Source of the DNA: an uncultured Spirochaetota bacterium
Lineage (GTDB): Bacteria; Spirochaetota; Brevinematia; Brevinematales; JAOACQ01
Assembly (NCBI GenBank): GCA_963806975.1
Contig: CAWEAK010000005.1
Span: 164,855 to 228,854, forward strand
Direction: 5' to 3'
Length of the DNA stretch: 64,000 nucleotides
Shown here: positions 1 through 64,000 of the stretch, piece after piece
Position numbering within the stretch: position 1 is the stretch's first letter
How the letters are laid out: each line of letters opens with the position of its first letter
Notes under the pieces: model-generated
What the model saw: the letters and a program-made list of their open reading frames with translations, nothing else
Told to the model about the DNA's origin: nothing
The model's database searches: none
Position numbers and translations under genes: made by a program

Positions 1-523
1 GAAAAGCAGGAAAAACTTAAGGATTCTCAGGCTTAAGGGGGAAGACTGGTCTAAAAAGGGATTAAATTACAGAAGGATTGAGGGTGGTTTCCTTGCCCAG
101 GATTGGGATAATACAGGTATGGGAATTGAAAAATGGGATGTTGTTACAAAAAGAAAACCCTCATCCGAAGAGGAAAGAGACCTGAGATTTGCCTGGAGAA
201 TAGCGAAATACGTTAAATCCAATACCATTGTTTATGCCAGGGATGAGCAAATCATTGGAGTCGGCGCGGGGCAGATGTCAAGAGTGGATTCCGCCAAGCT
301 TGGAATAATGAAAGCTACCGAATTCGGTTTTGATATCAAGGGATCGGCTTTGGCTTCCGATGCATTTTTCCCATTCCGCGATACTGTGGACAACGCGGCT
401 AAAAGCGGAGTTACTGCCATTATACAGCCGGGCGGTTCCGTAAGGGATGAGGAATCCATAAAAGCTGCAAACGAAAATAATATAGCTATGATTTTTACCG
501 GAGTCAGACACTTTAAGCATTAG
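1..523 (+). CDS. purH: Bifunctional AICAR transformylase/IMP cyclohydrolase, C-terminal part (starts before window)
   Basis: Motifs [48 protein letters not shown]; frame is open from base 2. Confidence 0.97.
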
Positions 524-548
524 ATTTTATTTTTTCTGGGGTATTCAA

Positions 549-2432
549 ATGAAAAATAAGGAAGATCGGGGCATATTACAAAAAATCATAATAATTAATA
601 TTATAATTCCATTTCTGATGTTCATGCATAACCAGATCATTACAAATGTTTTTAATCCATATCTTTCTATTAACGCCTCGGAAAGGTTATTTGAAGCCTT
701 ATTTAAAAATTTATATATATTTATTTTCCTGGGACTGGGAATACCCGCCGCATTGTTTATCGGCTATTTTATGCTCCCCGTCAAACAGGCGCTGTCCAAT
801 AGCGAACTTATACAAAAAGCGCAAAAAAGGATAATCCGACTGCCATGGATTCTTCTCTTTATTTATACGGCCGGTTTTCTTTCGGGTCCAATTGTCGCTT
901 ACTTAATACCGGGTATAACAAAAATGAACGAATTCGAGTATGTATTCCCTGTTTCTTTTTTTGGGGGTTTTTATGCACTTTCCTTTTCCCTCATTCTAAT
1001 GGATACAATTCTTTATCCGGTAAAAAAATTATGGGGAATGCATATCCTTTCGGAAAAACAAAAAGAGCTTTCCTTAACTGTAAAATACATCATCGCCATT
1101 ATTTCAACCGGAGGCTTGATTTATGCAGTATCCCAGGCCATCGGATATTTTTATTATCTGAGAGGTAAGACAATTGATACCGGCAATCTTTTCATAATTT
1201 TGCTTTTCAATATCGGCCTGCTTCTTATATTCGGTATACTACAGGCTTACCTTATAACCAGGAATTTAATATCAATGATCCGGTATATGAGAAATTCTCT
1301 CGATACGATTATCCATGGAAAAGGCGATTTAACAAGCAGAATTAACATTATGAGTTTTGATGAAATCGGGATGCTTACCTCAGATTTTAACAGGCTCTTT
1401 GAATTTCTTGATAATATGATAGGAAAGATCAAACAAGTTTCCATTAATATGAATGTATCACAGGATATTTTGATTCACTCGATCGAAAACAACAGGCAGT
1501 TGTTTGATAGCTTTGTCGACTCAATAAATCAGATTATAAATGAAATCAACATGGAATTTTCACAATCGAATATATTAAATGAAGCGGCGCAAAAGACATT
1601 AAATAGTTCCAATCTTATTAAAAATTCTGTTGAAAAGCAGATGAATGCCGTTGATTACTCGGCATCTTCGGCGCAACAGATCGTCCAGAATATAAGAAAC
1701 GTAAACTCAATCACACAGACATTGAAGAAGAGCGTTAAAGGCCTGCTGGATAATATCAATGCCGGTAAAAAAAGCCTTCAGGATTCAATAGCCTCTATAA
1801 ATTTAATCAACACTTCTTCACAATCCCTTCTTGAGTTTAACCGGGCTATCTCCGACGTCTCGGAAAGAATAAAAATTCTTTCAATTAACGCATCGATTGA
1901 AGCTGCAAACGCAGGAAAGGCCGGGCTTGGATTTGCCGTAGTTGCCAGGGAGGTGAAAACCCTCTCGGAATCCAGCGCTAACAGCGTCAAGAATATTGAT
2001 AAGATGATTGTTGAGATGAATACTAAAATCTCAGAGGGAACTGATCTGATCAATAAAACTGCAAAGATACTTGAATCCATATTCACCAGAATTGAGGTTT
2101 TCGTTCAATCTCTTGAAAATATTTCAACCTCAATGGAAGAGCAGGAGACCGGGACAAAAACGATTATTCACGCGACCGATGATGTTATGACACAAAGCAA
2201 ATCACTCTCCGAAATGTCCCGTTCCGGAGATGAGCAAAGCCGTCAGATGAAGGAGATTTCTGATAATTTCGTCAGCATATCAAATAAGATTTTCAACCTT
2301 GCCGAGGCCCAGAAGAACAAAAACCAGCTCCTCGTAGATGTAAATAACAACTTCAAAATGATATCCGACACAATACAAAAAAGCTTTGACGAGCTTAAGG
2401 CAATCCTAAGCGAATTTGTCATAAGCAAATAA
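549..2432 (+). CDS. Methyl-accepting chemotaxis protein
   Basis: Several N-terminal TM helices, HAMP (GDLTSRI...DEIGML), signalling tip LSINASIEAANAGKAGLGFAVVAREVKTLSE. Confidence 0.93.
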   Translation: MKNKEDRGILQKIIIINIIIPFLMFMHNQIITNVFNPYLSINASERLFEALFKNLYIFIFLGLGIPAALFIGYFMLPVKQALSNSELIQKAQKRIIRLPWILLFIYTAGFLSGPIVAYLIPGITKMNEFEYVFPVSFFGGFYALSFSLILMDTILYPVKKLWGMHILSEKQKELSLTVKYIIAIISTGGLIYAVSQAIGYFYYLRGKTIDTGNLFIILLFNIGLLLIFGILQAYLITRNLISMIRYMRNSLDTIIHGKGDLTSRINIMSFDEIGMLTSDFNRLFEFLDNMIGKIKQVSINMNVSQDILIHSIENNRQLFDSFVDSINQIINEINMEFSQSNILNEAAQKTLNSSNLIKNSVEKQMNAVDYSASSAQQIVQNIRNVNSITQTLKKSVKGLLDNINAGKKSLQDSIASINLINTSSQSLLEFNRAISDVSERIKILSINASIEAANAGKAGLGFAVVAREVKTLSESSANSVKNIDKMIVEMNTKISEGTDLINKTAKILESIFTRIEVFVQSLENISTSMEEQETGTKTIIHATDDVMTQSKSLSEMSRSGDEQSRQMKEISDNFVSISNKIFNLAEAQKNKNQLLVDVNNNFKMISDTIQKSFDELKAILSEFVISK

Positions 2433-2518
2433 ACTTTTATTCCAGCTTAAATACTCATTTTAAAACTAAAACCGTCTTGAATCAATTGATCAAGCGGCAC
2501 GCTTGTTGGAGGCACATT

Positions 2519-4312
2519 GTGAATGAAATTGCGAAACCCGGGATATTTCTCAATCATATCGGTTTTTTAACAGACTCCCGGAAGAGATTGATCGCAGACG
2601 ACTCAGCTTCGGATTTTTTTGAAATACAGGATATGGCGGTAAATACAAAAGAAGAATTCGGCGAATTTGAAAACTGGAAAACAATTTTCAGGGGTGAATT
2701 AAAACGTCTGAAGACGGATATGGGAACTTTTCTTACCGGAGATTTTTCCAGCTTAAAAATACCAGGGGTATACAGGGCTCTTATTCCAGGAAATGATTCA
2801 AGATCCTTCATTTTTTTGATAAGCGACGGGGCTTATACTCTTCTTCCCGATCTTTTTTTTAATTTTATACACATACGCCGCTCTGGAGATTTCGATAGTC
2901 CTTTCCGGAACCCGTCTCATCTGGATGACGGAATCAGAAACGACACTCATAAACCTTACAATGTAAGCAGAGGCTGGTACGATGCCGGGGATTTGCGGAA
3001 ATGGATGACTCACGCTAATTACCCTGTTTTCGGATTTCTGGATTTTTCCAGCCGTAAGGAATTTTTCAGGTCTTCCCTGGCTGATGAAAACATCAGCAGG
3101 AACGATTGGATAACGGAAAGTGCCTGGGCGATTAGTTATATTTTATCAATGCAGGATAAAGAAAGCGGTCAGTTTTTCGAAGAGACCGGAGGCGGTGGTG
3201 AAGCGCGCCGGTATAGCGGGATGTCCTGGTGGTATGATAATCATTCAGGGTGTTATGCGGACAATTCGCAGAATTATTTTACGGATAATAAACCCGGTTC
3301 AGGTGACGAACGCTTAATCCGAACAGATTACAACCCGATTGTCCAGTATGTTTCGATCACATTGCTTTGCAGATTTGCAAAGGCTATAGCGGCTGAAAAG
3401 TTAGAATTGGCAAAGCAATGCCTTAATTCGGCACAAAGGGCATGGATTTATACAAACAGCAAAAAAACAGATGATCCGCTTCATAAATGGACTTCGGTCA
3501 GGGCATGGAGACTATCAGCCCAATTGGCGCTTTTTATTAATAATATCGGCAGCCAAAAGGAAATATTTTTATCGTTTGAAGAAATTGAGGAATGCTTCAA
3601 TGATAAAATTTCTTATTTTATGATGGAAAAGGACGGTAATGAGCCTTACAGGGGAATTATTCATTCAGCATTCCCCATTCTGGCTTTATGCGAATTTATA
3701 GAATATTTTCCTCAGAGTCCGGAAGCAAGCCGGGCAAAAGGAATTTTACTTAAGATCATTGAAGGATATGTAATGCCTTTGACGCAGACAAATCCTTTCG
3801 GAATAATGCCCTATGGTCTTTTTTCCGCGCCCAGTACTCTGGATGATAATTACCGCGAGTGGAAAAACGGGTTTTATTACAGATTTTTTATGCCGGATCA
3901 TTCATCGCAAAGGATAAGTCATGGCTTATCAAGCCATTGGACGCAATGGGCTCACGCTCTGTCTTTCTGTGCCGATATTTTAAAGCTGCCGGAATTGAGA
4001 GATACCGCCTGGGACCAGCTTTACTGGCTGTTCGGCGGAAATCCGCTGAACGCTTGTATGGTAAGCGGAATCGGTTATAATAATCCTATGCCTCATTCCA
4101 GATTTCACGGTATGATTCCCGGCGGTTTTATGATCGGGCCGCGCGGAAATGAAAAGGATGAAATAAGTATCGATCTTGACCGCCATGCAGAATGGAATAG
4201 TACCGAATATTGGAATTATCCTGTCGGCAACACATTGCAGGCCTTTCACAGGCTATTTCCAATGAACTTTGACCGGGATAAAAAATTGGGTATAAAAAAC
4301 CCGAATTTATAA
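2519..4312 (+). CDS. Glycoside hydrolase family 9 protein, no obvious signal peptide
   Basis: GWYDAGD motif and DQLYWLFGGNP...VSGIG motif; GTG at 2519 follows a GGAGG RBS. Confidence 0.82.
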   Translation: MNEIAKPGIFLNHIGFLTDSRKRLIADDSASDFFEIQDMAVNTKEEFGEFENWKTIFRGELKRLKTDMGTFLTGDFSSLKIPGVYRALIPGNDSRSFIFLISDGAYTLLPDLFFNFIHIRRSGDFDSPFRNPSHLDDGIRNDTHKPYNVSRGWYDAGDLRKWMTHANYPVFGFLDFSSRKEFFRSSLADENISRNDWITESAWAISYILSMQDKESGQFFEETGGGGEARRYSGMSWWYDNHSGCYADNSQNYFTDNKPGSGDERLIRTDYNPIVQYVSITLLCRFAKAIAAEKLELAKQCLNSAQRAWIYTNSKKTDDPLHKWTSVRAWRLSAQLALFINNIGSQKEIFLSFEEIEECFNDKISYFMMEKDGNEPYRGIIHSAFPILALCEFIEYFPQSPEASRAKGILLKIIEGYVMPLTQTNPFGIMPYGLFSAPSTLDDNYREWKNGFYYRFFMPDHSSQRISHGLSSHWTQWAHALSFCADILKLPELRDTAWDQLYWLFGGNPLNACMVSGIGYNNPMPHSRFHGMIPGGFMIGPRGNEKDEISIDLDRHAEWNSTEYWNYPVGNTLQAFHRLFPMNFDRDKKLGIKNPNL

Positions 4313-4530
4313 TATCTTTATAAATTTTACCATAAATACCGATTGGTGGATATTTCCGATAGATAAACGTTATAATGTGCTCGACCGCCTTACTATTGAG
4401 AGAAGTCTTAAGTAATTTCATAATAAAAATGATTTTGAGTTGATTTATATAAGCAGTATATTTATATTTATAATATCAGGGAAGTCAATGGTAATTAACT
4501 ATAGTTAATTTGTTTCATGAGAGGGATTTA

Positions 4531-5379
4531 ATGAAAAAGTTGTTGATTTGTTTGTTATTGTTTTTGTTTGCCGCCAGTTTATTTCCTGCGGATAAAATGA
4601 CAGATTGGGAAAAAGACGGGTTAAAAGGTAAAGTCAAAGAATTAATCACTCTTACTTATGACATTAAAAACAATTTTGGCGAGGATAGCAGGGTATTAAC
4701 CTCTAAAACTATTTCTAAATATGATGAAAACGGGATTAAGCTTGAAGAGGATGTATATGATGCTGAAGGCTCCTTATCAGAGAAATATGATTATAAATAT
4801 GATGAAAATGGGAATAGGATTGAAGAGGCAAAGTATAAAACAGATGAGTCTTTATCAGAGAAACAAGTTGATAAATATGATGACAGTGGAAATGTGACCG
4901 AAGAGGCTGTATATAATGATGACGGCTCTTTATCGGAAAAATATGTTTATAAATATGACGGCAGCGGGAATGTGATTGAAGAGACCGACTATAATGCGGA
5001 TGGGTCTTTATCGGAGAAACATGTTTATAAATATGACGCTAATGGAAATGTGATTGAAGAGGCTGGCTATAATGTTGACGGCTCTTTATTAGAGAAATAT
5101 GGTTATAAATATGACGGCAGCGGGAATGTGATCGAAGAGGCTGACTATAATGCGGATGGGTCTTTATCGGAGAAATATGATTATAAATATGACGGCAGTG
5201 GGAATGTGATTGAAGAGGCTGGCTTTAATGCTGACGGGTCACATGTTTATAAATATAAATATGATGACACCGGGAATAAAATTAAAGCGTTGTATGAATC
5301 AAAAGATTTCCGGCAAAGCAATGAAACATTAACTGAGTCTATAAAACAAGAAACAGAATATCATTATATATATTATTAA
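4531..5379 (+). CDS. Secreted YD/RHS-like repeat protein
   Basis: Signal peptide MKKLLICLLL, LKGKVK motif, about seven 24-aa repeats YKYDGSGNVIEEAxYNADGSLSEK. Confidence 0.8.
   Translation: MKKLLICLLLFLFAASLFPADKMTDWEKDGLKGKVKELITLTYDIKNNFGEDSRVLTSKTISKYDENGIKLEEDVYDAEGSLSEKYDYKYDENGNRIEEAKYKTDESLSEKQVDKYDDSGNVTEEAVYNDDGSLSEKYVYKYDGSGNVIEETDYNADGSLSEKHVYKYDANGNVIEEAGYNVDGSLLEKYGYKYDGSGNVIEEADYNADGSLSEKYDYKYDGSGNVIEEAGFNADGSHVYKYKYDDTGNKIKALYESKDFRQSNETLTESIKQETEYHYIYY
4777..5280 (+). repeat. Intragenic 72-bp tandem repeats
   Basis: Recurring ttataaatatgacggcagcgggaatgtgattgaagag...tctttatcggagaaa units. Confidence 0.85.
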
Positions 5380-5503
5380 AAATTAAATTATTCACTTTCC
5401 ACACCTCTTTTTTTGTTTTATTTTCAATTGTTTTTTGCCATTTTCTAATAATTTCATTATTATTCTTAATATAAACAACAGGATTTGGCTAAAAGGAGGA
5501 AAA

Positions 5504-6214
5504 ATGAAAAGGATTATAATATCTTTATTAACAATATTTACTTTCGCGCTAGTCTATTCAATGGATGTAAACATTCTTATGAATGACGGCTCGATTGTAA
5601 AGGGCGCGCTTATCGGCAAGACTTCGGAAGAAGTATATATACAGGATACTAACAACCAGACGTTTTCAGTATGGGTAAACGACATTAAGTCTGCTTTCGA
5701 CGCGGATACTGGCGACCAAATCGATCTTAACGCCGGCAGCGCTTCATCCTCAATTCAGGAGGACACAGTAATAACAAATGTCGTTGCTCCCGAACCGGAT
5801 GTGGTTGTGATTCCAAATACATACGTTTATTATTACACCTATGATAATTATGATTGCTTCTTTTACGGGGGGTTCTGGTGGAGACCATGGCACGGAGTCT
5901 GGTATAGGTCTACTTTTTATAATTACGGATGGGTCGTAATAAATCCCGGGCTGGTACCTTATAATGTGTCTCACCTGCCTCCAAGCTGGAGGGGAGATAT
6001 TGTAAGTGCCCCGAGGATAGGCTGGGGAGACGCCAGGTTACACTGGCATGAATGGGAAAGGTCAAGATATTGGGGTAGAGTCGGCTGGAGAAGAGAAGCT
6101 GTAATAAGGCACAATGACAGGGAATCAGTTAGAGAAATCCATGTCAAAGAAGCGCCCGCCAGGGAAAAGAGGAAGGCCGTGTCCGAAAAGGGTAGAAAGA
6201 GAGAAAAAGATTGA
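5504..6214 (+). CDS. Secreted hypothetical protein with Trp/Tyr/Pro-rich region and basic tail
   Basis: AGGAGG RBS, signal peptide, FFYGGFWWRPWHGVWYRS segment. Confidence 0.7.
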   Translation: MKRIIISLLTIFTFALVYSMDVNILMNDGSIVKGALIGKTSEEVYIQDTNNQTFSVWVNDIKSAFDADTGDQIDLNAGSASSSIQEDTVITNVVAPEPDVVVIPNTYVYYYTYDNYDCFFYGGFWWRPWHGVWYRSTFYNYGWVVINPGLVPYNVSHLPPSWRGDIVSAPRIGWGDARLHWHEWERSRYWGRVGWRREAVIRHNDRESVREIHVKEAPAREKRKAVSEKGRKREKD

Positions 6215-6343
6215 TAGTAAATAGATTTTATGGGATTCAATATATTAGAAAAGCAATATGATGTTGTAATAAGGAATAATAACTCACTGAGCTATTTCAA
6301 GCCAACAAAAAGTTATATTTCTTATTAATTTGTAGATTTAAAA

Positions 6344-7993
6344 TCATGAAAAAAAAGCATTAACATTGCCCGCTTTTTTATGCGCCTCATCCGCCTTTGA
6401 ATTGATTGATTGCATCCGAATCGCCTTAATTCCATAAGAGAGGTCATGAGCCAATTCTGTAAGCAGACGCTCTTCATCATCGGAAAAAGGATCGGGATCC
6501 TTTGAATATATCGTTATTGCCCCGAATGTTTTGCCGCCGGTTATCATTGGAATAGCAATTGAAGATGAATACCCTCTTTTAACAGCTTCTTTACGCCAGG
6601 GTTTAAAAGCCGGGTCTGTAAGCATGTTTCTGCATTTGCTTGCCTTTCCCGTACGGATGGCAGTGCCTGTAGGCCCGCGGCCGCGTTCAGTGTCCGCCCA
6701 TGAGATTTTCAGGGTTTCAAGATACCCTTCTTCGAACCCGGCATAGGCAACAGGCCTGACTGATTTATTTTCATCCTCCTCTGCATATCCGATCCATAAC
6801 ATTTTATAATTACAGCTTTCCAGAACAAGATTACATACTTCTCTTAAATAATCCTTTTCATTACTGGCATAAACCATAGCATGACTGCTGTCATAAAGAG
6901 CTTTGAGAGTCCGGTTCAACTTTTGAAGTTCGGCTTCAGACTTTTTTCGCTCGGTAATATCAATCAAATAAAACCTGACAACTTTAAGCATATTTGATAC
7001 ATGAAAGGTTACTCCAAATATCAGGTCCTTAATAATAATTTCACGGTAAAAAGTCTGGCTATCTTTATCTTGATCCAATGTCTTTAAAATTTTATCCAGA
7101 TCATACGGCAAGAAAATTCGAAAATCGCTTCCGGGAGCATATTTCTCCAAAACCGCTTTGGCTGCTTCATTCATGAAAGTAAGTTTTCCGGTCAGATCCA
7201 ATTCGATAACCGGGTTCGGATTCAGCTGGGGAAATGATGCAAGATGTTTAATTTCCCTCTCAGCCAGCTTTTGATCGGTAATGTCCTCAACAAGCGACAT
7301 AACAGAGGATATATGTCCATTTTTATCAAGCAAGACGGAGTTATACCAAGTACATTCGATGATATCGCCCGATCTGGTAATATTGCGGTGGGAAGAAATA
7401 ACCTTTTTTTCGCTCCCGCTGACCAGCCGTTCCATAGTATGATTGACAATGGGGATGTCCTCTGCATAAATTATATTAAGAGAGTCGACCAGCTTTCCGA
7501 GAACCTCTTCTTTTTTCCAGCCGAAAATTCGTTCAGCCTCTAAAGACCATTGGGTTACTACGAAATTATAGTCCCATTCCACAATGGCAAGGGGTGAATT
7601 TTCAAAGTGAAATTTTAATCTTTGCTCACTTTCTCTCAATGCATCTTCCAGCTTTTTTTGTTCTGTAATATCCACCATCACCGCATAACATTCTTTAATA
7701 TTTGATTTGTTATCATTGTTAATAACTGCTTCTATATGGACATAAATTTCCGTAAGGTTATTGAATTGAAGCTTAATCTCACAATCGGTCATGACTTCTT
7801 TTTCGAAAAGTTCTTTTAAAAATGTATTGAAAACAGGTCTTGATTCTAATTTTACAAATTCCAGAAAATCACGGTTCACCAAAGATGAACGCTTTGAGTT
7901 TAACAACATTGAACCGGTTTTGTTGATATCCATTATGACGCCATTCCGGTTTAGAACCAGATAACAGGTTCGGTCTATTGCAAAGAATTGCAT
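6344..7993 (-). CDS. PAS-PAS-PAS-GAF sensory protein without output domain
   Basis: Three PAS/PAC ends (DITEQK, DITDQK, DITERK), then GAF (GRGPTGTAIRTG, SSIAIPM, GAITIYS); stop shortly after GAF; start uncertain (7993 or 8005). Confidence 0.85.
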   Translation of the reverse strand: MQFFAIDRTCYLVLNRNGVIMDINKTGSMLLNSKRSSLVNRDFLEFVKLESRPVFNTFLKELFEKEVMTDCEIKLQFNNLTEIYVHIEAVINNDNKSNIKECYAVMVDITEQKKLEDALRESEQRLKFHFENSPLAIVEWDYNFVVTQWSLEAERIFGWKKEEVLGKLVDSLNIIYAEDIPIVNHTMERLVSGSEKKVISSHRNITRSGDIIECTWYNSVLLDKNGHISSVMSLVEDITDQKLAEREIKHLASFPQLNPNPVIELDLTGKLTFMNEAAKAVLEKYAPGSDFRIFLPYDLDKILKTLDQDKDSQTFYREIIIKDLIFGVTFHVSNMLKVVRFYLIDITERKKSEAELQKLNRTLKALYDSSHAMVYASNEKDYLREVCNLVLESCNYKMLWIGYAEEDENKSVRPVAYAGFEEGYLETLKISWADTERGRGPTGTAIRTGKASKCRNMLTDPAFKPWRKEAVKRGYSSSIAIPMITGGKTFGAITIYSKDPDPFSDDEERLLTELAHDLSYGIKAIRMQSINSKADEAHKKAGNVNAFFS

Positions 7994-8127
7994 AAACAAC
8001 CCCAAGGCTTATTATTATAATTTTATAATATTCTTGAATAGTTATCAAATATTCTTTATATAAAAATAATTATTTTTATGAATTACAAGATTAACCAAAC
8101 TTTTCTTATTTATTCTTAAGAATAAAT

Positions 8128-8159
8128 GTATCATTTGATACATATGTATCAAATGATAC
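8128..8159. promoter_or_regulatory. 32-bp double palindrome, putative enhancer (UAS) copy A
   Basis: GTATCATTTGATAC-ATAT-GTATCAAATGATAC, a perfect inverted repeat. Confidence 0.75.
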
Positions 8160-8281
8160 GGAATATTTTAATTTTTTATATTTTGTTAAAATTTTGAGTA
8201 TTGACAATTGTAATTTTATAAGCAGACAATATAAGTAAATAAATATAAATCGCGGAATCAAATATATCTCATTTGTAATTA

Positions 8282-8297
8282 TGGTATAATTATTGCT
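8282..8297 (+). promoter_or_regulatory. Putative sigma54 -24/-12 promoter A
   Basis: TGGTATAATTATTGCT = GG-N10-GC. Confidence 0.7.
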
Positions 8298-8434
8298 GAA
8301 AATATTGCTGTGTGATGGATAGAATTGTGCTTAATACTGAGTTGCAGTCATAACAACCATTGTATAATTCAGCTTCAGCATGGTATTTATTATTATCTGC
8401 GAAAAAAAACAAAATAAAAAATGGGAGCTTTGAT

Positions 8435-11400
8435 ATGAAATCAGGGATTTTTTTATTCAGTATATTTCTATTCCTTTCGCTTTATTCCTGTGGGACACAG
8501 AAAATAACGGAAAAGTACAAAATCACCGATATTTCCGGTTACTCGGAAGGCAGGGCAGCTTTTCAGGCCTACAACCGCTGGGGATATCTCGATCAAAAAT
8601 GGGAGATCGCAGTTTCACCCCAATTTATGGAAGCCGGTAAATTCTCCGAGGAACTTGCTCCGGTTTTATTGAACAAGAAATGGGGCTACATAAGTACGGA
8701 CGGAAAATTTCAGATTAATCCGCATTATGAAAGAGCGGAAGAGTTCTCTGAAGGTCTTGCGGCTGTGGAAGAGGATGGATTGTGGGGATTATATCGATAA
8801 ATCCGGTAAAATTATAATCAAGCCCCAGTTTGACGGAGCTAAACCTTTCCAGAGCCGGAGGGCGGCTGTCGAGACCGGAGGAAGATGGGGTTATGTTAAC
8901 CATGACGGACTTTACCGGGTAAATCCAACATTCGCTGATGCTGCTTCCTATGAGAACAATTACGCTCTTACTGCATATAAATTGGGAAAGGACGGCTGGG
9001 GCATTATCAATGATAAGGGAGAATACATAATGCGTCCTGATTTTGACGATGGACTTCCTTTTTCCGATGGACTGGCCGCGGTCAAGGATGATGAGTTATG
9101 GGGATTCATCGATTCAAAAGGCAGAATTGCAGTTAATCCGCAATATGAGAGTGCTCTTTCATTTTCAGAAGGGCTTGCTCCGGTTCGATCCGGTGGGAAA
9201 TGGGGCTATATCAATAAAGAAGGCCGGGTAGTAATTCCTTTCCAATACGATAATGCCGGAATATTTTCAGGGGGATTTGCAGCAGTAAAGACACCTGAGT
9301 ATTTACAGTATATTGACAATTCAGGCAAAGTCCGCTATCAGATTCAGATTATACAGGATAACGGTAGTACTGTTAAGGCTCAGACTTTGAATCTGCAGGG
9401 GAAAAAACCCTGGCAGGAATACGCTATTCCTCTCTGGGAAAATAGCGACATGAGCGGAGGCTTCAGGGACATGACTCTCCATAGTTTCGGTGCACTCGAC
9501 AGTCTGATAGAGCTGCATCAGAACCTGGTAAAGATTACATACCGGGTAAACGTTAACTTCAATATGGGAGCGACTGTAAATACGAATACAAATAGTGCAA
9601 GCTGGGCCAAAGTTACGGAAGAAGAACTCAGATTTAAAGACAGGGCTTTTTCCGATACCCCCTACTATACGATGGTTAATCCCAGGATTATATCTGACGG
9701 TACTTTCATTTATATATTCGGTCTGGGAAGCAGAGCTGGAGTAAGGGATAAAGTTTATTTATATTGTTTTAAATACGGATTAAACGGCGGTGCGAAACTG
9801 GTTTCCGTTCCTGAAATCCGGTGCATTACAAATATTCAAAACAACCGGACAAATATAACCTTTGATTATAAAGATAATGATGGACATTATTACTATCTTG
9901 AGCCTTTTATGTATGAATTGGCTGGATTGGGCGGGAAGAAAGGTCTGGATGCAAACGCCTCATATTCCGTTAAGCTTTTACTTACCCTTGTGGAGGGTCA
10001 GAACCGATGGATTGTGTCTTATGGCTGTAATCCGGACAATGTCAGCCAGGTCAGAATCCTGAATTTCAGAAAGGATGAAAAGAGTGGGCTTCCGACTCTT
10101 GAAGATTATAAAATTAAGTTCTATAATGAATCGAACCGCACCGCTGAAGTAATAACACTTCCAGGTCTGCAGAAATGCACAATCTATGGAGCCGGCTCAT
10201 CCCTAACAAATGAAGATACTGTTGATCCCCTCAATTTCAAGATAAATTTAAAAAAGTCGCTCATTTCAGAAATAGGCGTCAGCGGTGAATATTATGTCAT
10301 CAGAGAAAACATAACAAATGGACAGGGAAACACCAGCGCTCTGCCTGCCGAAACGCTGCCGTTATTACCTGGCTTTCGGGACGGATGAGCCCAAAGATCA
10401 TTATACGAATAATACAACACCTTCTTTTTATAGTTTTAAGGTCCTAAACAGCGGTTTGATTATGCCGGATGTACCGGAAGGCGCTGATCCAGCCAACTCT
10501 TTAGTTCAATTTTATGAAGATCGAAACAAAGGATTTGACGGTAATTCGGCTCGCAGCAGAAGCTGTCCGATGCTATTCGGTAGTATGGACGGTTACCTGC
10601 ACCTATATTTTTCAGGTGTGAATAAAGGAGATTACTATTTAAACTATTATACACCGAATAATACAAGAAAATTCCTGGAAAAAATGGTTTATAGTGAGAT
10701 AATACATCAGGTTATATATGACCCGGCCATCGGAAAATTTATAGATGGAACTATCCCGGTTAATGAAAATCTGAAGCAGATTGAGCCTAAATGGAATTCG
10801 AAAATCAGCGAGTACCATCCTTTAAACAGTGATTACGGCGGCTGGTATCATCTTGAAAGAAACGGAAATAAAAGCATTGGATACATTTTAATCGGCGATA
10901 TGACCGCGATTGATTATCTTGGAAATTATGGAGACCATGTCAGGGGCCATTACTGGGCCGGAGGTTTTAATACAATCACAGATGGAGACAGAACCGTCAA
11001 AGATTTTTATTATAGATGGGAAAGAGGACTTGATGTTATTGAAACGATGGGATTAAAAACCGATGGGACGCAAACACGCGGATCGGTTTATCGTATTTCT
11101 AGAATGCGGAACCAGAGCTCAGGCGGGTCAACGTTTGTCGAAACGGTTTGCGATGATATTTCCGCGAAATATGTTGGAGACGCAGTTGTCAACGAGACTC
11201 TAATCGGTTATATCGAAGGTGCTCCGCCTGTTCCGGTTGTCAACATGGATATGAGGCCTAATTATGAAAAAGCCTCTGCCATTGATATAGCAAACCGTTC
11301 TACCGACGCAAAAATTTCAACCTTCGACAGGGAAATTGCTCCGGGTATGCTTTGCGAGGGTAAAGCCTCATTCCCGGCCGCAGGAATCCGCTGGAAGTTT

Positions 11401-12465
11401 GAAACGGAATACGGCTTCACCACCAAGAGAAAGGTTGAATCCGCCACAGAAACCCTTGATAAAAAAACAGTCTATTTCAGTTATAATAAAGGCGAAAAAA
11501 TGACCACCTGGGGTAATGCATTCGTGCGCGGAACTACTGCGAAAGTCTATGCTTTGACAAGAAGCGATAATACTGTTATTTCCTATCAGCTTGGAGACAT
11601 ACAGGATGATACAACAATTATGCCGATTACTTTTAAAATAAGCGATGATTATATCCGTCAGGGTGATCTTCAAAGCTATCAAAAGTTAGACAGGCCTGCG
11701 CTCGATTCAAAGATACAGGCTTCCGAAGCCAATTATCAATTTGTGTACGATGATATGAATCCCTATAATCTTGCGGTTGGAAGCGATGATTTTAAAGAAA
11801 CGGCAAAGATAAAGAACAGGCAGTTCCGCCAGAGTTACTGCTGGGCTTATGACGGCGACAATCAACTGATTAAGAACTATTCCTTCTCCGATGAAAACAG
11901 CTACGGCGGATCTTTCAGCCTGAAAACGGCTTTTGGTTTATACATTGCATGGGATGTTTCAGCCGGATTTATCATTCAAACAAAGATAGCCAGCGGAGAA
12001 TTGAGCGTCCTGGGTACTTTCAGGCTGAATGTTGCCCGTTCAAAGGGTGAGAAGAAAAGCGAAGCCATCAATTATAATCTGGATGCCTCCGGAGAAAGAC
12101 AGGGCATAAAACAAGGCGGGAAATGGACGAATCCGAATAAAATTTACGCTTATCATTTCTACACTTACTGTCTGGCTCAGGATGCCAATAATTTTGAGGC
12201 TTTCTTTAATGACGTTGTGGATAAGGACTGGCTGACGAATGACAAAAATCCTTATGCACATCATCAGGAAGCCAAACGTTTGAGAGAACTGTCGGGAAGG
12301 CATAGCGACCCCTGGCGTATAACATACCGTGTGACCGAAATTCATAAATGCGGCGACTCTACACTTGAAGCTGCAAATTTAGGGGTACCGGATAGTATTA
12401 ACGATGAGGAAGCCGGCCGGATTATAATTGAGGATATGACTAATTATTATCAGCAGACTGAATAA
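8435..12465 (+). CDS. Large WG-repeat lipoprotein (~1342 aa once two +1 frameshifts near 8790 and 10360 are corrected)
   Basis: Lipobox-like LSLYSC, about seven FSEGLAxV...WGYID repeats, long unassigned C-terminal region; removing one base at each junction gives WGYID and ETLRYYLAF. Confidence 0.7.
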
Positions 12466-12481
12466 AAAGGAGGATTATTCT

Positions 12482-13096
12482 ATGAAAAAGTGGTTAATTT
12501 TTATTTTTCTTACAATTCCGGTATTTACTTTCGCTGAAACATTGATAAATGCTGCCACAAACGGAGATGTTGCGTTTATCAAAAGTTATAAAGGAGACAT
12601 AAACAAAGCTGATACAAACGGAGTTACGGCTTTGATGTACGCCGCCCAATATGAACATACAGACGCTGTACTGGCATTGCTTGAGGCTAAGGCAAATGTC
12701 AACATGGCGGATAATTTCGGCTGGACTGCTTTAATATACGCGGCCGATCATGGTGACTCCGAGGCTGTTAAAGCTCTGGCCGGGGCTAAGGCAGAAATTA
12801 ACGTAGCGGATAATTTCGGCTGGACGGCTTTAATGTATGCGGCAGATAACGGCAAAACTGACGCGGTTTTGGCGTTGATCGAGGCAAAGGCAGATATCAA
12901 CATTATGGATAAATCCGGCATTACCGCTTTAATAACAGCGTCAAAAAACGGTCAAAAAGAAGCAGTCTTGGCATTGATTGGAGCTAAGGCCGATATAAAT
13001 GCTTCCGACAAAGAAGGTAAAACTGCTTTATATTATGCACACCTGTATGACAGACTTGATGTGGAGAAGGTTCTCATCGCCGCGGGAGCAAAATAA
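12482..13096 (+). CDS. Secreted ankyrin-repeat protein
   Basis: AGGAGG RBS, signal peptide, five GxTALMYAA...LIEAKADIN repeats. Confidence 0.93.
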   Translation: MKKWLIFIFLTIPVFTFAETLINAATNGDVAFIKSYKGDINKADTNGVTALMYAAQYEHTDAVLALLEAKANVNMADNFGWTALIYAADHGDSEAVKALAGAKAEINVADNFGWTALMYAADNGKTDAVLALIEAKADINIMDKSGITALITASKNGQKEAVLALIGAKADINASDKEGKTALYYAHLYDRLDVEKVLIAAGAK

Positions 13097-13227
13097 GAAA
13101 GACATGCTTTTTTGTGATTTATTCGCTGCTGATATAAAATAAAAAGCGATGAGTTTTTTAAAGTATTTAGGAGCCGGCTATAAAAATTAAAATTCATAAA
13201 TTTATTGCGGTTATCTTAATAGCTGCC

Positions 13228-16200
13228 ATGTTTCCTTTTTTAATCATATCCTGCGGTAAAATTTCGGGAAAAAATAGCCCTAAGGCTGTCAGGGGCATTT
13301 TGAACATTGAAAACATTGATATCGGCAGTTCAAAAGGCATAAGACTTGATGGAGAATGGGAATTTTACTGGGGAAAACTGCTGTCTCCTGAAGATTTTAC
13401 AAACGGTACACCTGATTATAAACCGGATTATATAAATGTGCCCGGTTTATGGGATCAAGCCGGTTTAATACGAAAAGAGGGTTATCCGCTGAACGGTTTT
13501 GCAACCTACCGTCTGGTTGTTGTTACAGGTTTTTCCAGTAATACAAATATTTCTCTCGGCCTGAACCTTCAAAACATCAAATCTGCCTATAAAATATGGA
13601 TTAGAGGAAGATTATTAAAGGCAGTTGGAAATGTTTCGGATGATCCCGGGAAAGCCCGATACAGGCACCAGCCCGAAGTAGTATATTTTAACCAGAATCA
13701 GAAAAATATTGAGATAATAATTCAAACGGCAAATTTCCGGAACCGGAGCGGCGGAATATGGCAGCCCATAACGCTGGGAACATCTGCCGTTATTACCGGC
13801 ATCAGGGATAAGATGCTGGGAATCGACTATTTCCTTTTCGGCAGTATTCTGATCATGAGCCTGTACCATTTCGGATTATTTCTGCTGCGCAGAAAGGATA
13901 AATCCACTCTATACTTCGGACTTCTCTGCCTGATTGTCGCCATCAGGATTACGATAGGCGGCGTGTTTCTGGCAGGAATATGGTTCCCGGATTTTCCCTG
14001 GGAACTTTACGCAAAATTGGATCCTTTAACCGTATTCCTCGTTATACCTGTTTTACTTCTTCATATAGAAAGTCTTTTTAAAAAATATTTCTGGCATTAT
14101 GCCGTAAATATTGCACTGGTATTTTCTGCAGTCTGTTCTTTAATTGTGATATCCACACCAGAAACTATATTCTATTATACCGAGCCTCCCAACCAGGCAT
14201 TTCTAATTCTAAGCTGTATTTATTTTTTGTATATTATCATAAGGGCATTTATTGACAAAGATAAAAGTGCACCATATTTTTTGACAGCATCATTGTTTTT
14301 ATTGATAGCAGGAATCAATGATGTATTGCAGGTTTCATTTGAGTTTCAAACCTTTGCGCTTTCCCCTGCGGCTATTTTCTTTTTTATCCTTATACAGTCT
14401 TATAATCTATCAAGAAAATTTGCCGGAGCTTTCCATTATGTAGAAACAATGTCCAGTGTAATTAAATTGAATTATAAAAAAACGAAAAAGCTTTTATCGG
14501 ATAACCAAGAGCTTCAGTCATTGAATCAGTCCAAAAATAACTTTATTGCCAATGTTTCTCATGAATTCCGGACGCCGTTAACGTTGCTGCTCTCCCCAAT
14601 TGAAGCAATTATTCAGGGAGAATATGGAGAAAGAATCAATAAAAGCGATCCTATATTTGATGCAATGCTTCACAATGGAAGAAAGCTGCTCAGGCTTATA
14701 AATAATCTGCTTGACTTTTCAAAGATTGAAGCAGGAAAGATAATTATGCATAAAGAAAGGACAGATATTTCCAGACTCCTGGAGTATTATGTTTCAACAG
14801 TGAAATCTACTGCCGAATATAGAAAGCTCAGCCTGGTTTTTAATGATAATAGTGATGGGATTATTGCTTTTATCGACCGGGACCTTATTGAGAAAGCGGT
14901 ATTCAACCTGATTTCAAACGCATTGAAATTTACACCTGCCGGCGGTTCAATTATCATTCAGCTGGATGATGCAGAAGCGCCCTTCGACTCCGCTCAGGGT
15001 GCGGTTAATAATGCGGCAGCGGACATTGAGCGGAGTCGAAATGCCGCTTATAGCAAATGTTTTTCTATTACCGTCAAAGACTCCGGAATCGGAATACCCG
15101 GGGAAAAACTGGATTTAATTTTTGAAAGGTTTGCACAGGTAGACAGCTCATCTTCAAGGAAATATGAGGGCACTGGAATTGGCCTGGCGCTGACAAAAGA
15201 AATTGTCGAACTGCATGGCGGTAAGATAACGGTAAAAAGCCGTGAAGGGAAAGGGTCGGCTTTTACGATTGTATTGCCTATTGAAGATTCAGAAAAGAAG
15301 GATGATTGGACTGAGGCTGCCGGCATGGTTGATGAAAATATAAATAAAATTTCACCGGTGCTATTATCAGATATAAGCCGGATTAAAAGTCCTGTTTCCG
15401 TTAATATAAAAGAAAAATTAACTGAGAAACAACAATCCATTCTCATTGTTGAGGATAACATTGAAATGATGGATTTCCTGAAAATATTTCTCGAAAAAGA
15501 ATATAATGTTCTCATGGCATATAACGGAAAAGAAGGTCTTGAAATAACTGTTTCAAGAAAGCCTGATTTAATTCTTTCTGATGTTATGATGCCGGAAATG
15601 GACGGTTATGAGATGACCCGCGAAATAAGGAATAATGAAGAATTAACAGGTATTCCGATTATCTTTCTGACCTCAAAGGCTGAAACAGCAATGAAGCTGG
15701 AAGGTCTGGAATTGGGAGCCATTGATTATATCGTAAAACCTTTCAACCTCGCAGAACTCTCGGCAAGGATAAAGGCTCAGCTTGATATGAAAAGCCTCCG
15801 TGATGAAGCGATCAGTCAGAAAAAAGCCCTGGAAGAAAGCATTAAAAAAAGAGAAACCGCCGAAAGAAATTACAGTGCAAGCGAAAATCGCTTTCAGGAA
15901 ATGGCTGAACTTATGCCGGTGGTAATAGCAGACCTGGATTTAAACGGTAAGATCAGGTATATGAACCGTCCGGGATTGGACCTGTTTGGAATTAAAGAAA
16001 AAATTAATATACTGGGCTTAGAAATATATGATTTTATTGAATCTTCCGATAGAGAAAAATTAAAAAAAGAACTTCAAAGAATAGCAAAAGAAGAAACTTT
16101 AGATTTGATCGGATGCAAAATACTCAACCATGAGGGATCAGGAATTAACACTCTGATAAAGATAGCCCCGCTTTTTGAAGATGATAAGGCAACAGGCTGC

Positions 16201-16524
16201 CGCATGACTATTATCGAGATTAAGTCTTTCCTTGAAAAAGCTCTTATGCCCGATGAAGGCTTTTTCAAGACCTACGGATTAAGTGAAAGGGAGAGTGAAG
16301 TTCTGAGAAATATTCTGAAGGGTTACTCAAACAAACAATTGCGCGAAAGATTGTTTATTTCGGAAAATACTGTAAAAACACATCTTAAGGCAATATATCA
16401 GAAACTCGGTATATCGAGCAGAGAAGAACTCTTCAATCTGATAAAAAACCAAATATCTAAAAATGTCAACCCTGATAACCTGATGATTTCTGTCCTGAAT
16501 TCAATAATTAAGAGTGAAGAATAA
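13228..16524 (+). CDS. Hybrid sensor/regulator: 7TM-DISM, HisKA, HATPase, REC, PAS, LuxR HTH
   Basis: LDGEWEFYWGKLL, seven TM helices, SHEFRTPL, NLISNALKFT, DSGIGI, GTGIGLAL, DVMMPEMDG, LSERESEVL...ISENTVKTHLKAIYQKLG; true start may be ATA at 13180. Confidence 0.93.
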   Translation: MFPFLIISCGKISGKNSPKAVRGILNIENIDIGSSKGIRLDGEWEFYWGKLLSPEDFTNGTPDYKPDYINVPGLWDQAGLIRKEGYPLNGFATYRLVVVTGFSSNTNISLGLNLQNIKSAYKIWIRGRLLKAVGNVSDDPGKARYRHQPEVVYFNQNQKNIEIIIQTANFRNRSGGIWQPITLGTSAVITGIRDKMLGIDYFLFGSILIMSLYHFGLFLLRRKDKSTLYFGLLCLIVAIRITIGGVFLAGIWFPDFPWELYAKLDPLTVFLVIPVLLLHIESLFKKYFWHYAVNIALVFSAVCSLIVISTPETIFYYTEPPNQAFLILSCIYFLYIIIRAFIDKDKSAPYFLTASLFLLIAGINDVLQVSFEFQTFALSPAAIFFFILIQSYNLSRKFAGAFHYVETMSSVIKLNYKKTKKLLSDNQELQSLNQSKNNFIANVSHEFRTPLTLLLSPIEAIIQGEYGERINKSDPIFDAMLHNGRKLLRLINNLLDFSKIEAGKIIMHKERTDISRLLEYYVSTVKSTAEYRKLSLVFNDNSDGIIAFIDRDLIEKAVFNLISNALKFTPAGGSIIIQLDDAEAPFDSAQGAVNNAAADIERSRNAAYSKCFSITVKDSGIGIPGEKLDLIFERFAQVDSSSSRKYEGTGIGLALTKEIVELHGGKITVKSREGKGSAFTIVLPIEDSEKKDDWTEAAGMVDENINKISPVLLSDISRIKSPVSVNIKEKLTEKQQSILIVEDNIEMMDFLKIFLEKEYNVLMAYNGKEGLEITVSRKPDLILSDVMMPEMDGYEMTREIRNNEELTGIPIIFLTSKAETAMKLEGLELGAIDYIVKPFNLAELSARIKAQLDMKSLRDEAISQKKALEESIKKRETAERNYSASENRFQEMAELMPVVIADLDLNGKIRYMNRPGLDLFGIKEKINILGLEIYDFIESSDREKLKKELQRIAKEETLDLIGCKILNHEGSGINTLIKIAPLFEDDKATGCRMTIIEIKSFLEKALMPDEGFFKTYGLSERESEVLRNILKGYSNKQLRERLFISENTVKTHLKAIYQKLGISSREELFNLIKNQISKNVNPDNLMISVLNSIIKSEE
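14983..15040. repeat. REP-like palindromic element inserted in frame in the HATPase domain
   Basis: Perfect 14-bp inverted repeat TTCGACTCCGCTCA ... TGAGCGGAGTCGAA. Confidence 0.8.
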
Positions 16525-16537
16525 AAATTCCAAAAAA

Positions 16538-16605
16538 TCACCCTGTCAGGGTGAGAAAAATCACACCGTTTGGGTGATTACAAATCTATCATGAGACTCT
16601 ATAAT
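16538..16605 (+). promoter_or_regulatory. Two TCAC-N9-GTGA boxes (LuxR-type) plus TATAAT, copy 1
   Basis: TCACCCTGTCAGGGTGA 16538-16554, TCACACCGTTTGGGTGA 16561-16577, TATAAT 16600-16605; directly after the LuxR-HTH gene. Confidence 0.65.
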
Positions 16606-16623
16606 ATTATCATAATATAAAAG

Positions 16624-16735
16624 GAGCCGACACCGGCGTTGGGGGTAACGCGGCCCCGGGTGCTTAATTGCGCAAGACTTTGGTGACGTCCGGGCAGCCT
16701 TATTTTCGGATAAGTCTGCCCGGTAAAAACGGCTT
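16624..16735 (+). ncRNA. Candidate structured RNA, copy 1 (family unassigned)
   Basis: GC-rich island just downstream of a -10 box; stems GAGCCG/CGGCTT, CACCG/TGGTG, GCGTT/AACGC, CCGGGCAG/CTGCCCGG. Confidence 0.55.
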
Positions 16736-16837
16736 TTATGTTATTATCCAAAAAAGAAGTTTAACACTTAATAATGTTTTTCCAATCAGATGACAAAATT
16801 AATAATATTAACGCTTCTGATTTCCTTGAGAATGAAT

Positions 16838-16869
16838 GTATCATTTGACACAATTGTATCAAACGATAC
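16838..16869. promoter_or_regulatory. Double palindrome UAS copy B
   Basis: GTATCATTTGACAC-AATT-GTATCAAACGATAC. Confidence 0.72.
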
Positions 16870-17000
16870 AGAATGTTTATTCTCTTATCGTTATTTAAAA
16901 TCGTTATTTAAAAATTTTACAAAAAACATCATGGTTTTATTTCCAGATGATATAAGGAAATAAAAATAAATTGCGGAATTGATTGTACCGTTTGGGATTT

Positions 17001-17016
17001 TGGTATAATTTATGCT
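17001..17016 (+). promoter_or_regulatory. Putative sigma54 promoter B
   Basis: TGGTATAATTTATGCT = GG-N10-GC. Confidence 0.68.
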
Positions 17017-17087
17017 CATTATATAAAGTATTCCCGGTGGAATCGCCCCTAGTATAATTGTTTTTGTTAAGATTCAGGAGGTGTAAT

Positions 17088-17987
17088 ATGTTAAGAAAAA
17101 TTTCAGCGTTTGTGCTTTTTATAATAATAGTATTCTTCACAAGCGGCTGCAACCTTATTGCAAACTTGTATAATTCTTCATCATCGATTTCGTCTTCCAG
17201 TTCATCTTCAGTAAGCTCCAGCTCATCTTCGAGTTTATATAGTTCGTCTTCCGTGAGCTCCAGTTCGTCATCGTCTTCCAATAGTATAACCAACTATACT
17301 GTTGCATTTGACAGCCAGGGCGCGACGACAGCGGCAAGTCCGGCTGTCATAACTGTGACTAACCCCGCAAAGACTGTCACTACTCTTCCGGCTGCACCTG
17401 CTAAGACAGCTTATTACTTTAGCGGCTGGTACACTGCTATAAACGGCGGTGGTACACAGTTTACAACAAACACAATAGTTGCATCCAATATAACGGTTTA
17501 CGCTTTTTGGACAGTGCCGTCCTCTCCAAGCTGGGAGCCTTCTTTAACAACTTACGCCAGTTTCACCGCCTCGCTGGTCAATGGCGTGGTTGCGCCGGAC
17601 GGGACTACTACCGCGTATTCTCTAAATGCCTGCGGTGGCGGACCAAACGCTTATTACGTGAAACAGACACTCTCACTTACTGTGGGCCAGCAATACCAGT
17701 TCGGTTATTTCGCTAAGGCCGGGAGTCTTGACTCTTTCTGGTTTAACAGCTCGGATTTTTCGATCGGGTTCAATCTGGCCACCGGGACCGTTTCCACAAA
17801 TGACCCGCCTACCGGTTCGATAGTCTCCTGGGGAATAACACCAATAACTAATGGATGGTACTACTGCTATGCGACTATTACCGTAAGCAACGCTTCAACG
17901 ACCTACTCTATCGGCTGCGATAATAGCGCACATTGGAGCTACACCAGTGGTGGGGACAACATTTACCTCTGGCAAGGGACGTATTAA
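17088..17987 (+). CDS. Array lipoprotein 1: Ser linker, InlB B-repeat, carbohydrate-binding/head-spike-like domain
   Basis: AGGAGG RBS, FTSGC lipobox, YTVAFDSQG...FSGWYT...ITVYAFW, then APDGTTTA...GWYYC...IYLW. Confidence 0.85.
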   Translation: MLRKISAFVLFIIIVFFTSGCNLIANLYNSSSSISSSSSSSVSSSSSSSLYSSSSVSSSSSSSSNSITNYTVAFDSQGATTAASPAVITVTNPAKTVTTLPAAPAKTAYYFSGWYTAINGGGTQFTTNTIVASNITVYAFWTVPSSPSWEPSLTTYASFTASLVNGVVAPDGTTTAYSLNACGGGPNAYYVKQTLSLTVGQQYQFGYFAKAGSLDSFWFNSSDFSIGFNLATGTVSTNDPPTGSIVSWGITPITNGWYYCYATITVSNASTTYSIGCDNSAHWSYTSGGDNIYLWQGTY

Positions 17988-18083
17988 GCAGGATTTATAA
18001 AACCATAAAAAGTAATTATAAATTATTGATACAGTTAAAGAACTTAGATAAGCTTTTTTATGCAAAGATTTAGGAGGTGTAAA

Positions 18084-19265
18084 ATGTTAAGAAAAATTTC
18101 AGCGTTTGTGCTGTTTATAATAATAGTATACTTCACAAGCGGTTGCAACCTTATTGCAAACTTGAATAATTCTTCATCATCCAGCAGTTCTTCAAGCTCT
18201 TCACTTGGGTCCAGCAGCAGTTCAACCAATTCCTCTTCCGTAAGCTCCAGATCGTCTTCTGCAGGCTCCAGCTCGTCGTCTTCGTCGTCGTCCAGTTCTT
18301 CTTCCACCGGCAGCGTTACTCTTTATATCTCCGGTGTTGACCATAACGGCTATACCTGCGTATGGAGAGTTGCCATTAACGGGACTTCCACGAATATTAC
18401 TGAAAATATTGTGGCGAACTATATCGCGCCTAATTTAAGAGCAATGTCGCTTGCGAACGGCACCCTTTATTTAGCCGGAGAAGATAACAGCGATATTGGC
18501 TGTTACTGGACAATTTCGACAAACGGAGGAACGGCAACGGAACATTCTGTTAGTGTTTCCGGTTATCTGGGGTGGGCGGGTTATGATCCAGGCGGGAACT
18601 TTTGGTGTTCCGGCGCTCAGAGCAGTACTTATGATTATTATATTGAGAATGGCGGTGCTGCAACCTATTTTCAAACAGCAACACCCTGGGATTCTCCGGG
18701 AAATATGGTGTTTTCCGGCGGCAGTAGTTTTGCATTTTGGGGTGGAAATTCCTTAGGGGGTTATGTTTCAAATTTAACTGTAGTTTCAGCATTGCCTGGT
18801 TCAGCTTATTACGGCGGAATAGCGGTGAATAATGGAATTATCTATATAGACGGCATGGACACCAGCGGCACAACCTTTACAGTCTGGGTATCTTCAAATA
18901 ACTGCGCTTCATATAATTCCATCGCTTTAAATGGAACTGGTGCGATTTCCTACGCGATTCCATTCTATTCGGGCTCATACCTGTATGTTCCCGGCGCAAC
19001 GCTTTTGCCTTACCATCCCTGTTATTGGACAATAAACACTTCCTCAGGGATTGCTACTCAATACCAGTTAAATTATAAGAATTCATACGGCGGATGGGTA
19101 TATTCTATAACCTATACCAACAACACGGTCTATGCTGCCGGATACGATATTAATGCTTCTGCTCTTAATTCTCAGCAGCCTGCCTGCTGGATCAACGGCA
19201 ATGAGATTGTCCTGGACTCCCTTGGTTCATCCTGGACTTATATGGCGCTGGTTGTGACTTATTAA
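18084..19265 (+). CDS. Array lipoprotein 2: Ser linker plus probable beta-propeller (type A)
   Basis: FTSGC lipobox, poly-Ser, repeats such as LYLAG...CYW and VYAAG...CWING. Confidence 0.85.
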   Translation: MLRKISAFVLFIIIVYFTSGCNLIANLNNSSSSSSSSSSSLGSSSSSTNSSSVSSRSSSAGSSSSSSSSSSSSSTGSVTLYISGVDHNGYTCVWRVAINGTSTNITENIVANYIAPNLRAMSLANGTLYLAGEDNSDIGCYWTISTNGGTATEHSVSVSGYLGWAGYDPGGNFWCSGAQSSTYDYYIENGGAATYFQTATPWDSPGNMVFSGGSSFAFWGGNSLGGYVSNLTVVSALPGSAYYGGIAVNNGIIYIDGMDTSGTTFTVWVSSNNCASYNSIALNGTGAISYAIPFYSGSYLYVPGATLLPYHPCYWTINTSSGIATQYQLNYKNSYGGWVYSITYTNNTVYAAGYDINASALNSQQPACWINGNEIVLDSLGSSWTYMALVVTY

Positions 19266-19435
19266 TAAAATTAATATTAGATTAAATTTAACGACGGAGG
19301 AGGGTCAAGCAATCTCGATAGTATATATCCGGAACAAACGGCGTTAATAGTAGCAGCGGGTATATTGTTATAACTTATTAATATACTTAAAGAAGTTAGA
19401 TAAAGTTTTCTATGCAAAGATTCAGGAGGTCTAAT

Positions 19436-20698
19436 ATGTTAAGAAAATTTATGGATCTTGTACTTTTTATGGTAATCGTATCATTTATAAGCGGCTGCAA
19501 TCTTTTTTCCGGGAATAATTCTTCATCATCTTCGTCTTCTGTAAGTTCCAGTTCTTCCGCTTCATCTTCCGTAAGCTCCGGTTCGTCGTCATCATCTATC
19601 GCTGGAACCAATACCATTACATTTGACAGCCAGGGTGCAACAACGGCGGCAAGCCCGTCTAATATAACCGTAATAACGCCGACATCGAATGTCGGTACGC
19701 TTCCATCAGCGCCGGCAAAGACAACTTATTATTTTGCTGGCTGGTACACAGCAACAAACGGCGGCGGGACACAGTTTACAGCAAGTACAGCAGTTACGTC
19801 AAATATTACTGTTTATGCATACTGGATAGCCTCAGGTTCTTCCTGGAAGGGCTTCTACACCTTGCCGTCAAGCGGCGGCACTTGGCAGTCAGTGACCTAT
19901 GGTAACGGTGTTTTTGTCGCGGTTGCCAATAGCAGCACAGCAGCGTATTCAACTAACGGGACAAATTGGACGGCCAGCACCCTGCCATCTTCTGCCAGTT
20001 GGCAGTCAGTTACATATGGGAACGGTCTTTTTGTAGCGGTTGTCTATGGCGGTACAGCGGCGGCGTATTCAACCGATTACGGAAAAACCTGGACGTCCTG
20101 TAATCCCCTTCCAAGCTCTGCCGATTGGAATTCTGTAACTTACGGAAACGGCGTTTTTGTAGCGGTTGCTTTTGGAGGAGCAGCGGCGGCGTATTCAACC
20201 GACGGGATAAACTGGACGTCCTACAACCTGACAGGCGCTGCCGATTGGCAGTCAGTGACATACGGAAACGGCGTTTTTGTGGCGGTTGCCGAACTCAGCT
20301 CAACGGCGGCGTATTCAACTGACGGGAAAACCTGGACGGCCTACACCCTGCCAGGCAGCTCTTTAAGGTGGAGTTCAGTAACTTACGGGACCCCGGGCGG
20401 AGTTCCCACATTTGTAGCGGTTGCCTTTAGCAGCACAACGGCGGCGTATTCATCCGATGGGAAAACCTGGACGGCCTGCACCATTCCAAACCCTTCTTCT
20501 TACTGGCAGTCAGTGACATACGGAAACGGCGTTTTTGTCACGTTAGCCGAAGCCAGTACGTCGGCGGCATATTCAACCGATGGGATAAACTGGACGCCCT
20601 GCAGCCTTCCAAGCGCTTTATCCTGGTATTCAGTGACTTACGGAAACGGCGCTTTTGTATCGGTTGCCTATACCACAGCGGTAGCGTATTCACATTAA
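19436..20698 (+). CDS. Array lipoprotein 3: InlB B-repeat plus WxSVTYGNGVFVAV repeat propeller
   Basis: ISGC lipobox, seven ~40-aa WQSVTYGNGVFVAV...AAYSTDGxxW repeats. Confidence 0.88.
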   Translation: MLRKFMDLVLFMVIVSFISGCNLFSGNNSSSSSSSVSSSSSASSSVSSGSSSSSIAGTNTITFDSQGATTAASPSNITVITPTSNVGTLPSAPAKTTYYFAGWYTATNGGGTQFTASTAVTSNITVYAYWIASGSSWKGFYTLPSSGGTWQSVTYGNGVFVAVANSSTAAYSTNGTNWTASTLPSSASWQSVTYGNGLFVAVVYGGTAAAYSTDYGKTWTSCNPLPSSADWNSVTYGNGVFVAVAFGGAAAAYSTDGINWTSYNLTGAADWQSVTYGNGVFVAVAELSSTAAYSTDGKTWTAYTLPGSSLRWSSVTYGTPGGVPTFVAVAFSSTTAAYSSDGKTWTACTIPNPSSYWQSVTYGNGVFVTLAEASTSAAYSTDGINWTPCSLPSALSWYSVTYGNGAFVSVAYTTAVAYSH

Positions 20699-20711
20699 AC
20701 CGGAATAAATC

Positions 20712-20755
20712 AAGCCGCCCTTATCAGGGCTTGTCCTGTAAGGAGCGGCTTTTTT
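20712..20755 (+). terminator. Intrinsic terminator after lipoprotein 3
   Basis: AAGCCGC...GCGGCTT stem followed by a T run. Confidence 0.75.
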
Positions 20756-21010
20756 CTCAGGAAACTGGGAAGGCACGAAGCCTATTTTTAGCCTTAAATT
20801 GCATAAGCTTTCTATTCAAGCACATAAGTTCTTGCCCTTCAACTAGAGTTTACACTGAGTGAAGCTGAAGTACTCAGGGCATCGTTTCGCGTCTTCCTGT
20901 TAATTGTTTCTTTTCAATCAAAGTACGTTTTAGTCGGATGGACCATTTCTGGATATTTAGATGCATAGAATCTATAATTTAACTCCATATATTCAAGTCA
21001 ATTACAAAAA

Positions 21011-21078
21011 TCACCCTGACAGGGTGAGAAAAATCACATCGTTTGGGTGATTACAAATCTATCCTGAGACTCTATAAT
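21011..21078 (+). promoter_or_regulatory. LuxR-type box pair plus TATAAT, copy 2
   Basis: TCACCCTGACAGGGTGA, TCACATCGTTTGGGTGA, TATAAT at 21073. Confidence 0.65.
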
Positions 21079-21096
21079 ATTATCATAATATAAAAA

Positions 21097-21192
21097 GAGT
21101 CGACACCAGCGTTGAGGGTAACGCGGCCCAGGACTTTGGTGACGTCCGGGCATCCTTATCATTTGTGTAAGTCTGCCCGGTAAAAACGGTTT
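21097..21192 (+). ncRNA. Candidate structured RNA, copy 2 (lacks one internal hairpin)
   Basis: Homologous to 16624-16735; substitutions keep pairing through G-U. Confidence 0.5.
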
Positions 21193-21298
21193 ATATGTTC
21201 TTATCCGGAACAGAAGTTTAACACTGAAAAAATGTTTTTCCAATCATTTGACAAAATTAATAAACATGAACGCTTCTGATTTTTCCTTGAGAATGAAT

Positions 21299-21330
21299 GT
21301 ATCATTTGACACAATTGTATCAAATGATAC
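21299..21330. promoter_or_regulatory. Double palindrome UAS copy C
   Basis: GTATCATTTGACAC-AATT-GTATCAAATGATAC. Confidence 0.72.
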
Positions 21331-21450
21331 GGAATGTTTATTCTCTTATCTTTAATTAAAAATTTATACAAAAAGGCGCTATGATTTTATATTGAGATGA
21401 TATAAGGAAATAAAAATAAATCGCAGAATTGATAACGCCGTCTGGGATTT

Positions 21451-21466
21451 TGGTATAATTTATGCA
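21451..21466 (+). promoter_or_regulatory. Putative sigma54 promoter C
   Basis: TGGTATAATTTATGCA = GG-N10-GC. Confidence 0.68.
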
Positions 21467-21521
21467 TATTATATAAAGATTCCCGGTGTAATTATTGTTG
21501 TTAAGATTCAGGAGGTGTAAT

Positions 21522-22682
21522 ATGTTAAGAAAACTTTTGGCTGTTGTGCTTTTTATGATACTCATATCCTTTACCGGCGGATGTTATCTTGCAGAACATT
21601 GGAATGACTCATCGTCATCCAAAAGTTCGTCATTATCTTCACTTGGATCCAGCAGCAGTTTCTTCATCTTAAGCTCCGGTTCGTCGTCTTCGTCGTCTAG
21701 TTCTTCTTCCGCCGGCAGCGTTACTCTTTATATTTCCGGTGTTGACCATAATGGTTATACCTGCGTATGGACGGTAGCCATTAGCGGAAATACCACGAAT
21801 ATTACAGAAACTATTCTGCAGTCAACAACAGGTAGCGGAACAGGATATATGTCACTCAAGAACGACACTCTTTATATAGGAGGATATGATGGGTTGCTTA
21901 ATGGGGTTTACTGGACGATGAAGACTAACGGCACCTCTATTAATAAAAACGTGGTTTGTTCAACGAGTCAATATGGAGCTAATTTGAACTGGATTGGATT
22001 CGACCCAAGCGGAAACCTCTGGTATACCGGGAGCGAATCAGACATTAGCGCATACTATTGGGAAAACGGCACCGCGACCGCGATGCCGACATATTATTCA
22101 GGAGAATGGGCTACAGCAGGCAATATGGTGTTTTCCGGCGGTAATTATTATACACTATGGGGAGGCAATTACGCGGGGACCCTCATTATAAACGGGACCG
22201 CCGTTGCGTTTCCGACTTCTATCGGTTATTTCGGCGGAATAGCGGTGAATAACGGGATTATATATATCGACAGCATGGATACTACAGGCCTGAACTATAC
22301 CGTCTGGATATCTTCTAACAATGGCGTTTCCTATAGTTCCAAAGTATTGGGAATGGGTATGGATGGTTATTCAATCCCGTTCTATTCCGGATCATATCTC
22401 TATGTTCCGGGCGCGACGACATATCCCAGCGGGACACCCTGTTACTGGAAGATAGACGGCGGTTCAGGCAGCGCTACTCAAATTACGCTTGGTAGTAAGA
22501 ATCCATACGGGTATGTAAATTTTATAATTGTTACGAATAATATGGTCTATGCCGCGGGCCAGGACCAGCAGGTATCAGGTTCCAGCCAGCAGACTGTCTG
22601 CTGGATCAACGGTATTGAGATTGTCCTTGATAGCACCCTTAGTGCTAATCAGGGAAATAATACTATCGTTGTAACTTACTAA
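21522..22682 (+). CDS. Array lipoprotein 4: type A propeller, paralog of lipoprotein 2
   Basis: TGGC lipobox; shares GSVTLYISGVDHNGYTCVW and IPFYSGSYLYVPGAT with gene 2. Confidence 0.85.
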   Translation: MLRKLLAVVLFMILISFTGGCYLAEHWNDSSSSKSSSLSSLGSSSSFFILSSGSSSSSSSSSSAGSVTLYISGVDHNGYTCVWTVAISGNTTNITETILQSTTGSGTGYMSLKNDTLYIGGYDGLLNGVYWTMKTNGTSINKNVVCSTSQYGANLNWIGFDPSGNLWYTGSESDISAYYWENGTATAMPTYYSGEWATAGNMVFSGGNYYTLWGGNYAGTLIINGTAVAFPTSIGYFGGIAVNNGIIYIDSMDTTGLNYTVWISSNNGVSYSSKVLGMGMDGYSIPFYSGSYLYVPGATTYPSGTPCYWKIDGGSGSATQITLGSKNPYGYVNFIIVTNNMVYAAGQDQQVSGSSQQTVCWINGIEIVLDSTLSANQGNNTIVVTY

Positions 22683-22862
22683 TAAAATTAATATTAGATT
22701 AAATTTACCGGCGGAGGAAGATCAAGCTATTTCAATCCTTACGGTACACATATATCCGGAACAAACAGTGTTAATACCGGCAGAGGGTATATTATTATAA
22801 GTTATTGATACATTTAAAGAAGTTAGATAAAGTTTTCTATGCAAAGATTCAGGAGGTGTAAT

Positions 22863-24074
22863 ATGTTAAGAAAATTTATGGGTTTTGTGCTTTTTATGAT
22901 AATCGTATCATTTATAAGCGGCTGCAACCTTTTTTCCGGGAATAATTCTTCATCATCTTCGTCTTCTGTAGGTTCCAACTCGTCATCATCTTCTATCACC
23001 GGAACTTATACCGTTACTTTCGACAGCCAGGGTGCAACAACGGCGGCAAGCCCGTCTAATATAACCGTAATAACGCCGGCATCGAATGTCGGTACGCTTC
23101 CATCAGCGCCGGCAAAGACAACTTATTATTTTGTCGGCTGGTACACGGCAACAAACGGCGGCGGTATACAGTTTACGGCAAGCACTGCAGTTATATCTAA
23201 TATTACAGTCTATGCATATTGGATAGCCTCGGGTTTGACCTGGGCGGCCTGTAATCCCCTTCCAAGTTCTTCCAGTTGGCAGTCAGTGACTTACGGTAAC
23301 GGTGTTTTTGTAACTGTTGTTTATGGCGGTACAAATGCGGCGTATTCAACCGACGGGGTAAACTGGACAGCCTGCTACATGCCAATCGCTAACCATTGGT
23401 ATTCAGTAACTTACGGTAACGGCGTTTTTGTCGCGGTTGCTCAAGCCAGCACAACGGCAGCGTATTCAATTGATGGAAAAACATGGACGGCCTCAAGCCT
23501 TCCAAACAATACCTGTCAATCAGTGACTTACGGTAACGGCGTTTTTGTAACGGTTCCAAACGGCATAACAGGGGCGTATTCAACCGATAATGGAAAAACA
23601 TGGACGTCTTGCAATTCCCTTCCAAGCCAAGTCTCCTGGCAATCAGTCACCTATGGGAATGGTGTTTTTGTAGCTGTTGCCTCTGGCACATCAGCGGCAT
23701 ATTCAACCGATGGGAAAACCTGGATGCCCAGTCCACTTGGTTTGCCAAGTGCCTCTTGGTATTCAGTAACCTATGGGAACGGCGTTTTTGTGGCAGTTGC
23801 CGGAAATGGCACAACAGCGGCGACTTCTCCCGACGGGATTACCTGGACACAACGAACTCTGTCAAGCCCTGCCAACTGGCAATCAGTCACCTATGGGAAC
23901 GGCGTTTTTGTGGCGGTTGCCGGCGGCGGTACAAATGCGGCGACTTCTCCCGACGGGATTACCTGGACGGCTCAAACTCTGCCAGGCTCTGCCAATTGGT
24001 ATTCAGTGACTTATGGAAACGGCGTTTTTGTATCGGTTGCCTCTGGAAGCACAATGGCGGCGTATTCACATTAA
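22863..24074 (+). CDS. Array lipoprotein 5: InlB B-repeat plus GNGVFVAV repeats, paralog of lipoprotein 3
   Basis: ISGC lipobox, N-terminus nearly identical to gene 3, seven repeats, ends AYSH. Confidence 0.88.
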   Translation: MLRKFMGFVLFMIIVSFISGCNLFSGNNSSSSSSSVGSNSSSSSITGTYTVTFDSQGATTAASPSNITVITPASNVGTLPSAPAKTTYYFVGWYTATNGGGIQFTASTAVISNITVYAYWIASGLTWAACNPLPSSSSWQSVTYGNGVFVTVVYGGTNAAYSTDGVNWTACYMPIANHWYSVTYGNGVFVAVAQASTTAAYSIDGKTWTASSLPNNTCQSVTYGNGVFVTVPNGITGAYSTDNGKTWTSCNSLPSQVSWQSVTYGNGVFVAVASGTSAAYSTDGKTWMPSPLGLPSASWYSVTYGNGVFVAVAGNGTTAATSPDGITWTQRTLSSPANWQSVTYGNGVFVAVAGGGTNAATSPDGITWTAQTLPGSANWYSVTYGNGVFVSVASGSTMAAYSH

Positions 24075-24087
24075 CCCGGAATAAATC

Positions 24088-24118
24088 AAGCCGCCCTGAA
24101 TCGACGGGGCGGCTTTTT
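24088..24118 (+). terminator. Intrinsic terminator after lipoprotein 5
   Basis: AAGCCGCCC-loop-GGGCGGCTTTTT. Confidence 0.8.
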
Positions 24119-24850
24119 CGGCATATGTGTGTTTTTCACAGGAAGCCGGGAAGGCACGAAGCTTATTTTTAGCCTTAAATTGCAAAAACAATTTGGTATT
24201 ATTGCTATTATACTACAGGAACACCGGCGCACGGAGTAATATTTAGTTTATTATGTAATCTCTGTGCATCTGAACTTCTGTGGTTGAAAAAGTCGGCGAA
24301 AGTACATAGGCTTTCCATTCAAGTACAAAATTTCAGGTCATCCGGTTTTTGCGTACTTTTCGTTCCCTCGATACAATTGCTGTCGCAATCACTCGGGGAA
24401 CATAGTAGAGATATTTCATCACCCTGAAAACCCTCAATTAATAATGGATTTCAAGGGCGATGAAATTAAAAAAAACACACTTTAGTCGGATGAACCATTT
24501 CTGGATATTTAGATGCAATGAATCTATAATTTAACTCCATATATTTCAAACAATTGTAAAAATCACATCATTTGGGTGATTATACAAGGGCATGAGAATA
24601 TTTATGAAACAATGCTATCAATATTAAATGCATAACTAACTAAAACTTTCGTTTAAAGTCCTCCCTCACAAATATTAGAGCAAGATGTTGTGTCACAAGT
24701 ACCGTAAAGGTAATTATCTATCAATTTATTCTAGAAAAATAAACTTTAAGTGTTAATTCACAATGAAACCGGATAAATTGCCGGCTTTAGCACAACGAGG
24801 GTGGGCGGTCACTTTCGGAAGTTTATTAAAATGTTTTTGTTAAAGTTATA

Positions 24851-25099
24851 TTAAGCGGTCTTTTGTATTTTATAAGCCCTGCCCATAGGTAGAAATCCTG
24901 TAATATCTTCGGTTTCCAGCTTACGCTTAATATCATCGAAAAAACGGATCGTTGTAATAGGATACATGATTTCGCCACACCGGAGACACACTAAAGCTTC
25001 CGTTTTTAATGTGGCTGTATTGTTACCGCCGCGGAGGGTTTCTTCAATGTCTCTTAATTCTACATCACCTCCACAGACGGGACATTTTTCAAAAAGCAT
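24851..25099 (-). CDS. YgiT-type zinc finger protein (putative antitoxin)
   Basis: CPVCGG...VCLRCGE, adjacent to a DUF4258 gene. Confidence 0.85.
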   Translation of the reverse strand: MLFEKCPVCGGDVELRDIEETLRGGNNTATLKTEALVCLRCGEIMYPITTIRFFDDIKRKLETEDITGFLPMGRAYKIQKTA

Positions 25100-25411
25100 T
25101 TATTTCCTCCTCTTTTTCCAGTCGATCCATCTCTTCGGATCCGGTTTATAAACGGTTATCAACACAGCGCTTTCCGTCAGCGGATTGTAAGCCCAGACGC
25201 TATGTATTGGTTCCGATTTACCGTTAAAGCTAAGAATTAAACAACTTGGGAACGGTAAATCTTCTGTGTATTCTTCAATAATAAAACCTTCATTCAATGA
25301 AGCGATTATCTCTCCAATATTAAAACCGTCGGAAGCAGCTTCAACCCAAGCATGTTTCGTAATCAATAGCCGGTCTGAATTTACAGCCTTAATAATATTT
25401 TTTAATTCCAT
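25100..25411 (-). CDS. DUF4258 protein (putative toxin)
   Basis: ITKHA...IIEEY...PSCLIL...PIHSVW...LITVYKPDPKRW. Confidence 0.85.
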   Translation of the reverse strand: MELKNIIKAVNSDRLLITKHAWVEAASDGFNIGEIIASLNEGFIIEEYTEDLPFPSCLILSFNGKSEPIHSVWAYNPLTESAVLITVYKPDPKRWIDWKKRRK

Positions 25412-25731
25412 ATATAAAAATTATACATTTTTTCATCATAAAAAACAAATATACTTTCGTTACTATAATGAAACGAATAAGATCGCTCAATTCAGCAAAA
25501 TTGTAGGCATCATGTCGAACTTCGTGTTCGCCGCCGAATCTTCGATTCGGCGGCCTTACAATAAAACGAAAGATTAACGGCACCGCCGTATGTAGCTTGC
25601 CGTTATCGAACTGATGTTTGACGGCCTATGCAGCATCCTGATGCCGGCAGAACTTTAAAAGGCGTTTCCGTTATTAAAAACGAAGAATGAATCTATAATA
25701 TATCTCTATATATTCCAATCAATTACAAAAA

Positions 25732-25799
25732 TCACCCTGATAGGGTGAGATAAATCACATCGTTTGGGTGATTACAAATCTATCCTGAGACTCTATAAT
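25732..25799 (+). promoter_or_regulatory. LuxR-type box pair plus TATAAT, copy 3
   Basis: TCACCCTGATAGGGTGA, TCACATCGTTTGGGTGA, TATAAT at 25794. Confidence 0.65.
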
Positions 25800-25817
25800 A
25801 TTATCATAATATAAAAG

Positions 25818-25929
25818 GAGCCGACACCAGCGTTGGGGGTAACGCGGCCCCGGGTGCTTAATTGCGCAAGACTTTGGTGACGTCCGGGCAGACTTATTTT
25901 CGGATAAGTCTGCCCGGTAAAAACGGCTT
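25818..25929 (+). ncRNA. Candidate structured RNA, copy 3
   Basis: Perfect 14-bp stem CCGGGCAGACTTAT/ATAAGTCTGCCCGG with U-UUCG-G loop, plus the other conserved stems. Confidence 0.55.
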
Positions 25930-26034
25930 ATATGTTATTATCCGGAACAGAAGTTTAACATTTAATAATGCTTTTCCAATCATTTGACAAAATTAATAAT
26001 ATTAAACGCTTCTGATTTTTCCTTGAGAGCAAAT

Positions 26035-26066
26035 GTATCATTTGACACAATTGTATCAAATGATAC
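26035..26066. promoter_or_regulatory. Double palindrome UAS copy D
   Basis: GTATCATTTGACAC-AATT-GTATCAAATGATAC. Confidence 0.72.
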
Positions 26067-26185
26067 GGTTTGTTTACTTTTTTATCTTTATTTAAAAAAT
26101 TTATATAAAAAAGCTATGGTTTTATTTCCAGATGATATAAGGAAATAAAAATAAATTGAGGAATTGATTGTACCGTTTGGGATTT

Positions 26186-26201
26186 TGGTATAATTTATGC
26201 T
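26186..26201 (+). promoter_or_regulatory. Putative sigma54 promoter D
   Basis: TGGTATAATTTATGCT = GG-N10-GC. Confidence 0.68.
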
Positions 26202-26257
26202 CATTATATAAAGTATTCCCGGTGTAATTATTGCTGTTAAGATTCAGGAGGAATAAT

Positions 26258-27409
26258 ATGTTAAGAAAAATTTTGGCTCTTGTGCTTTTTATGATAATCA
26301 TATCCTTTATCAGCGGCTGTAACCTTATTGCAAACTTGAATAATTCTTCATCATCGAGTTCATCTTCAGTAAGCTCCGGCTCGTCTTCGAGTTTATATAG
26401 TTCGTCTTCCGTGAGCTCAAGTTCGTCATCGTCTTCCAATAGTATAACCAATTATACTGTTGCATTTGACAGCCAGGGCGCGACGACAGCGGCAAGTCCA
26501 GCTGTCATAACTGTGACTAACCCCGCAAAGACTGTCACTACGCTTCCTTTACCGCCGATTAAGACAGGCTTCAATTTCGCAGGCTGGTATATTGCTACAA
26601 ACGGCGGCGGTACACAGTTTACAACAAACACAATAGTTGCATCCAATATAACGGTTTACGCTTTTTGGAATATCATCTTTAACTACACAGGCGCCGTACA
26701 AACATGGACTATTCCAAGCGGTGTGACTAAGGTAAGAATTACTGTTGCAGGTGCCGCAGGAAGTGATGGCTCTACTAATGATATTATTACCCCTGTAATA
26801 GCCGGAAAAGGCGGCATTATGACCGCAGATTTCTCAGTCACTTCAGGTCAGGTATTAAACCTGTATGTTGGCGGACTCGGGGTAAATAGTACAAGTGGCG
26901 GATTTAATGGAGGTGGGCCGGCGATTCAAAGCGCTTCTTATGCAGGCGGCGGGGCATCTGATGTGCGCATCGGAGGTACAGCCCTCAACAACCGGGTTAT
27001 AGTTTCTGGCGGAGGCGGTGGATATGGCGGAAATGGAGGAATTGGCGGAGATGGAGCCGGTGTACTGAATGCAAACGGCGGTAATGGGCTTACCACGACT
27101 AATATAGCTCTTGAAAGTGGCGCCATTACAACAGGAGGCAGCGGCGGTACAGAATCGGGAGGTGGAACTGCCGGATCGGGTAATTGGGGAACTGGAACAG
27201 CAGGCACATTAGGACAGGGAGGTACCGGCTATCAATATGGAGGTAGTGGCGGCGGCGGCTACTACGGTGGGGGTGGGGGTGGATCTGATACTGAGGGCGC
27301 CCATGCCAGTGGAGGTGGTGGATCAAGCTACCTCGATCCTTCAGGCACATATATCTCCGGGACAAATGGAGTTAATACCGGTAACGGGTATATTATTATT
27401 AGTTATTAA
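26258..27409 (+). CDS. Array lipoprotein 6: InlB B-repeat plus glycine-rich domain
   Basis: N-terminus nearly identical to gene 1, then FNYTGAVQTWTIP...GGGASDVR...GGGGYYGGGGG...GGGGSSY. Confidence 0.87.
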   Translation: MLRKILALVLFMIIISFISGCNLIANLNNSSSSSSSSVSSGSSSSLYSSSSVSSSSSSSSNSITNYTVAFDSQGATTAASPAVITVTNPAKTVTTLPLPPIKTGFNFAGWYIATNGGGTQFTTNTIVASNITVYAFWNIIFNYTGAVQTWTIPSGVTKVRITVAGAAGSDGSTNDIITPVIAGKGGIMTADFSVTSGQVLNLYVGGLGVNSTSGGFNGGGPAIQSASYAGGGASDVRIGGTALNNRVIVSGGGGGYGGNGGIGGDGAGVLNANGGNGLTTTNIALESGAITTGGSGGTESGGGTAGSGNWGTGTAGTLGQGGTGYQYGGSGGGGYYGGGGGGSDTEGAHASGGGGSSYLDPSGTYISGTNGVNTGNGYIIISY

Positions 27410-27568
27410 AATGGAATTATGTATAGAAACAACCGGGCAGCTTATGCCTGCCCGGTAAAAAATAGGTATATTTTCCAAAACAGAAGTTTAACACTGAAAA
27501 ATGCTTTTCCGGTTTTGTAACAAAATCAATAAAACTAAACGATTCTGATTTTTTCCTTGAGAATGAAT

Positions 27569-27600
27569 GTGTCATTTGACACGATTGTATCAAATGATAC
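27569..27600. promoter_or_regulatory. Double palindrome UAS copy E (downstream -12 element deleted)
   Basis: GTGTCATTTGACAC-GATT-GTATCAAATGATAC. Confidence 0.7.
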
Positions 27601-27787
27601 GGTATGTTTATTCTCTTATCTTTATTTAAAAATTTATACAAAAAACATTATGGTTTTATTTCCAGATGATATAAGGAAATAAAAATAAATCTGGAATTGA
27701 TTGCACCGTTTGGGATTCTGGTATAAAGTATCACTGTTGGAATCGCACCCAATGTAATTATTGTTGTTAAGAATCAGGAGGAATAAT

Positions 27788-29562
27788 ATGTTAAGAAAAT
27801 TTTTGGCTATTATGCTTTTTATGATAATCGTATCCTTTACCAGCGGATGTTACCTTGTTCTCAACATGAATGATTCTTCGTCTTCCAGCAGTTCTTCAAG
27901 TTCTTCTGGCTTTTCTTCCAGCAACAGTTCTTCAATTATTACATCGGCTAATAACACTATATTTGCCTTTGGCTTAACGAGCGCACTTAATTCTGGGGCA
28001 GGAATAAATAACGATGTTACAGGGATCATCTCCAATACTAACATCAACTTGACCGTACCTTATGGTGCTATATTAACGAATCTTATAGCTGTATATTCAA
28101 ATACCGGGGTAACTGTAAAAATCGGTTCTAATATACAAACCAGCGGAGTAACGGCAAATAATTTTACAAGCCCGGTTATCTATACTGTTACGGCAGCCGA
28201 TGGTTCTACACGGAATTATGCTGTTACGGTAACGATAGCTTCAAGTTCAGCCAAAGCAATTACAGCCTTCAGTTTCACAAGCGCCCTTAACGGAGCATTG
28301 GCATAAGCAGCGATGTCGCGGGTGTAATTTCCGGAACTAACATCACTTTAAATGTGCCTTTTGGTACTGTTGTTACGAGCCTTAAAGCAACATTTTCCAC
28401 AACCGGAACTAATGTAAGAATAGGCACTACCACACAAACCAGCGGAGTAACTGCAAATTCCTTCACAAGTCCGGCGATCTATACCGTTACGGCTGCCGAT
28501 AATTCGACACAGAATTATTTAGTTACAGTAACAATAGCTCCAAATTCAGCCAAGGCTATTACTGCCTTCAGTTTCACAAGCGCTCTTAATTCGGAGCCGG
28601 TATTTCTTATGATGTTATAGGTATTACTAATGAACACATCTAAAACTATTACTTTAGCAATACATACAATACAGCAAGCAGTCTTAAGGCGACATTTTCA
28701 ATAAACGGCGCATCGGTTAAAGTGGGATCAACAGTTCAGACCAGCGGTAACTGCAAATGACTTTACAAGCCCGGTGTTTATCAGTTACTGCAGCCGTTGC
28801 TTGACCAGCTCAATGAATTATACCGTTTCAGCCCCACATAATCAACTAACTATTCGGCTACAGGCGGCCAGCAGGCATTTAACGTTCCGGCCGGAGTGAC
28901 TACTATATATGTAGATGCCGCTGGTGCCCAGGGGTCAGGCGGTAATAATGTATATGTTTGTAACAATGGACCAACGCCTCCTTATGGGAAAGGGGGTCGT
29001 GTACAGGCCTGGATAACGGTAACTCCCGGGGAGACTCTAAATATCTATGTCGGAAGTCAGGCAGGGTATAACGGTGGCGGATTGGGCAGGACAGCGTCCA
29101 CTTCCGTTAACACTTCAGGCAACGGCGGAGGCGAGGATATCAGGCAAGGCGGAACGGCTCTGACTTCACGCGTAATAGTGGCTGGCGGCGGCGGCGGCGG
29201 CGCGGACGGAATCAATGGAATTGGGGGCAGCGGTGGCGGAACCGGAGACATGGGAGCGGGTGGTAATGCTTCAGGTGTTGGGGCTCCCGGCACACAGGGA
29301 GGTGGCGGAGCCGGTGGTTTCGGGTAATTCTCGTGGAACTAATGGACAGGGTCGGCTCCCTTGGACAGGGTGGCAATTGGGGGACAAATACTGCTGGTAC
29401 CTCCGGTGGCGGAGGTGGCGGTGGTGGATACTACGGCGGAGGTGGCGGAGGATACGGTTATGACGGCGGTGGGGGCGGTGGCGGTTTAGCCTGGTACCGA
29501 GTGGTGGCACTGGCACATCCGGTTATCAAACAAGTGATGGTTATATAAAAATTTACTGGTGA
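27788..29562 (+). pseudogene. Array lipoprotein 7: three Ig-like (DUF5018-type) repeats plus glycine-rich domain, multiple frameshifts
   Basis: FTSGC lipobox, repeats AKAITAFSF...QTSGVTANxFTSPVIYTVTAAD, Gly-rich tail ending GYIKIYW*; split over ORFs at 27761, 28354, 28896, 29333. Confidence 0.7.
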
Positions 29563-29605
29563 TGTTAAGTTTGTTGATACTTTAAATAGTCTACAAAAAA
29601 TGGCC

Positions 29606-29637
29606 GTATCATTTGATACAAATGTATCAAATGATAC
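29606..29637. promoter_or_regulatory. Double palindrome UAS copy F
   Basis: GTATCATTTGATAC-AAAT-GTATCAAATGATAC. Confidence 0.72.
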
Positions 29638-29748
29638 GGAATGTCAATTCTCTTATCTTTATTTAAAAAATTTATACAAAAATATTTTTGTTTTTATATG
29701 CATATAATATATGAAAATAAATTAAAGGGAATACGACATTTATAGTTT

Positions 29749-29764
29749 TGGTATGATTATTGCT
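29749..29764 (+). promoter_or_regulatory. Putative sigma54 promoter F
   Basis: TGGTATGATTATTGCT = GG-N10-GC. Confidence 0.7.
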
Positions 29765-29853
29765 AAATATATTGTGTTGTCCGGTAGAATTGCTTTTGTA
29801 AATCGGCAATTTATCCGGCTAGTTGTTGATTTATTCTTATAAGGAGGAATAAT

Positions 29854-31245
29854 ATGTTAAGAAAGTCTTTAATATCTATTTCTTGTACAATAATCCTATG
29901 CTCTTTAAGCAGTTGCTATCTTACTCAACATTGGAATGATTCATCATCATCCAAAAGTTTGTCAAGTTCAACGAGCGTTTTTCAAACTCATCATCAGGAT
30001 TTACAAATAGCACAACTACAAATTATTTTAGTATAGGCAGTACGAATTTTACGGTGGTAAATGCCACTAATATTTTAGGAACAAACATCTCTATTTCTCT
30101 TTATGATACAAGAGGATTATTAACAATTTCAAACTGGGCTGCGTCTAATATGATTATAACGAATCTTTGGCAGAATATCACAAACGCTTATACAAATACA
30201 AACTTACTAATTTTTTCACTTACCAATAAATATTTCTTTACTAATTGGATATCTAACGCAAACTGTACGAATACAATAAAAATAACCGTTTATCTTGTGG
30301 GGCCTAATAACGTTAGCAATGTCTGCCTCTGGACGCTTCATTCTGATGATATGTCTCTACAAATATAATCTTTGCACCCAGGGGAGCCGGTGGCCGTCCA
30401 TTTCTTTACAACGGAACACTATATATTCCGGAAGTCATGGACAATATACCGTTGATTACAACAATAGAAAAGCCTGTTATTGGACGGTATCCACAAACGG
30501 TGGGACAGCGGTTGAAACAACACTTTCCGCGGGAAGCGGTTACGGCGGTGCAATTAATTCAATCGCAGTGGATGGCAGCGGAAATGTATGGGCGATTGGA
30601 AATAATGATGGAGAATATCCAGTATATTATTATAACGGTACTGAGAATTCGCTTGGTAATAATGCATGGAATACCGCATACAGCGTTCAATTATACGGAG
30701 GAAGCTATTATATAAGTGTCCGCTCTAATAACTGTTATTGGATTGATATAAATGGAACTTCGGTAATACCGACAGCGGGGGATAACTATGCTTTTGGCAT
30801 GGTTGTGACAAACAGTGTTATTTATGCGGCATCGGATCTGGGAGGCGGTTCATTATTAATTTCTTCAAATAACGGCAGTACATGGAATCAGGTTACACTT
30901 CCCAATGGCGTTCCTATGGGAAATGGCGGGGCAATCTGCTTTGATAACGGTACAGTTTATATCTGCGGAAGTACTGCAAGCTCTCCGAATCTTCCTTGCT
31001 ATTGGACTGTTACTTCAAACGGGATTGCCACTCAGATTAATTTACAACACCAGCAGAATGTAAACGGTAGGGCACAGGATATAAGCGTTTTTGACGGATC
31101 GGTGTATGTTGCCGGGACAGAAAACATTTCCGGAAATGGAGTCTCATGCTACTGGATAGGGACAAATCAGTATATACTTGATCCAGGGGATTGTGAAGTT
31201 TATGGGGCGTACTCCGGGTTAATTGGTATTCTTGCTGTACATTGA
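29854..31245 (+). CDS. Array lipoprotein 8: TN-rich segment plus type A propeller (frameshifts near 29980 and ~30350)
   Basis: AGGAGG RBS, LSSC lipobox, HWNDSSSSKS as in gene 4, CYWTVSTNGGTA as in gene 2; split over three ORFs. Confidence 0.7.
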
Positions 31246-31329
31246 ATAGGAAAGAATATATTTGTTACTTGCTGAATTTGGCAGTAGCGGTAATCCGGTT
31301 TGAATTTACTCATTTCAGGGAGAAATAAT

Positions 31330-32547
31330 ATGTTAAGAAAGTTTTTAGTGTTTTTACTTTTTATGATAATAATATCCTTCACAAGCGGATGCTACCTTGT
31401 TTCTCACATGAATGATTCTTCGTCTTCCAGTTCATCTTCAATAAGCTCCGGCTCTTCGTCATCTTCAATTGGAATAACATATACAGTCACCTTTGACGGC
31501 CAGGGAGCCACGACAGCGGCAAATCCGGCCAGTATAGTTGTAACACCTCCGGCAACAAATATTGGGACATTACCGATGGCTCCGGCTAAAACAGGCTATT
31601 ATTTCAGCGGCTGGTATACGGCGCCGAACGGCAGTGGAACGGCGTTTACAACTAACACAATTGTTACTTCAAACATTTCGATTTATGCAAAATGGATAGT
31701 CTCTGGTTCGGTATGGACGGCTCAAGCCCTGTCAAGTTCTGCTTTGTGGCATTCAGTTACCTATGGGAACGGTGTTTTTGTCGCGTTTGCTGAAAATATC
31801 TCATCAGCGGCGACCTCAACCGATGGAATTACCTGGACAGTCCGAACTCTGCCTATTTCTGCCGACTGGTATTCAGTTACCTATGGAAATGGCGTTTTTG
31901 TCGCCGTTGCCGGGGGACTAAGCACTACTGCGGTGACTTCACCCGATGGAATTACCTGGACGGTTCGAAATCTGCCATTCTCTGCTAATTGGTATTCAGT
32001 GACATACGGAAACGGTACTTTTGTCGCGGTTGCCAGCGGTGGAACAACAGCGGCGTATTCAATAGATAATGGAATTACATGGCACTCTTCGACCATGCCA
32101 AGCTTATCCTACTGGCAATCAGTAACCTACGGGAACGGTACTTTTGTCGCGACTGCTTATAGCAGTACTTCAGCGGCGTATTCATCTGATGGAATTAATT
32201 GGACGCCCAGTCCCAGTGGATTACCAAACCCTACCAGCTGGATATCAGTAACCTACGGGAATGGTGTTTTTGTCGCGGTTGCCCAGGATAGCTCAGTAGC
32301 AACTTCACCCGAAGGAATGACCTGGACAGCACGGACAATGCCCTCTGCCGGGCAAGCAGTGACTTATGGGAACGGTGTTTTTGTCGCGGTTGCCAATAGC
32401 AGTTCAGCGGCATCAACTTCAACCGATGGAATCACCTGGACAGCCCGAACAATGCCAAGCTCTGCAGGCTGGATATCAGTAGCTTATGGGAACGGCGTTT
32501 TCGTCGCGGTTGCCCAAAGCAGTACATCAGAGGCAACTTCACATTAA
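31330..32547 (+). CDS. Array lipoprotein 9: InlB B-repeat plus GNGVFVAV repeats
   Basis: FTSGC lipobox, Ser linker, seven repeats, ends ATSH. Confidence 0.88.
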   Translation: MLRKFLVFLLFMIIISFTSGCYLVSHMNDSSSSSSSSISSGSSSSSIGITYTVTFDGQGATTAANPASIVVTPPATNIGTLPMAPAKTGYYFSGWYTAPNGSGTAFTTNTIVTSNISIYAKWIVSGSVWTAQALSSSALWHSVTYGNGVFVAFAENISSAATSTDGITWTVRTLPISADWYSVTYGNGVFVAVAGGLSTTAVTSPDGITWTVRNLPFSANWYSVTYGNGTFVAVASGGTTAAYSIDNGITWHSSTMPSLSYWQSVTYGNGTFVATAYSSTSAAYSSDGINWTPSPSGLPNPTSWISVTYGNGVFVAVAQDSSVATSPEGMTWTARTMPSAGQAVTYGNGVFVAVANSSSAASTSTDGITWTARTMPSSAGWISVAYGNGVFVAVAQSSTSEATSH

Positions 32548-32561
32548 ATATATCAAGATAT

Positions 32562-32596
32562 AAAAAGCCGCCCAAACTAAACAGGGCGGCTTTTTT
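32562..32596. terminator. Bidirectional intrinsic terminator
   Basis: AAAAAGCCGCCC-loop-GGGCGGCTTTTTT between convergent genes. Confidence 0.85.
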
Positions 32597-32648
32597 GTTG
32601 CCAAAACAAGATTAGAACTTCCTGTCTTTTAAGTTTATTTATTTATTA

Positions 32649-34667
32649 TTACTGTTCGAGCATTATATACTCTTTCGGTTCGCCGAAGTAGTATCCCTGG
32701 GAATAATCTATCCCGAGCTCCACTCCCTTATCAAAAACGGATTTTGAATGAACATATTCTGAAATAGTCTTCAGGCCAAGCTCTTTTGAAAAGTTAGCTA
32801 TCGTTTTAGCTATAATCTGGGCATTGGGATCTATATCTATATTTTTTATCAGCGAGGCGTCAATCTTTATATAATCCACACTCAGTCTCAGAATATGCTC
32901 AAAATTTGAATATCCCGAGCCGAAGTCATCGATCGCTATCTTGCAGCCATGTTCTTTTACCTCTTCTATAAAGACCATTACCTCTTTATAATTTTCAATA
33001 CCTTCAGATTCAAGTATCTCAAAAATAATCTTATCCGCAATTTTATAATTTTCTTTAATCTTCTTCTTAATTTGATAATTCATTTCCTCATCCATGTCAG
33101 TGTCATGAATAGTAAGATTAATGGAAAAATCAAATTCAGTATCTTTAAATACTCCAAGGGTTTTATCAAGCATAACACTGGTAATATCGCTGTAAAGGTG
33201 TGATTTTTTAGCCACCTCCAGAAAATAACGCGGTGCGATTATATTTCCATGGCCGTCAATCAATCTGACGAGGCATTCGTATTTTTCAATCTTACCATTT
33301 ATATTATTCACAATAGGCTGAAAGTAAGGAACAATTCTATGATTTTTAATCGCCTCTTTTAATCTCTTTTTCCATAAAATATTATTCTCATATTCTTTTG
33401 GAATCTCCATGGAATCGCTATAAATAATAAAATTCTTCTGCAGTTTTTTTGCCTTTTTTAGCGCCATATCGGCGTTTGTCGCGAGGTTTCTCCATTTTCC
33501 CTCAATTATCTTATCTATCAGAATATCCTCGCCTCTGGCAACACCGCATGTCATCCTGACATTTATCTCATTATCTTCGAGCAGAAAAGGTCTTTCGTTT
33601 ATATCTTCGCCAAGATGCCTTAAAATCTCTTCAAGCCTCTTGATTTCTATACAGCAGTCAAACAGAAGCGCGAATTCATCGGCAGGCATTCTGTAAAGCT
33701 GATAATTGTACTCTGTCTGGAGAGCCCTCAGGCGGAATGTCATCTCCTTTAATACCATATCTCCGATCCGGTTGCCGTAAAAATCATTAATTTCCTTGAA
33801 AAAATCTATATTTATTAAAATCAAAGCCGGGCTTTCCTTAACTTCAATATCAACAAGAATCTTGTATCTGTTCGGCAGTCCGGTAAGAGAATCGGTATAA
33901 AGCTGTTTTAGCATCTCCTCATTGTAATGCTGTAGCAATTCCGCCATTTTATTGAAACTTTTGCTTAAAGAACCAAGTTCATCCCTGGTTGAAACCATTG
34001 CCCGCGTTCTGAAATTTTTGCTGTTAAAGTTCATTATGGAGTTATTCAGATCAATCACCGGTTTTATAATAAACTTATTAACAGTTAAATTTATTATCAA
34101 CAGAAGAACAACAGCCAGGAGCATCATATTTATTATTGTTTCAACAATAAGGTTTTTCAGATATTGATTTTGAAAGAAATCGGTAATATATACTTCAACC
34201 CATCCGCTATACATATTGTTGAAAAAAATTTTCTTTTTTGAAACAAAAAAGCTTTTATCCAGCCTGTTTTTCAAAGTCAAGGATGAATCGAACTCCTTTA
34301 TATTCCAATATGAATCTTTTATAAGGCCCAGATCATCCCTGCTTAAAACAGAATTCGTATTGGCATCATTAATTATTATAGCGAGCATATTTTTATCGCT
34401 CATTTCGATTTGTAAAACATTTGTAATATCGGATATTTTTAAGCGGTCACCGGCGGTTGAAAATAAACCGGCGACACGCAAAGCGGCCTGTTCGGCTGAA
34501 TTTCGGATTTTACTGATTTCTTTCGATCTTTCCGATAAGAAATATGCGCATCCCAAAACGGTTATGATAAAAATTATACTTATTGAAAGGATGATATTGA
34601 TCTTTAACGAAATGGATTTTTTAATATTTAATTTTCTAATCCAAATACTTCTGAAAGAATTAAGCAT
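32649..34667 (-). CDS. Membrane HAMP-GGDEF(degenerate)-EAL protein, probable c-di-GMP phosphodiesterase
   Basis: Two TM, HAMP, DSLTGLPN, PADEF in place of GGDEF, YECLVR, IAIDDFGSGYS, QGYYFGEP. Confidence 0.92.
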   Translation of the reverse strand: MLNSFRSIWIRKLNIKKSISLKINIILSISIIFIITVLGCAYFLSERSKEISKIRNSAEQAALRVAGLFSTAGDRLKISDITNVLQIEMSDKNMLAIIINDANTNSVLSRDDLGLIKDSYWNIKEFDSSLTLKNRLDKSFFVSKKKIFFNNMYSGWVEVYITDFFQNQYLKNLIVETIINMMLLAVVLLLIINLTVNKFIIKPVIDLNNSIMNFNSKNFRTRAMVSTRDELGSLSKSFNKMAELLQHYNEEMLKQLYTDSLTGLPNRYKILVDIEVKESPALILINIDFFKEINDFYGNRIGDMVLKEMTFRLRALQTEYNYQLYRMPADEFALLFDCCIEIKRLEEILRHLGEDINERPFLLEDNEINVRMTCGVARGEDILIDKIIEGKWRNLATNADMALKKAKKLQKNFIIYSDSMEIPKEYENNILWKKRLKEAIKNHRIVPYFQPIVNNINGKIEKYECLVRLIDGHGNIIAPRYFLEVAKKSHLYSDITSVMLDKTLGVFKDTEFDFSINLTIHDTDMDEEMNYQIKKKIKENYKIADKIIFEILESEGIENYKEVMVFIEEVKEHGCKIAIDDFGSGYSNFEHILRLSVDYIKIDASLIKNIDIDPNAQIIAKTIANFSKELGLKTISEYVHSKSVFDKGVELGIDYSQGYYFGEPKEYIMLEQ

Positions 34668-34868
34668 TAAAGTTACCTATCAGCAATATTTCCCCCAGAA
34701 ATATACCCGGTTTTCATTCATTTAAAAATAGTATAACATAGAAAACTCATAATTTTCAAAAAATTCTTAAAATAAATTTAATCTGCCAAATATTATTTGT
34801 TCTTATAATTTTTCTTTAATCCGTACTATCGGCTTTAAAGATTCAATTCTTAAGAGACATCAGGATAT

Positions 34869-35969
34869 TCAGTCAATCTTTATCAATTCATAATCCTGCA
34901 ATCCGAGACCTATTTTTTCTGCATAATCCAGCCCGGTTTTCCAATCAGTATTAGGGAATATGAGTTTAAACTTATCTTTTCCATACTCTTCCCCGCCGAC
35001 AACGCTCTCTTTGATAAATGGCGCTTCATTCACCAAATCAACGCTTGCCCTGTCCAGGGCTACCGGGTCAAAAGATGCCAGTATTCCTATATCCGGGACT
35101 ATAGACATGTCATTATTCGGCCAGCAGTCGCAATTCGGAGAGATATTCATAAGAAAATTAATATGAAAATTGGGTTTGTCTTTAATAACAGCAAGCGCAT
35201 ATTCGGCAATCTTTTCACCAAGCCCCTTTGAGTTCCAGTTAACCTGCGCGGCGTCATACCTGCATACGGCAATACACTGCCCGCATCCCACACATTTTTC
35301 ATAATTGATAACAGCCCTGTTTTCACTGTCAAGCTTCACAGCATCATAAGCACAGTTATTTTCGCATAATCCGCATCCGGTACAATTCTCCCGGACTATT
35401 CTGGGTTTTGAAGAAGAATGCATTACAAGCTTTCCACCGATTGAGCCGCTTCCCATCCCTATGTTTTTCAAACAGCCTCCGAATCCGGCAGCCTCATGCC
35501 CTTTAAAATGGTTCACTGAAATAATGATGTCAGAGTCTGCAATAGCGGAGCCTATTTTGGCGGTTTTACAATTATTGAGATTTACCTCAATCTCTCTGTA
35601 ATCAGTGCCTCTAACTCCATCCGCGATAATCACATTGCAGCCCACAGCCATTGGATTAAACCCATTCTCCATTGCGCTGAGGAGATGATCCACAGCATTT
35701 GAACGGCGGCCCTTGTAAAGCGTATTACAGTCGGTTAAAAACGGAAGCCCCCCTTTTTTCTGAATTATATTAACAATCCTTGCGGCAAAATTCGGCCGGA
35801 TATATGCAAGATTACCCGGTTCACCGAAATGAATTTTTATTGCCGCAAATTTCTTGTTAAAATCAATATCCAGCATACCGGCTTTAGTAACCAGCTTTTC
35901 GAGCTTGTCCAGCAGATTTTTACCTGGATCCGTTCTTAAACCTGTAAAATAGACCTTTGCTTTATTCAT
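34869..35969 (-). CDS. DUF362 domain Fe-S protein
   Basis: IKIHFGEPGN, HFKGH, CTGCGLC...C and CVGCGQC...C ferredoxin motifs, CDC, DPVALD. Confidence 0.9.
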   Translation of the reverse strand: MNKAKVYFTGLRTDPGKNLLDKLEKLVTKAGMLDIDFNKKFAAIKIHFGEPGNLAYIRPNFAARIVNIIQKKGGLPFLTDCNTLYKGRRSNAVDHLLSAMENGFNPMAVGCNVIIADGVRGTDYREIEVNLNNCKTAKIGSAIADSDIIISVNHFKGHEAAGFGGCLKNIGMGSGSIGGKLVMHSSSKPRIVRENCTGCGLCENNCAYDAVKLDSENRAVINYEKCVGCGQCIAVCRYDAAQVNWNSKGLGEKIAEYALAVIKDKPNFHINFLMNISPNCDCWPNNDMSIVPDIGILASFDPVALDRASVDLVNEAPFIKESVVGGEEYGKDKFKLIFPNTDWKTGLDYAEKIGLGLQDYELIKID

Positions 35970-36721
35970 AAAATACCATCCTTTAAACTTTATTTTACAA
36001 TAAATTTGAATAAAATTAAAGAAAAGAGGGCAAAAGGCTTTGTTACTTTTTCTTTTGGCAGCTAAAGAAAAAGTAACCAAAAAGAAAACTGCCCTTCGCA
36101 ATTTTCATAATAAGAAATCTTATCATTATTGGCACATTAAGCATTAATCTTAACCCGGTCTTATTGTCCTCCTCACCAAAACATCCCATTCGCTGTCGCT
36201 CAGGGCAGGCTCTGTTTTGATTTCCTGTGCTCACCCCAATTACATAAATGAATTTTTTATAAAGCGCATAATGCGATTAATTGTTTAACGTTTTTGTTTA
36301 TTCTCGAATCCTAAGATTTCCAGGAAATTGCTGCGGGATAAGAAACGAGATATAAAATATTTTCTCTTTTAAATATATGGATAGCTAACATCTTTCCTAA
36401 GCCACCAGAAAAGAAAGTAATCTCACCAATAAGTTGACATAGAAAAAGGATGCCTCTACGGTTACAACGGCTGCGAACTCGATTTCCTTTATCCACTTTT
36501 GGTTATAGCTATCTTTTTCTAAAAACCGCCTTATACCAAGTTGCATTCAATTGAGTGTTAACGATCTTTCGTTTAAGAATTAAGCAAAATAAAAAATATT
36601 AACAGCAATATTTTCCAAGATTTTTAACCGGCGCTCAGGTTATAATATGACGAAATGAAAAACAGCGGAAAGCCAGCTTGATAGATAATCAAGCTGCACG
36701 CTTGTTAAACGGAGGGTTTAT

Positions 36722-37108
36722 ATGAATGAATTGTTAAAAGACTTCGAGAAAGGAAGCGTAAATCATCTCACAAAATCTGAGGACGCGTCCGGTTTGAACT
36801 GGAATCCACATGCAACAATGAAAGGTGTATTTTTAAAGCACCTGGTTAAGGGAGCCGATACCGGCGGGCATTTAAGCTGTCATATTGTCAGAATTGAAGC
36901 AGGTCAATCTATTACCGATCATATCCATGACGGCAAAATGGAGCTTCATGAGGTGATTTCCGGGGAAGGAAGGGCTATTCTCGGAGAGAAAAAAATTGCT
37001 TATCAAGGCGGTGTAATAACAATTATTCCTGAAAATATCCATCATAGCGTAACTGCCGGCAAAGAAGACCTCTTTTTATTTGCGAAATTTATTCCGGCTT
37101 TATTATAA
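36722..37108 (+). CDS. Cupin domain protein
   Basis: HIHDGKMELHEVISGEG...IPENIHHSV. Confidence 0.88.
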   Translation: MNELLKDFEKGSVNHLTKSEDASGLNWNPHATMKGVFLKHLVKGADTGGHLSCHIVRIEAGQSITDHIHDGKMELHEVISGEGRAILGEKKIAYQGGVITIIPENIHHSVTAGKEDLFLFAKFIPALL

Positions 37109-37114
37109 TATTTG

Positions 37115-37948
37115 ATGGATAAAAGCAAGATTAAAATACGCTCCTTTTCAGACTGTAATGAACTTGAATTAATTATCGGGGAAAATATCACCAATAGTTT
37201 TCCTTGGCATAACCATCGCCGCCATTGTATTGGTTTGGTTACAGTGGGAGAAAGGATTATTTATTTTAAAGACCGTGATTTCCATGCAAATCCGGGAGAT
37301 GTTTTTTTTCTCAGGTCTAATGAAAAGCATGCCTGCGTATGCCGAAGCAGCAGTTATCAAGTCCTATGTTTTAATAATAATCTGATAAAGTCCCGGGATG
37401 GCTCTATTATTAAAGACCCGGAATTAAAAAAGAAGATGAAAAATCTTTTTCAGTTAATCCATGGAAAAAATATTCTTGAATTTATAACCGGATTTCGTGA
37501 AATATTAATTCAACTCTCAGGCGAAAAAAATGAAGAAATAATAGATGCTGAAAAACCAATGAGGTATGTAAGTGATTTCATTCTTAAAAATTATAGAAGA
37601 AATATTTCACTTGAAGAACTTTCCGGTATGGCTGGTTTGAGCCCCTATCACTTCATCAGGGTTTTTTCACAGATTTACGGCATTTCTCCTTATGCTTATT
37701 TGATTCAGGCAAAAATAAGGGAAGCAAAAAACAAGTTAATAGCAGGGAATACCATTATCGATACTGCTCTGGATCTCGGATTTTTTGACCAGAGCCATTT
37801 CACAAACACTTTCAAAAAATTTATGGGTACAAGCCCCCGGGCGGTTTGCGGTTGTGAACAGATCGTGACGTCGGCCGCAGGCCTTTATGGCATAAAGGGG
37901 GTAAAATGCTCATTACTTTTCTTTGTCTACAGCAACAAAGAAAAGTAA
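37115..37948 (+). CDS. AraC family transcriptional regulator (C-terminus runs into a repeat element)
   Basis: FPWHNH, SLEELSGMAGLSPYHFIRVF, GFFDQSHFTNTFKKFMGTSP. Confidence 0.92.
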   Translation: MDKSKIKIRSFSDCNELELIIGENITNSFPWHNHRRHCIGLVTVGERIIYFKDRDFHANPGDVFFLRSNEKHACVCRSSSYQVLCFNNNLIKSRDGSIIKDPELKKKMKNLFQLIHGKNILEFITGFREILIQLSGEKNEEIIDAEKPMRYVSDFILKNYRRNISLEELSGMAGLSPYHFIRVFSQIYGISPYAYLIQAKIREAKNKLIAGNTIIDTALDLGFFDQSHFTNTFKKFMGTSPRAVCGCEQIVTSAAGLYGIKGVKCSLLFFVYSNKEK

Positions 37949-38615
37949 TGAAAAGAAAACGCCGCCCCGCTAGTACTCCGGAAGCTTGAGTTGCATCGGC
38001 TCAAAACGGCTGCAAGCGGAACTCAAGGCTTTTTACACAGCTTTTATCAGACATTAGCTTTTTCTTTATTAACAACTAATATAATAAAAGGTAAAAAGCC
38101 TTTCAAACAACCGCTTGCTTACCGCCGTTTTTTGCCGGCAACTCTACGCTTCCTTCGTAATGCGGGGTCAGTAAACTAAAAAAAGTAACCTTGCTAACTA
38201 AGTTGGCGTAATAAAGAATTAAAGCAGCCTTACTGTCCTTCCTGGACTGATGCGGCGGCCGATCCGTCCCTGGCACTGACTTTGTTTTACATTTTATTAT
38301 CATATCTTAATGGATAATTCGCTCATTGTTTCTTGTTTGGAATATTCTTTCACAAAAAATTACCGGGAAACCGCTGCGGGATAGGGGAAAGATATATTAG
38401 TTTTAAGAAATAATCTTTATTTTATAATCAGTCTTGACAGTTTCAAGCGGGTTCATTAAGATATGGGATAAAGAAAGTTTTGCATATATATCAAGATCTA
38501 CAAAATGTCGCAAGCAACATTTTGTAGATCACCCCGCGGGGCATTGTACGCAAGCCGAGCAGCTTTTATTTATACTAACTATTGACATTAGTAACTATAT
38601 GTGTTAGTATTATAT

Positions 38616-38897
38616 ATGATAAAGTCTTTTAAAGATAATGAAACCAATTTAATTTGGTTGGGCATTAGATCAAAAATATTGCCTCCTAATATTCAAGATG
38701 TTGCTCGAAGAAAATTAAGGATGCTTAATAATGCTCATACCTTATCTGATTTATTAATACCACCATCAAATAAATTAGAATCTTTAAAAGGAAATAGAAA
38801 AGGTCATCATAGCATTAGAATAAATGATAAATATAGAATTTGTTTCATTTGGAAATCTAATGATGCCTATAGTGTTGAAATTATTGATTATCATTAA
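38616..38897 (+). CDS. higB: HigB-like toxin (plasmid maintenance killer family)
   Basis: MIKSFKD...PPSNKLESLKGNRKGHHSIRINDKYRICF...VEIIDYH. Confidence 0.93.
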   Translation: MIKSFKDNETNLIWLGIRSKILPPNIQDVARRKLRMLNNAHTLSDLLIPPSNKLESLKGNRKGHHSIRINDKYRICFIWKSNDAYSVEIIDYH

Positions 38898-38915
38898 ATA
38901 TTAAAGAGGTAAAAT

Positions 38916-39227
38916 ATGACTGAAAGATTAAAAAACATACATCCTGGTGAAATCTTAAAAGAAGAATTTTTATTGCCTTTAAATATTACAGCTTATAGAC
39001 TATCAAAAGAAACAGGCATACCGCAAACGGCAATATCTGAAATAGTAAAAGAAAAAAGAAGAATCACTGCACCTGTAGCCTTAAAACTCTCAAAATTTTT
39101 TGGTACTACTCCTCAATTTTGGTTAGGTCTTCAAGATGATTATGATCTAGAAGAGGAAGAAATCCATATAAAAAAAGAATTGGATAATATTCATTCAGTG
39201 AAAGACTTACATTTAGTTAATGCCTAA
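38916..39227 (+). CDS. higA: HigA antitoxin
   Basis: IHPGEILKEEFL...FFGTTPQFWLGLQDDYDL. Confidence 0.93.
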   Translation: MTERLKNIHPGEILKEEFLLPLNITAYRLSKETGIPQTAISEIVKEKRRITAPVALKLSKFFGTTPQFWLGLQDDYDLEEEEIHIKKELDNIHSVKDLHLVNA

Positions 39228-39251
39228 TTCTAGAACTTACTGCACCGCCAT

Positions 39252-39371
39252 CGCCTAACGGCCATGTAGAAAAAGCCAATTTTTAATACTGATCCTCCCT
39301 CACCAAACAGCCTGCTTTTTTTACAGATTATTTGGCATCCCTTTTATAAAAAACTGTGCTGAATTTATCGG
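39252..39371 (+). repeat. ~120-bp repeat (GCCTAAC plus probable IS1182-type end), copy 1
   Basis: Near-identical to 40163-40281. Confidence 0.85.
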
Positions 39372-39554
39372 GAAACCTGGATTTGAAAACATTTATATTT
39401 AAATCTATAATAAAAGAGGTGTTTCTCAGGTACAAAAGAAAAATACGTTAGTGTTTCTATGTCCTGACGTTAAAACGTTACCCATGTCTTGAAGTCTGAC
39501 CTGGTGCTAAGTTAATTTATAAATAGAAAAGTAAACTTCGGAGGATTAAAATTT

Positions 39555-40136
39555 ATGAATAAAGATAACGATACTCTCATCAAATCGTTTTCATCCTCAA
39601 AGGAATGGAAGGAATGGCTTGCAATGAATTATGCCACATTCAATAATGGTATTTTGCTTCGAATTTTCAAGAAAGATTCCGGTGAAAAAACAATCACCTA
39701 TGATGAAGCCCTTAATGAAGCTCTTTGCTTTGGCTGGATCGATGGTCAGAAAAAAACGTATGATGAAAAATCGTGGCTTCAAAAATTTACGCCACGCAGG
39801 TCAAAGAGCATATGGTCAAAGCGAAATAAAGCACGAGTGGTTCTGCTTATCGAAGAAAAGCGAATGCAACCACCCGGGCTAAAAGAAATAGAGACCGCCA
39901 AAAAAGAGGGCAGATGGGACAAAGCCTATGATTCTCCCAACCAAATGGAAATTCCATCTGATTTTCTAGCAATATTAGAAAAAGACCAGCAGGCCTACGA
40001 ATTCTTTAAAACACTGAATAAGGCAAACATATATGCAATTGCCTGGCGATTACAAACAGCAAAAACACTTGAGACAAGAGAAAAACGAATGAAGGTTCTT
40101 CTAGAAATGATGAAGAATGGACAAAAATTGCACTAA
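39555..40136 (+). CDS. YdeI/OmpD-associated family protein
   Basis: EALCFGWIDG, FTPRRSKSIWSKRN, GRWDKAY, AKTLETREKR. Confidence 0.92.
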   Translation: MNKDNDTLIKSFSSSKEWKEWLAMNYATFNNGILLRIFKKDSGEKTITYDEALNEALCFGWIDGQKKTYDEKSWLQKFTPRRSKSIWSKRNKARVVLLIEEKRMQPPGLKEIETAKKEGRWDKAYDSPNQMEIPSDFLAILEKDQQAYEFFKTLNKANIYAIAWRLQTAKTLETREKRMKVLLEMMKNGQKLH

Positions 40137-40162
40137 ATTGTGCAGACAGCACCAAAATACTG

Positions 40163-40281
40163 CGCCTAACGGCCATGTAGAAAAAGCCAATTTTTAATAC
40201 TGATCCTCCCTCACCAAACAGCCTGCTTTTTTTACAGACTATTGGCATCCCTTTTATATGAAACCGGGCTGAATATACCGG
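40163..40281 (+). repeat. ~120-bp repeat, copy 2, contiguous with the transposase remnant
   Basis: Direct repeat of 39252-39371. Confidence 0.85.
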
Positions 40282-40303
40282 CATAACTGCTTTTCATCCA
40301 TTA

Positions 40304-40915
40304 TTATGTCATTATATTTCTCCATATTTGTTTATTTTTGCATGCCCTGATATTTCCAAATACCGGTTCAACAATTGCCATTCTCTTTGCATATAGTTTT
40401 CTCCCTTCATCTGTGTCAATGAACTTTTTCATTTCATCCGAGTAATGTCTGTTGTCCGCATTTAAAGGTTTCTGCAGGGTACGGTATCTGACTGTTTCTT
40501 TTTTCAGGCATTCTTTTCGGAATTGACAATCACGGCAGGCTGACAATCTGCAAATATATTTCGCGTAAGTAATATGATTCACAGTGTGATTATACCTGAA
40601 CCGGAGTTCCTCGCCTTTCTTGCATATATATACATTCCTTTCCGGGTCATATTTAAATTCATCAATCGTATATTGTCCTTTCTTCTCTGGCTTGTGCCTG
40701 TCAGCCATTTCAAATCTTACATCACGCTTCCTGAAATTTGTGTCCGGTATAACCGCTTTTATTCCGCTTTGGGCAAGGTATTTCAAATTACTTTCGCTGA
40801 AATAATTGGTGTCCGTGGCGATTATTTTATTCTTTAAATCTTTACCTAAAACAACTTTTGTTTTCCTTACCATCCCCTTTAGAAATTCCCCTGTCTTGAG
40901 GTCGGACCATAACAA
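40304..40915 (-). pseudogene. IS1182-family transposase fragment
   Basis: ATDTNYFSESN, FKYDPERNVYIC, CRDCQFRKEC, YAKRMAIVEPVFGNI; both ends missing. Confidence 0.85.
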
Positions 40916-40933
40916 TAATTGGGATAAGATTGC

Positions 40934-41533
40934 TTATTGCGCTGTAAAAACAGGAAGCAGTATTTCATCGACAAATAAGACAATCCGGTTCGAATCAACA
41001 TTTTTATACATAAGATTTTCCATACGAATAAGGTTAAAGGGTAAGGTCAGTATTATGTCGCTGACCTCTTTTATCTTTTCACCTCTTGACTTTGCGCTTT
41101 CAAGTAACTTTCGCATAACCAGGATGTTTTTTGCCGCTGCGTCTACCTCAGCTTCGGGTACTTTGTTATTACCTTGCCCTATTTCAAATAAAACTGCACT
41201 CAAAATTTCCGGTCCAATTTCTGCGTAGGTACTCTGGTAGAGCGCAAGCAAATTTAACAGATCTCCTCGTAAAGTTCCGGTATTTTCTATTCTGTCGATT
41301 AATTGACCACCAAGTGCTTTAGAGAATCTGTCATCAACTATTTGCATAAGTAAGTCAAACATGTTTGCCCACCGGCGGTACAACACACTGCGGCTGGTTT
41401 TTGCTGCCTTCGCAATCTGCTGAAAAGTGAGATTGGCATAACCGACTTCTTTTATGAGCTTTACAGCCGCGTCATAAATAGTTTCGACTAACGTATCTCC
41501 CCGCTTTCGAGTATTCACACTTGTCTCGTTCAT
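40934..41533 (-). CDS. TetR/AcrR family regulator
   Basis: IYDAAVKLIKEVGYANLTFQQIAKAAKTSRSVLYRRW; divergent from the methyltransferase. Confidence 0.93.
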   Translation of the reverse strand: MNETSVNTRKRGDTLVETIYDAAVKLIKEVGYANLTFQQIAKAAKTSRSVLYRRWANMFDLLMQIVDDRFSKALGGQLIDRIENTGTLRGDLLNLLALYQSTYAEIGPEILSAVLFEIGQGNNKVPEAEVDAAAKNILVMRKLLESAKSRGEKIKEVSDIILTLPFNLIRMENLMYKNVDSNRIVLFVDEILLPVFTAQ

Positions 41534-41679
41534 GAATAACCATTTCCTCTGTCTGTATTTCTTTAAGTAATAGTATACCATTTTTTTTAAAAAATATAAG
41601 ATACATGTTGTATTTTATTTTCAAAAGATGTATAATAATAGATATAAGATACACTTCGTATCTTATATAGGAGGAAATC

Positions 41680-42411
41680 ATGACACATAGCGTACTGAAA
41701 TCCAAACCGGATTATGGTTTTGATGGTTCGCCTTTCGGTGTTACCATTGTTTGTTTTGCGGGAGTAGTTTGTTTTGGCGGTGGAGTTGCTTTAATCTCTT
41801 TTCCCAGACTCAGCATGAGCATTGTGGCCTTTGTTCTTATGCTTTGCGGTTTATTAATGGTTCTTGTTTCCACTTCATATCTTTATTATGTTAAGCTCGG
41901 CAAATTCCATCGCAGGGACAGGATGATTTCCATGATTGATTGGAAAGGAAATGAAAAAGTTCTTGATATCGGCACCGGACGGGGACTTTTAATGATTGGT
42001 GCTGCCAAAAAATTGACTCCGGGAAAGAGCATCGGTATTGATATCTGGAATGCGGGAGATATGCACAGCAATACTTATCAAAATACCATGAGAAATGCCG
42101 AGCTTGAGGGGGTCCTTGAAAAAGTAGAAGTAAGAAATGAGGATGTGCGAAACATGTCCTTTCCCAATGATACCTTTGACGTGGTTCTTTCCAACCTTTG
42201 TATCCACAACATCCCTACCAAAGATGGACGAGAAAAAGCCTGCCGGGAAATAGCGAGAGTCTTGAAACCGAATGGAACAGCGATCATTGCCGATAAATCA
42301 CACCTAAAAGAATATGGTGAAATTTTCGCAATGGAAGGGTTAACAGTGGAGGTTTTTCGTACTTCTTTTGATGGTTCACTCTGCGGGATTGTAAAGGCGG
42401 TTAAAAAGTGA
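41680..42411 (+). CDS. Membrane-anchored class I SAM-dependent methyltransferase
   Basis: Two TM, VLDIGTGRG, FDVVLSNLCIHNI, EIARVLKPNG. Confidence 0.92.
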   Translation: MTHSVLKSKPDYGFDGSPFGVTIVCFAGVVCFGGGVALISFPRLSMSIVAFVLMLCGLLMVLVSTSYLYYVKLGKFHRRDRMISMIDWKGNEKVLDIGTGRGLLMIGAAKKLTPGKSIGIDIWNAGDMHSNTYQNTMRNAELEGVLEKVEVRNEDVRNMSFPNDTFDVVLSNLCIHNIPTKDGREKACREIARVLKPNGTAIIADKSHLKEYGEIFAMEGLTVEVFRTSFDGSLCGIVKAVKK

Positions 42412-42683
42412 AGCTTATAAACTGAATCTTAATTGGTTTGCGATAGCAAAGCGATTTAGATTCAGTTATAACTCATGTGTTTACAAAGGTTTACTACGGT
42501 TACCGAGCTCACCGAGGCACTGGCCAAAACAGAAAGAAAGGAATAAAGCATTTTGCCCCCTTTATGCCATAAAGTTCCTCCGCTCCGGAATAAAATTTTA
42601 CCGTTATCAATTTTTGTGCTAACATAACAGTGTATGAATTCTTTAACTGGAAGCCATTTCTTTAATAACTTGGAGGAATAATT

Positions 42684-43539
42684 ATGTTTCGTTTTAGTAT
42701 TTTTTTATCGGTAATCTTTATTGTTGCTATCAATTCAACCCGGGCAAATGATAATAATCCGGCGGATGTTTCTGTAAAATCATATCAAATTGATGAACAA
42801 TTATCGATCAGGGAAATCAGGCCCGATCTATTTTTGGTAATCCATGCCTACCCATGGCCTGCCAATTCATTAATAGCCATAATGGATGACAGCAGTATTT
42901 TAATAATTGACACACCCTATTCCCCTGATGCAATGGAAAAAGTATTAAACTGGATTACCCAAAAATTTGGAAAAAGAAAAATACAGGCTATAAATACTCA
43001 TTTTCATGTTGACCGGCTTGGAGGGAATGAGGCGCTTGTAAAAGCAAAAATACCTGTATATGGCTCTGATTTAACCGTTTCTGAAATATCCGGTAAGGGT
43101 CAAAGATCGCTTCAACTGACGGCGAGCTGGATTAGTGATGAAAAATTAAAAAACTATTATTTGAATTTTAAGTATGTCGCTCCGACAAAAATATTTGAGG
43201 CAAAAAAAGGTCTTAAATTAATATTCGGTAAAGAAATTGTGTTTATAAAATATTATGGGGTAGCACATACGGTTGATAATTTAGTGGTATACCTGCCAGG
43301 AAAAAAGACATTATTTGCCGGCTGTATGATTATTGCAAATAAACAAAATTTAATCGGAAATGCGAGTGACGGTGATATACTTGAATGGAAAAAGACGCTT
43401 TCGAAAATCGATACCAATGATATCGATTTAGTCATACCCGGGACATGGCGAAACCGGAGGAGTCGATCTAATATCGCATACAATGAATTTGGTAGAAAAA
43501 GAAATAGAAAATACAAAAAAAGGAGATACTCAAAAATGA
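42684..43539 (+). CDS. Subclass B1-like metallo-beta-lactamase fold protein (+1 frameshift near 43441)
   Basis: Signal peptide, HFHVDRLGG, AHTVDN, LFAGCM; deleting one G gives VIPGHG and a stop at 43537-43539 (284 aa). Confidence 0.8.
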
Positions 43540-44327
43540 AACATTTGACGATATTTATTTTTCTGATGGCTGCATCGTTTTCCTGTGCCGACGGTAAAAT
43601 TACTGGGACGGTTTCAATTGATGACTTAAGTAGTTATTTTACAGGTTTTAACGGATGTTTTATTCTATACGATGAATCAAATAATGAATATACAATATAT
43701 AATGAAAATAAGATTCAAATAAGAGTCTCTCCATGTTCAACTTATAAGATTATTCATTCTTTAATAGGATTAGAAACTGGAGTTTTAAAAGATGAAAATA
43801 CAGTATTTAAATGGGACGGTACTCAGTATCCTATCGAGAGCTGGAATAAAGATCAGACCCTAACTTCAGCTGTATCAAATTCGGTAGTCTGATACTTCCA
43901 GAAGGTGGCTCTGGCGGTTGGTAAGGACAGAGAACAGAATTATCTTGATAAAATAAATTATGGAAATAAAGATTTATCGGGAGAAATTACAAATTTCTGG
44001 CTTCAGTCATCCCTGAAAATATCACCGATGGAACAGATAGAAATTTTAAAAAGATTTTATTATTACCAGTTGCCTTTTTCAAAGCGGAATATTAATATTG
44101 TAAAAAAGATTTTAATTCTCCTTCAGGAAAATGGGGCTAAGATATCAGGCAAGACAGGTTCGGGCGTTATAGACAATAAGAATGTAAACGGCTGGTTTAT
44201 CGGATATTTGGAAAAAGATAAAAATATTTATTTTTTTGCCGCTAATATTGAAGGTGAAGAAGGCGCAACAGGCTATAAAGCCAGGGAAATCGCCTTAAAA
44301 ATATTAAAAAATAAAGGAATCAAATAA
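43536..44327 (+). pseudogene. Class D (OXA/BlaR sensor-like) beta-lactamase with in-frame TGA at 43890
   Basis: AGGAG RBS, signal peptide, STYK, SVV*YFQ (normally SVVW), YGN, FWLQSSLKISP, KTG. Confidence 0.82.
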
Positions 44328-45527
44328 TGGCAGATAAAAAGAAATCAGGATCAAGCCTCAGGCTTGTTTTTGAAATATTTGCTGTAACATTAAAACTGGG
44401 ATTAACCTCTTTCGGCGGACCAATTGCCCATCTGGGTTATTTTTATAATGAATATATCATAAAAAGAAAATGGATGGATGAAAATAGTTATGCCGACCTC
44501 GTGGCGCTCTGCCAGTTCCTTCCCGGACCAGCAAGCAGCCAGCTTGGAATTGGTATAGGCACAATCCGTGCGGGTTTAATGGGCGGCATCACTGCCTGGC
44601 TTGGATTTACCTTACCTTCATTCATTGCCCTGGTTCTATTTGCCTTTCTGTTAAAAAGCTTTAATGTCAGCGGAAGCGGCTGGATTCATGGACTTAAGAT
44701 TGTCGCAGTAGCCATTGTCGCTCAGGCAGTCATCAGTATGGGACAAAAGCTGACACCCGACCGCAACAGGGTAACTATCGCCATTACGGCAATGGTAATA
44801 ATCTTATTATGGCATACAGCTTTCGTTCAGATAATCCTTATCTTCGCAGGCGGTTTATTTGGCCTATGGTTATATAGAAAAAACGATATTCCCGAGGTTT
44901 CCATTGTAAAAGTATCAGTAAGCCGAAAAACAGGAATAATCTGCCTGATCATATTCTTCCTTTTACTTGTTTTATTTCCCATACTTCGTCAGATAACGGG
45001 AAATCAGTGGTTTGCCGTCACAGACAGTTTTTATCGCACGGGGTCACTTGTTTTCGGCGGAGGGCATGTACGTACTTCCCCTGCTTGAGAAGGAGGTTGT
45101 TCCAAATGGATGGATCAGCAGGGATGACTTTTTAGCCGGATATGGAGCAGCTCAGGCTGTCCCGGGGCCTCTCTTTACATTCGCCGGATACCTTGGGGCA
45201 ATAATCTATGGTATTCCCGGAGCCATACTTACAACCGTAGCTATCTTTCTTCCCGGATTTCTTCTAATAATAGGAGTGTTACCATTCTGGAGTACGCTTA
45301 GAAAAAATCAAAGAGTCCAGGGCGCCTTGACCGTTGTAAATGCCGTTGTAGTCGGAATCCTGCTCGCGGCGCTGTACAATCCGCTTTGGGTTTCCGCGAT
45401 TCTCTCACCATTTGATTTTGCGCTACTTGTTATACTGTTCGGTATACTGGTCTTCTGGAAATTACCGCCCTGGGTCATTGTTATAGCCGGGGCCATCGGC
45501 GGCACCATTATTAAATTGTATTTCTGA
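44327..45527 (+). CDS. chrA: Chromate efflux transporter (+1 frameshift near 45071)
   Basis: SFGGPIAHLG, CQFLPGP, FGGGHV(VLPLL), AQAVPGP; 399 aa when corrected. Confidence 0.9.
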
Positions 45528-45749
45528 ATAAACTTTAGCACAAGATATGCACAATGGGAAGTTTTGTTTTTTTACCGGCTAAAGATTGAATATAAGTCTT
45601 TCAAGCTGGTAAGTCCGGCCAGCATAATGATCATATCAAAAATATGCACATCTAAAAATTTAATAAAAACACACAATTCCTTTCTCATATTCTAATAATT
45701 AATCCTTATAATATAAGGATATGGAATCGATTTAATTCGGGAGGATATT

Positions 45750-48258
45750 ATGATGAAAGCCGATGCCCATGTCCATTCAAAATTTTCCGACCATCCCTCG
45801 GAGTGGTTTCTTCAGAGAATAGGAACAGCGGAATCATATACTGAGCCTGATTTTATATATCAGACGGCGGTAAGCCGGGGAATGGATTTTGTTACCATTA
45901 CAGATCACAACAATATCCGCGGAGCGCTTTACTTAAAAGAAAAGCATCCCGAAAGAGTTTTTATCGGTGTCGAAGCTACGGCCTATTTTCCCGAGGATGG
46001 CTGTAAGATTCATATACTTATTTATGGAATAACCGAGAAAGAGTTCGCGGATATAGAGAAGAAAAGAGAAAATATTTATGAGTTGAGAAAATATATTAAA
46101 GAGAAAGAGCTTGCTTATTCCATCGCGCATGCAACCTATTCGGTAAATAACAGAATCACCACCGAGCATCTGGAAAAACTCATACTTCTATTTGATGTTT
46201 TTGAGGGAATGAACGGCGCAAGGGATAAGATACATAATAAAGGCTGGATGAAAATTTTGAAGGAACTGACTCCTCATGACATAGAAAAACTTCATTTAAA
46301 GCATGGGATTGAACCGATAAGCGACACACCCTGGATTAAGGGCTTTACAGGCGGTTCGGATGATCATGCCGGTTTATTTATCGGTAAAACCTATTCTGTA
46401 GGCTATGCCAGGACACCTGAAGAGTTTGTTGACTCAATCCGGGATAAAAAAAGCATCGCTGAAGGAAGGCATAACAATTTTCAGTCCCTGGCTTTTGCGA
46501 TTTATAAAATCGCTTTCGATTTTTCTATGCGATACACATCGAAATATACATCGAAGTCCGCACCGAAAAATTCATTTATAAGCCAGATTACAAGATTTGT
46601 TTTTGAAGAAAGCCGTCTGACATTTTTTGATAAGATTAAAATAAACCGGATTAAATCGCAAAAAGAGGGCAAGATTAAAAAGATGCTAGTGGAACTTGTG
46701 GAAGAAATCCAGACTCAGCAGGATGATAATGTTGAAAAGAAGCTTGAGCTTGTTTATGATAAAGTCAGCGCGATAGCCGATGAGTTTTTAAGGATTCTGA
46801 CATCATCGCTTGAAAAGAATTTAAAGGAAGGGAATATTGTAAGTCTTATCAAAAATATTTCCCTATCACTGCCGGGAATTTTCCTTTCTGTACCTTTTAT
46901 GACCACATTCCAGCATATGCACAGCAACAAACATCTTATTCATGATTTGAATGTTTCGCTTGAAAAAAAGAGGCGGCATGAAAGTAAACGCATATTCTGG
47001 TTTACAGATACCTTAAATGATCTGAACGGCGTATCGATTACTCTGAAAAAAATAGGCTGGCTTTGCCATCAAACGGGAAGGGATTTGAGGATTGTAACAT
47101 CACTTCTACCTGAAGAAATAAGCAAGGATATTCCACCGGAGGTTATCAACCTTCCGGCAAGCTACAGTTTTAAACTCCCCTATTATGAGAAAATTTCTTT
47201 AAAGATCCCGTTGGTTTTAACGGCTTTAAAGGAGCTCTATGAGTTTGACCCGGACGAAATAATAATCTCAACTCCCGGCCCTATCGGGCTTATGGGTTTG
47301 TTAATCAGCAAACTTTTAAAAACAAAATGCTCAGGTGTTTATCATACAGATTTTACAAATGAAGTTATGGAAATAACAAAGGAAGAAAGCATAGCAGTCA
47401 TGATCAGAGACTTATACCAAATGGTTTTATTCAACTATGGATGAGATAAGGGTTCCGACCGGGGAATATATGAATTTACTGGAAGAGAGAGGTTTTGAAC
47501 GGAATAAAATGACCCTATTCAAAAGAGGCATAGATACAGGTGTTTTTGCGCCTAAAAACGGGCTTCTGAAAGAAAAGATGGGCATAAAGAGCGGGATTAA
47601 TCTATTGTATGCAGGAAGAATATCAAAAGATAAAAATCTCGATTTTCTGTCTCTTGTTTATGATAATCTCTTAAAGAAAATAAACAAATTGAATCTGATC
47701 ATTGTCGGCGACGGTCCATACCTACCCGAAATGAAGACAAGATATAAGAAAAATGAAAGAGTCTTTTTTACAGGCGCTTTAGACAACAAAGACCTGCCTG
47801 AGATTTATTCTTTCTCCGATATTCTGGTATTCCCAAGTACAACGGATACATTCGGGATGGTTGTTCTTGAAGCCCAATCATGCGGCTTACCTGCTATTGT
47901 TTCCGATACCGGAGGGCCTAAAGAAATTATAAAAAACGGTATTACGGGTTGGGCTTTAAGCATTAATCATGAAGAATGGGAAGAAAAGATACAGAGCCTT
48001 ATCGATATGATTTTAAACAATCATCAGGAATATTTAAAGATGAGGAATGAAACCAGGAAGATGATTACTGATAAATTCGGCTGGGGCGAAGTTTTAAGCG
48101 AACTGTTTGAGGATAAAGCCTTTAAAAATGATGTGCTTGTTAAAAAACCTGAAATCTCTGAAATACAAATTAATAATGATGAAAGTTCAGAATTACTATT
48201 AAAAAAAGGGAAAGGGCTTAATTCCATTCTGAAGAAGATGGAATTATTAGGAGTCTGA
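45750..48258 (+). CDS. PHP domain plus GT4 glycosyltransferase fusion (+1 frameshift near 47406)
   Basis: DAHVHS, TITDHN, GGSDDH; NGVS, YHTDF, GRISKDKN, DTFGMVVLEAQSCG; corrected junction MIETYTKWFYSTMDE. Confidence 0.88.
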
Positions 48259-48277
48259 TAGCGTTGAAAATATAAAG

Positions 48278-48310
48278 AACTCCGGCGGTTTCGTTAAACC
48301 GCCGGAGTTT
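48278..48310. terminator. Hairpin terminator between convergent genes
   Basis: AACTCCGGCGGTTT-loop-AAACCGCCGGAGTT. Confidence 0.8.
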
Positions 48311-48337
48311 GTGTTAAGCCTAAAAGAATTTAACATT

Positions 48338-49819
48338 TTATTGTTCAACACTTCTGTAATAACTATATCCGTCTTTAGTTTCCAGGAAGATGAATGACTT
48401 TGTGTTTTTGTTTTTATCCGCAAAAGCCTTAAGATCTTTAAGACTCTTAATCTCCTCATTATTTATCGAAGAAACGATTGAACCCTCGTCCAGTACGCCA
48501 GAGAAAATGCTGTCAGGGCTTACGCTTTCAACATAAACTCCGTATTTCGCATCATTTTGATCCAGAGCTTCCTGAGTGGCTTCTGCAAATTGAGCTCCTT
48601 TAAAGTCAACAGTATTTCCAGGATTCTGTCCGTTCTGCGTTTGATTTTGAGTAACAGTACCGTTTGGCCTTTCCCTTAAAGTAATATTCATTGTGAGTCT
48701 AGTTTTATTGCGGAAAATTTCAACCTTTATAGTGCTGTTAGGTGTCATTTCGCTGATTTTTGACTGCAGTACCGCGCTGCCGGAGATAGCCGCATCATTA
48801 ATTTTAGTGATTATATCTCCGCTTTGTATGCCTGCTTTATCAGCCGGCCCGTTTTTCTCAACCTTGGAAACGAAAACCCCCTCATTTTCGGCAAGGCCTA
48901 ATTCTTTTCTGGTTTTGCTGTCGATATCATCTATAAATATGCCTATATAGCCCCTTTGAACCTTACCATGAGCTATAAGCTCTTGTGAAACATACCTTGC
49001 CATGTTGATAGGAACGGCAAAACTTATTCCCTGATAACCTCCGCTCTGAGACTGAATGGCTGTGTTAATACCGACAACCTGCCCCTTTAAATTAACAAGA
49101 GGACCGCCCGAATTTCCGGGATTCACTGCGGCGTCGGTCTGAATAAAATGCTGATAACCTGTCATTCCCTGCCTGCCGATATAGCTGATTACTCCAAATG
49201 TAAATGTCTGACTGAGGCCGAACGGATTGCCGAACGCGAAAACCAGATCCCCAACCTGGGACTCACCTGAATCACCTATAGCTACAACAGGCAGATCATT
49301 AGCGTTAATTTTAAGAAGGGCTACATCGGTTTCCGCATCATAGCCGACAACCTTTGCATTGAATTTACGGTTGTCTGACATGATCACCACGATCTTTGTC
49401 GCTTCTTTGACAACATGGTAGTTGCTTAGGATATAACCGTCTTTCGTGATAATAAACCCTGAGCCAAGAGCCTGAAGCTTTCGTTTGAATTCCCTGGGCA
49501 TCTGCCCCTGATTTCCTTCATCGCCGAAAAACCTCCGTAAAAACGGGTCATTAAACATATCGCCGTATGGATTCCGGACTACCTGGTCGCTTTCCACATT
49601 AATGCTGACAACGGCAGGCATAACGCTCTTTGCTATAACCCGGAATATATCCTGCATTTTAAGCATATCAGAGAAACTATTTGCCGATTCAACATCTTTA
49701 TTCTTTGAACCCAGGCTCAGGTTTCCCGGAAATATAGATACCTTCAGCAGGAAAATTCCCCCAAACACCATGGCAACAGTAACTGTTGCCTTGAGTAGTA
49801 ATTTTTTCCACTGTTTCAT
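48338..49819 (-). CDS. degP: HtrA/DegP family serine protease with two PDZ domains
   Basis: GSGFII, SNYHVV, DVALLKI, QTDAAVNPGNSGGPL, PDZ segments. Confidence 0.93.
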   Translation of the reverse strand: MKQWKKLLLKATVTVAMVFGGIFLLKVSIFPGNLSLGSKNKDVESANSFSDMLKMQDIFRVIAKSVMPAVVSINVESDQVVRNPYGDMFNDPFLRRFFGDEGNQGQMPREFKRKLQALGSGFIITKDGYILSNYHVVKEATKIVVIMSDNRKFNAKVVGYDAETDVALLKINANDLPVVAIGDSGESQVGDLVFAFGNPFGLSQTFTFGVISYIGRQGMTGYQHFIQTDAAVNPGNSGGPLVNLKGQVVGINTAIQSQSGGYQGISFAVPINMARYVSQELIAHGKVQRGYIGIFIDDIDSKTRKELGLAENEGVFVSKVEKNGPADKAGIQSGDIITKINDAAISGSAVLQSKISEMTPNSTIKVEIFRNKTRLTMNITLRERPNGTVTQNQTQNGQNPGNTVDFKGAQFAEATQEALDQNDAKYGVYVESVSPDSIFSGVLDEGSIVSSINNEEIKSLKDLKAFADKNKNTKSFIFLETKDGYSYYRSVEQ

Positions 49820-49862
49820 AAAAAACCTCCTGTGGTAAAATAACATTTTTTAAAAAGATAAT

Positions 49863-49882
49863 AATACTACGCATGTAGTATT
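49863..49882. promoter_or_regulatory. BlaI/CopY-type operator upstream of degP
   Basis: AATACTAC-GCAT-GTAGTATT palindrome. Confidence 0.7.
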
Positions 49883-49956
49883 TTGAAATAAAGGAACCTT
49901 CATTTTTACCTTATTAACAATCTACGAACCATAAACCAGTTCAAACGCTACGTTTG

Positions 49957-51034
49957 TTATATTATGCCAAACCGGCTTTTCAATACCATAGAAATAATAA
50001 TAATAGAAAACGCGATTAATACAATATTGGTTATAAATCTCAATCTCCCGCTTTTTTTCTTTTTAGATTCCAATAAATATTTTAATCTCCTGACTACTTC
50101 TGAATTTGAAGAAATTAAGTTCGAGACCAAAGCGGGAGATGTAATTAAAAAACTATTCAATATCTTCTCAATTAGAACTGCCAGATCAAATTTATTCCGT
50201 GTCGCTTCATCGCATGCCAGTTCAGCAGTATAAGATATCTGTTTTGCATATTTATGTATAAATGGAATATACCAAAAAATAAAGCTGATTAATTTTATAA
50301 ACATATTTGAAACGATATCCAGCCATCGGATATGACCGAATTCATGGTCAATCAATGCCGCTACTTCTTCCTGAGAAAGCTTCCTGTACAAAGAATCCGG
50401 AATTATAATTTTCGGTTGTAATAACCCAAAAGAAAATGGGGATATTCCTTTCTCATCTGTTAGTAATATTTTTACCCGGCTTTTTATCAAACGCTTTTCC
50501 AGTATCTTGAGATAAATTATCAGGCTTTATTTCTAGGAAACTTGCATAATTTTGCTTCAAATTGAACCGGGAAATAATAATGCCAATCAAGTATTTCGCA
50601 GTAAAAACAATCGAACCACTAATTAAGATTGAAACCATTATAAATGTGATAGTGAATCCGGCATTCTGAGTAATCAAATCTGCAAAGCTTACAGTAAAAA
50701 GATTATATATGGAAAGCTCCAGGTAAGAATATGCTGGTATAAAGGGTTTGTAAAATATGGCCCCAACATAAGCCGATAGAGAAAATGGAAGACGGTTAAC
50801 TATATCTATACCATACGCTATTGCCCATCTGGACAAATCATACTGGAAGAATATATCGTATAGAATTTTAATGAAGGGTATCATCCGCAGAAAATAGATA
50901 AACCTGAATTTTTGCTGCTTTTTCAAACGGAAAGCAAAAATAAATAACTCAACAAAAAGCACACTCACGAAAAAGCTTATTACCGCATTGAGATAAATAT
51001 TGGCGGCATAATAAACGGCTACCGGGTTTATCAT
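49957..51034 (-). CDS. BlaR1-like M56 metallopeptidase without penicillin-binding domain (+1 frameshift near 50509)
   Basis: TM helices, SPFSFGLLQPKIIIP, HEFGH, ELACD; corrected junction LSKILEKRLIKS. Confidence 0.85.
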
Positions 51035-51438
51035 AAACCGCCTCCTTCCCGGGATTCTCTATCTACTTCCTTCTTTTTCTTGTCAATAAGCCTGCCGATA
51101 AGTTCCAGGTCTTCCGCTTTAATATCTATGGAATTGTCAATCAGATAATTAACCATCTGAAAGCTTTTACCTCCAAAAATAGATTTTTTAATCTTTTCAA
51201 GCATACCGCCGATTTCCGCGTCTTTTTCTTTCTTATATATATAAATATAATTCTTCCCCTCTTTTGTCCGGTCAACAAGTTTCTTATTAAACATTCTGGA
51301 AAGAACAGTCATAATAGTGGTATATGCGATGTTATTTCCGATTAATTTCTGAACCTCAAGGACAGTCGCCTGTTTCTTCTCCCAGAGTATATTTAGAATT
51401 TTTAATTCCAGCTCTCCGAATTTTCTTTTTTCTTCCAT
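51031..51438 (-). CDS. BlaI/MecI/CopY family repressor
   Basis: GELELKILNILW, AYTTIMTVLSRM. Confidence 0.93.
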   Translation of the reverse strand: MEEKRKFGELELKILNILWEKKQATVLEVQKLIGNNIAYTTIMTVLSRMFNKKLVDRTKEGKNYIYIYKKEKDAEIGGMLEKIKKSIFGGKSFQMVNYLIDNSIDIKAEDLELIGRLIDKKKKEVDRESREGGGL

Positions 51439-51468
51439 AGCATTTTCCTTTATCTATCTTTCAATAAT

Positions 51469-51497
51469 AATATACTACATTTGTAGTAGAATGTCAA
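51469..51497 (-). promoter_or_regulatory. sigma70 promoter with overlapping BlaI-type operator
   Basis: TTGACA-17-TATATT on the minus strand; TACTACA-TT-TGTAGTA at 51473-51488. Confidence 0.75.
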
Positions 51498-51576
51498 GTA
51501 AAAACTTTCTCTTTTCAAAATTATTAAGTGATTAATTGAATAAAAAGATGCGGTTTTACAACTATTTTTTATAATT

Positions 51577-52320
51577 TCATTCTCTTCCGGGAAAGTGAAT
51601 ATCAGCTTTGTTTAAGTTAAAAGGTGTCCCTTGAAAATCACTAAATTCTCTTATTTTATTATCTAGTTCTTTATTTAGAGATAGAATATCTTTCTGGAGT
51701 TCTTTATAGTTATAGCCAAGTGAATAAACAATCCTATTAATTTGTAAAGAATCATATATATCATAATTAGAATTATATGTGGCTATTCTACCATCTAATC
51801 TATCTTTTTTTATAATTTCGAAATTACTATCAACGATTGCAATTTCTTCCTTTATACACTTTTTATATTCTTCAATAATCACCTCAATATATTCATTTTC
51901 TCTAATATTTAAAGAATATAATAATACATTACTTATAATTTTTTCTTTTTCAAATAGATGCTTATCTAATGAATTTTTAAACATATTAAATTGAATTTTA
52001 TTATCAATATCTTTATTTAATCTGTTAATTTTTATTTCCTGTTCCTTTAATTTTTTCTTTAATTCTTTTGGATATACAATATTACCAATATAAACAATTA
52101 TTGCAGTAATACCAATCAACAAAGTAACACCTATTCCAAGTACACCAATTAGTATACTCATTCTATTGTTATAAAATGTCTCTATCTTATCCAAAAAACC
52201 TACGGCATAATCATTTGTAATTTGAATAGTTATAAAATTAGTGATAGTCAAATAATTTGCTTGTCCGAACGTTATATTTACCAAACATAACAAAAAATAA
52301 ATAATAACTGCCCGCTTCAC
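51577..52320 (-). CDS. Hypothetical membrane protein (very AT-rich)
   Basis: 247-aa ORF with AGGAG upstream, signal peptide plus one TM helix. Confidence 0.65.
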   Translation of the reverse strand: MKRAVIIYFLLCLVNITFGQANYLTITNFITIQITNDYAVGFLDKIETFYNNRMSILIGVLGIGVTLLIGITAIIVYIGNIVYPKELKKKLKEQEIKINRLNKDIDNKIQFNMFKNSLDKHLFEKEKIISNVLLYSLNIRENEYIEVIIEEYKKCIKEEIAIVDSNFEIIKKDRLDGRIATYNSNYDIYDSLQINRIVYSLGYNYKELQKDILSLNKELDNKIREFSDFQGTPFNLNKADIHFPGRE

Positions 52321-52471
52321 TCCTTACTCCTTGGGTAAATTCTTGTGACAGTTCTCAACATCAGCTGTAGTTATGCTCACCGCAAAATGCCGAATGACTA
52401 ATTGTAAGTCTTTAACTTGTTGATCATAATACATACGTTGAAACAAGTCAAATTTGATTGTTCAATCAGCT

Positions 52472-52849
52472 TTACCCTTCTCGTCTTTCTTCATTTTCAC
52501 AGTCCTGAAGCGAATCAAAATTCCTTTTGTATTTTAAAATAAAAATCCCCGAAACAAAAACAAAAACGAGAAAAGCCATCTGCAAAAGCAATCCACTATT
52601 ACTCAAAATCGTCAAATTCCAAAGATGATAAGTCGCATAAATATTAACAATTACATCAATCACCATAATTATCAAAATCAGAAATATTCCCAAACCAGCA
52701 TTAATAAAAAGAACGATTATCATTAATGGATCAATAAAGGTTAAAGAGGTCCAGAAAATATTCAAAATAAAAGGCGCTCCAAACCACTTTGTATAAGGTA
52801 AGAAGCCTTTGTCCATCAATTGTAAAATGTGATTCCATGTAGCTCCCAA
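52472..52849 (-). CDS. Hypothetical multi-pass membrane protein (start probably further upstream)
   Basis: FWTSLTFIDPL and hydrophobic helices; frame is open to ~52940. Confidence 0.65.
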   Translation of the reverse strand: MGATWNHILQLMDKGFLPYTKWFGAPFILNIFWTSLTFIDPLMIIVLFINAGLGIFLILIIMVIDVIVNIYATYHLWNLTILSNSGLLLQMAFLVFVFVSGIFILKYKRNFDSLQDCENEERREG

Positions 52850-52957
52850 AAGACAAACCGAATATAATAGAATGGTAAGCTTTATCCATAAATGCTTGGC
52901 CAGGAAATCTATAAATATTTTTCTTATAAATAATTCACATAATCAAAATTTAAAAAA

Positions 52958-53406
52958 TCATTTCTTCCAATTTTGTATTTCTATAAAATTTCCCTCGGGG
53001 TCTTCCGCAAAAACTGCCGTTAATAAACCAAGATTCTCATACTGCTTTTTAACTACTCTTCCAAGCTTCTTTCCGCCATATTTTATTAAATTTGCTAATA
53101 CTTCTTCTACATCATCAACATGAAATGCTATATGTCCGAATCCCTGCCGATTAATATGAGACGTACTCCTGGAAAAGTCCGGCTCATACTGAAATATCTC
53201 TAAAGTGGGTCCATCTTCATATCCTGGTAAACTAAGATGAATACCTTTAATTCTAACATTATTTATATTAGTCATATTATCTATCCATTCACCCGAAAGG
53301 TCTCTCTCGGGATATAAAGGTTTACAATTAAAAACCTTTATGTAAAATCAGATAATTTTCTCCAATCTTTTGCAACAATATCAGTATGAACAAATTTTAT
53401 TTCCAT
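52958..53406 (-). CDS. VOC/glyoxalase family protein (-1 frameshift in a T run near 53345)
   Basis: MEIKFVHTDIVAKDWRKLSDF(Y)..., GFGHIAFHVDD, DPEGNFIEIQ. Confidence 0.85.
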
Positions 53407-53767
53407 AAAAGCCTCCTCAATTTAGATGTATTACAAAAAATCCAAAAATAAACTTCCGCATATTCGATATAATTCCGGATAGACTTGTTATGATTCCATT
53501 TACTTAATCGCGGTATCGGTATGAACAACGATACAACCGACGCATTGACGTGTAACTGCTGCTAATAAGATAATAAGCTCAAGTTTTATCGCATCAATGG
53601 CATAAGTCTTGGCTAATATTTTTTTAACTTTTTACAAATGATGAATTTATTACTTGCTTTAATTCTGAACGATTAATAAACCGGATAGATATTATTCATA
53701 AAATTAATGAATGTTTATTGAAAAGCTGCTAATGGGTGGAACAGCGACCATTATGTTAATAAAAAAA

Positions 53768-53875
53768 GCCTGACGACACCTACTTTCCCCCGAAGAGTAT
53801 CATCGGCGACACAGGGCTTAACTTCCGGGTTCGGAATGGGACCGGGTGTAACGCCTGCGCTATGGTCATCAGGCA
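53768..53875 (-). rRNA. rrf: 5S rRNA
   Basis: GCCTGATGACCATAGCG...CCCATTCCGAACCCGGAAGTTAAG...GTCAGGC. Confidence 0.95.
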
Positions 53876-53947
53876 AATTAAGACGACAAGGAAATAACAA
53901 GGGGTTAAAACCCCTTGTCAACCCTTGACAAGAATAAAGGAAAGAAA

Positions 53948-56893
<2,946 letters not shown>

Positions 56894-56965
56894 TTTCTTA
56901 CCTTATTCCTATAACCTATTTTAGTCGGCAGTCAACAGTCGATTAGTCTACAGTCTTTTGCCGAT

Positions 56966-57322
56966 TTATATTATGGATCTTATCAATCCATTAATCATCT
57001 TTACAATTTCTTCCGCTTTATTTATCAATTCACTTAACTTTTCTTTATTTATATAATTTATATCAAAACCTATATACAACAAGGATTTCACTTCAGCACA
57101 GCTTCCTCTTGCTATACGCAGAAACCTTATGAAATCTTTATCATTCCTATAATCAAATCCTTCGGCTATATTCGACATTATCGATATTGATGCTCTCTGA
57201 ATTTGATCTTTGTATCCTATATCAATACCATAATCACTTTTACACTTTAGCTCGTAAATCTCTCCAGTCAACTCTTTTGCAACCTGCCAAGCCTTTATAT
57301 CTTCAAATTTCTCTATTTTCAT
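56966..57322 (-). CDS. Four-helix-bundle protein (23S rRNA IVP/TIGR02436-like) in the rRNA spacer
   Basis: FEDIKAWQ...DQIQRASISIMSNIAEGF...FIRFLRIARGSCAEV; 118 aa. Confidence 0.9.
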   Translation of the reverse strand: MKIEKFEDIKAWQVAKELTGEIYELKCKSDYGIDIGYKDQIQRASISIMSNIAEGFDYRNDKDFIRFLRIARGSCAEVKSLLYIGFDINYINKEKLSELINKAEEIVKMINGLIRSII

Positions 57323-57368
57323 TAACTTTCGACTGTCGACCGCCGACTTCCCGACTTTCGACTCGTTC

Positions 57369-57441
57369 TGGAGATAAGGGGAATCGAACCCCTGACATCC
57401 TGCTTGCAAGGCAGGCGCTCTCCCAGCTGAGCTATATCCCC
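57369..57441 (-). tRNA. tRNA-Ala(TGC)
   Basis: GGGGATATAGCTCAGCTGGGAGAGCGCCTGCCTTGCAAGCAGG...GGTTCGATTCCCCTTATCTCCA. Confidence 0.97.
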
Positions 57442-57444
57442 GTA

Positions 57445-57518
57445 TGGGTGTAGGTGGTTTCAAACCACCGACCTCAGCCTTATCAGGGCTGCGCTCTAAC
57501 CAACTGAGCTATACACCC
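57445..57518 (-). tRNA. tRNA-Ile(GAT)
   Basis: GGGTGTATAGCTCAGTTGGTTAGAGCGCAGCCCTGATAAGGCTG...TACACCCA; T-loop reads TTTGAAA. Confidence 0.93.
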
Positions 57519-57727
57519 CTTTAAGAGTCTAAAGTAAAAAGTATAAAGTTAAAATTGTTAGTTTAATTAACTTTATACTTTTTACTCCAGCTTTATACCT
57601 TCTAACTTTTTATTTTATAATATATAAAGATGAGTGTTCAGCGCTTTTCCGGTTATTGACCGGTTTGGGTTTCCCGGGGGATTCTCATCCCCCGACCCCT
57701 GGCCTTTGAGGCCTTTTTCTCCCTAAA

Positions 57728-59259
<1,532 letters not shown>

Positions 59260-59400
59260 AATTATCTTATACCTTTAGATTTGACCTGATTCAGCTGAAT
59301 ACGAATTCCTTCGTATTCGCTGGATTTTTCTTTTTCACTGAACACTCACCTTAGTTCTATTACATAATTTCATCTACCTGAATCTCTACAGGCGAGGAAG

Positions 59401-59429
59401 ATTATGGCATGAGCTATTTTCTTAGTCAA
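59401..59429 (-). promoter_or_regulatory. rRNA operon promoter
   Basis: TTGACT-17-CATAAT with extended TG. Confidence 0.7.
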
Positions 59430-59621
59430 TTTTTTGCAAGAAATATTTTTTTATAGTTAATTTTAAATAAATATTGAATTAAGACAAGCGTGCCGCTTGA
59501 CCCAAGTTAAATTCACAGCAAACTCTGCTGTATTTTTATCAGAAATTTTTCCAGATTTTCTAACTAAATAATTCGATTTATCAATTAGAGGAAAACGATG
59601 ACTCAAAGGTTTATCAAAAAT

Positions 59622-60590
59622 TTATGGTATTTCAACAGTATTTAAAATTTGTTCAACGACTTTATCTGTCGTTATTCCTTCGGCTTCGGCCTCAAAACTG
59701 AGAATAATCCTGTGACGGAGAATTTCATAAGCCACGGCCTTTATGTCTTCAGGAATGACATACCCTCGTCCGTCAAAAAAGGCCTCGGCTCTTGCAGCTT
59801 TAATGAAATTGATTGAAGCTCTTGGGGAAGCTCCATACTTGACATGCCCTTTCTCATAATTCCTGGTTGCAAAAACGATATTTACGGCATAATCATATAT
59901 CTTTTCATCAACATATATCTTTTCGACAAATTTTTGAAGAGCTAAAATTTCTTCTTTTGTGGCTGCGGCTTTCGGTTCCGGATAGGTTAAACCGCTCATT
60001 CTGTGAACTACCCGTTTCTCCTCTTTTTTGTTCGGATAATCAACAAATACCTTCATATAAAACCTATCCATCTGGGCTTCCGGTAATGGATATGTTCCCT
60101 CCTGCTCAATGGGGTTTTGTGTTGCCATTACAAAAAACGGATCGGGAATTTGATATGTTGTTTCACCGATAGTTGCCGTTTTTTCCTGCATTGATTCAAG
60201 AAGCGCCGATTGAACTTTTGAAGGAGCACGGTTAATTTCATCGGCAAGAACGAAGTTTGTAAAAATCGGGCCCTTCTTTACTTCAAAGCTCCCATTATGC
60301 TGGTTATAGATCAAAGTCCCGCGTATATCTGCCGGAAGCATATCGGGTGTAAACTGTATTCTTTTAAAGTCAAGCTCAAGAATTTGCGCTAATGTTTTAA
60401 TCGATAATGTCTTGGCTAAACCGGGAACTCCTTCAAGTAAAAGATGACCTCCTGAAATTAATGCTGAAATCATTTTATTAAGAAGATTTTCCTGACCTAC
60501 AATAACCTTCCCAAACTCATCCTTTATTTTTTCAACAATTTTAACCTGTTCAACAGCTTCTTCGGTCAATCTTTTTATCTCTTCATCCAT
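59622..60590 (-). CDS. MoxR family AAA+ ATPase
   Basis: GHLLLEGVPGLAKT, RIQFTPDMLPADI, DEINRAPSKVQSALLE, NPIEQEGTYPLPEAQMDRF. Confidence 0.96.
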   Translation of the reverse strand: MDEEIKRLTEEAVEQVKIVEKIKDEFGKVIVGQENLLNKMISALISGGHLLLEGVPGLAKTLSIKTLAQILELDFKRIQFTPDMLPADIRGTLIYNQHNGSFEVKKGPIFTNFVLADEINRAPSKVQSALLESMQEKTATIGETTYQIPDPFFVMATQNPIEQEGTYPLPEAQMDRFYMKVFVDYPNKKEEKRVVHRMSGLTYPEPKAAATKEEILALQKFVEKIYVDEKIYDYAVNIVFATRNYEKGHVKYGASPRASINFIKAARAEAFFDGRGYVIPEDIKAVAYEILRHRIILSFEAEAEGITTDKVVEQILNTVEIP

Positions 60591-60682
60591 CGGTTTCTCC
60601 TGAAAAAAACAATACCGATTATTTTAAACTCTCCATTCTTTTTTCGCAAGAAGGCGTATACTTTAACCACATTTATAAAATT

Positions 60683-62374
60683 CCCAAAGTGAGCGATTTT
60701 ATGAACAAACACAAAATTAAGGTGAGTGAAAGACTGGAATTTCAAAAATTTCAATCGTACGTTGAAAATCTTGTCTGAAAACGATCCGTTTCTCTTAAAT
60801 CCTCCCCAAATTCCAGAAAAATAATCACTTTGGGCGCAGTAAACCCTATTGTTTTATAATTTTCCTGATTTTCAAAGCTATATAGGTACACACAGAGTGC
60901 ATATATTCCATATTTCCGGCAATTTCAACCGTTCATACACTCCCCACTCAAATTTCAGAATAATTTTCCTTGCCGTAAGGACTATTTTTCCAGCTATATC
61001 AATAAACAACCTTCTTACTGTATTGGGATAAGCTGTCATTGGTATCACAGGCGATAATACATCCTCCTGAAATGCCCTCAACAAATCACTGGCTATCACT
61101 TCCAGATAATAATATGCACCGTTAGATTCAAACCGCTTGAACGGGAGTGCCTCTTCCGAAAACTCCTTCATACTCCTGTTTACCAATTCATCCTTTGCTC
61201 TTGCCTGATAAAGACTGACTATTTCCTTTCCATCCAGGTACTTCTCCATTACTTTATACTTTTCCAGTAACATCCCAACCTGTAAATTCGTATAGACCAG
61301 TGTTTCCGGCCTGTCAAACTCAAGATGTAACTCTCCGTTGATGTCCGCCTGTTTATAATAAATTGCCCGATATACCTTATTCCAACTTTCCCGTTTATCT
61401 GTAAAATCCAAATAATCATATGCCGTGTTATTTTTTTCAAAACCTGCCCATTTCGAAGGGGGTTCTTTCATTATCACCATTTTTACACAGTCCATCAGTC
61501 TTCCGCCGCAGATAAAAAAGACTTTCTGTTCATCCATCTCCTGGAAATACTTCTCATCATAGAATCCCGTATCCGATAGAACCAAGATTGGTTTCTCTTT
61601 GTCATATTCTTTACGGATTGTTCGTATCGTTTTCCGCAACGCTTGAAAGAAATCGTTGTTATGGTTCGGATGATCTTTGCCTTCATGAAAAACCATATTA
61701 ACTATAAAGCTTCCCCAATAAATGAAAAGCGGATGATATCCCTTAACCAATTTGTATGTTATATTGACACCTTCCCTCGTCTTAGCGTCATTATTATCCA
61801 AAACCATCGTGTCCGCTCCGAGGATAATGACCTCCGGTTTCGCAATATAAAGTCTTAGCAGTACCTCTTGGAGACTGTTCAACATTTTTGTTGTCACAGC
61901 ACTGAAAAACCTCTTCATTATATGGGAAGAAACCATGTCAAACTGAGAAGTTTCAATTATTCTCTGATATCCTTGATCGTCTTTCAACTCGTCAAAGCGG
62001 GTCATCGTTTGCTTGGAACCATCAATAGCGTTATAAATTAGCTGGGTTAATATTTTTTCGATTTCCTTCCCTTTACGGCTTTTTCTTACACCCTGGAATG
62101 CTTGTGCTATCAGCGTTAATACTCTTATCTTCTTAATGAATTTTACTATAAAGGCTAAGCCGCCACGCCCTGTCAATGTATCTTTAGTAATTCCGATCTC
62201 TTGAATTTCATTTTTCTGATTTTTGCGATTTTTATTTTTTTCAGCCATAATTTACCAGCTTTTTCACCCAATGGGTGTTATTTCGGGGTAAGGACGGCTC
62301 CAACCATTTCCTTACCCCATTTTATTTTAGCATGGTTTTCAACTTTTTTACTATAAAAAATCGCTCAGTTTGGG
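60683..62374 (-). mobile_element. IS1380-family insertion sequence (1692 bp)
   Basis: 18-bp terminal inverted repeats CCCAAA(G/C)TGAGCGATTTT with one mismatch; no clear target duplication. Confidence 0.88.
60878..62248 (-). CDS. IS1380-family DDE transposase
   Basis: TLTGRGGL, DTMVLDN...KGYHPL, SDTGFY, RAKDELVN...LPFKRFESN. Confidence 0.88.
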   Translation of the reverse strand: MAEKNKNRKNQKNEIQEIGITKDTLTGRGGLAFIVKFIKKIRVLTLIAQAFQGVRKSRKGKEIEKILTQLIYNAIDGSKQTMTRFDELKDDQGYQRIIETSQFDMVSSHIMKRFFSAVTTKMLNSLQEVLLRLYIAKPEVIILGADTMVLDNNDAKTREGVNITYKLVKGYHPLFIYWGSFIVNMVFHEGKDHPNHNNDFFQALRKTIRTIRKEYDKEKPILVLSDTGFYDEKYFQEMDEQKVFFICGGRLMDCVKMVIMKEPPSKWAGFEKNNTAYDYLDFTDKRESWNKVYRAIYYKQADINGELHLEFDRPETLVYTNLQVGMLLEKYKVMEKYLDGKEIVSLYQARAKDELVNRSMKEFSEEALPFKRFESNGAYYYLEVIASDLLRAFQEDVLSPVIPMTAYPNTVRRLFIDIAGKIVLTARKIILKFEWGVYERLKLPEIWNICTLCVPI

Positions 62375-62580
62375 TTATTATTAAAATTTGATGAAATTTT
62401 TAATTACTTATCTTATAATAAGACTTGTAAGAATTTTTTTTGCGTATTATTTTTTCCGTTTTTTGAGCTGACCCTAAAAGGGAATAATAAGGTAAGACCA
62501 TAGTCCGTTGGGTTATATGTCACACAAGGTCAGTATTTGAATGCTTAGGAGTAAACTTATCGAATCAAAACTAAAGACAA

Positions 62581-63435
62581 TTGATTTTATCAATAAAGAT
62601 AAAGAAATTTGTTTCGAAATCCGGAAATGACATATCGATTAAAATTCTGCAAACTAATGAAAATGCAGGAGGCTACCCGACTAACAGTATACCGAAGGGG
62701 TTGACACTGGCTTACGCCGGGATCGATTTAACCGAAGAAGGGGTCGGTTTTGGCATACCTGTACTTAAGCGGCAGTTTGAAACGATATTTCCGGGAAATA
62801 TTAAAATAATCTCATGTCCTGAAGATCACTTACATATTATTGCCGAATATGAGATGAATCTTATTGAACGGCTATCGATGGGAAAAACAAACATTCTAAA
62901 GAACCGATTTATGAATTCCGTTAAAGAAATTATTGCTATGGCACACCGTAGAATGCCCTTTATGCGTAATTTACTTACAAATATTTCTAATCTCCTTCGC
63001 TTTCTATTTGGAATAAAAACTGTATTTGAGACTGTTGAATCCGCCGGAATTATCATAGTTGATTACAGAATCGAATTAAATCAAAACAAAATCCTTATCA
63101 ATGCAGATACAAGCCGTATAGATAAGAAAGATTTAAAGGAAATAAGTATTATGAACGAGCTGGGAGCAAATTATTTTGATCGTTATCATGATTCAGATGG
63201 TGTTGTTCTTTCTGGGAAATCAATCGGGACATGGCAGAAGGTTTTTGCATCAAACGCCTCATTTCATGACATTTTACATAGTTTATTCTTCAGGGTTTAC
63301 AATATTAATGGGGCAAGTCTCTACAGAGGAAGGGAGCTTGTTAAAGGGAGGCTTGTTTGGGCAGGATTCGCCTATGTTTTTCCTCCTGTCATAAACAGCT
63401 TTCAATTTGCTATAGAATTTGGTGTTGAGATATGA
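62581..63435 (+). CDS. Hypothetical protein, translationally coupled to the radical SAM gene
   Basis: 284-aa ORF whose stop overlaps the next ATG (ATGA); start uncertain. Confidence 0.7.
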   Translation: MILSIKIKKFVSKSGNDISIKILQTNENAGGYPTNSIPKGLTLAYAGIDLTEEGVGFGIPVLKRQFETIFPGNIKIISCPEDHLHIIAEYEMNLIERLSMGKTNILKNRFMNSVKEIIAMAHRRMPFMRNLLTNISNLLRFLFGIKTVFETVESAGIIIVDYRIELNQNKILINADTSRIDKKDLKEISIMNELGANYFDRYHDSDGVVLSGKSIGTWQKVFASNASFHDILHSLFFRVYNINGASLYRGRELVKGRLVWAGFAYVFPPVINSFQFAIEFGVEI

Positions 63436-64000
63436 AAAAAATACTCCTGATTTATCCATATTTCAATTCAAAGCATGATAAATCGGCTTTTCGTTTTCCC
63501 CCGCTTGGAATCGGATATATCGCTTCGAGCCTTCGCGCCGCCAACCATGAGGTTCGGATTCTGGACTGCACATTTATATCAAAAAAAGAGGCTATATATA
63601 AAGCCTTATCATTTAATCCGGAAATTGTCGGAATTTACTGTATGATTACCATGCGTGATAATGCTATTTTATTCGCGAAGCATTTAAAGGTTAGCGCGAA
63701 GCTTCTTATAGCCGGAGGCCCTCTTCCTTCCTCAGATCCGACTTCTTTTCTTGAACATTTCGATGTTGTTGTTATAGGCGAAGGGGAAAAAACCGCAGTA
63801 GAGATCGTGACAGCTTACGAAAACCGTACTAATCTGATTGACGTTCCGGGAATCACCTTCAGAACTGACAGAAAACGGGGTTTCCCACCGGAAAATATCA
63901 TGTTTTCCGCAAACCGTCCTTTTCAATCAAACCTGGATTCTATACCTTTTCCTGCTAGGGATCTTCTTCCTAATAAAAATTATATTCATTACGGAAGAAA
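63432..64000 (+). CDS. B12-binding radical SAM protein, N-terminal part (runs off window)
   Basis: MKKILLIYP...PPLGIGYIASSL...GGPLPS...DVVVIGEGE...LDSIPFPARDLL. Confidence 0.9.
   Translation, partial: MKKILLIYPYFNSKHDKSAFRFPPLGIGYIASSLRAANHEVRILDCTFISKKEAIYKALSFNPEIVGIYCMITMRDNAILFAKHLKVSAKLLIAGGPLPSSDPTSFLEHFDVVVIGEGEKTAVEIVTAYENRTNLIDVPGITFRTDRKRGFPPENIMFSANRPFQSNLDSIPFPARDLLPNKNYIHYGR

Follow-up and report, generated by a model that had tools for sequence, protein, structure and literature searches.

The closest described systems are those of the NtrC/NifA type, such as glnAp2 and nifH, in which dyad sites for a Fis-type HTH are present in multiple copies 100-200 bp upstream of a GG-N10-GC promoter. 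They require an AAA+ activator that carries a GAFTGA loop. The UAS of NifA follows the pattern TGT-N10-ACA, and the extended σ54 consensus is TGGCAC-N5-TTGCW. In Borrelia, lipoprotein genes are read by RpoS, whose own gene is a σ54 target, and Rrp2 is not known to act there through a defined UAS.

Across genomes, σ54 promoters associate with lipoprotein, exopolysaccharide and flagellar genes, according to the portion of Francke et al. (2011, PMC3162934) used here. In the part of the Desulfovibrio vulgaris study drawn on (PMC4641369), EBP genes are co-localized with their own σ54 promoters, and motifs were assigned by this co-localization, the standard basis for linking an EBP to its site.

Here, we describe a set of paired palindromes in a window of 64,000 nucleotides from an uncultured Spirochaetota bacterium and in the rest of its 2.46-Mb MAG (58% complete). 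A first-pass annotation of the window had proposed σ54/bEBP control of its lipoprotein array, a reading now supported by palindrome pairs, promoter boxes, rpoN and bEBPs genome-wide. The sequence features suggest that the pairs are, quite probably, the UAS of one NtrC-type bEBP, most likely the response regulator P0001, driving σ54 promoters.

Results

Double palindromes and promoter boxes in the window

A pattern scan of the window for the 32-bp double palindrome gave 12 matches, one per strand at each of six sites, where 100 shuffles gave an expectation of 0.00. All six sites of the first-pass annotation were thus found again, including the symmetric GTGTCA/TGACAC change in copy E.

8128..8159, no strand: putative UAS copy A, exact match; 14-bp palindromes GTATCATTTGATAC and GTATCAAATGATAC, 4-nt gap
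16838..16869, no strand: putative UAS copy B, pattern match
21299..21330, no strand: putative UAS copy C, pattern match
26035..26066, no strand: putative UAS copy D, pattern match
27569..27600, no strand: putative UAS copy E, pattern match; variant in the first 14-mer
29606..29637, no strand: putative UAS copy F, pattern match

The spacers that follow are A/T-rich, as had been noted, with a GC of 0.17-0.27 against a contig GC of 0.35-0.41. In an alignment the six cassettes are paralogous across ~300-560 bp, and the six copies therefore do not represent six independent events. Downstream of the palindromes, TGGTATRATTWWTGC matches exactly at 8282, 17001, 21451, 26186 and 29749; with up to two mismatches it matches nine times in the window, where 2.10 ± 1.32 are expected. 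The box TGGTATrATTwwTGC is thus present in five of the six copies, as originally described. The distance needs correction: from palindrome end to TGG we measured 122, 131, 120, 119 and 111 bp (boxes A, B, C, D and F), a range of 111-131 bp and not 113-133 bp.

8282..8296, +: -24/-12 box A of σ54 type, TGGTATAATTATTGC; motif scan, 122 bp past the palindromes
17001..17015, +: -24/-12 box B, TGGTATAATTTATGC; motif scan
21451..21465, +: -24/-12 box C, TGGTATAATTTATGC; motif scan
26186..26200, +: -24/-12 box D, TGGTATAATTTATGC; motif scan
27719..27731, +: box E remnant, TGGTATAAAGTAT; GG retained, -12 GC absent (alignment)
29749..29763, +: -24/-12 box F, TGGTATGATTATTGC; motif scan

Copy E lacks the -12 GC because of an 18-bp deletion relative to B-D. 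Against the σ54 consensus, the intact window boxes (TGGTAT-N5-TTGC in A and F, TGGTAT-N5-ATGC in B-D) are acceptable but weaker variants.

Downstream of each window copy lies a gene whose translation begins with a signal peptide that closes on a lipobox cysteine (FxSGC or YSCG), in line with the lipoprotein genes already noted there. The genes below were read from translations, with domain matches for operons A to C and F and for lipoprotein D.

8435..16524, +: operon A
8435-8800, 8727-10388 and 10318-12465, +: operon A, WG-repeat lipoprotein spread over three frames
12482-13096, +: operon A, secreted ankyrin-repeat protein
13228-16524, +: operon A, 7TMR-DISM hybrid histidine kinase with REC, PAS and LuxR-type HTH
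17088..20698, +: operon B, three lipoprotein genes (17088-17987, 18084-19265, 19436-20698)
21522..24074, +: operon C, two lipoprotein genes (21522-22682, 22863-24074)
26258..27409, +: lipoprotein D, Flg_new repeat and glycine-rich domain
27788..29327, +: lipoprotein E, spread over three or more frames (27788-28306, 28354-28620, 28896-29327) through gene breakage or assembly indels
29854..32547, +: operon F, first lipoprotein split into several frames (29854 onward, 30054-30368, 30295-31245)
31330-32547, +: operon F, second lipoprotein, intact

Aligned with the first genes, the internal lipoprotein genes of the operons keep the ribosome-binding leader, and the loss of GG and GC in them coincides exactly with the absence of the palindromes. 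A paralogous lipoprotein gene on contig C7 with the same leader has neither UAS nor σ54 box, and the same is true of the lipoprotein homologues examined in relatives. Thus, σ54 control is not intrinsic to this lipoprotein family.

Palindrome pairs and -24/-12 boxes across the genome

The 14-mer has the consensus GTRTCR-WW-YGAYAC, mostly preceded by T. With at most one mismatch it occurs 26 times in the genome, and 21 of these occurrences fall within 11 paired loci. About 0.3 exact matches are expected by chance from base composition, and the reversed-pattern control gave 0. Within a pair the centers are 18-19 bp apart; at this spacing two dimers would not lie on the same helix face, which counts against the UAS model.

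Five further pairs came from the genome-wide scan, all on other contigs and all with a -24/-12 box 121-146 bp downstream:

C7:231174: palindrome pair
C7:364317: palindrome pair
C15:102773: palindrome pair
C15:128290/133621: palindrome pairs

Their boxes (TGGTATGCCCTTTGC, TGGCATATCTATTGC, TGGCATAGGAATTGC and, twice, TGGCATAGGAAATGC) are of the canonical type and read TGGCAT-N5-TTGC or TGGCAT-N5-ATGC, with one TGGTAT-N5-TTGC, acceptable variants of the consensus TGGCAC-N5-TTGCW. In these copies the central WW is TT/TT or AA/TT and the gap between the 14-mers is 5 nt. Because they differ from the window copies in both respects, only the two 14-mers are conserved; the nested 32-bp symmetry first described for the window holds there and is incidental.

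A search of the 2.46 Mb, both strands included, gave 41 matches to the pattern TGG[CT]A[CT]N5[TA]TGC. Ten of these boxes are linked to a palindrome pair, 143-178 nt downstream of its start, where box density predicts ~0.01. GG at -24 and GC at -12, with exactly 10 nt between them, are found at 10 of the 11 UAS-linked sites, copy E being the exception. All 11 loci show the arrangement of a UAS, that is, dyad sites in more than one copy ~80-200 bp upstream of a -24/-12 box; the spacers measure 111-146 bp. The first-pass annotation had held that palindromes unrelated to promoters would speak against its reading; across the genome, no pair lacks a nearby -24/-12 box or, at E, the remnant that has lost its -12 element.

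Outside the window, the spacers are 0.51-0.65 identical to the window spacers, compared with 0.59 ± 0.02 for shuffled sequence. Since this resembles the shuffled level, the five unrelated contexts have only the UAS, the box and their distance in common. The promoters there precede signaling operons (REC/CheA-like/REC-HD; CheA/MCP; PAS kinases; a B12-binding/PAS/GAF/kinase set) and, in one case, a hydrolase/permease operon. The five lone 14-mers, each with one mismatch, lie inside reading frames as judged by eye (C15:127074 within a CheA frame) and are not in excess of the ~9 expected by chance from composition.

A candidate activator beside one of the pairs

The genome encodes five bEBPs that combine GAFTGA with a C-terminal HTH; at 58% completeness, others may exist. 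One of them adjoins a double palindrome and a σ54 promoter, in line with the earlier proposal that the activator is encoded outside the window, and would be the protein that binds there.

G000, contig C7, 229759-231162: P0001, REC-AAA+(GAFTGA)-HTH_8 response regulator; domain search, Response_reg, Sigma54_activat and HTH_8

P0001 has a receiver domain (PF00072, residues 3-112) with the phospho-acceptor read as Asp51 in LILSD, an AAA+ σ54 interaction domain with the GAFTGA loop (PF00158, E = 1.2e-61) and a Fis-type HTH (PF02954, residues 437-467). The double palindrome begins 11 bp past its stop codon and is followed by a σ54 box and then a REC gene. By this gene adjacency, P0001 is likely the cognate activator of the palindromes, and the REC-HisKA-HATPase protein encoded just upstream is its probable kinase. 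The recognition helix SRIQLYRRFK is unlike those of the four other bEBPs and is common to the orthologues, with the first residue differing in that of relative G010.

The same UAS and σ54 architecture could be served by a different bEBP, assembled or unassembled, with the site beside P0001 merely one of its targets. The incomplete genome and the four other proteins with GAFTGA and HTH leave room for this. Also, the G010 orthologue (56% identical) has a nearly identical helix next to a different palindrome, CGGCAC-AT-GTGCCG, which weakens the step from helix to site for P0001. We nevertheless consider another bEBP unlikely: the genome scan found no palindrome near any of the four other bEBP genes, and the G010 orthologue preserves the order bEBP stop, palindrome, σ54 box, REC gene. 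A homologue in G008 (57% identical) adjoins two paired TGTA-N8-(T/A)ACA sites that repeat the 18-bp period and are followed, ~95-140 bp downstream, by TGGCAC-N5-TTGC boxes, and G001, of the same genus, has neither the motif nor a close P0001 orthologue (best match 41% identical). A search of 60 relatives found no double palindrome, and with the motif in a single genome a phylogenetic footprint is impossible.

Overlapping σ70 signals and the rpoN gene

Window boxes A-D overlap a perfect extended -10, TGGTATAAT; box F overlaps TGGTATGAT, and copy E has TGGTATAAA. The σ70 reading (TGnTATAAT) already raised in the first-pass annotation therefore fits the window copies. On that reading, the palindromes would be bound by a non-bEBP regulator, either of the CRP/FNR type or the LuxR-type HTH of operon A (7-2-7 geometry), whose gene lies in the window at 13228-16524. 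The 14-mer fits the NtcA-type consensus GTA-N8-TAC as given in the excerpt of PMC3898017 used here. An NtcA-type operator is expected to center near -41.5 of a σ70 promoter; the distance from the sites to the box is instead 111-146 bp, which places them at neither -41.5 nor -61.5. The only HTH_Crp_2 match in the genome is marginal (27.9 bits), and the LuxR domain sits in a 7-TM membrane protein. At box B, a simple σ70 scan detected no -35/-10 pair. At the five boxes outside the window we found no -10-like hexamer, and all five have GG-N10-GC; because they resemble no σ70 -10 element, σ54 is the feature common to all. Control by σ70 and a non-bEBP regulator is thus very unlikely.

The genome has one rpoN, with the RpoN box RRTVAKYR. 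The locus expected from the first-pass annotation is thus present, but one extra base that separates the core-binding from the DNA-binding part breaks its reading frame in the assembly into pieces of 310 aa and 152 aa. The one contig run compared had no coverage at this position. If the frameshift were real, the regulon could not fire. The cassettes would then be recent relics or run on the overlapping σ70 signals only, a view to which the position of the extra base outside any long homopolymer, the missing -12 element of cassette E and the fragmented gene E all lend something. We regard it as highly improbable: both rpoN halves are otherwise conserved (the N-terminal ORF is 72% identical to the intact G001 gene, with no other stop), rpoN is intact in 4 of 4 relatives searched, and ten UAS-linked boxes and five bEBPs are intact. 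Many unrelated genes are split alike, among them those for the WG protein, a CheA-like protein, an amidohydrolase and lipoproteins E and F, a pattern that points to assembly indels.

That the palindromes are a mobile repeat, recombination site, hairpin or terminator is hardly credible, for although the 32-bp palindrome can fold, a terminator scan flags it on the minus strand and two C15 copies adjoin an IS3-type transposase, all 11 pairs stand at a fixed distance from a -24/-12 box, in five unrelated contexts, the 14-mers are conserved where the 32-bp symmetry is not, and lone 14-mers are no more frequent than chance.

Discussion

If the pairs are a UAS for P0001, each 14-bp palindrome would be the binding site of one bEBP dimer. 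P0001, phosphorylated probably by the upstream REC-HisKA-HATPase kinase, would assemble on the two sites, loop over the A/T-rich spacer of 111-146 bp to RNA polymerase-σ54 on TGGYAY-N5-WTGC and open the promoter using ATP. The regulon would comprise at least 11 promoters: (i) the six window cassettes, which would serve the WG-repeat lipoprotein operon and ~10 paralogous lipoprotein genes, and (ii) five elsewhere, for signaling operons and one hydrolase/permease operon. An uncultured bacterium would thereby gain a concrete regulon with a binding motif, 11 target promoters and a candidate activator paired with a probable kinase. The array also suggests that a σ54 regulon can grow by duplication of a promoter-plus-leader cassette before differing lipoprotein bodies.

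A more far-reaching version, which we find rather doubtful, is that one NtrC-type regulator captured the surface coat through a ~560-bp cassette (UAS, bent A/T spacer, σ54 box, leader and lipoprotein signal peptide) amplified in this lineage only. Only the lipoprotein cassettes have a perfect extended -10 coinciding with their -24/-12 box, and this would allow two modes of control: resting σ54 holoenzyme might block a basal σ70 reading there, and expression would come in a burst when the activator fires. Such a capture would couple the switching of at least ten paralogous lipoproteins and five sensory operons.

Returning to the reading of the pairs as a UAS for P0001, the motif and the regulon are new and the type of control is well known. 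No description of a GTATCA-WW-TGATAC site was found in a limited search of the σ54 literature on half-site words, and the site sequence is new as far as that search shows. The double sites resemble a UAS of the NtrC/NifA type in dyad symmetry, copy number, distance and a GAFTGA activator, and the 14-mer, when bases on either side are included, often fits TGT-N10-ACA, as in the NifA UAS. They differ in being only 18-19 bp apart and in their targets, which are lipoproteins and signaling genes and not nitrogen metabolism. The likeness to Borrelia drawn in the first-pass annotation is a functional one, in that an NtrC-type response regulator and σ54 would again stand over a surface lipoprotein program. 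Control in Borrelia passes through RpoS, whereas here each lipoprotein operon has its own UAS and box (the box of copy E having lost its -12 GC), so that control would be direct.

As in the two-component EBP regulons of D. vulgaris, the candidate EBP gene lies beside a σ54-type promoter; that study, in the part consulted (PMC4641369), had DAP-chip, EMSA and orthologous regulons across species, whereas here the motif is in a single genome. The surface theme agrees with σ54 as "controller of the bacterial exterior", in the portion of PMC3162934 cited above. To this theme, our data would add a direct, UAS-based example and leave the understanding of σ54 systems unchanged: one activator appears to serve tandem paralogous lipoprotein cassettes that multiplied along with their promoter, a familiar form of σ54 control extended to an unusually large gene array.

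RESULTS

Palindrome cassettes of the window

A pattern search located all six double palindromes that had been reported from the sequence alone: GTRTCATTTGAYAC-N4-GTATCAAAYGATAC, 32 bp long, lies at 8128, 16838, 21299, 26035, 27569 and 29606 (copies A-F). These six sites, read on both strands, make up the 12 matches in the window, compared with 0 in 100 dinucleotide-preserving shuffles. The promoter box (GG-N10-GC, -24/-12) proposed behind five of the six was likewise found as an exact TGGTATRATTWWTGC in A, B, C, D and F (8282, 17001, 21451, 26186 and 29749), with 111-131 bp from the palindrome end to TGG. Copy E has TGGTATAAAGTAT in this region, and its alignment with B-D shows that it lost the -12 element to a deletion of 18 bp lying between two TATAA repeats.

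Copies B-E can be aligned across the entire upstream region, A and F less closely, and an extra 313-bp block 5' of the UAS (the paired 14-mer palindromes) is common to B, C, D and part of E. By their sequences the six cassettes are paralogous, and the window alone thus amounts to about one independent observation. The block (16525-16837, 21000-21298 and 25721-26028) contains a sigma-70-like ATTACA-17-TATAAT, GGAG, a G+C-rich stretch and a hairpin, CCGGGCAG...CTGCCCGG. It has no Rfam match, is confined to the lipoprotein array and may be a small transcript or a terminator module of the duplicated cassette.

Behind every window cassette come an AGGAGG ribosome-binding site and a gene whose N-terminus reads MLRK...(F/I)(T/I)SGC and then a poly-serine linker, or, in copy A, MKSG...LYSCG; these N-termini are predicted lipoprotein signal peptides. 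By Pfam, the copy A protein carries WG repeats, and operon A also encodes an ankyrin-repeat protein and a hybrid kinase of 7TMR-DISM type that has a LuxR-type HTH. Of the array lipoproteins scanned, five have Flg_new (Listeria-Bacteroides) repeats, three of them together with weak EPTP-like repeat matches, and lipoprotein D has a glycine-rich domain. The acidic "EDDDELEL" frames on the minus strand (16937-17293, 18044-18307 and 26122-26451) are not genes, being the antisense of the lipoprotein poly-serine linkers.

The motif and its promoters across the genome

The window corresponds to C5:164855-228854 of the host genome assembly (2.46 Mb, 28 contigs, 58% complete). In this assembly the 14-mer occurs 26 times with at most one mismatch, and 21 of these occurrences fall within 11 paired loci: the six window copies and C7:231174, C7:364317 (second half degenerate), C15:102773, C15:128290 and C15:133621. 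The five single 14-mers, with one mismatch each, apparently lie within reading frames as judged by eye (the one at C15:127074 inside the CheA frame) and do not exceed the ~9 that we estimate from base composition. Each of the five pairs outside the window has a -24/-12 box downstream. One pair precedes the operon next to P0001, the candidate activator gene described below; the other non-window targets are as follows.

C7:364185, minus: choloylglycine-hydrolase-family gene, amidohydrolase and permease
C15:102939: B12-binding/PAS/GAF/kinase-receiver set
C15:128168, minus: CheA, CHASE3 protein and multi-HAMP chemoreceptor
C15:133499, minus: REC-PAS kinase and PAS protein

The whole genome, both strands counted, has just 41 matches to the box pattern TGG[CT]A[CT]N5[TA]TGC, and 10 of them sit 143-178 nt 3' of the start of a palindrome pair, where ~0.01 coincidences would be expected from pattern density. 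The non-window boxes (TGGTATGCCCTTTGC, TGGCATATCTATTGC, TGGCATAGGAATTGC and, twice, TGGCATAGGAAATGC) are all standard -24/-12 elements behind spacers of 121-146 bp (GC 0.14-0.25). Two of these spacers, from the C15 copies J and K, are paralogous to each other (0.88 identity). Identity between non-window and window spacers is 0.51-0.65, as against 0.59 +/- 0.02 for shuffled sequence. Since the spacers are no closer than shuffled sequence, the five unrelated promoter contexts agree only in the two 14-mers, in the -24/-12 box and in the spacing from one to the other, and this agreement is our main argument that the element would act as a UAS for sigma-54 promoters. A rough search 5' of the remaining sigma-54 boxes found no second shared palindrome motif.

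The description of the element as a nested double palindrome holds for the two 14-mers, which are kept throughout; the 32-bp overall symmetry is not conserved across the genomic copies, whose central dinucleotides vary (TT/AA, AA/TT, TT/TT), as does the gap (4 or 5 nt). Such variation speaks for protein binding at each 14-mer and against one long hairpin.

UAS copy K directly adjoins two IS3-type transposase frames of 160 aa and 342 aa (C15:133777-135293, or 11777-13293 of the excerpted locus L116; family read from the N-terminal sequence), which are divergent from the regulated kinase gene. A promoter region of ~190 bp is duplicated between copies J and K.

Sigma-70 and NtcA readings

An overlapping extended -10 element (TGnTATAAT) may drive basal or dual transcription from the window promoters. 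This element fits the window family only and is not a common feature of the set, because none of the non-window boxes has a -10-like hexamer. A simple sigma-70 scan gave no -35/-10 pair at box B, although an extended -10 needs no -35. The resemblance of the 14-mer to GTA-N8-TAC, given as the NtcA consensus (PMC3898017), is considered coincidental in view of the site positions.

A candidate activator and a split rpoN

The genome has one rpoN locus and five genes with a full sigma-54 interaction domain, all five with GAFTGA and a C-terminal HTH. There are three HU/IHF-family genes. The first-pass annotation had placed the activator outside the window, and a specific candidate is encoded on contig C7, next to a palindrome and box.

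C7:229759-231162: P0001, 468 aa, candidate bEBP of NtrC type (Response_reg, Sigma54_activat, AAA_lid_14, HTH_8)

P0001 is immediately preceded by a REC-HisKA-HATPase gene. A perfect double palindrome begins 11 bp past its stop codon, followed by a 146-bp spacer, TGGTATGCCCTTTGC and an operon whose products are a single-domain receiver, a CheA-like protein with Hpt, HATPase and CheW domains (in two frames) and a REC-HD protein. None of the other four bEBPs of the genome has a recognition helix resembling that of P0001 (SRIQLYRRFK).

The rpoN gene is split in the assembly into frames of 310 aa and 152 aa (C5:55.7 kb; L001:1516-1541). Compared with the intact 457-aa frame of the same-genus genome G001, it has one extra base between ...EKAKIL and IENLKSRK, and the rest is conserved; rpoN is uninterrupted in all four relatives searched. 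The split is due either to a mistake in the assembly or to an inactivation of very recent date, and we favor an assembly indel because many genes of this genome are similarly split, among them lipoproteins E and F, the WG protein (in three frames), the CheA-like gene, an amidohydrolase and a GAF/kinase pair. Against an indel, the extra base lies outside any homopolymer; DNA contig runs compared with the locus gave no coverage at this position. Overlapping frames were seen at 8727-8800, 10318-10388, 27788-29327 and 29854-31245, and at L113:7412-7461 and L114:3325-3378 in two excerpted loci. So many split long genes suggest a high indel rate in the assembly, which may be why marker completeness is low (58%) in spite of contigs reaching 446 kb.

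Relatives

A search of 60 relatives found the exact double palindrome in none of them, and the sole locus from a scan of metagenome contigs was an AT-rich simple repeat unrelated to it. No close P0001 orthologue was found in named genomes (the bEBPs there are distant, reaching 53% identity at best and along only part of the protein) or in G001 (best match 41%). Close homologues are present in the sister-genus genomes G010 (56%), G011 (46%) and G008 (57%, no receiver domain).

The G010 orthologue has the same layout, in which the stop codon is followed by an 18-bp perfect palindrome, ~120 bp, TGGCATATTTATTGC and a receiver gene. Its palindrome differs in sequence from the host motif, and with a recognition helix identical in all but the first residue, the helix does not predict the site. 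The G010 type, GGCACA-NN-TGTGCC, occurs perfectly just once in that genome, and no G010 regulon can therefore be derived. By the G008 homologue are two paired sites, each ~95-140 bp 5' of a TGGCAC-N5-TTGC box and each with an 18-bp period; the first pair has TGTA-N8-TACA in both halves and the second has TGTA-N8-AACA in its first half. The outer TGTA/TACA and the 18-bp period are common to these sites and the host motif. By the co-localization of EBP genes with their sites, the logic that published regulon reconstructions use (PMC4641369), the layouts in G010 and G008 support, without proving, the assignment of the palindromes to the P0001 subfamily of bEBPs.

In the G008 locus (L024; G008:C1:912638-916561), the 1.5 kb behind the receiver-less homologue (318 aa) contain three sigma-54 boxes, of which two have paired TGTA-N8-(T/A)ACA sites; the locus looks like a compact local regulon.

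History of the lipoprotein cassettes

Within the fetched loci of relatives, no TGGYAY-N5-WTGC was found near the lipoprotein homologues. Both UAS and box are missing from a paralogue at C7:395958 that shares the leader, and the downstream genes of operons B and C retain the leader with TTATAAnTTATT in place of the promoter GGTATAATTTATGC. Because all these genes are without the box, sigma-54 control of the array lipoproteins appears to have been recruited recently, with the cassette amplified afterwards.

Other features of the window

At gathering thresholds, Rfam matches in the window are limited to the rRNA operon and two tRNAs.

53768-59259, minus: complete rRNA operon (16S, two tRNAs, 23S, 5S)
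60878-62248, minus: adjoining IS1380-family transposase
24851-25411, minus: gene pair between cassettes C and D (82-aa YgiT-type zinc-finger protein and 103-aa protein)
42684-43892: 402-aa frame

The gene pair looks like a toxin-antitoxin module; its 103-aa partner has no family match. The 402-aa frame matches subclass B1 metallo-beta-lactamase models at residues 36-253 (142 bits; cut-off 200) and BlaR1/class D sensor-domain models at residues 310-401, an unusual domain combination in which every score is under the curated cut-offs.

DISCUSSION

As far as computation can take them, both the observation and the sigma-54 interpretation of the first-pass annotation stand. The predicted system is of an ordinary kind, an NtrC-type UAS with a sigma-54 promoter, and a link of sigma-54 to lipoproteins and the cell exterior has already been described (PMC3162934). 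What is new is, first, the motif itself; a literature search with the half-site words and sigma54 found no sigma-54 paper describing such a site. Also new are the size and composition of the putative regulon, which would take in 11 of the ~30 sigma-54 promoters that are plausible in the assembled sequence, and its growth through a duplicated promoter-plus-leader cassette.

Follow-up and report, generated by a model that had tools for sequence, protein, structure and literature searches.

A tandem array of nine co-oriented lipoprotein genes (g1–g9; positions 17088–32547 of the 64,000-nt window analysed here) in the genome of an uncultured sediment spirochaete joins conserved leaders to very different tips, which raises the question of whether the locus still generates or switches its products or is the outcome of past shuffling within a gene family. 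A preliminary description had interpreted it as a surface-display diversification locus built by duplication and recombination under shared sigma-54 and LuxR control. Our analyses supported duplication, recombination and sigma-54 control, but neither LuxR control nor active diversification. We consider it fairly probable that the array is a co-expressed chromosomal family of lipoprotein paralogs, arranged in five sigma-54 units, whose modules were shuffled in the course of evolution, and not a programmed switch expressing one gene at a time.

Organisation and assembly of the array

The array is chromosomal; its contig measures 290 kb and also carries an rRNA operon. When the whole draft genome was searched in six frames for MLRK...[GSA]C, ten matches were returned, comprising the nine array genes and one unrelated sequence on C7. 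Each gene below begins at its start ATG, which is preceded by AGGAGG at a distance of 6–7 nt in all nine cases.

8128–8296, + strand: tandem palindrome (8128–8159) and putative sigma-54 element (8282–8296), 5′ of a WG-repeat lipoprotein gene outside the array
13228–16524, + strand: hybrid sensor kinase (7TMR-DISM, HisKA, HATPase, REC, PAS, GerE/LuxR HTH; Pfam, NCBIfam), directly 5′ of the array
16526–17087, + strand: head 1, with far-upstream element (16526–16837), tandem palindrome (16838–16869), putative sigma-54 −24/−12 element (17001–17015) and ribosome-binding site (RBS)
17088–17987, + strand: g1, leader, poly-Ser, Flg_new, GTA/phage spike-fibre tip
18084–19265, + strand: g2, leader, long poly-Ser, predicted type A propeller (PCYW-repeat, Kelch-like)
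19293–19379 (approximate bounds), + strand: fossil of a Gly-rich gene 3′ end in the g2–g3 spacer (sequence comparison)
19436–20698, + strand: g3, leader, poly-Ser, Flg_new, predicted GNG seven-bladed Asp-box propeller
20713–20755, + strand: intrinsic terminator 3′ of g3
20968–21521, + strand: head 4, palindrome (21299–21330), putative sigma-54 element (21451–21465)
21522–22682, + strand: g4, leader, poly-Ser, predicted type A propeller
22720–22806, + strand: fossil of a Gly-rich gene 3′ end in the g4–g5 spacer, 82% identical to 27321–27407
22863–24074, + strand: g5, leader, poly-Ser, Flg_new, predicted GNG propeller
24089–24118, + strand: intrinsic terminator 3′ of g5
24851–25411, − strand: toxin–antitoxin-like pair (DUF4258 and YgiT-type zinc finger) interrupting the array
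25689–26257, + strand: head 6, palindrome (26035–26066), putative sigma-54 element (26186–26200)
26258–27409, + strand: g6, leader, poly-Ser, Flg_new, ALK/LTK-type Gly-rich tip
27462–27787, + strand: head 7 (short), palindrome (27569–27600), imperfect −24/−12 element (27719–27733; no GC)
27788–29548, + strand: g7, leader, poly-Ser, three putative Ig-like repeats, Gly-rich tip; frame-broken in the window
29604–29853, + strand: head 8, palindrome (29606–29637), putative sigma-54 element (29749–29763)
29854–31245, + strand: g8, divergent leader, TN-rich stalk, predicted type A propeller; frame-broken in the window
31330–32547, + strand: g9, leader, poly-Ser, Flg_new, predicted GNG propeller
32566–32596, + strand: intrinsic terminator 3′ of g9

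The toxin–antitoxin-like pair is bracketed by a direct repeat of about 50 nt (24517–24566 and 25686–25735). The gene set, the tip assignments and the threefold succession of type A gene, GNG gene and terminator agreed with the preliminary description, and the terminators all pair the same AGCCGCC(C)...G(G)GCGGCT stem with a run of T residues. The reading frames of g7 and g8 did not, as these genes are split in the window into at least five and three pieces, respectively. Indel errors occur in this draft genome, which is 58% complete. Independent short contigs (run X1) covered three of the breaks, near 28297 in g7 and near 30347 and 30429 in g8, and an extra homopolymer base restored the frame at all three; the breaks are therefore probably assembly errors. 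These indel errors, the further split genes (WG-repeat, BlaR1-like, lgt and rpoN) and the lack of any run X1 contig bridging the repeats could also mean that a repetitive stretch of this draft metagenome-assembled genome was misassembled, creating the repeats of heads and cassettes or the order in which they stand. This is highly improbable, however, given that the copies differ by 8%–25% and thus represent neither collapsed nor duplicated reads, that 13 of the 16 aligned run X1 contigs match at ≥ 99% (with listed pieces in g3, g4, g5, g6, g7 and g8), and that the array has unique flanks within the 290-kb contig.

Conserved leaders and diverse tips

In all nine genes, the sequence reads as MLRK, 14–15 hydrophobic residues and a lipobox ([ST/IS/TG/SS][GS]C) with its cysteine at residue 21. 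The genome encodes LspA (PF01252) at two places and Lgt (PF01790), the latter split over two frames. The array genes have the sequence features of bacterial lipoproteins processed by Lgt and LspA, and their products would be lipidated and possibly surface exposed. The leader with the opening residues of the tether (C[YN]L..[HN][WML]N[DN]SSS) was found in at least 14 genes of the draft genome, nine of them in the array; the five additional members (C7, C8, two on C11, C15) join array-type stalks to other tips, namely an Ig-like stalk to an FG-GAP tip and a TN-rich one to an NHL tip. As previously described, leaders and heads are better conserved than tips (83%–95% versus 45%–70% nucleotide identity). 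The reported kinship of leader 1 with leader 2 was borne out in the form of a conversion patch, but that of leader 7 with leader 9 was not, since the g7 leader is 90% identical to those of g4/g6 and 81% identical to that of g9.

The stalk noted earlier in five genes corresponds to Flg_new (PF09479), which scored above the 27-bit cut-off in g1 (45.9), g3 (43.4), g5 (46.9), g6 (46.4) and g9 (50.8), and an HMM search gave no match to it in g2, g4, g7 or g8. The stalk of g8, alone among the nine, is TN-rich, and that of g7 is tentatively called Ig-like from three repeats of about 100 amino acids and a sub-threshold DUF5018 match. All four proposed tip classes were backed by HMM or fold evidence. 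The g1 tip (residues 146–295) matched GTA_spike_fiber (NF048003; 66.8 bits, cut-off 36), the tail protein phrog_5939 (1.2e-11) and PDB entries 8env, 9b45 and 6tb9 (E = 5e-5 to 8e-4). The g6 tip matched the ALK/LTK glycine-rich domain (PF12810; 55 bits, cut-off 24.5) and five PHROGs without assigned function; a g7 fragment scored 20.7 bits against PF12810, below the cut-off because g7 is cut into frames.

The type A tip (g2, g4, g8) is predicted to form a beta-propeller (AlphaFold2, pLDDT 88.6) and belongs to an uncurated PCYW-repeat family with 1153 library matches at E ≤ 1e-3. It matched no Pfam family, Kelch HMM included, and among 16 of the library matches that were scanned, none showed a Pfam model over its repeats. 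Membership of the Kelch repeats was rejected, as the fold similarity (TM 0.52–0.57 by query length, 0.40–0.63 by target) came with 10%–16% identity and no HMM match. The GNG tip (g3, g5, g9) is predicted to be a seven-bladed propeller (pLDDT 92.5) resembling Ycf48 (TM 0.72–0.75) and virginiamycin B lyase (TM 0.85); its repeats each show an ST/PDGxxWT motif, in line with the SxDxGxTW-like motif expected in every blade of Asp-box (BNR/Ycf48-like) propellers. No BNR Pfam match was obtained for this tip, and EPTP gave whole-protein scores with no single matching stretch.

Promoter heads and putative sigma-54 control

The five heads (about 250–550 bp, 83%–92% identical) each contain a tandem palindrome about 150 nt 5′ of a −24/−12 element. 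Tandem GTATCAwwTGAYAC palindromes occur at 11 sites in the genome, five of which are the array heads, and TGGYAY-N5-WTGC lies 143–178 nt 3′ of the palindrome at 10 of the 11, against a background of only 41 occurrences on both strands of 2.46 Mb. The distance is 143–163 nt in all five array heads; the canonical spacing of −24 GG and −12 GC is found in four, and the g7 element, with no −12 GC, matches only when the motif is relaxed. The same pairing recurs at six further genome sites, which argues for shared sigma-54 control, as had been proposed; the genome also encodes rpoN and five strong activator genes (PF00158). The gene of a REC-AAA-HTH_8 activator ends just 5′ of the palindrome on C7, and the operator also heads signalling genes (CheA-like, REC proteins). 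The copy 5′ of the WG-repeat lipoprotein gene may likewise belong to the putative regulon of the array. Because the array heads are mutual copies, the pairing has independent support from about five or six lineages, not 11, and conservation adds none, since the exact tandem operator occurred in none of the 11 family relatives searched. The heads may use a sigma-70 promoter instead or in addition, as TGGTATAAT is also readable as an extended −10 promoter. The proposed LuxR control was not upheld: it derives only from the GerE domain of the adjoining hybrid kinase, and the palindromes are placed where a sigma-54 activator binds.

Traces of recombination in the 5′ modules

Leader 1 is a mosaic. 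In a stretch of about 60 columns that starts at the RBS and stops just short of the lipobox Cys codon, g1 is g2-like, and its flanks are g6-like (12 of 14 informative sites; permutation p = 0.0003). Leader dS is 0–0.17 within g1/g2 and within g4/g6/g7, 0.70 for g1/g6 and 1.05 for g2/g4. Between g3 and g5, four-fold sites differ less in the 5′ module (12/66, 0.18) than in the tip (46/120, 0.38; Fisher p = 0.005), and no significant difference between 5′ and tip divergence was detected at such sites for g2/g4 or g5/g9. Leader and tip relationships agree within tip classes. The type A genes g2 and g4 are each followed by 87 nt of fossil sequence from the 3′ end of a Gly-rich gene, and g1 and g6 carry non-homologous tips behind 1-kb 5′ modules that are 88% identical. 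The mosaic leader, the younger 5′ module of g3/g5 and the Gly-rich fossils support the duplication and recombination that had been suggested.

Strong purifying selection on regulatory DNA and signal peptides might by itself account for the 5′ similarity, with no recombination after the original duplications. The heads do hold functional-looking sites (operator, promoter, RBS), and the leaders and first tether residues are kept family-wide, at other loci too. Nevertheless, this reading is disfavoured, and we judge it unlikely: divergence at synonymous and four-fold sites, too, is lower for the 5′ module than for the tip, the far-upstream element of about 310 nt is as conserved as the rest without having a recognised function, non-homologous tips follow modules of 88% identity in g1 and g6, and the g2-type patch within g6-type flanks is beyond what selection can produce.

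Programmed switching or evolutionary shuffling

The alternative of programmed or ongoing diversification holds that recombination among leaders and linkers keeps creating new leader–stalk–tip sets or switches the tip expressed, as in vls, vsp/vlp and Mycoplasma vsa/vsp. Homology of 100–1000 bp between units, provided by the conserved 5′ modules, the clear conversion patch in leader 1 and the fossils of tip replacement would fit such a process, as would a weak skipping joint in the g9 repeats (31913 to 32245), seen in a single run X1 contig with a 25-nt side. That joint, however, has a side of < 30 nt inside a 120-nt repeat and is unreliable. Moreover, each gene has its own leader and RBS and five units have promoters, which leaves no silent cassettes; the exchanged blocks differ by 5%–17%, so the events are old; and the tips gave dN/dS values of about 0.35–0.4, indicating purifying selection (dN/dS had been suggested as a check on the propeller loops). 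The earlier observation that the window lacks a recombinase or reverse transcriptase held for reverse transcriptase and Tyr/Ser recombinases, but two DDE transposase ORFs (40304–40915 and 60878–62248) are present. No Tyr or Ser recombinase was found on the array contig, no reverse transcriptase in the 58%-complete draft genome, no inverted repeats besides the palindromic operators and no alternative arrangement among the short low-depth contigs of run X1. A programmed antigenic or phase variation locus was rejected, the array contig and the 58%-complete draft showing neither silent cassettes and a single expression site, nor an invertible segment with recombinase, nor mutagenesis based on reverse transcription. 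Active diversification is therefore improbable, and the lack of recombinase, reverse transcriptase, silent cassettes and population variants favours evolutionary shuffling.

Under evolutionary shuffling of a co-expressed family, the transcription units would be [g1–g2–g3], [g4–g5], [g6], [g7] and [g8–g9], each sigma-54-dependent. An NtrC-type activator would bind the tandem palindrome about 150 nt 5′ of each −24/−12 promoter and turn all units on together. Each product would be exported and lipidated at Cys21, and its Ser-rich tether could hold out a differing binding head, namely a beta-propeller of either kind, a Gly-rich domain or a spike-fibre domain of phage type. Sequence comparison shows the array to have arisen through tandem duplication of units, exchange between the conserved 5′ modules (head, leader, linker and Flg_new) by homologous recombination and gene conversion, and, at times, illegitimate replacement of a tip. 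Surface exposure, ligand binding and sigma-54 dependence are put forward here from the sequence.

Comparison with known systems

In the vlp, vsp and vsa multigene families of Mycoplasma lipoproteins, the 5′ regions (promoter and signal peptide) are highly conserved and the mature parts divergent, an organisation shared by the array. Mycoplasma variable lipoproteins switch via promoter slippage or site-specific inversion with a dedicated recombinase, whereas neither a recombinase of this kind nor an invertible segment or a homopolymer tract in a promoter was seen for the array. Sigma-54 has been argued to centrally control the bacterial exterior (Francke et al. 2011, PMC3162934). Like sigma-54/NtrC-type exterior regulons, the array combines −24/−12 elements and a palindromic activator site about 150 nt away with genes for exported or surface proteins; it differs in that the same operator precedes five tandem units from one paralog family and also signalling genes.

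That the array is undescribed for this lineage is plausible: in the papers found that name both Brevinematales and lipoprotein, titles and abstract openings mention no such array. The principle of a shared promoter/leader module with differing bodies is already known from Borrelia erp, the closest known analogue; the array would work like erp without being a member. Both the Borrelia burgdorferi Erp genes (OspE/OspF/Elp, ‘upstream homology box’) and the array have conserved promoter/operator DNA, a conserved leader peptide and first mature lipoprotein residues, unrelated (non-homologous) external parts, past recombination between members and co-expression, the last presumed for the array. Compared by organisation, erp has one locus per cp32 prophage plasmid, whereas the array is a chromosomal tandem beside an rRNA operon. 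Unlike Erp, the array has sigma-54-type promoters with an upstream activator site and long Ser-rich tethers, and its tips are recognisable folds (propellers, Gly-rich domain, phage spike fibre).

Array composition and extent of the family

The nine co-oriented genes on the + strand (g1–g9, 17088–32547) each encode MLRK, followed by 14–15 hydrophobic residues, the lipobox Cys as residue 21 and then Ser-rich sequence. AGGAGG stands 6–7 nt ahead of every MLRK ATG, a spacing that places the starts as follows:

17088, + strand: g1, spike-fibre tip
18084, + strand: g2, type A propeller tip
19436, + strand: g3, GNG propeller tip
21522, + strand: g4, type A propeller tip
22863, + strand: g5, GNG propeller tip
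26258, + strand: g6, Gly-rich tip
27788, + strand: g7, Gly-rich tip
29854, + strand: g8, type A propeller tip
31330, + strand: g9, GNG propeller tip

With leaders, tethers, stalks and tips all recovered here, the nine-gene modular array of the preliminary description proved to be a real and careful observation. A six-frame search of the whole source genome (28 contigs totalling 2.46 Mb; 58% complete) for MLRK...[GSA]C returned the nine array genes and one unrelated match. The looser pattern C[YN]L..[HN][WML]N[DN], which includes residues after the Cys, found 12 members, seven of them in the array; since g3 and g5 carry the variant CNLFSGNN, the family has at least 14 members, nine of which are in the array. 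Two tandem GNG-propeller lipoprotein genes with a common non-MLRK leader and a poly-Ser tether were observed in a same-genus genome (locus L050, 6649–8735 of G001:C11), indicating that small arrays of this kind exist in relatives. The nearest named loci to the GNG genes belonged to MAGs titled uncultured Spirochaetota and Brevinematales.

Other genes were observed upstream of and within the array:

2477–12465: run of other exterior-type genes, namely GH9 glycoside hydrolase, RHS-repeat protein, WG-repeat lipoproteins, ankyrin-repeat protein and a 715-aa protein without a family
24851–25411, − strand: DUF4258/YgiT-zinc-finger toxin–antitoxin-like pair
24517–24566 and 25686–25735: direct repeats (ca. 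50 nt) of the head start, flanking this pair

The DUF4258/YgiT pair thus looks as if it had been inserted into the array (24517–25735).

Stalks and tips

Flg_new (PF09479) follows the tether in g1, g3, g5, g6 and g9 (43–51 bits; cut-off 27), and the stalk of g8 is Thr/Asn-rich. In g7, three putatively Ig-like repeats of ca. 100 aa gave a sub-threshold match to DUF5018. Ig-like repeats are joined to an FG-GAP propeller on contig C8 of the source genome, and TN-rich stalks to NHL propellers on C11 and C15. The occurrence of the same stalks with other tips makes modular combination a family-wide habit.

The g1 tip matched the head-spike-fibre model of gene transfer agents (GTA; NF048003, 66.8 bits, cut-off 36), a phage tail PHROG and, among solved structures, three phage or GTA proteins. 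The g6 tip contains an ALK/LTK-type Gly-rich domain (55 bits) and had five PHROG matches of unknown function; a g7 fragment matched the same ALK/LTK model under the cut-off. The GNG tip (predicted model, pLDDT 92.5) resembled seven-bladed propellers, namely Ycf48 (TM 0.72–0.75) and virginiamycin B lyase (TM 0.85).

The type A tip had no family in Pfam or NCBIfam. Its AlphaFold2 model (pLDDT 88.6, pTM 0.89) had beta-propellers as the Foldseek matches listed, mostly Kelch domains or designed propellers with a TM of ca. 0.55 by query length. Among 1.84 billion representatives, its profile matched 1153 proteins at E ≤ 1e-3 and only seven at E ≤ 1e-30, three of which were the window's own. In none of the 16 profile matches scanned did a Pfam model cover the repeats; by sequence inspection, these matches carry PCYW repeats after lipoprotein leaders. 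Such PCYW-repeat lipoproteins (ca. 350 aa; P0009, P0010, P0014 and others) form a widespread family, flagged here as an uncurated family of propellers. A homologue search with whole g2 yielded at least four matches, three of them the window's own, with poly-Ser words dominating the candidates. The ESM Atlas returned unnamed clusters only, with a recognition (1610) under the useful level.

Transcription units and probable sigma-54 control

Putative promoter DNA (heads) precedes g1, g4, g6, g7 and g8. Heads 1, 4 and 6 have ca. 550 nt in common at 83%–91% identity; the stretch in common is ca. 410 nt for head 7 and ca. 115 nt for head 8. Terminators with an identical stem follow g3, g5 and g9, and the five heads and three terminators thus define the units [g1-g2-g3], [g4-g5], [g6], [g7] and [g8-g9]. 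Every head carries two tandem 14-bp palindromes, GTATCAwwTGAYAC, with centres 18 bp apart. This operator, GTATCAAATGATAC, is a candidate target of an activator HTH.

In the whole source genome, 11 tandem palindromes were found: those of the five heads, one at window position 8128, ahead of a WG-repeat lipoprotein gene, two on contig C7 and three on contig C15. At 10 of these, TGGYAY-N5-WTGC lies 143–178 nt downstream on the same strand, a motif with only 41 matches in the genome on both strands. The non-array sites have textbook −24/−12 forms such as TGGCATAGGAATTGC and stand ahead of REC, Hpt, CheA-like and hydrolase genes. The genome also encodes rpoN and five strong sigma-54 activators. Since the heads within the array are mutual copies, the independent lineages number ca. 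5–6; head 7 is without the −12 GC. The exact tandem operator occurred in none of 11 family genomes. On contig C7 (locus L052, 229759–231400), a gene for a REC-AAA-HTH_8 activator (229759–231165) ends just ahead of a tandem palindrome copy, which is followed by a perfect −24/−12 element and by genes for a REC-only protein and Hpt. The encoded activator may be the cognate one for the entire regulon.

The sequence TGGTATAAT in the heads can also be read as an extended −10 promoter, and this sigma-70 reading was ranked behind sigma-54 after the genome-wide palindrome pairing. Together with rpoN and the activators, that pairing makes sigma-54 control, as proposed in the preliminary description, well supported by computation. 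The LuxR control proposed alongside it, for which the support is an adjoining hybrid kinase with a GerE domain, goes beyond the evidence.

Further upstream, an element of ca. 310 nt occurs in three copies (16526–16837, 21000–21302 and 25721–26038; ca. 90% identical) in which two TCACCC...GGGTGA palindromes accompany a strong CCGGGCAG...CTGCCCGG hairpin. It is without an ORF; Rfam matches in the window and head 1 at E ≤ 1 were limited to rRNA and tRNA, and RNAalifold on the three copies found compensatory change in none of 89 pairs. It may serve as a second operator, perhaps one used by the adjoining GerE-domain kinase.

Old module exchange, probably without a programmed switch

Heads and leaders are much more alike than tips. 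In g1 and g6, 1 kb comprising the head, tether and Flg_new is common at 88% identity and is followed by unrelated tips. Inside this block, the g1 leader matches that of the adjacent g2 at 95% identity but that of g6 at only ca. 80%. When g1, g2 and g6 were compared, the patch that starts at the RBS and stops short of the lipobox Cys codon had 14 informative sites, 12 of which grouped g1 with g2; the flanks of this patch grouped with g6 (permutation p = 0.0003). Leader dS was 0–0.08 among g4, g6 and g7 despite their differing bodies; for g2/g4, of the same tip class, it was 1.05 in the leader and 1.13 in the tip. Between g3 and g5, 12/66 four-fold sites differed in the 5′ module versus 46/120 in the tip (Fisher p = 0.005); g2/g4 (p = 0.36) and g5/g9 (p = 0.13) showed no significant difference by this test. 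The spacers after g4 and g2 retain a fossil of ca. 87 nt from a Gly-rich gene, namely its 3′ end with the stop codon (82% identical to the g6 end); after g1, the final ca. 15 nt of the fossil can be weakly recognised. Tip replacement thus took place in an older Gly-rich gene, ahead of the duplication of the type A + GNG cassette. The patch, the g3/g5 sites and the fossils make the earlier proposal of duplication and recombination at the leader/linker a sound evolutionary inference.

All array genes have start signals of their own. None of the six tyrosine and one serine recombinase matches in the source genome lay on the array contig, no RVT_1 match to a reverse transcriptase was found in this 58% complete genome, and the only inverted repeats in the locus were the operators themselves. 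No sign of a programmed switch was thus found in the sequence. The exchanged blocks differ by 5%–17%, indicating old events, and tip dN/dS of ca. 0.35–0.4 points to purifying selection. "Diversification" in the sense of an ongoing process therefore goes beyond the evidence; the array offers dated traces of tip swapping. The population data consist of short, low-depth contigs that cannot show rearrangements, and a joint 31913→32245 was left out (single contig, side 25). In the same-genus genome, no array module occurred in the 18 kb beside the EAL gene match, where synteny is uncertain.

Frame breaks in g7 and g8

In the window, the frame of g7 is in at least five pieces and that of g8 in three. 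Of the contigs of sequencing run X1 at the locus, 13/16 matched at ≥ 99%. Relative to the window, X1 has a T added after 28297 and a G added after both 30347 and 30429, all lengthening homopolymers. Inserting these bases lengthens the open stretch of g7 from 172 to 277 residues and lets g8 read through from 29940 as far as its natural stop (31245). Each difference is one contig at a depth of 2.4–2.6 and is weak singly; that all three restore the frame is the main argument for assembly error. We therefore read the three X1-covered breaks, of at least seven, as probable assembly errors and dropped the pseudogene reading for them; the breaks at about 28600–28900, about 29300 and 29940–30036 lie outside X1 coverage. 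Two further runs (X2, X3) gave only low-complexity pieces of 20–45 nt on Gly-rich/poly-Ser DNA and were disregarded.

Other genes are likewise split or have in-frame stops:

8360–10388: WG-repeat gene
42684–44327: PBP transpeptidase
49957–51034: BlaR1-like gene
C5:55736–56197, source genome: rpoN (one TGA)
C13:11699–12534, source genome: lgt

Unrelated split genes across the assembly fit indel and base errors. A complete rRNA operon (16S, two tRNAs, 23S, 5S; 53768–59259, − strand) on the same 290-kb contig suggests a long-read assembly. Seeming pseudogenes in such arrays may be homopolymer errors.

Comparison with known systems

No such array was apparent in the titles and abstract openings of the three papers linking Brevinematales and lipoproteins. 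The nearest described system is the erp family of Borrelia. In a review (PMC10016077), promoter and operator DNA, leader and first mature residues of erp are described as conserved, the external parts as having many independent origins, and the genes as co-expressed, with frequent past recombination and none during culture or infection. Judged by its sequence, the array appears to work in the same way. It differs in being chromosomal and in having sigma-54 heads, Ser tethers and different domains, and is thus not a member. An erp-like build, with one promoter–leader–sorting module and many unrelated heads, therefore exists outside host-associated Borrelia, in an uncultured sediment spirochaete, where a crisp, testable sigma-54/activator operator would govern it.

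We consider it rather unlikely, though worth stating, that the ca. 1-kb unit of sigma-54 head, leader, sorting residues and Ser tether (with or without Flg_new) is a portable display module capturing foreign binding domains, including phage receptor-binding parts, with one activator displaying the whole set at once on the cell surface. If true, the array would be a free-living spirochaete counterpart of Borrelia erp, with breadth of ligands (particles, polysaccharides, phage decoys) as its purpose in place of immune evasion.
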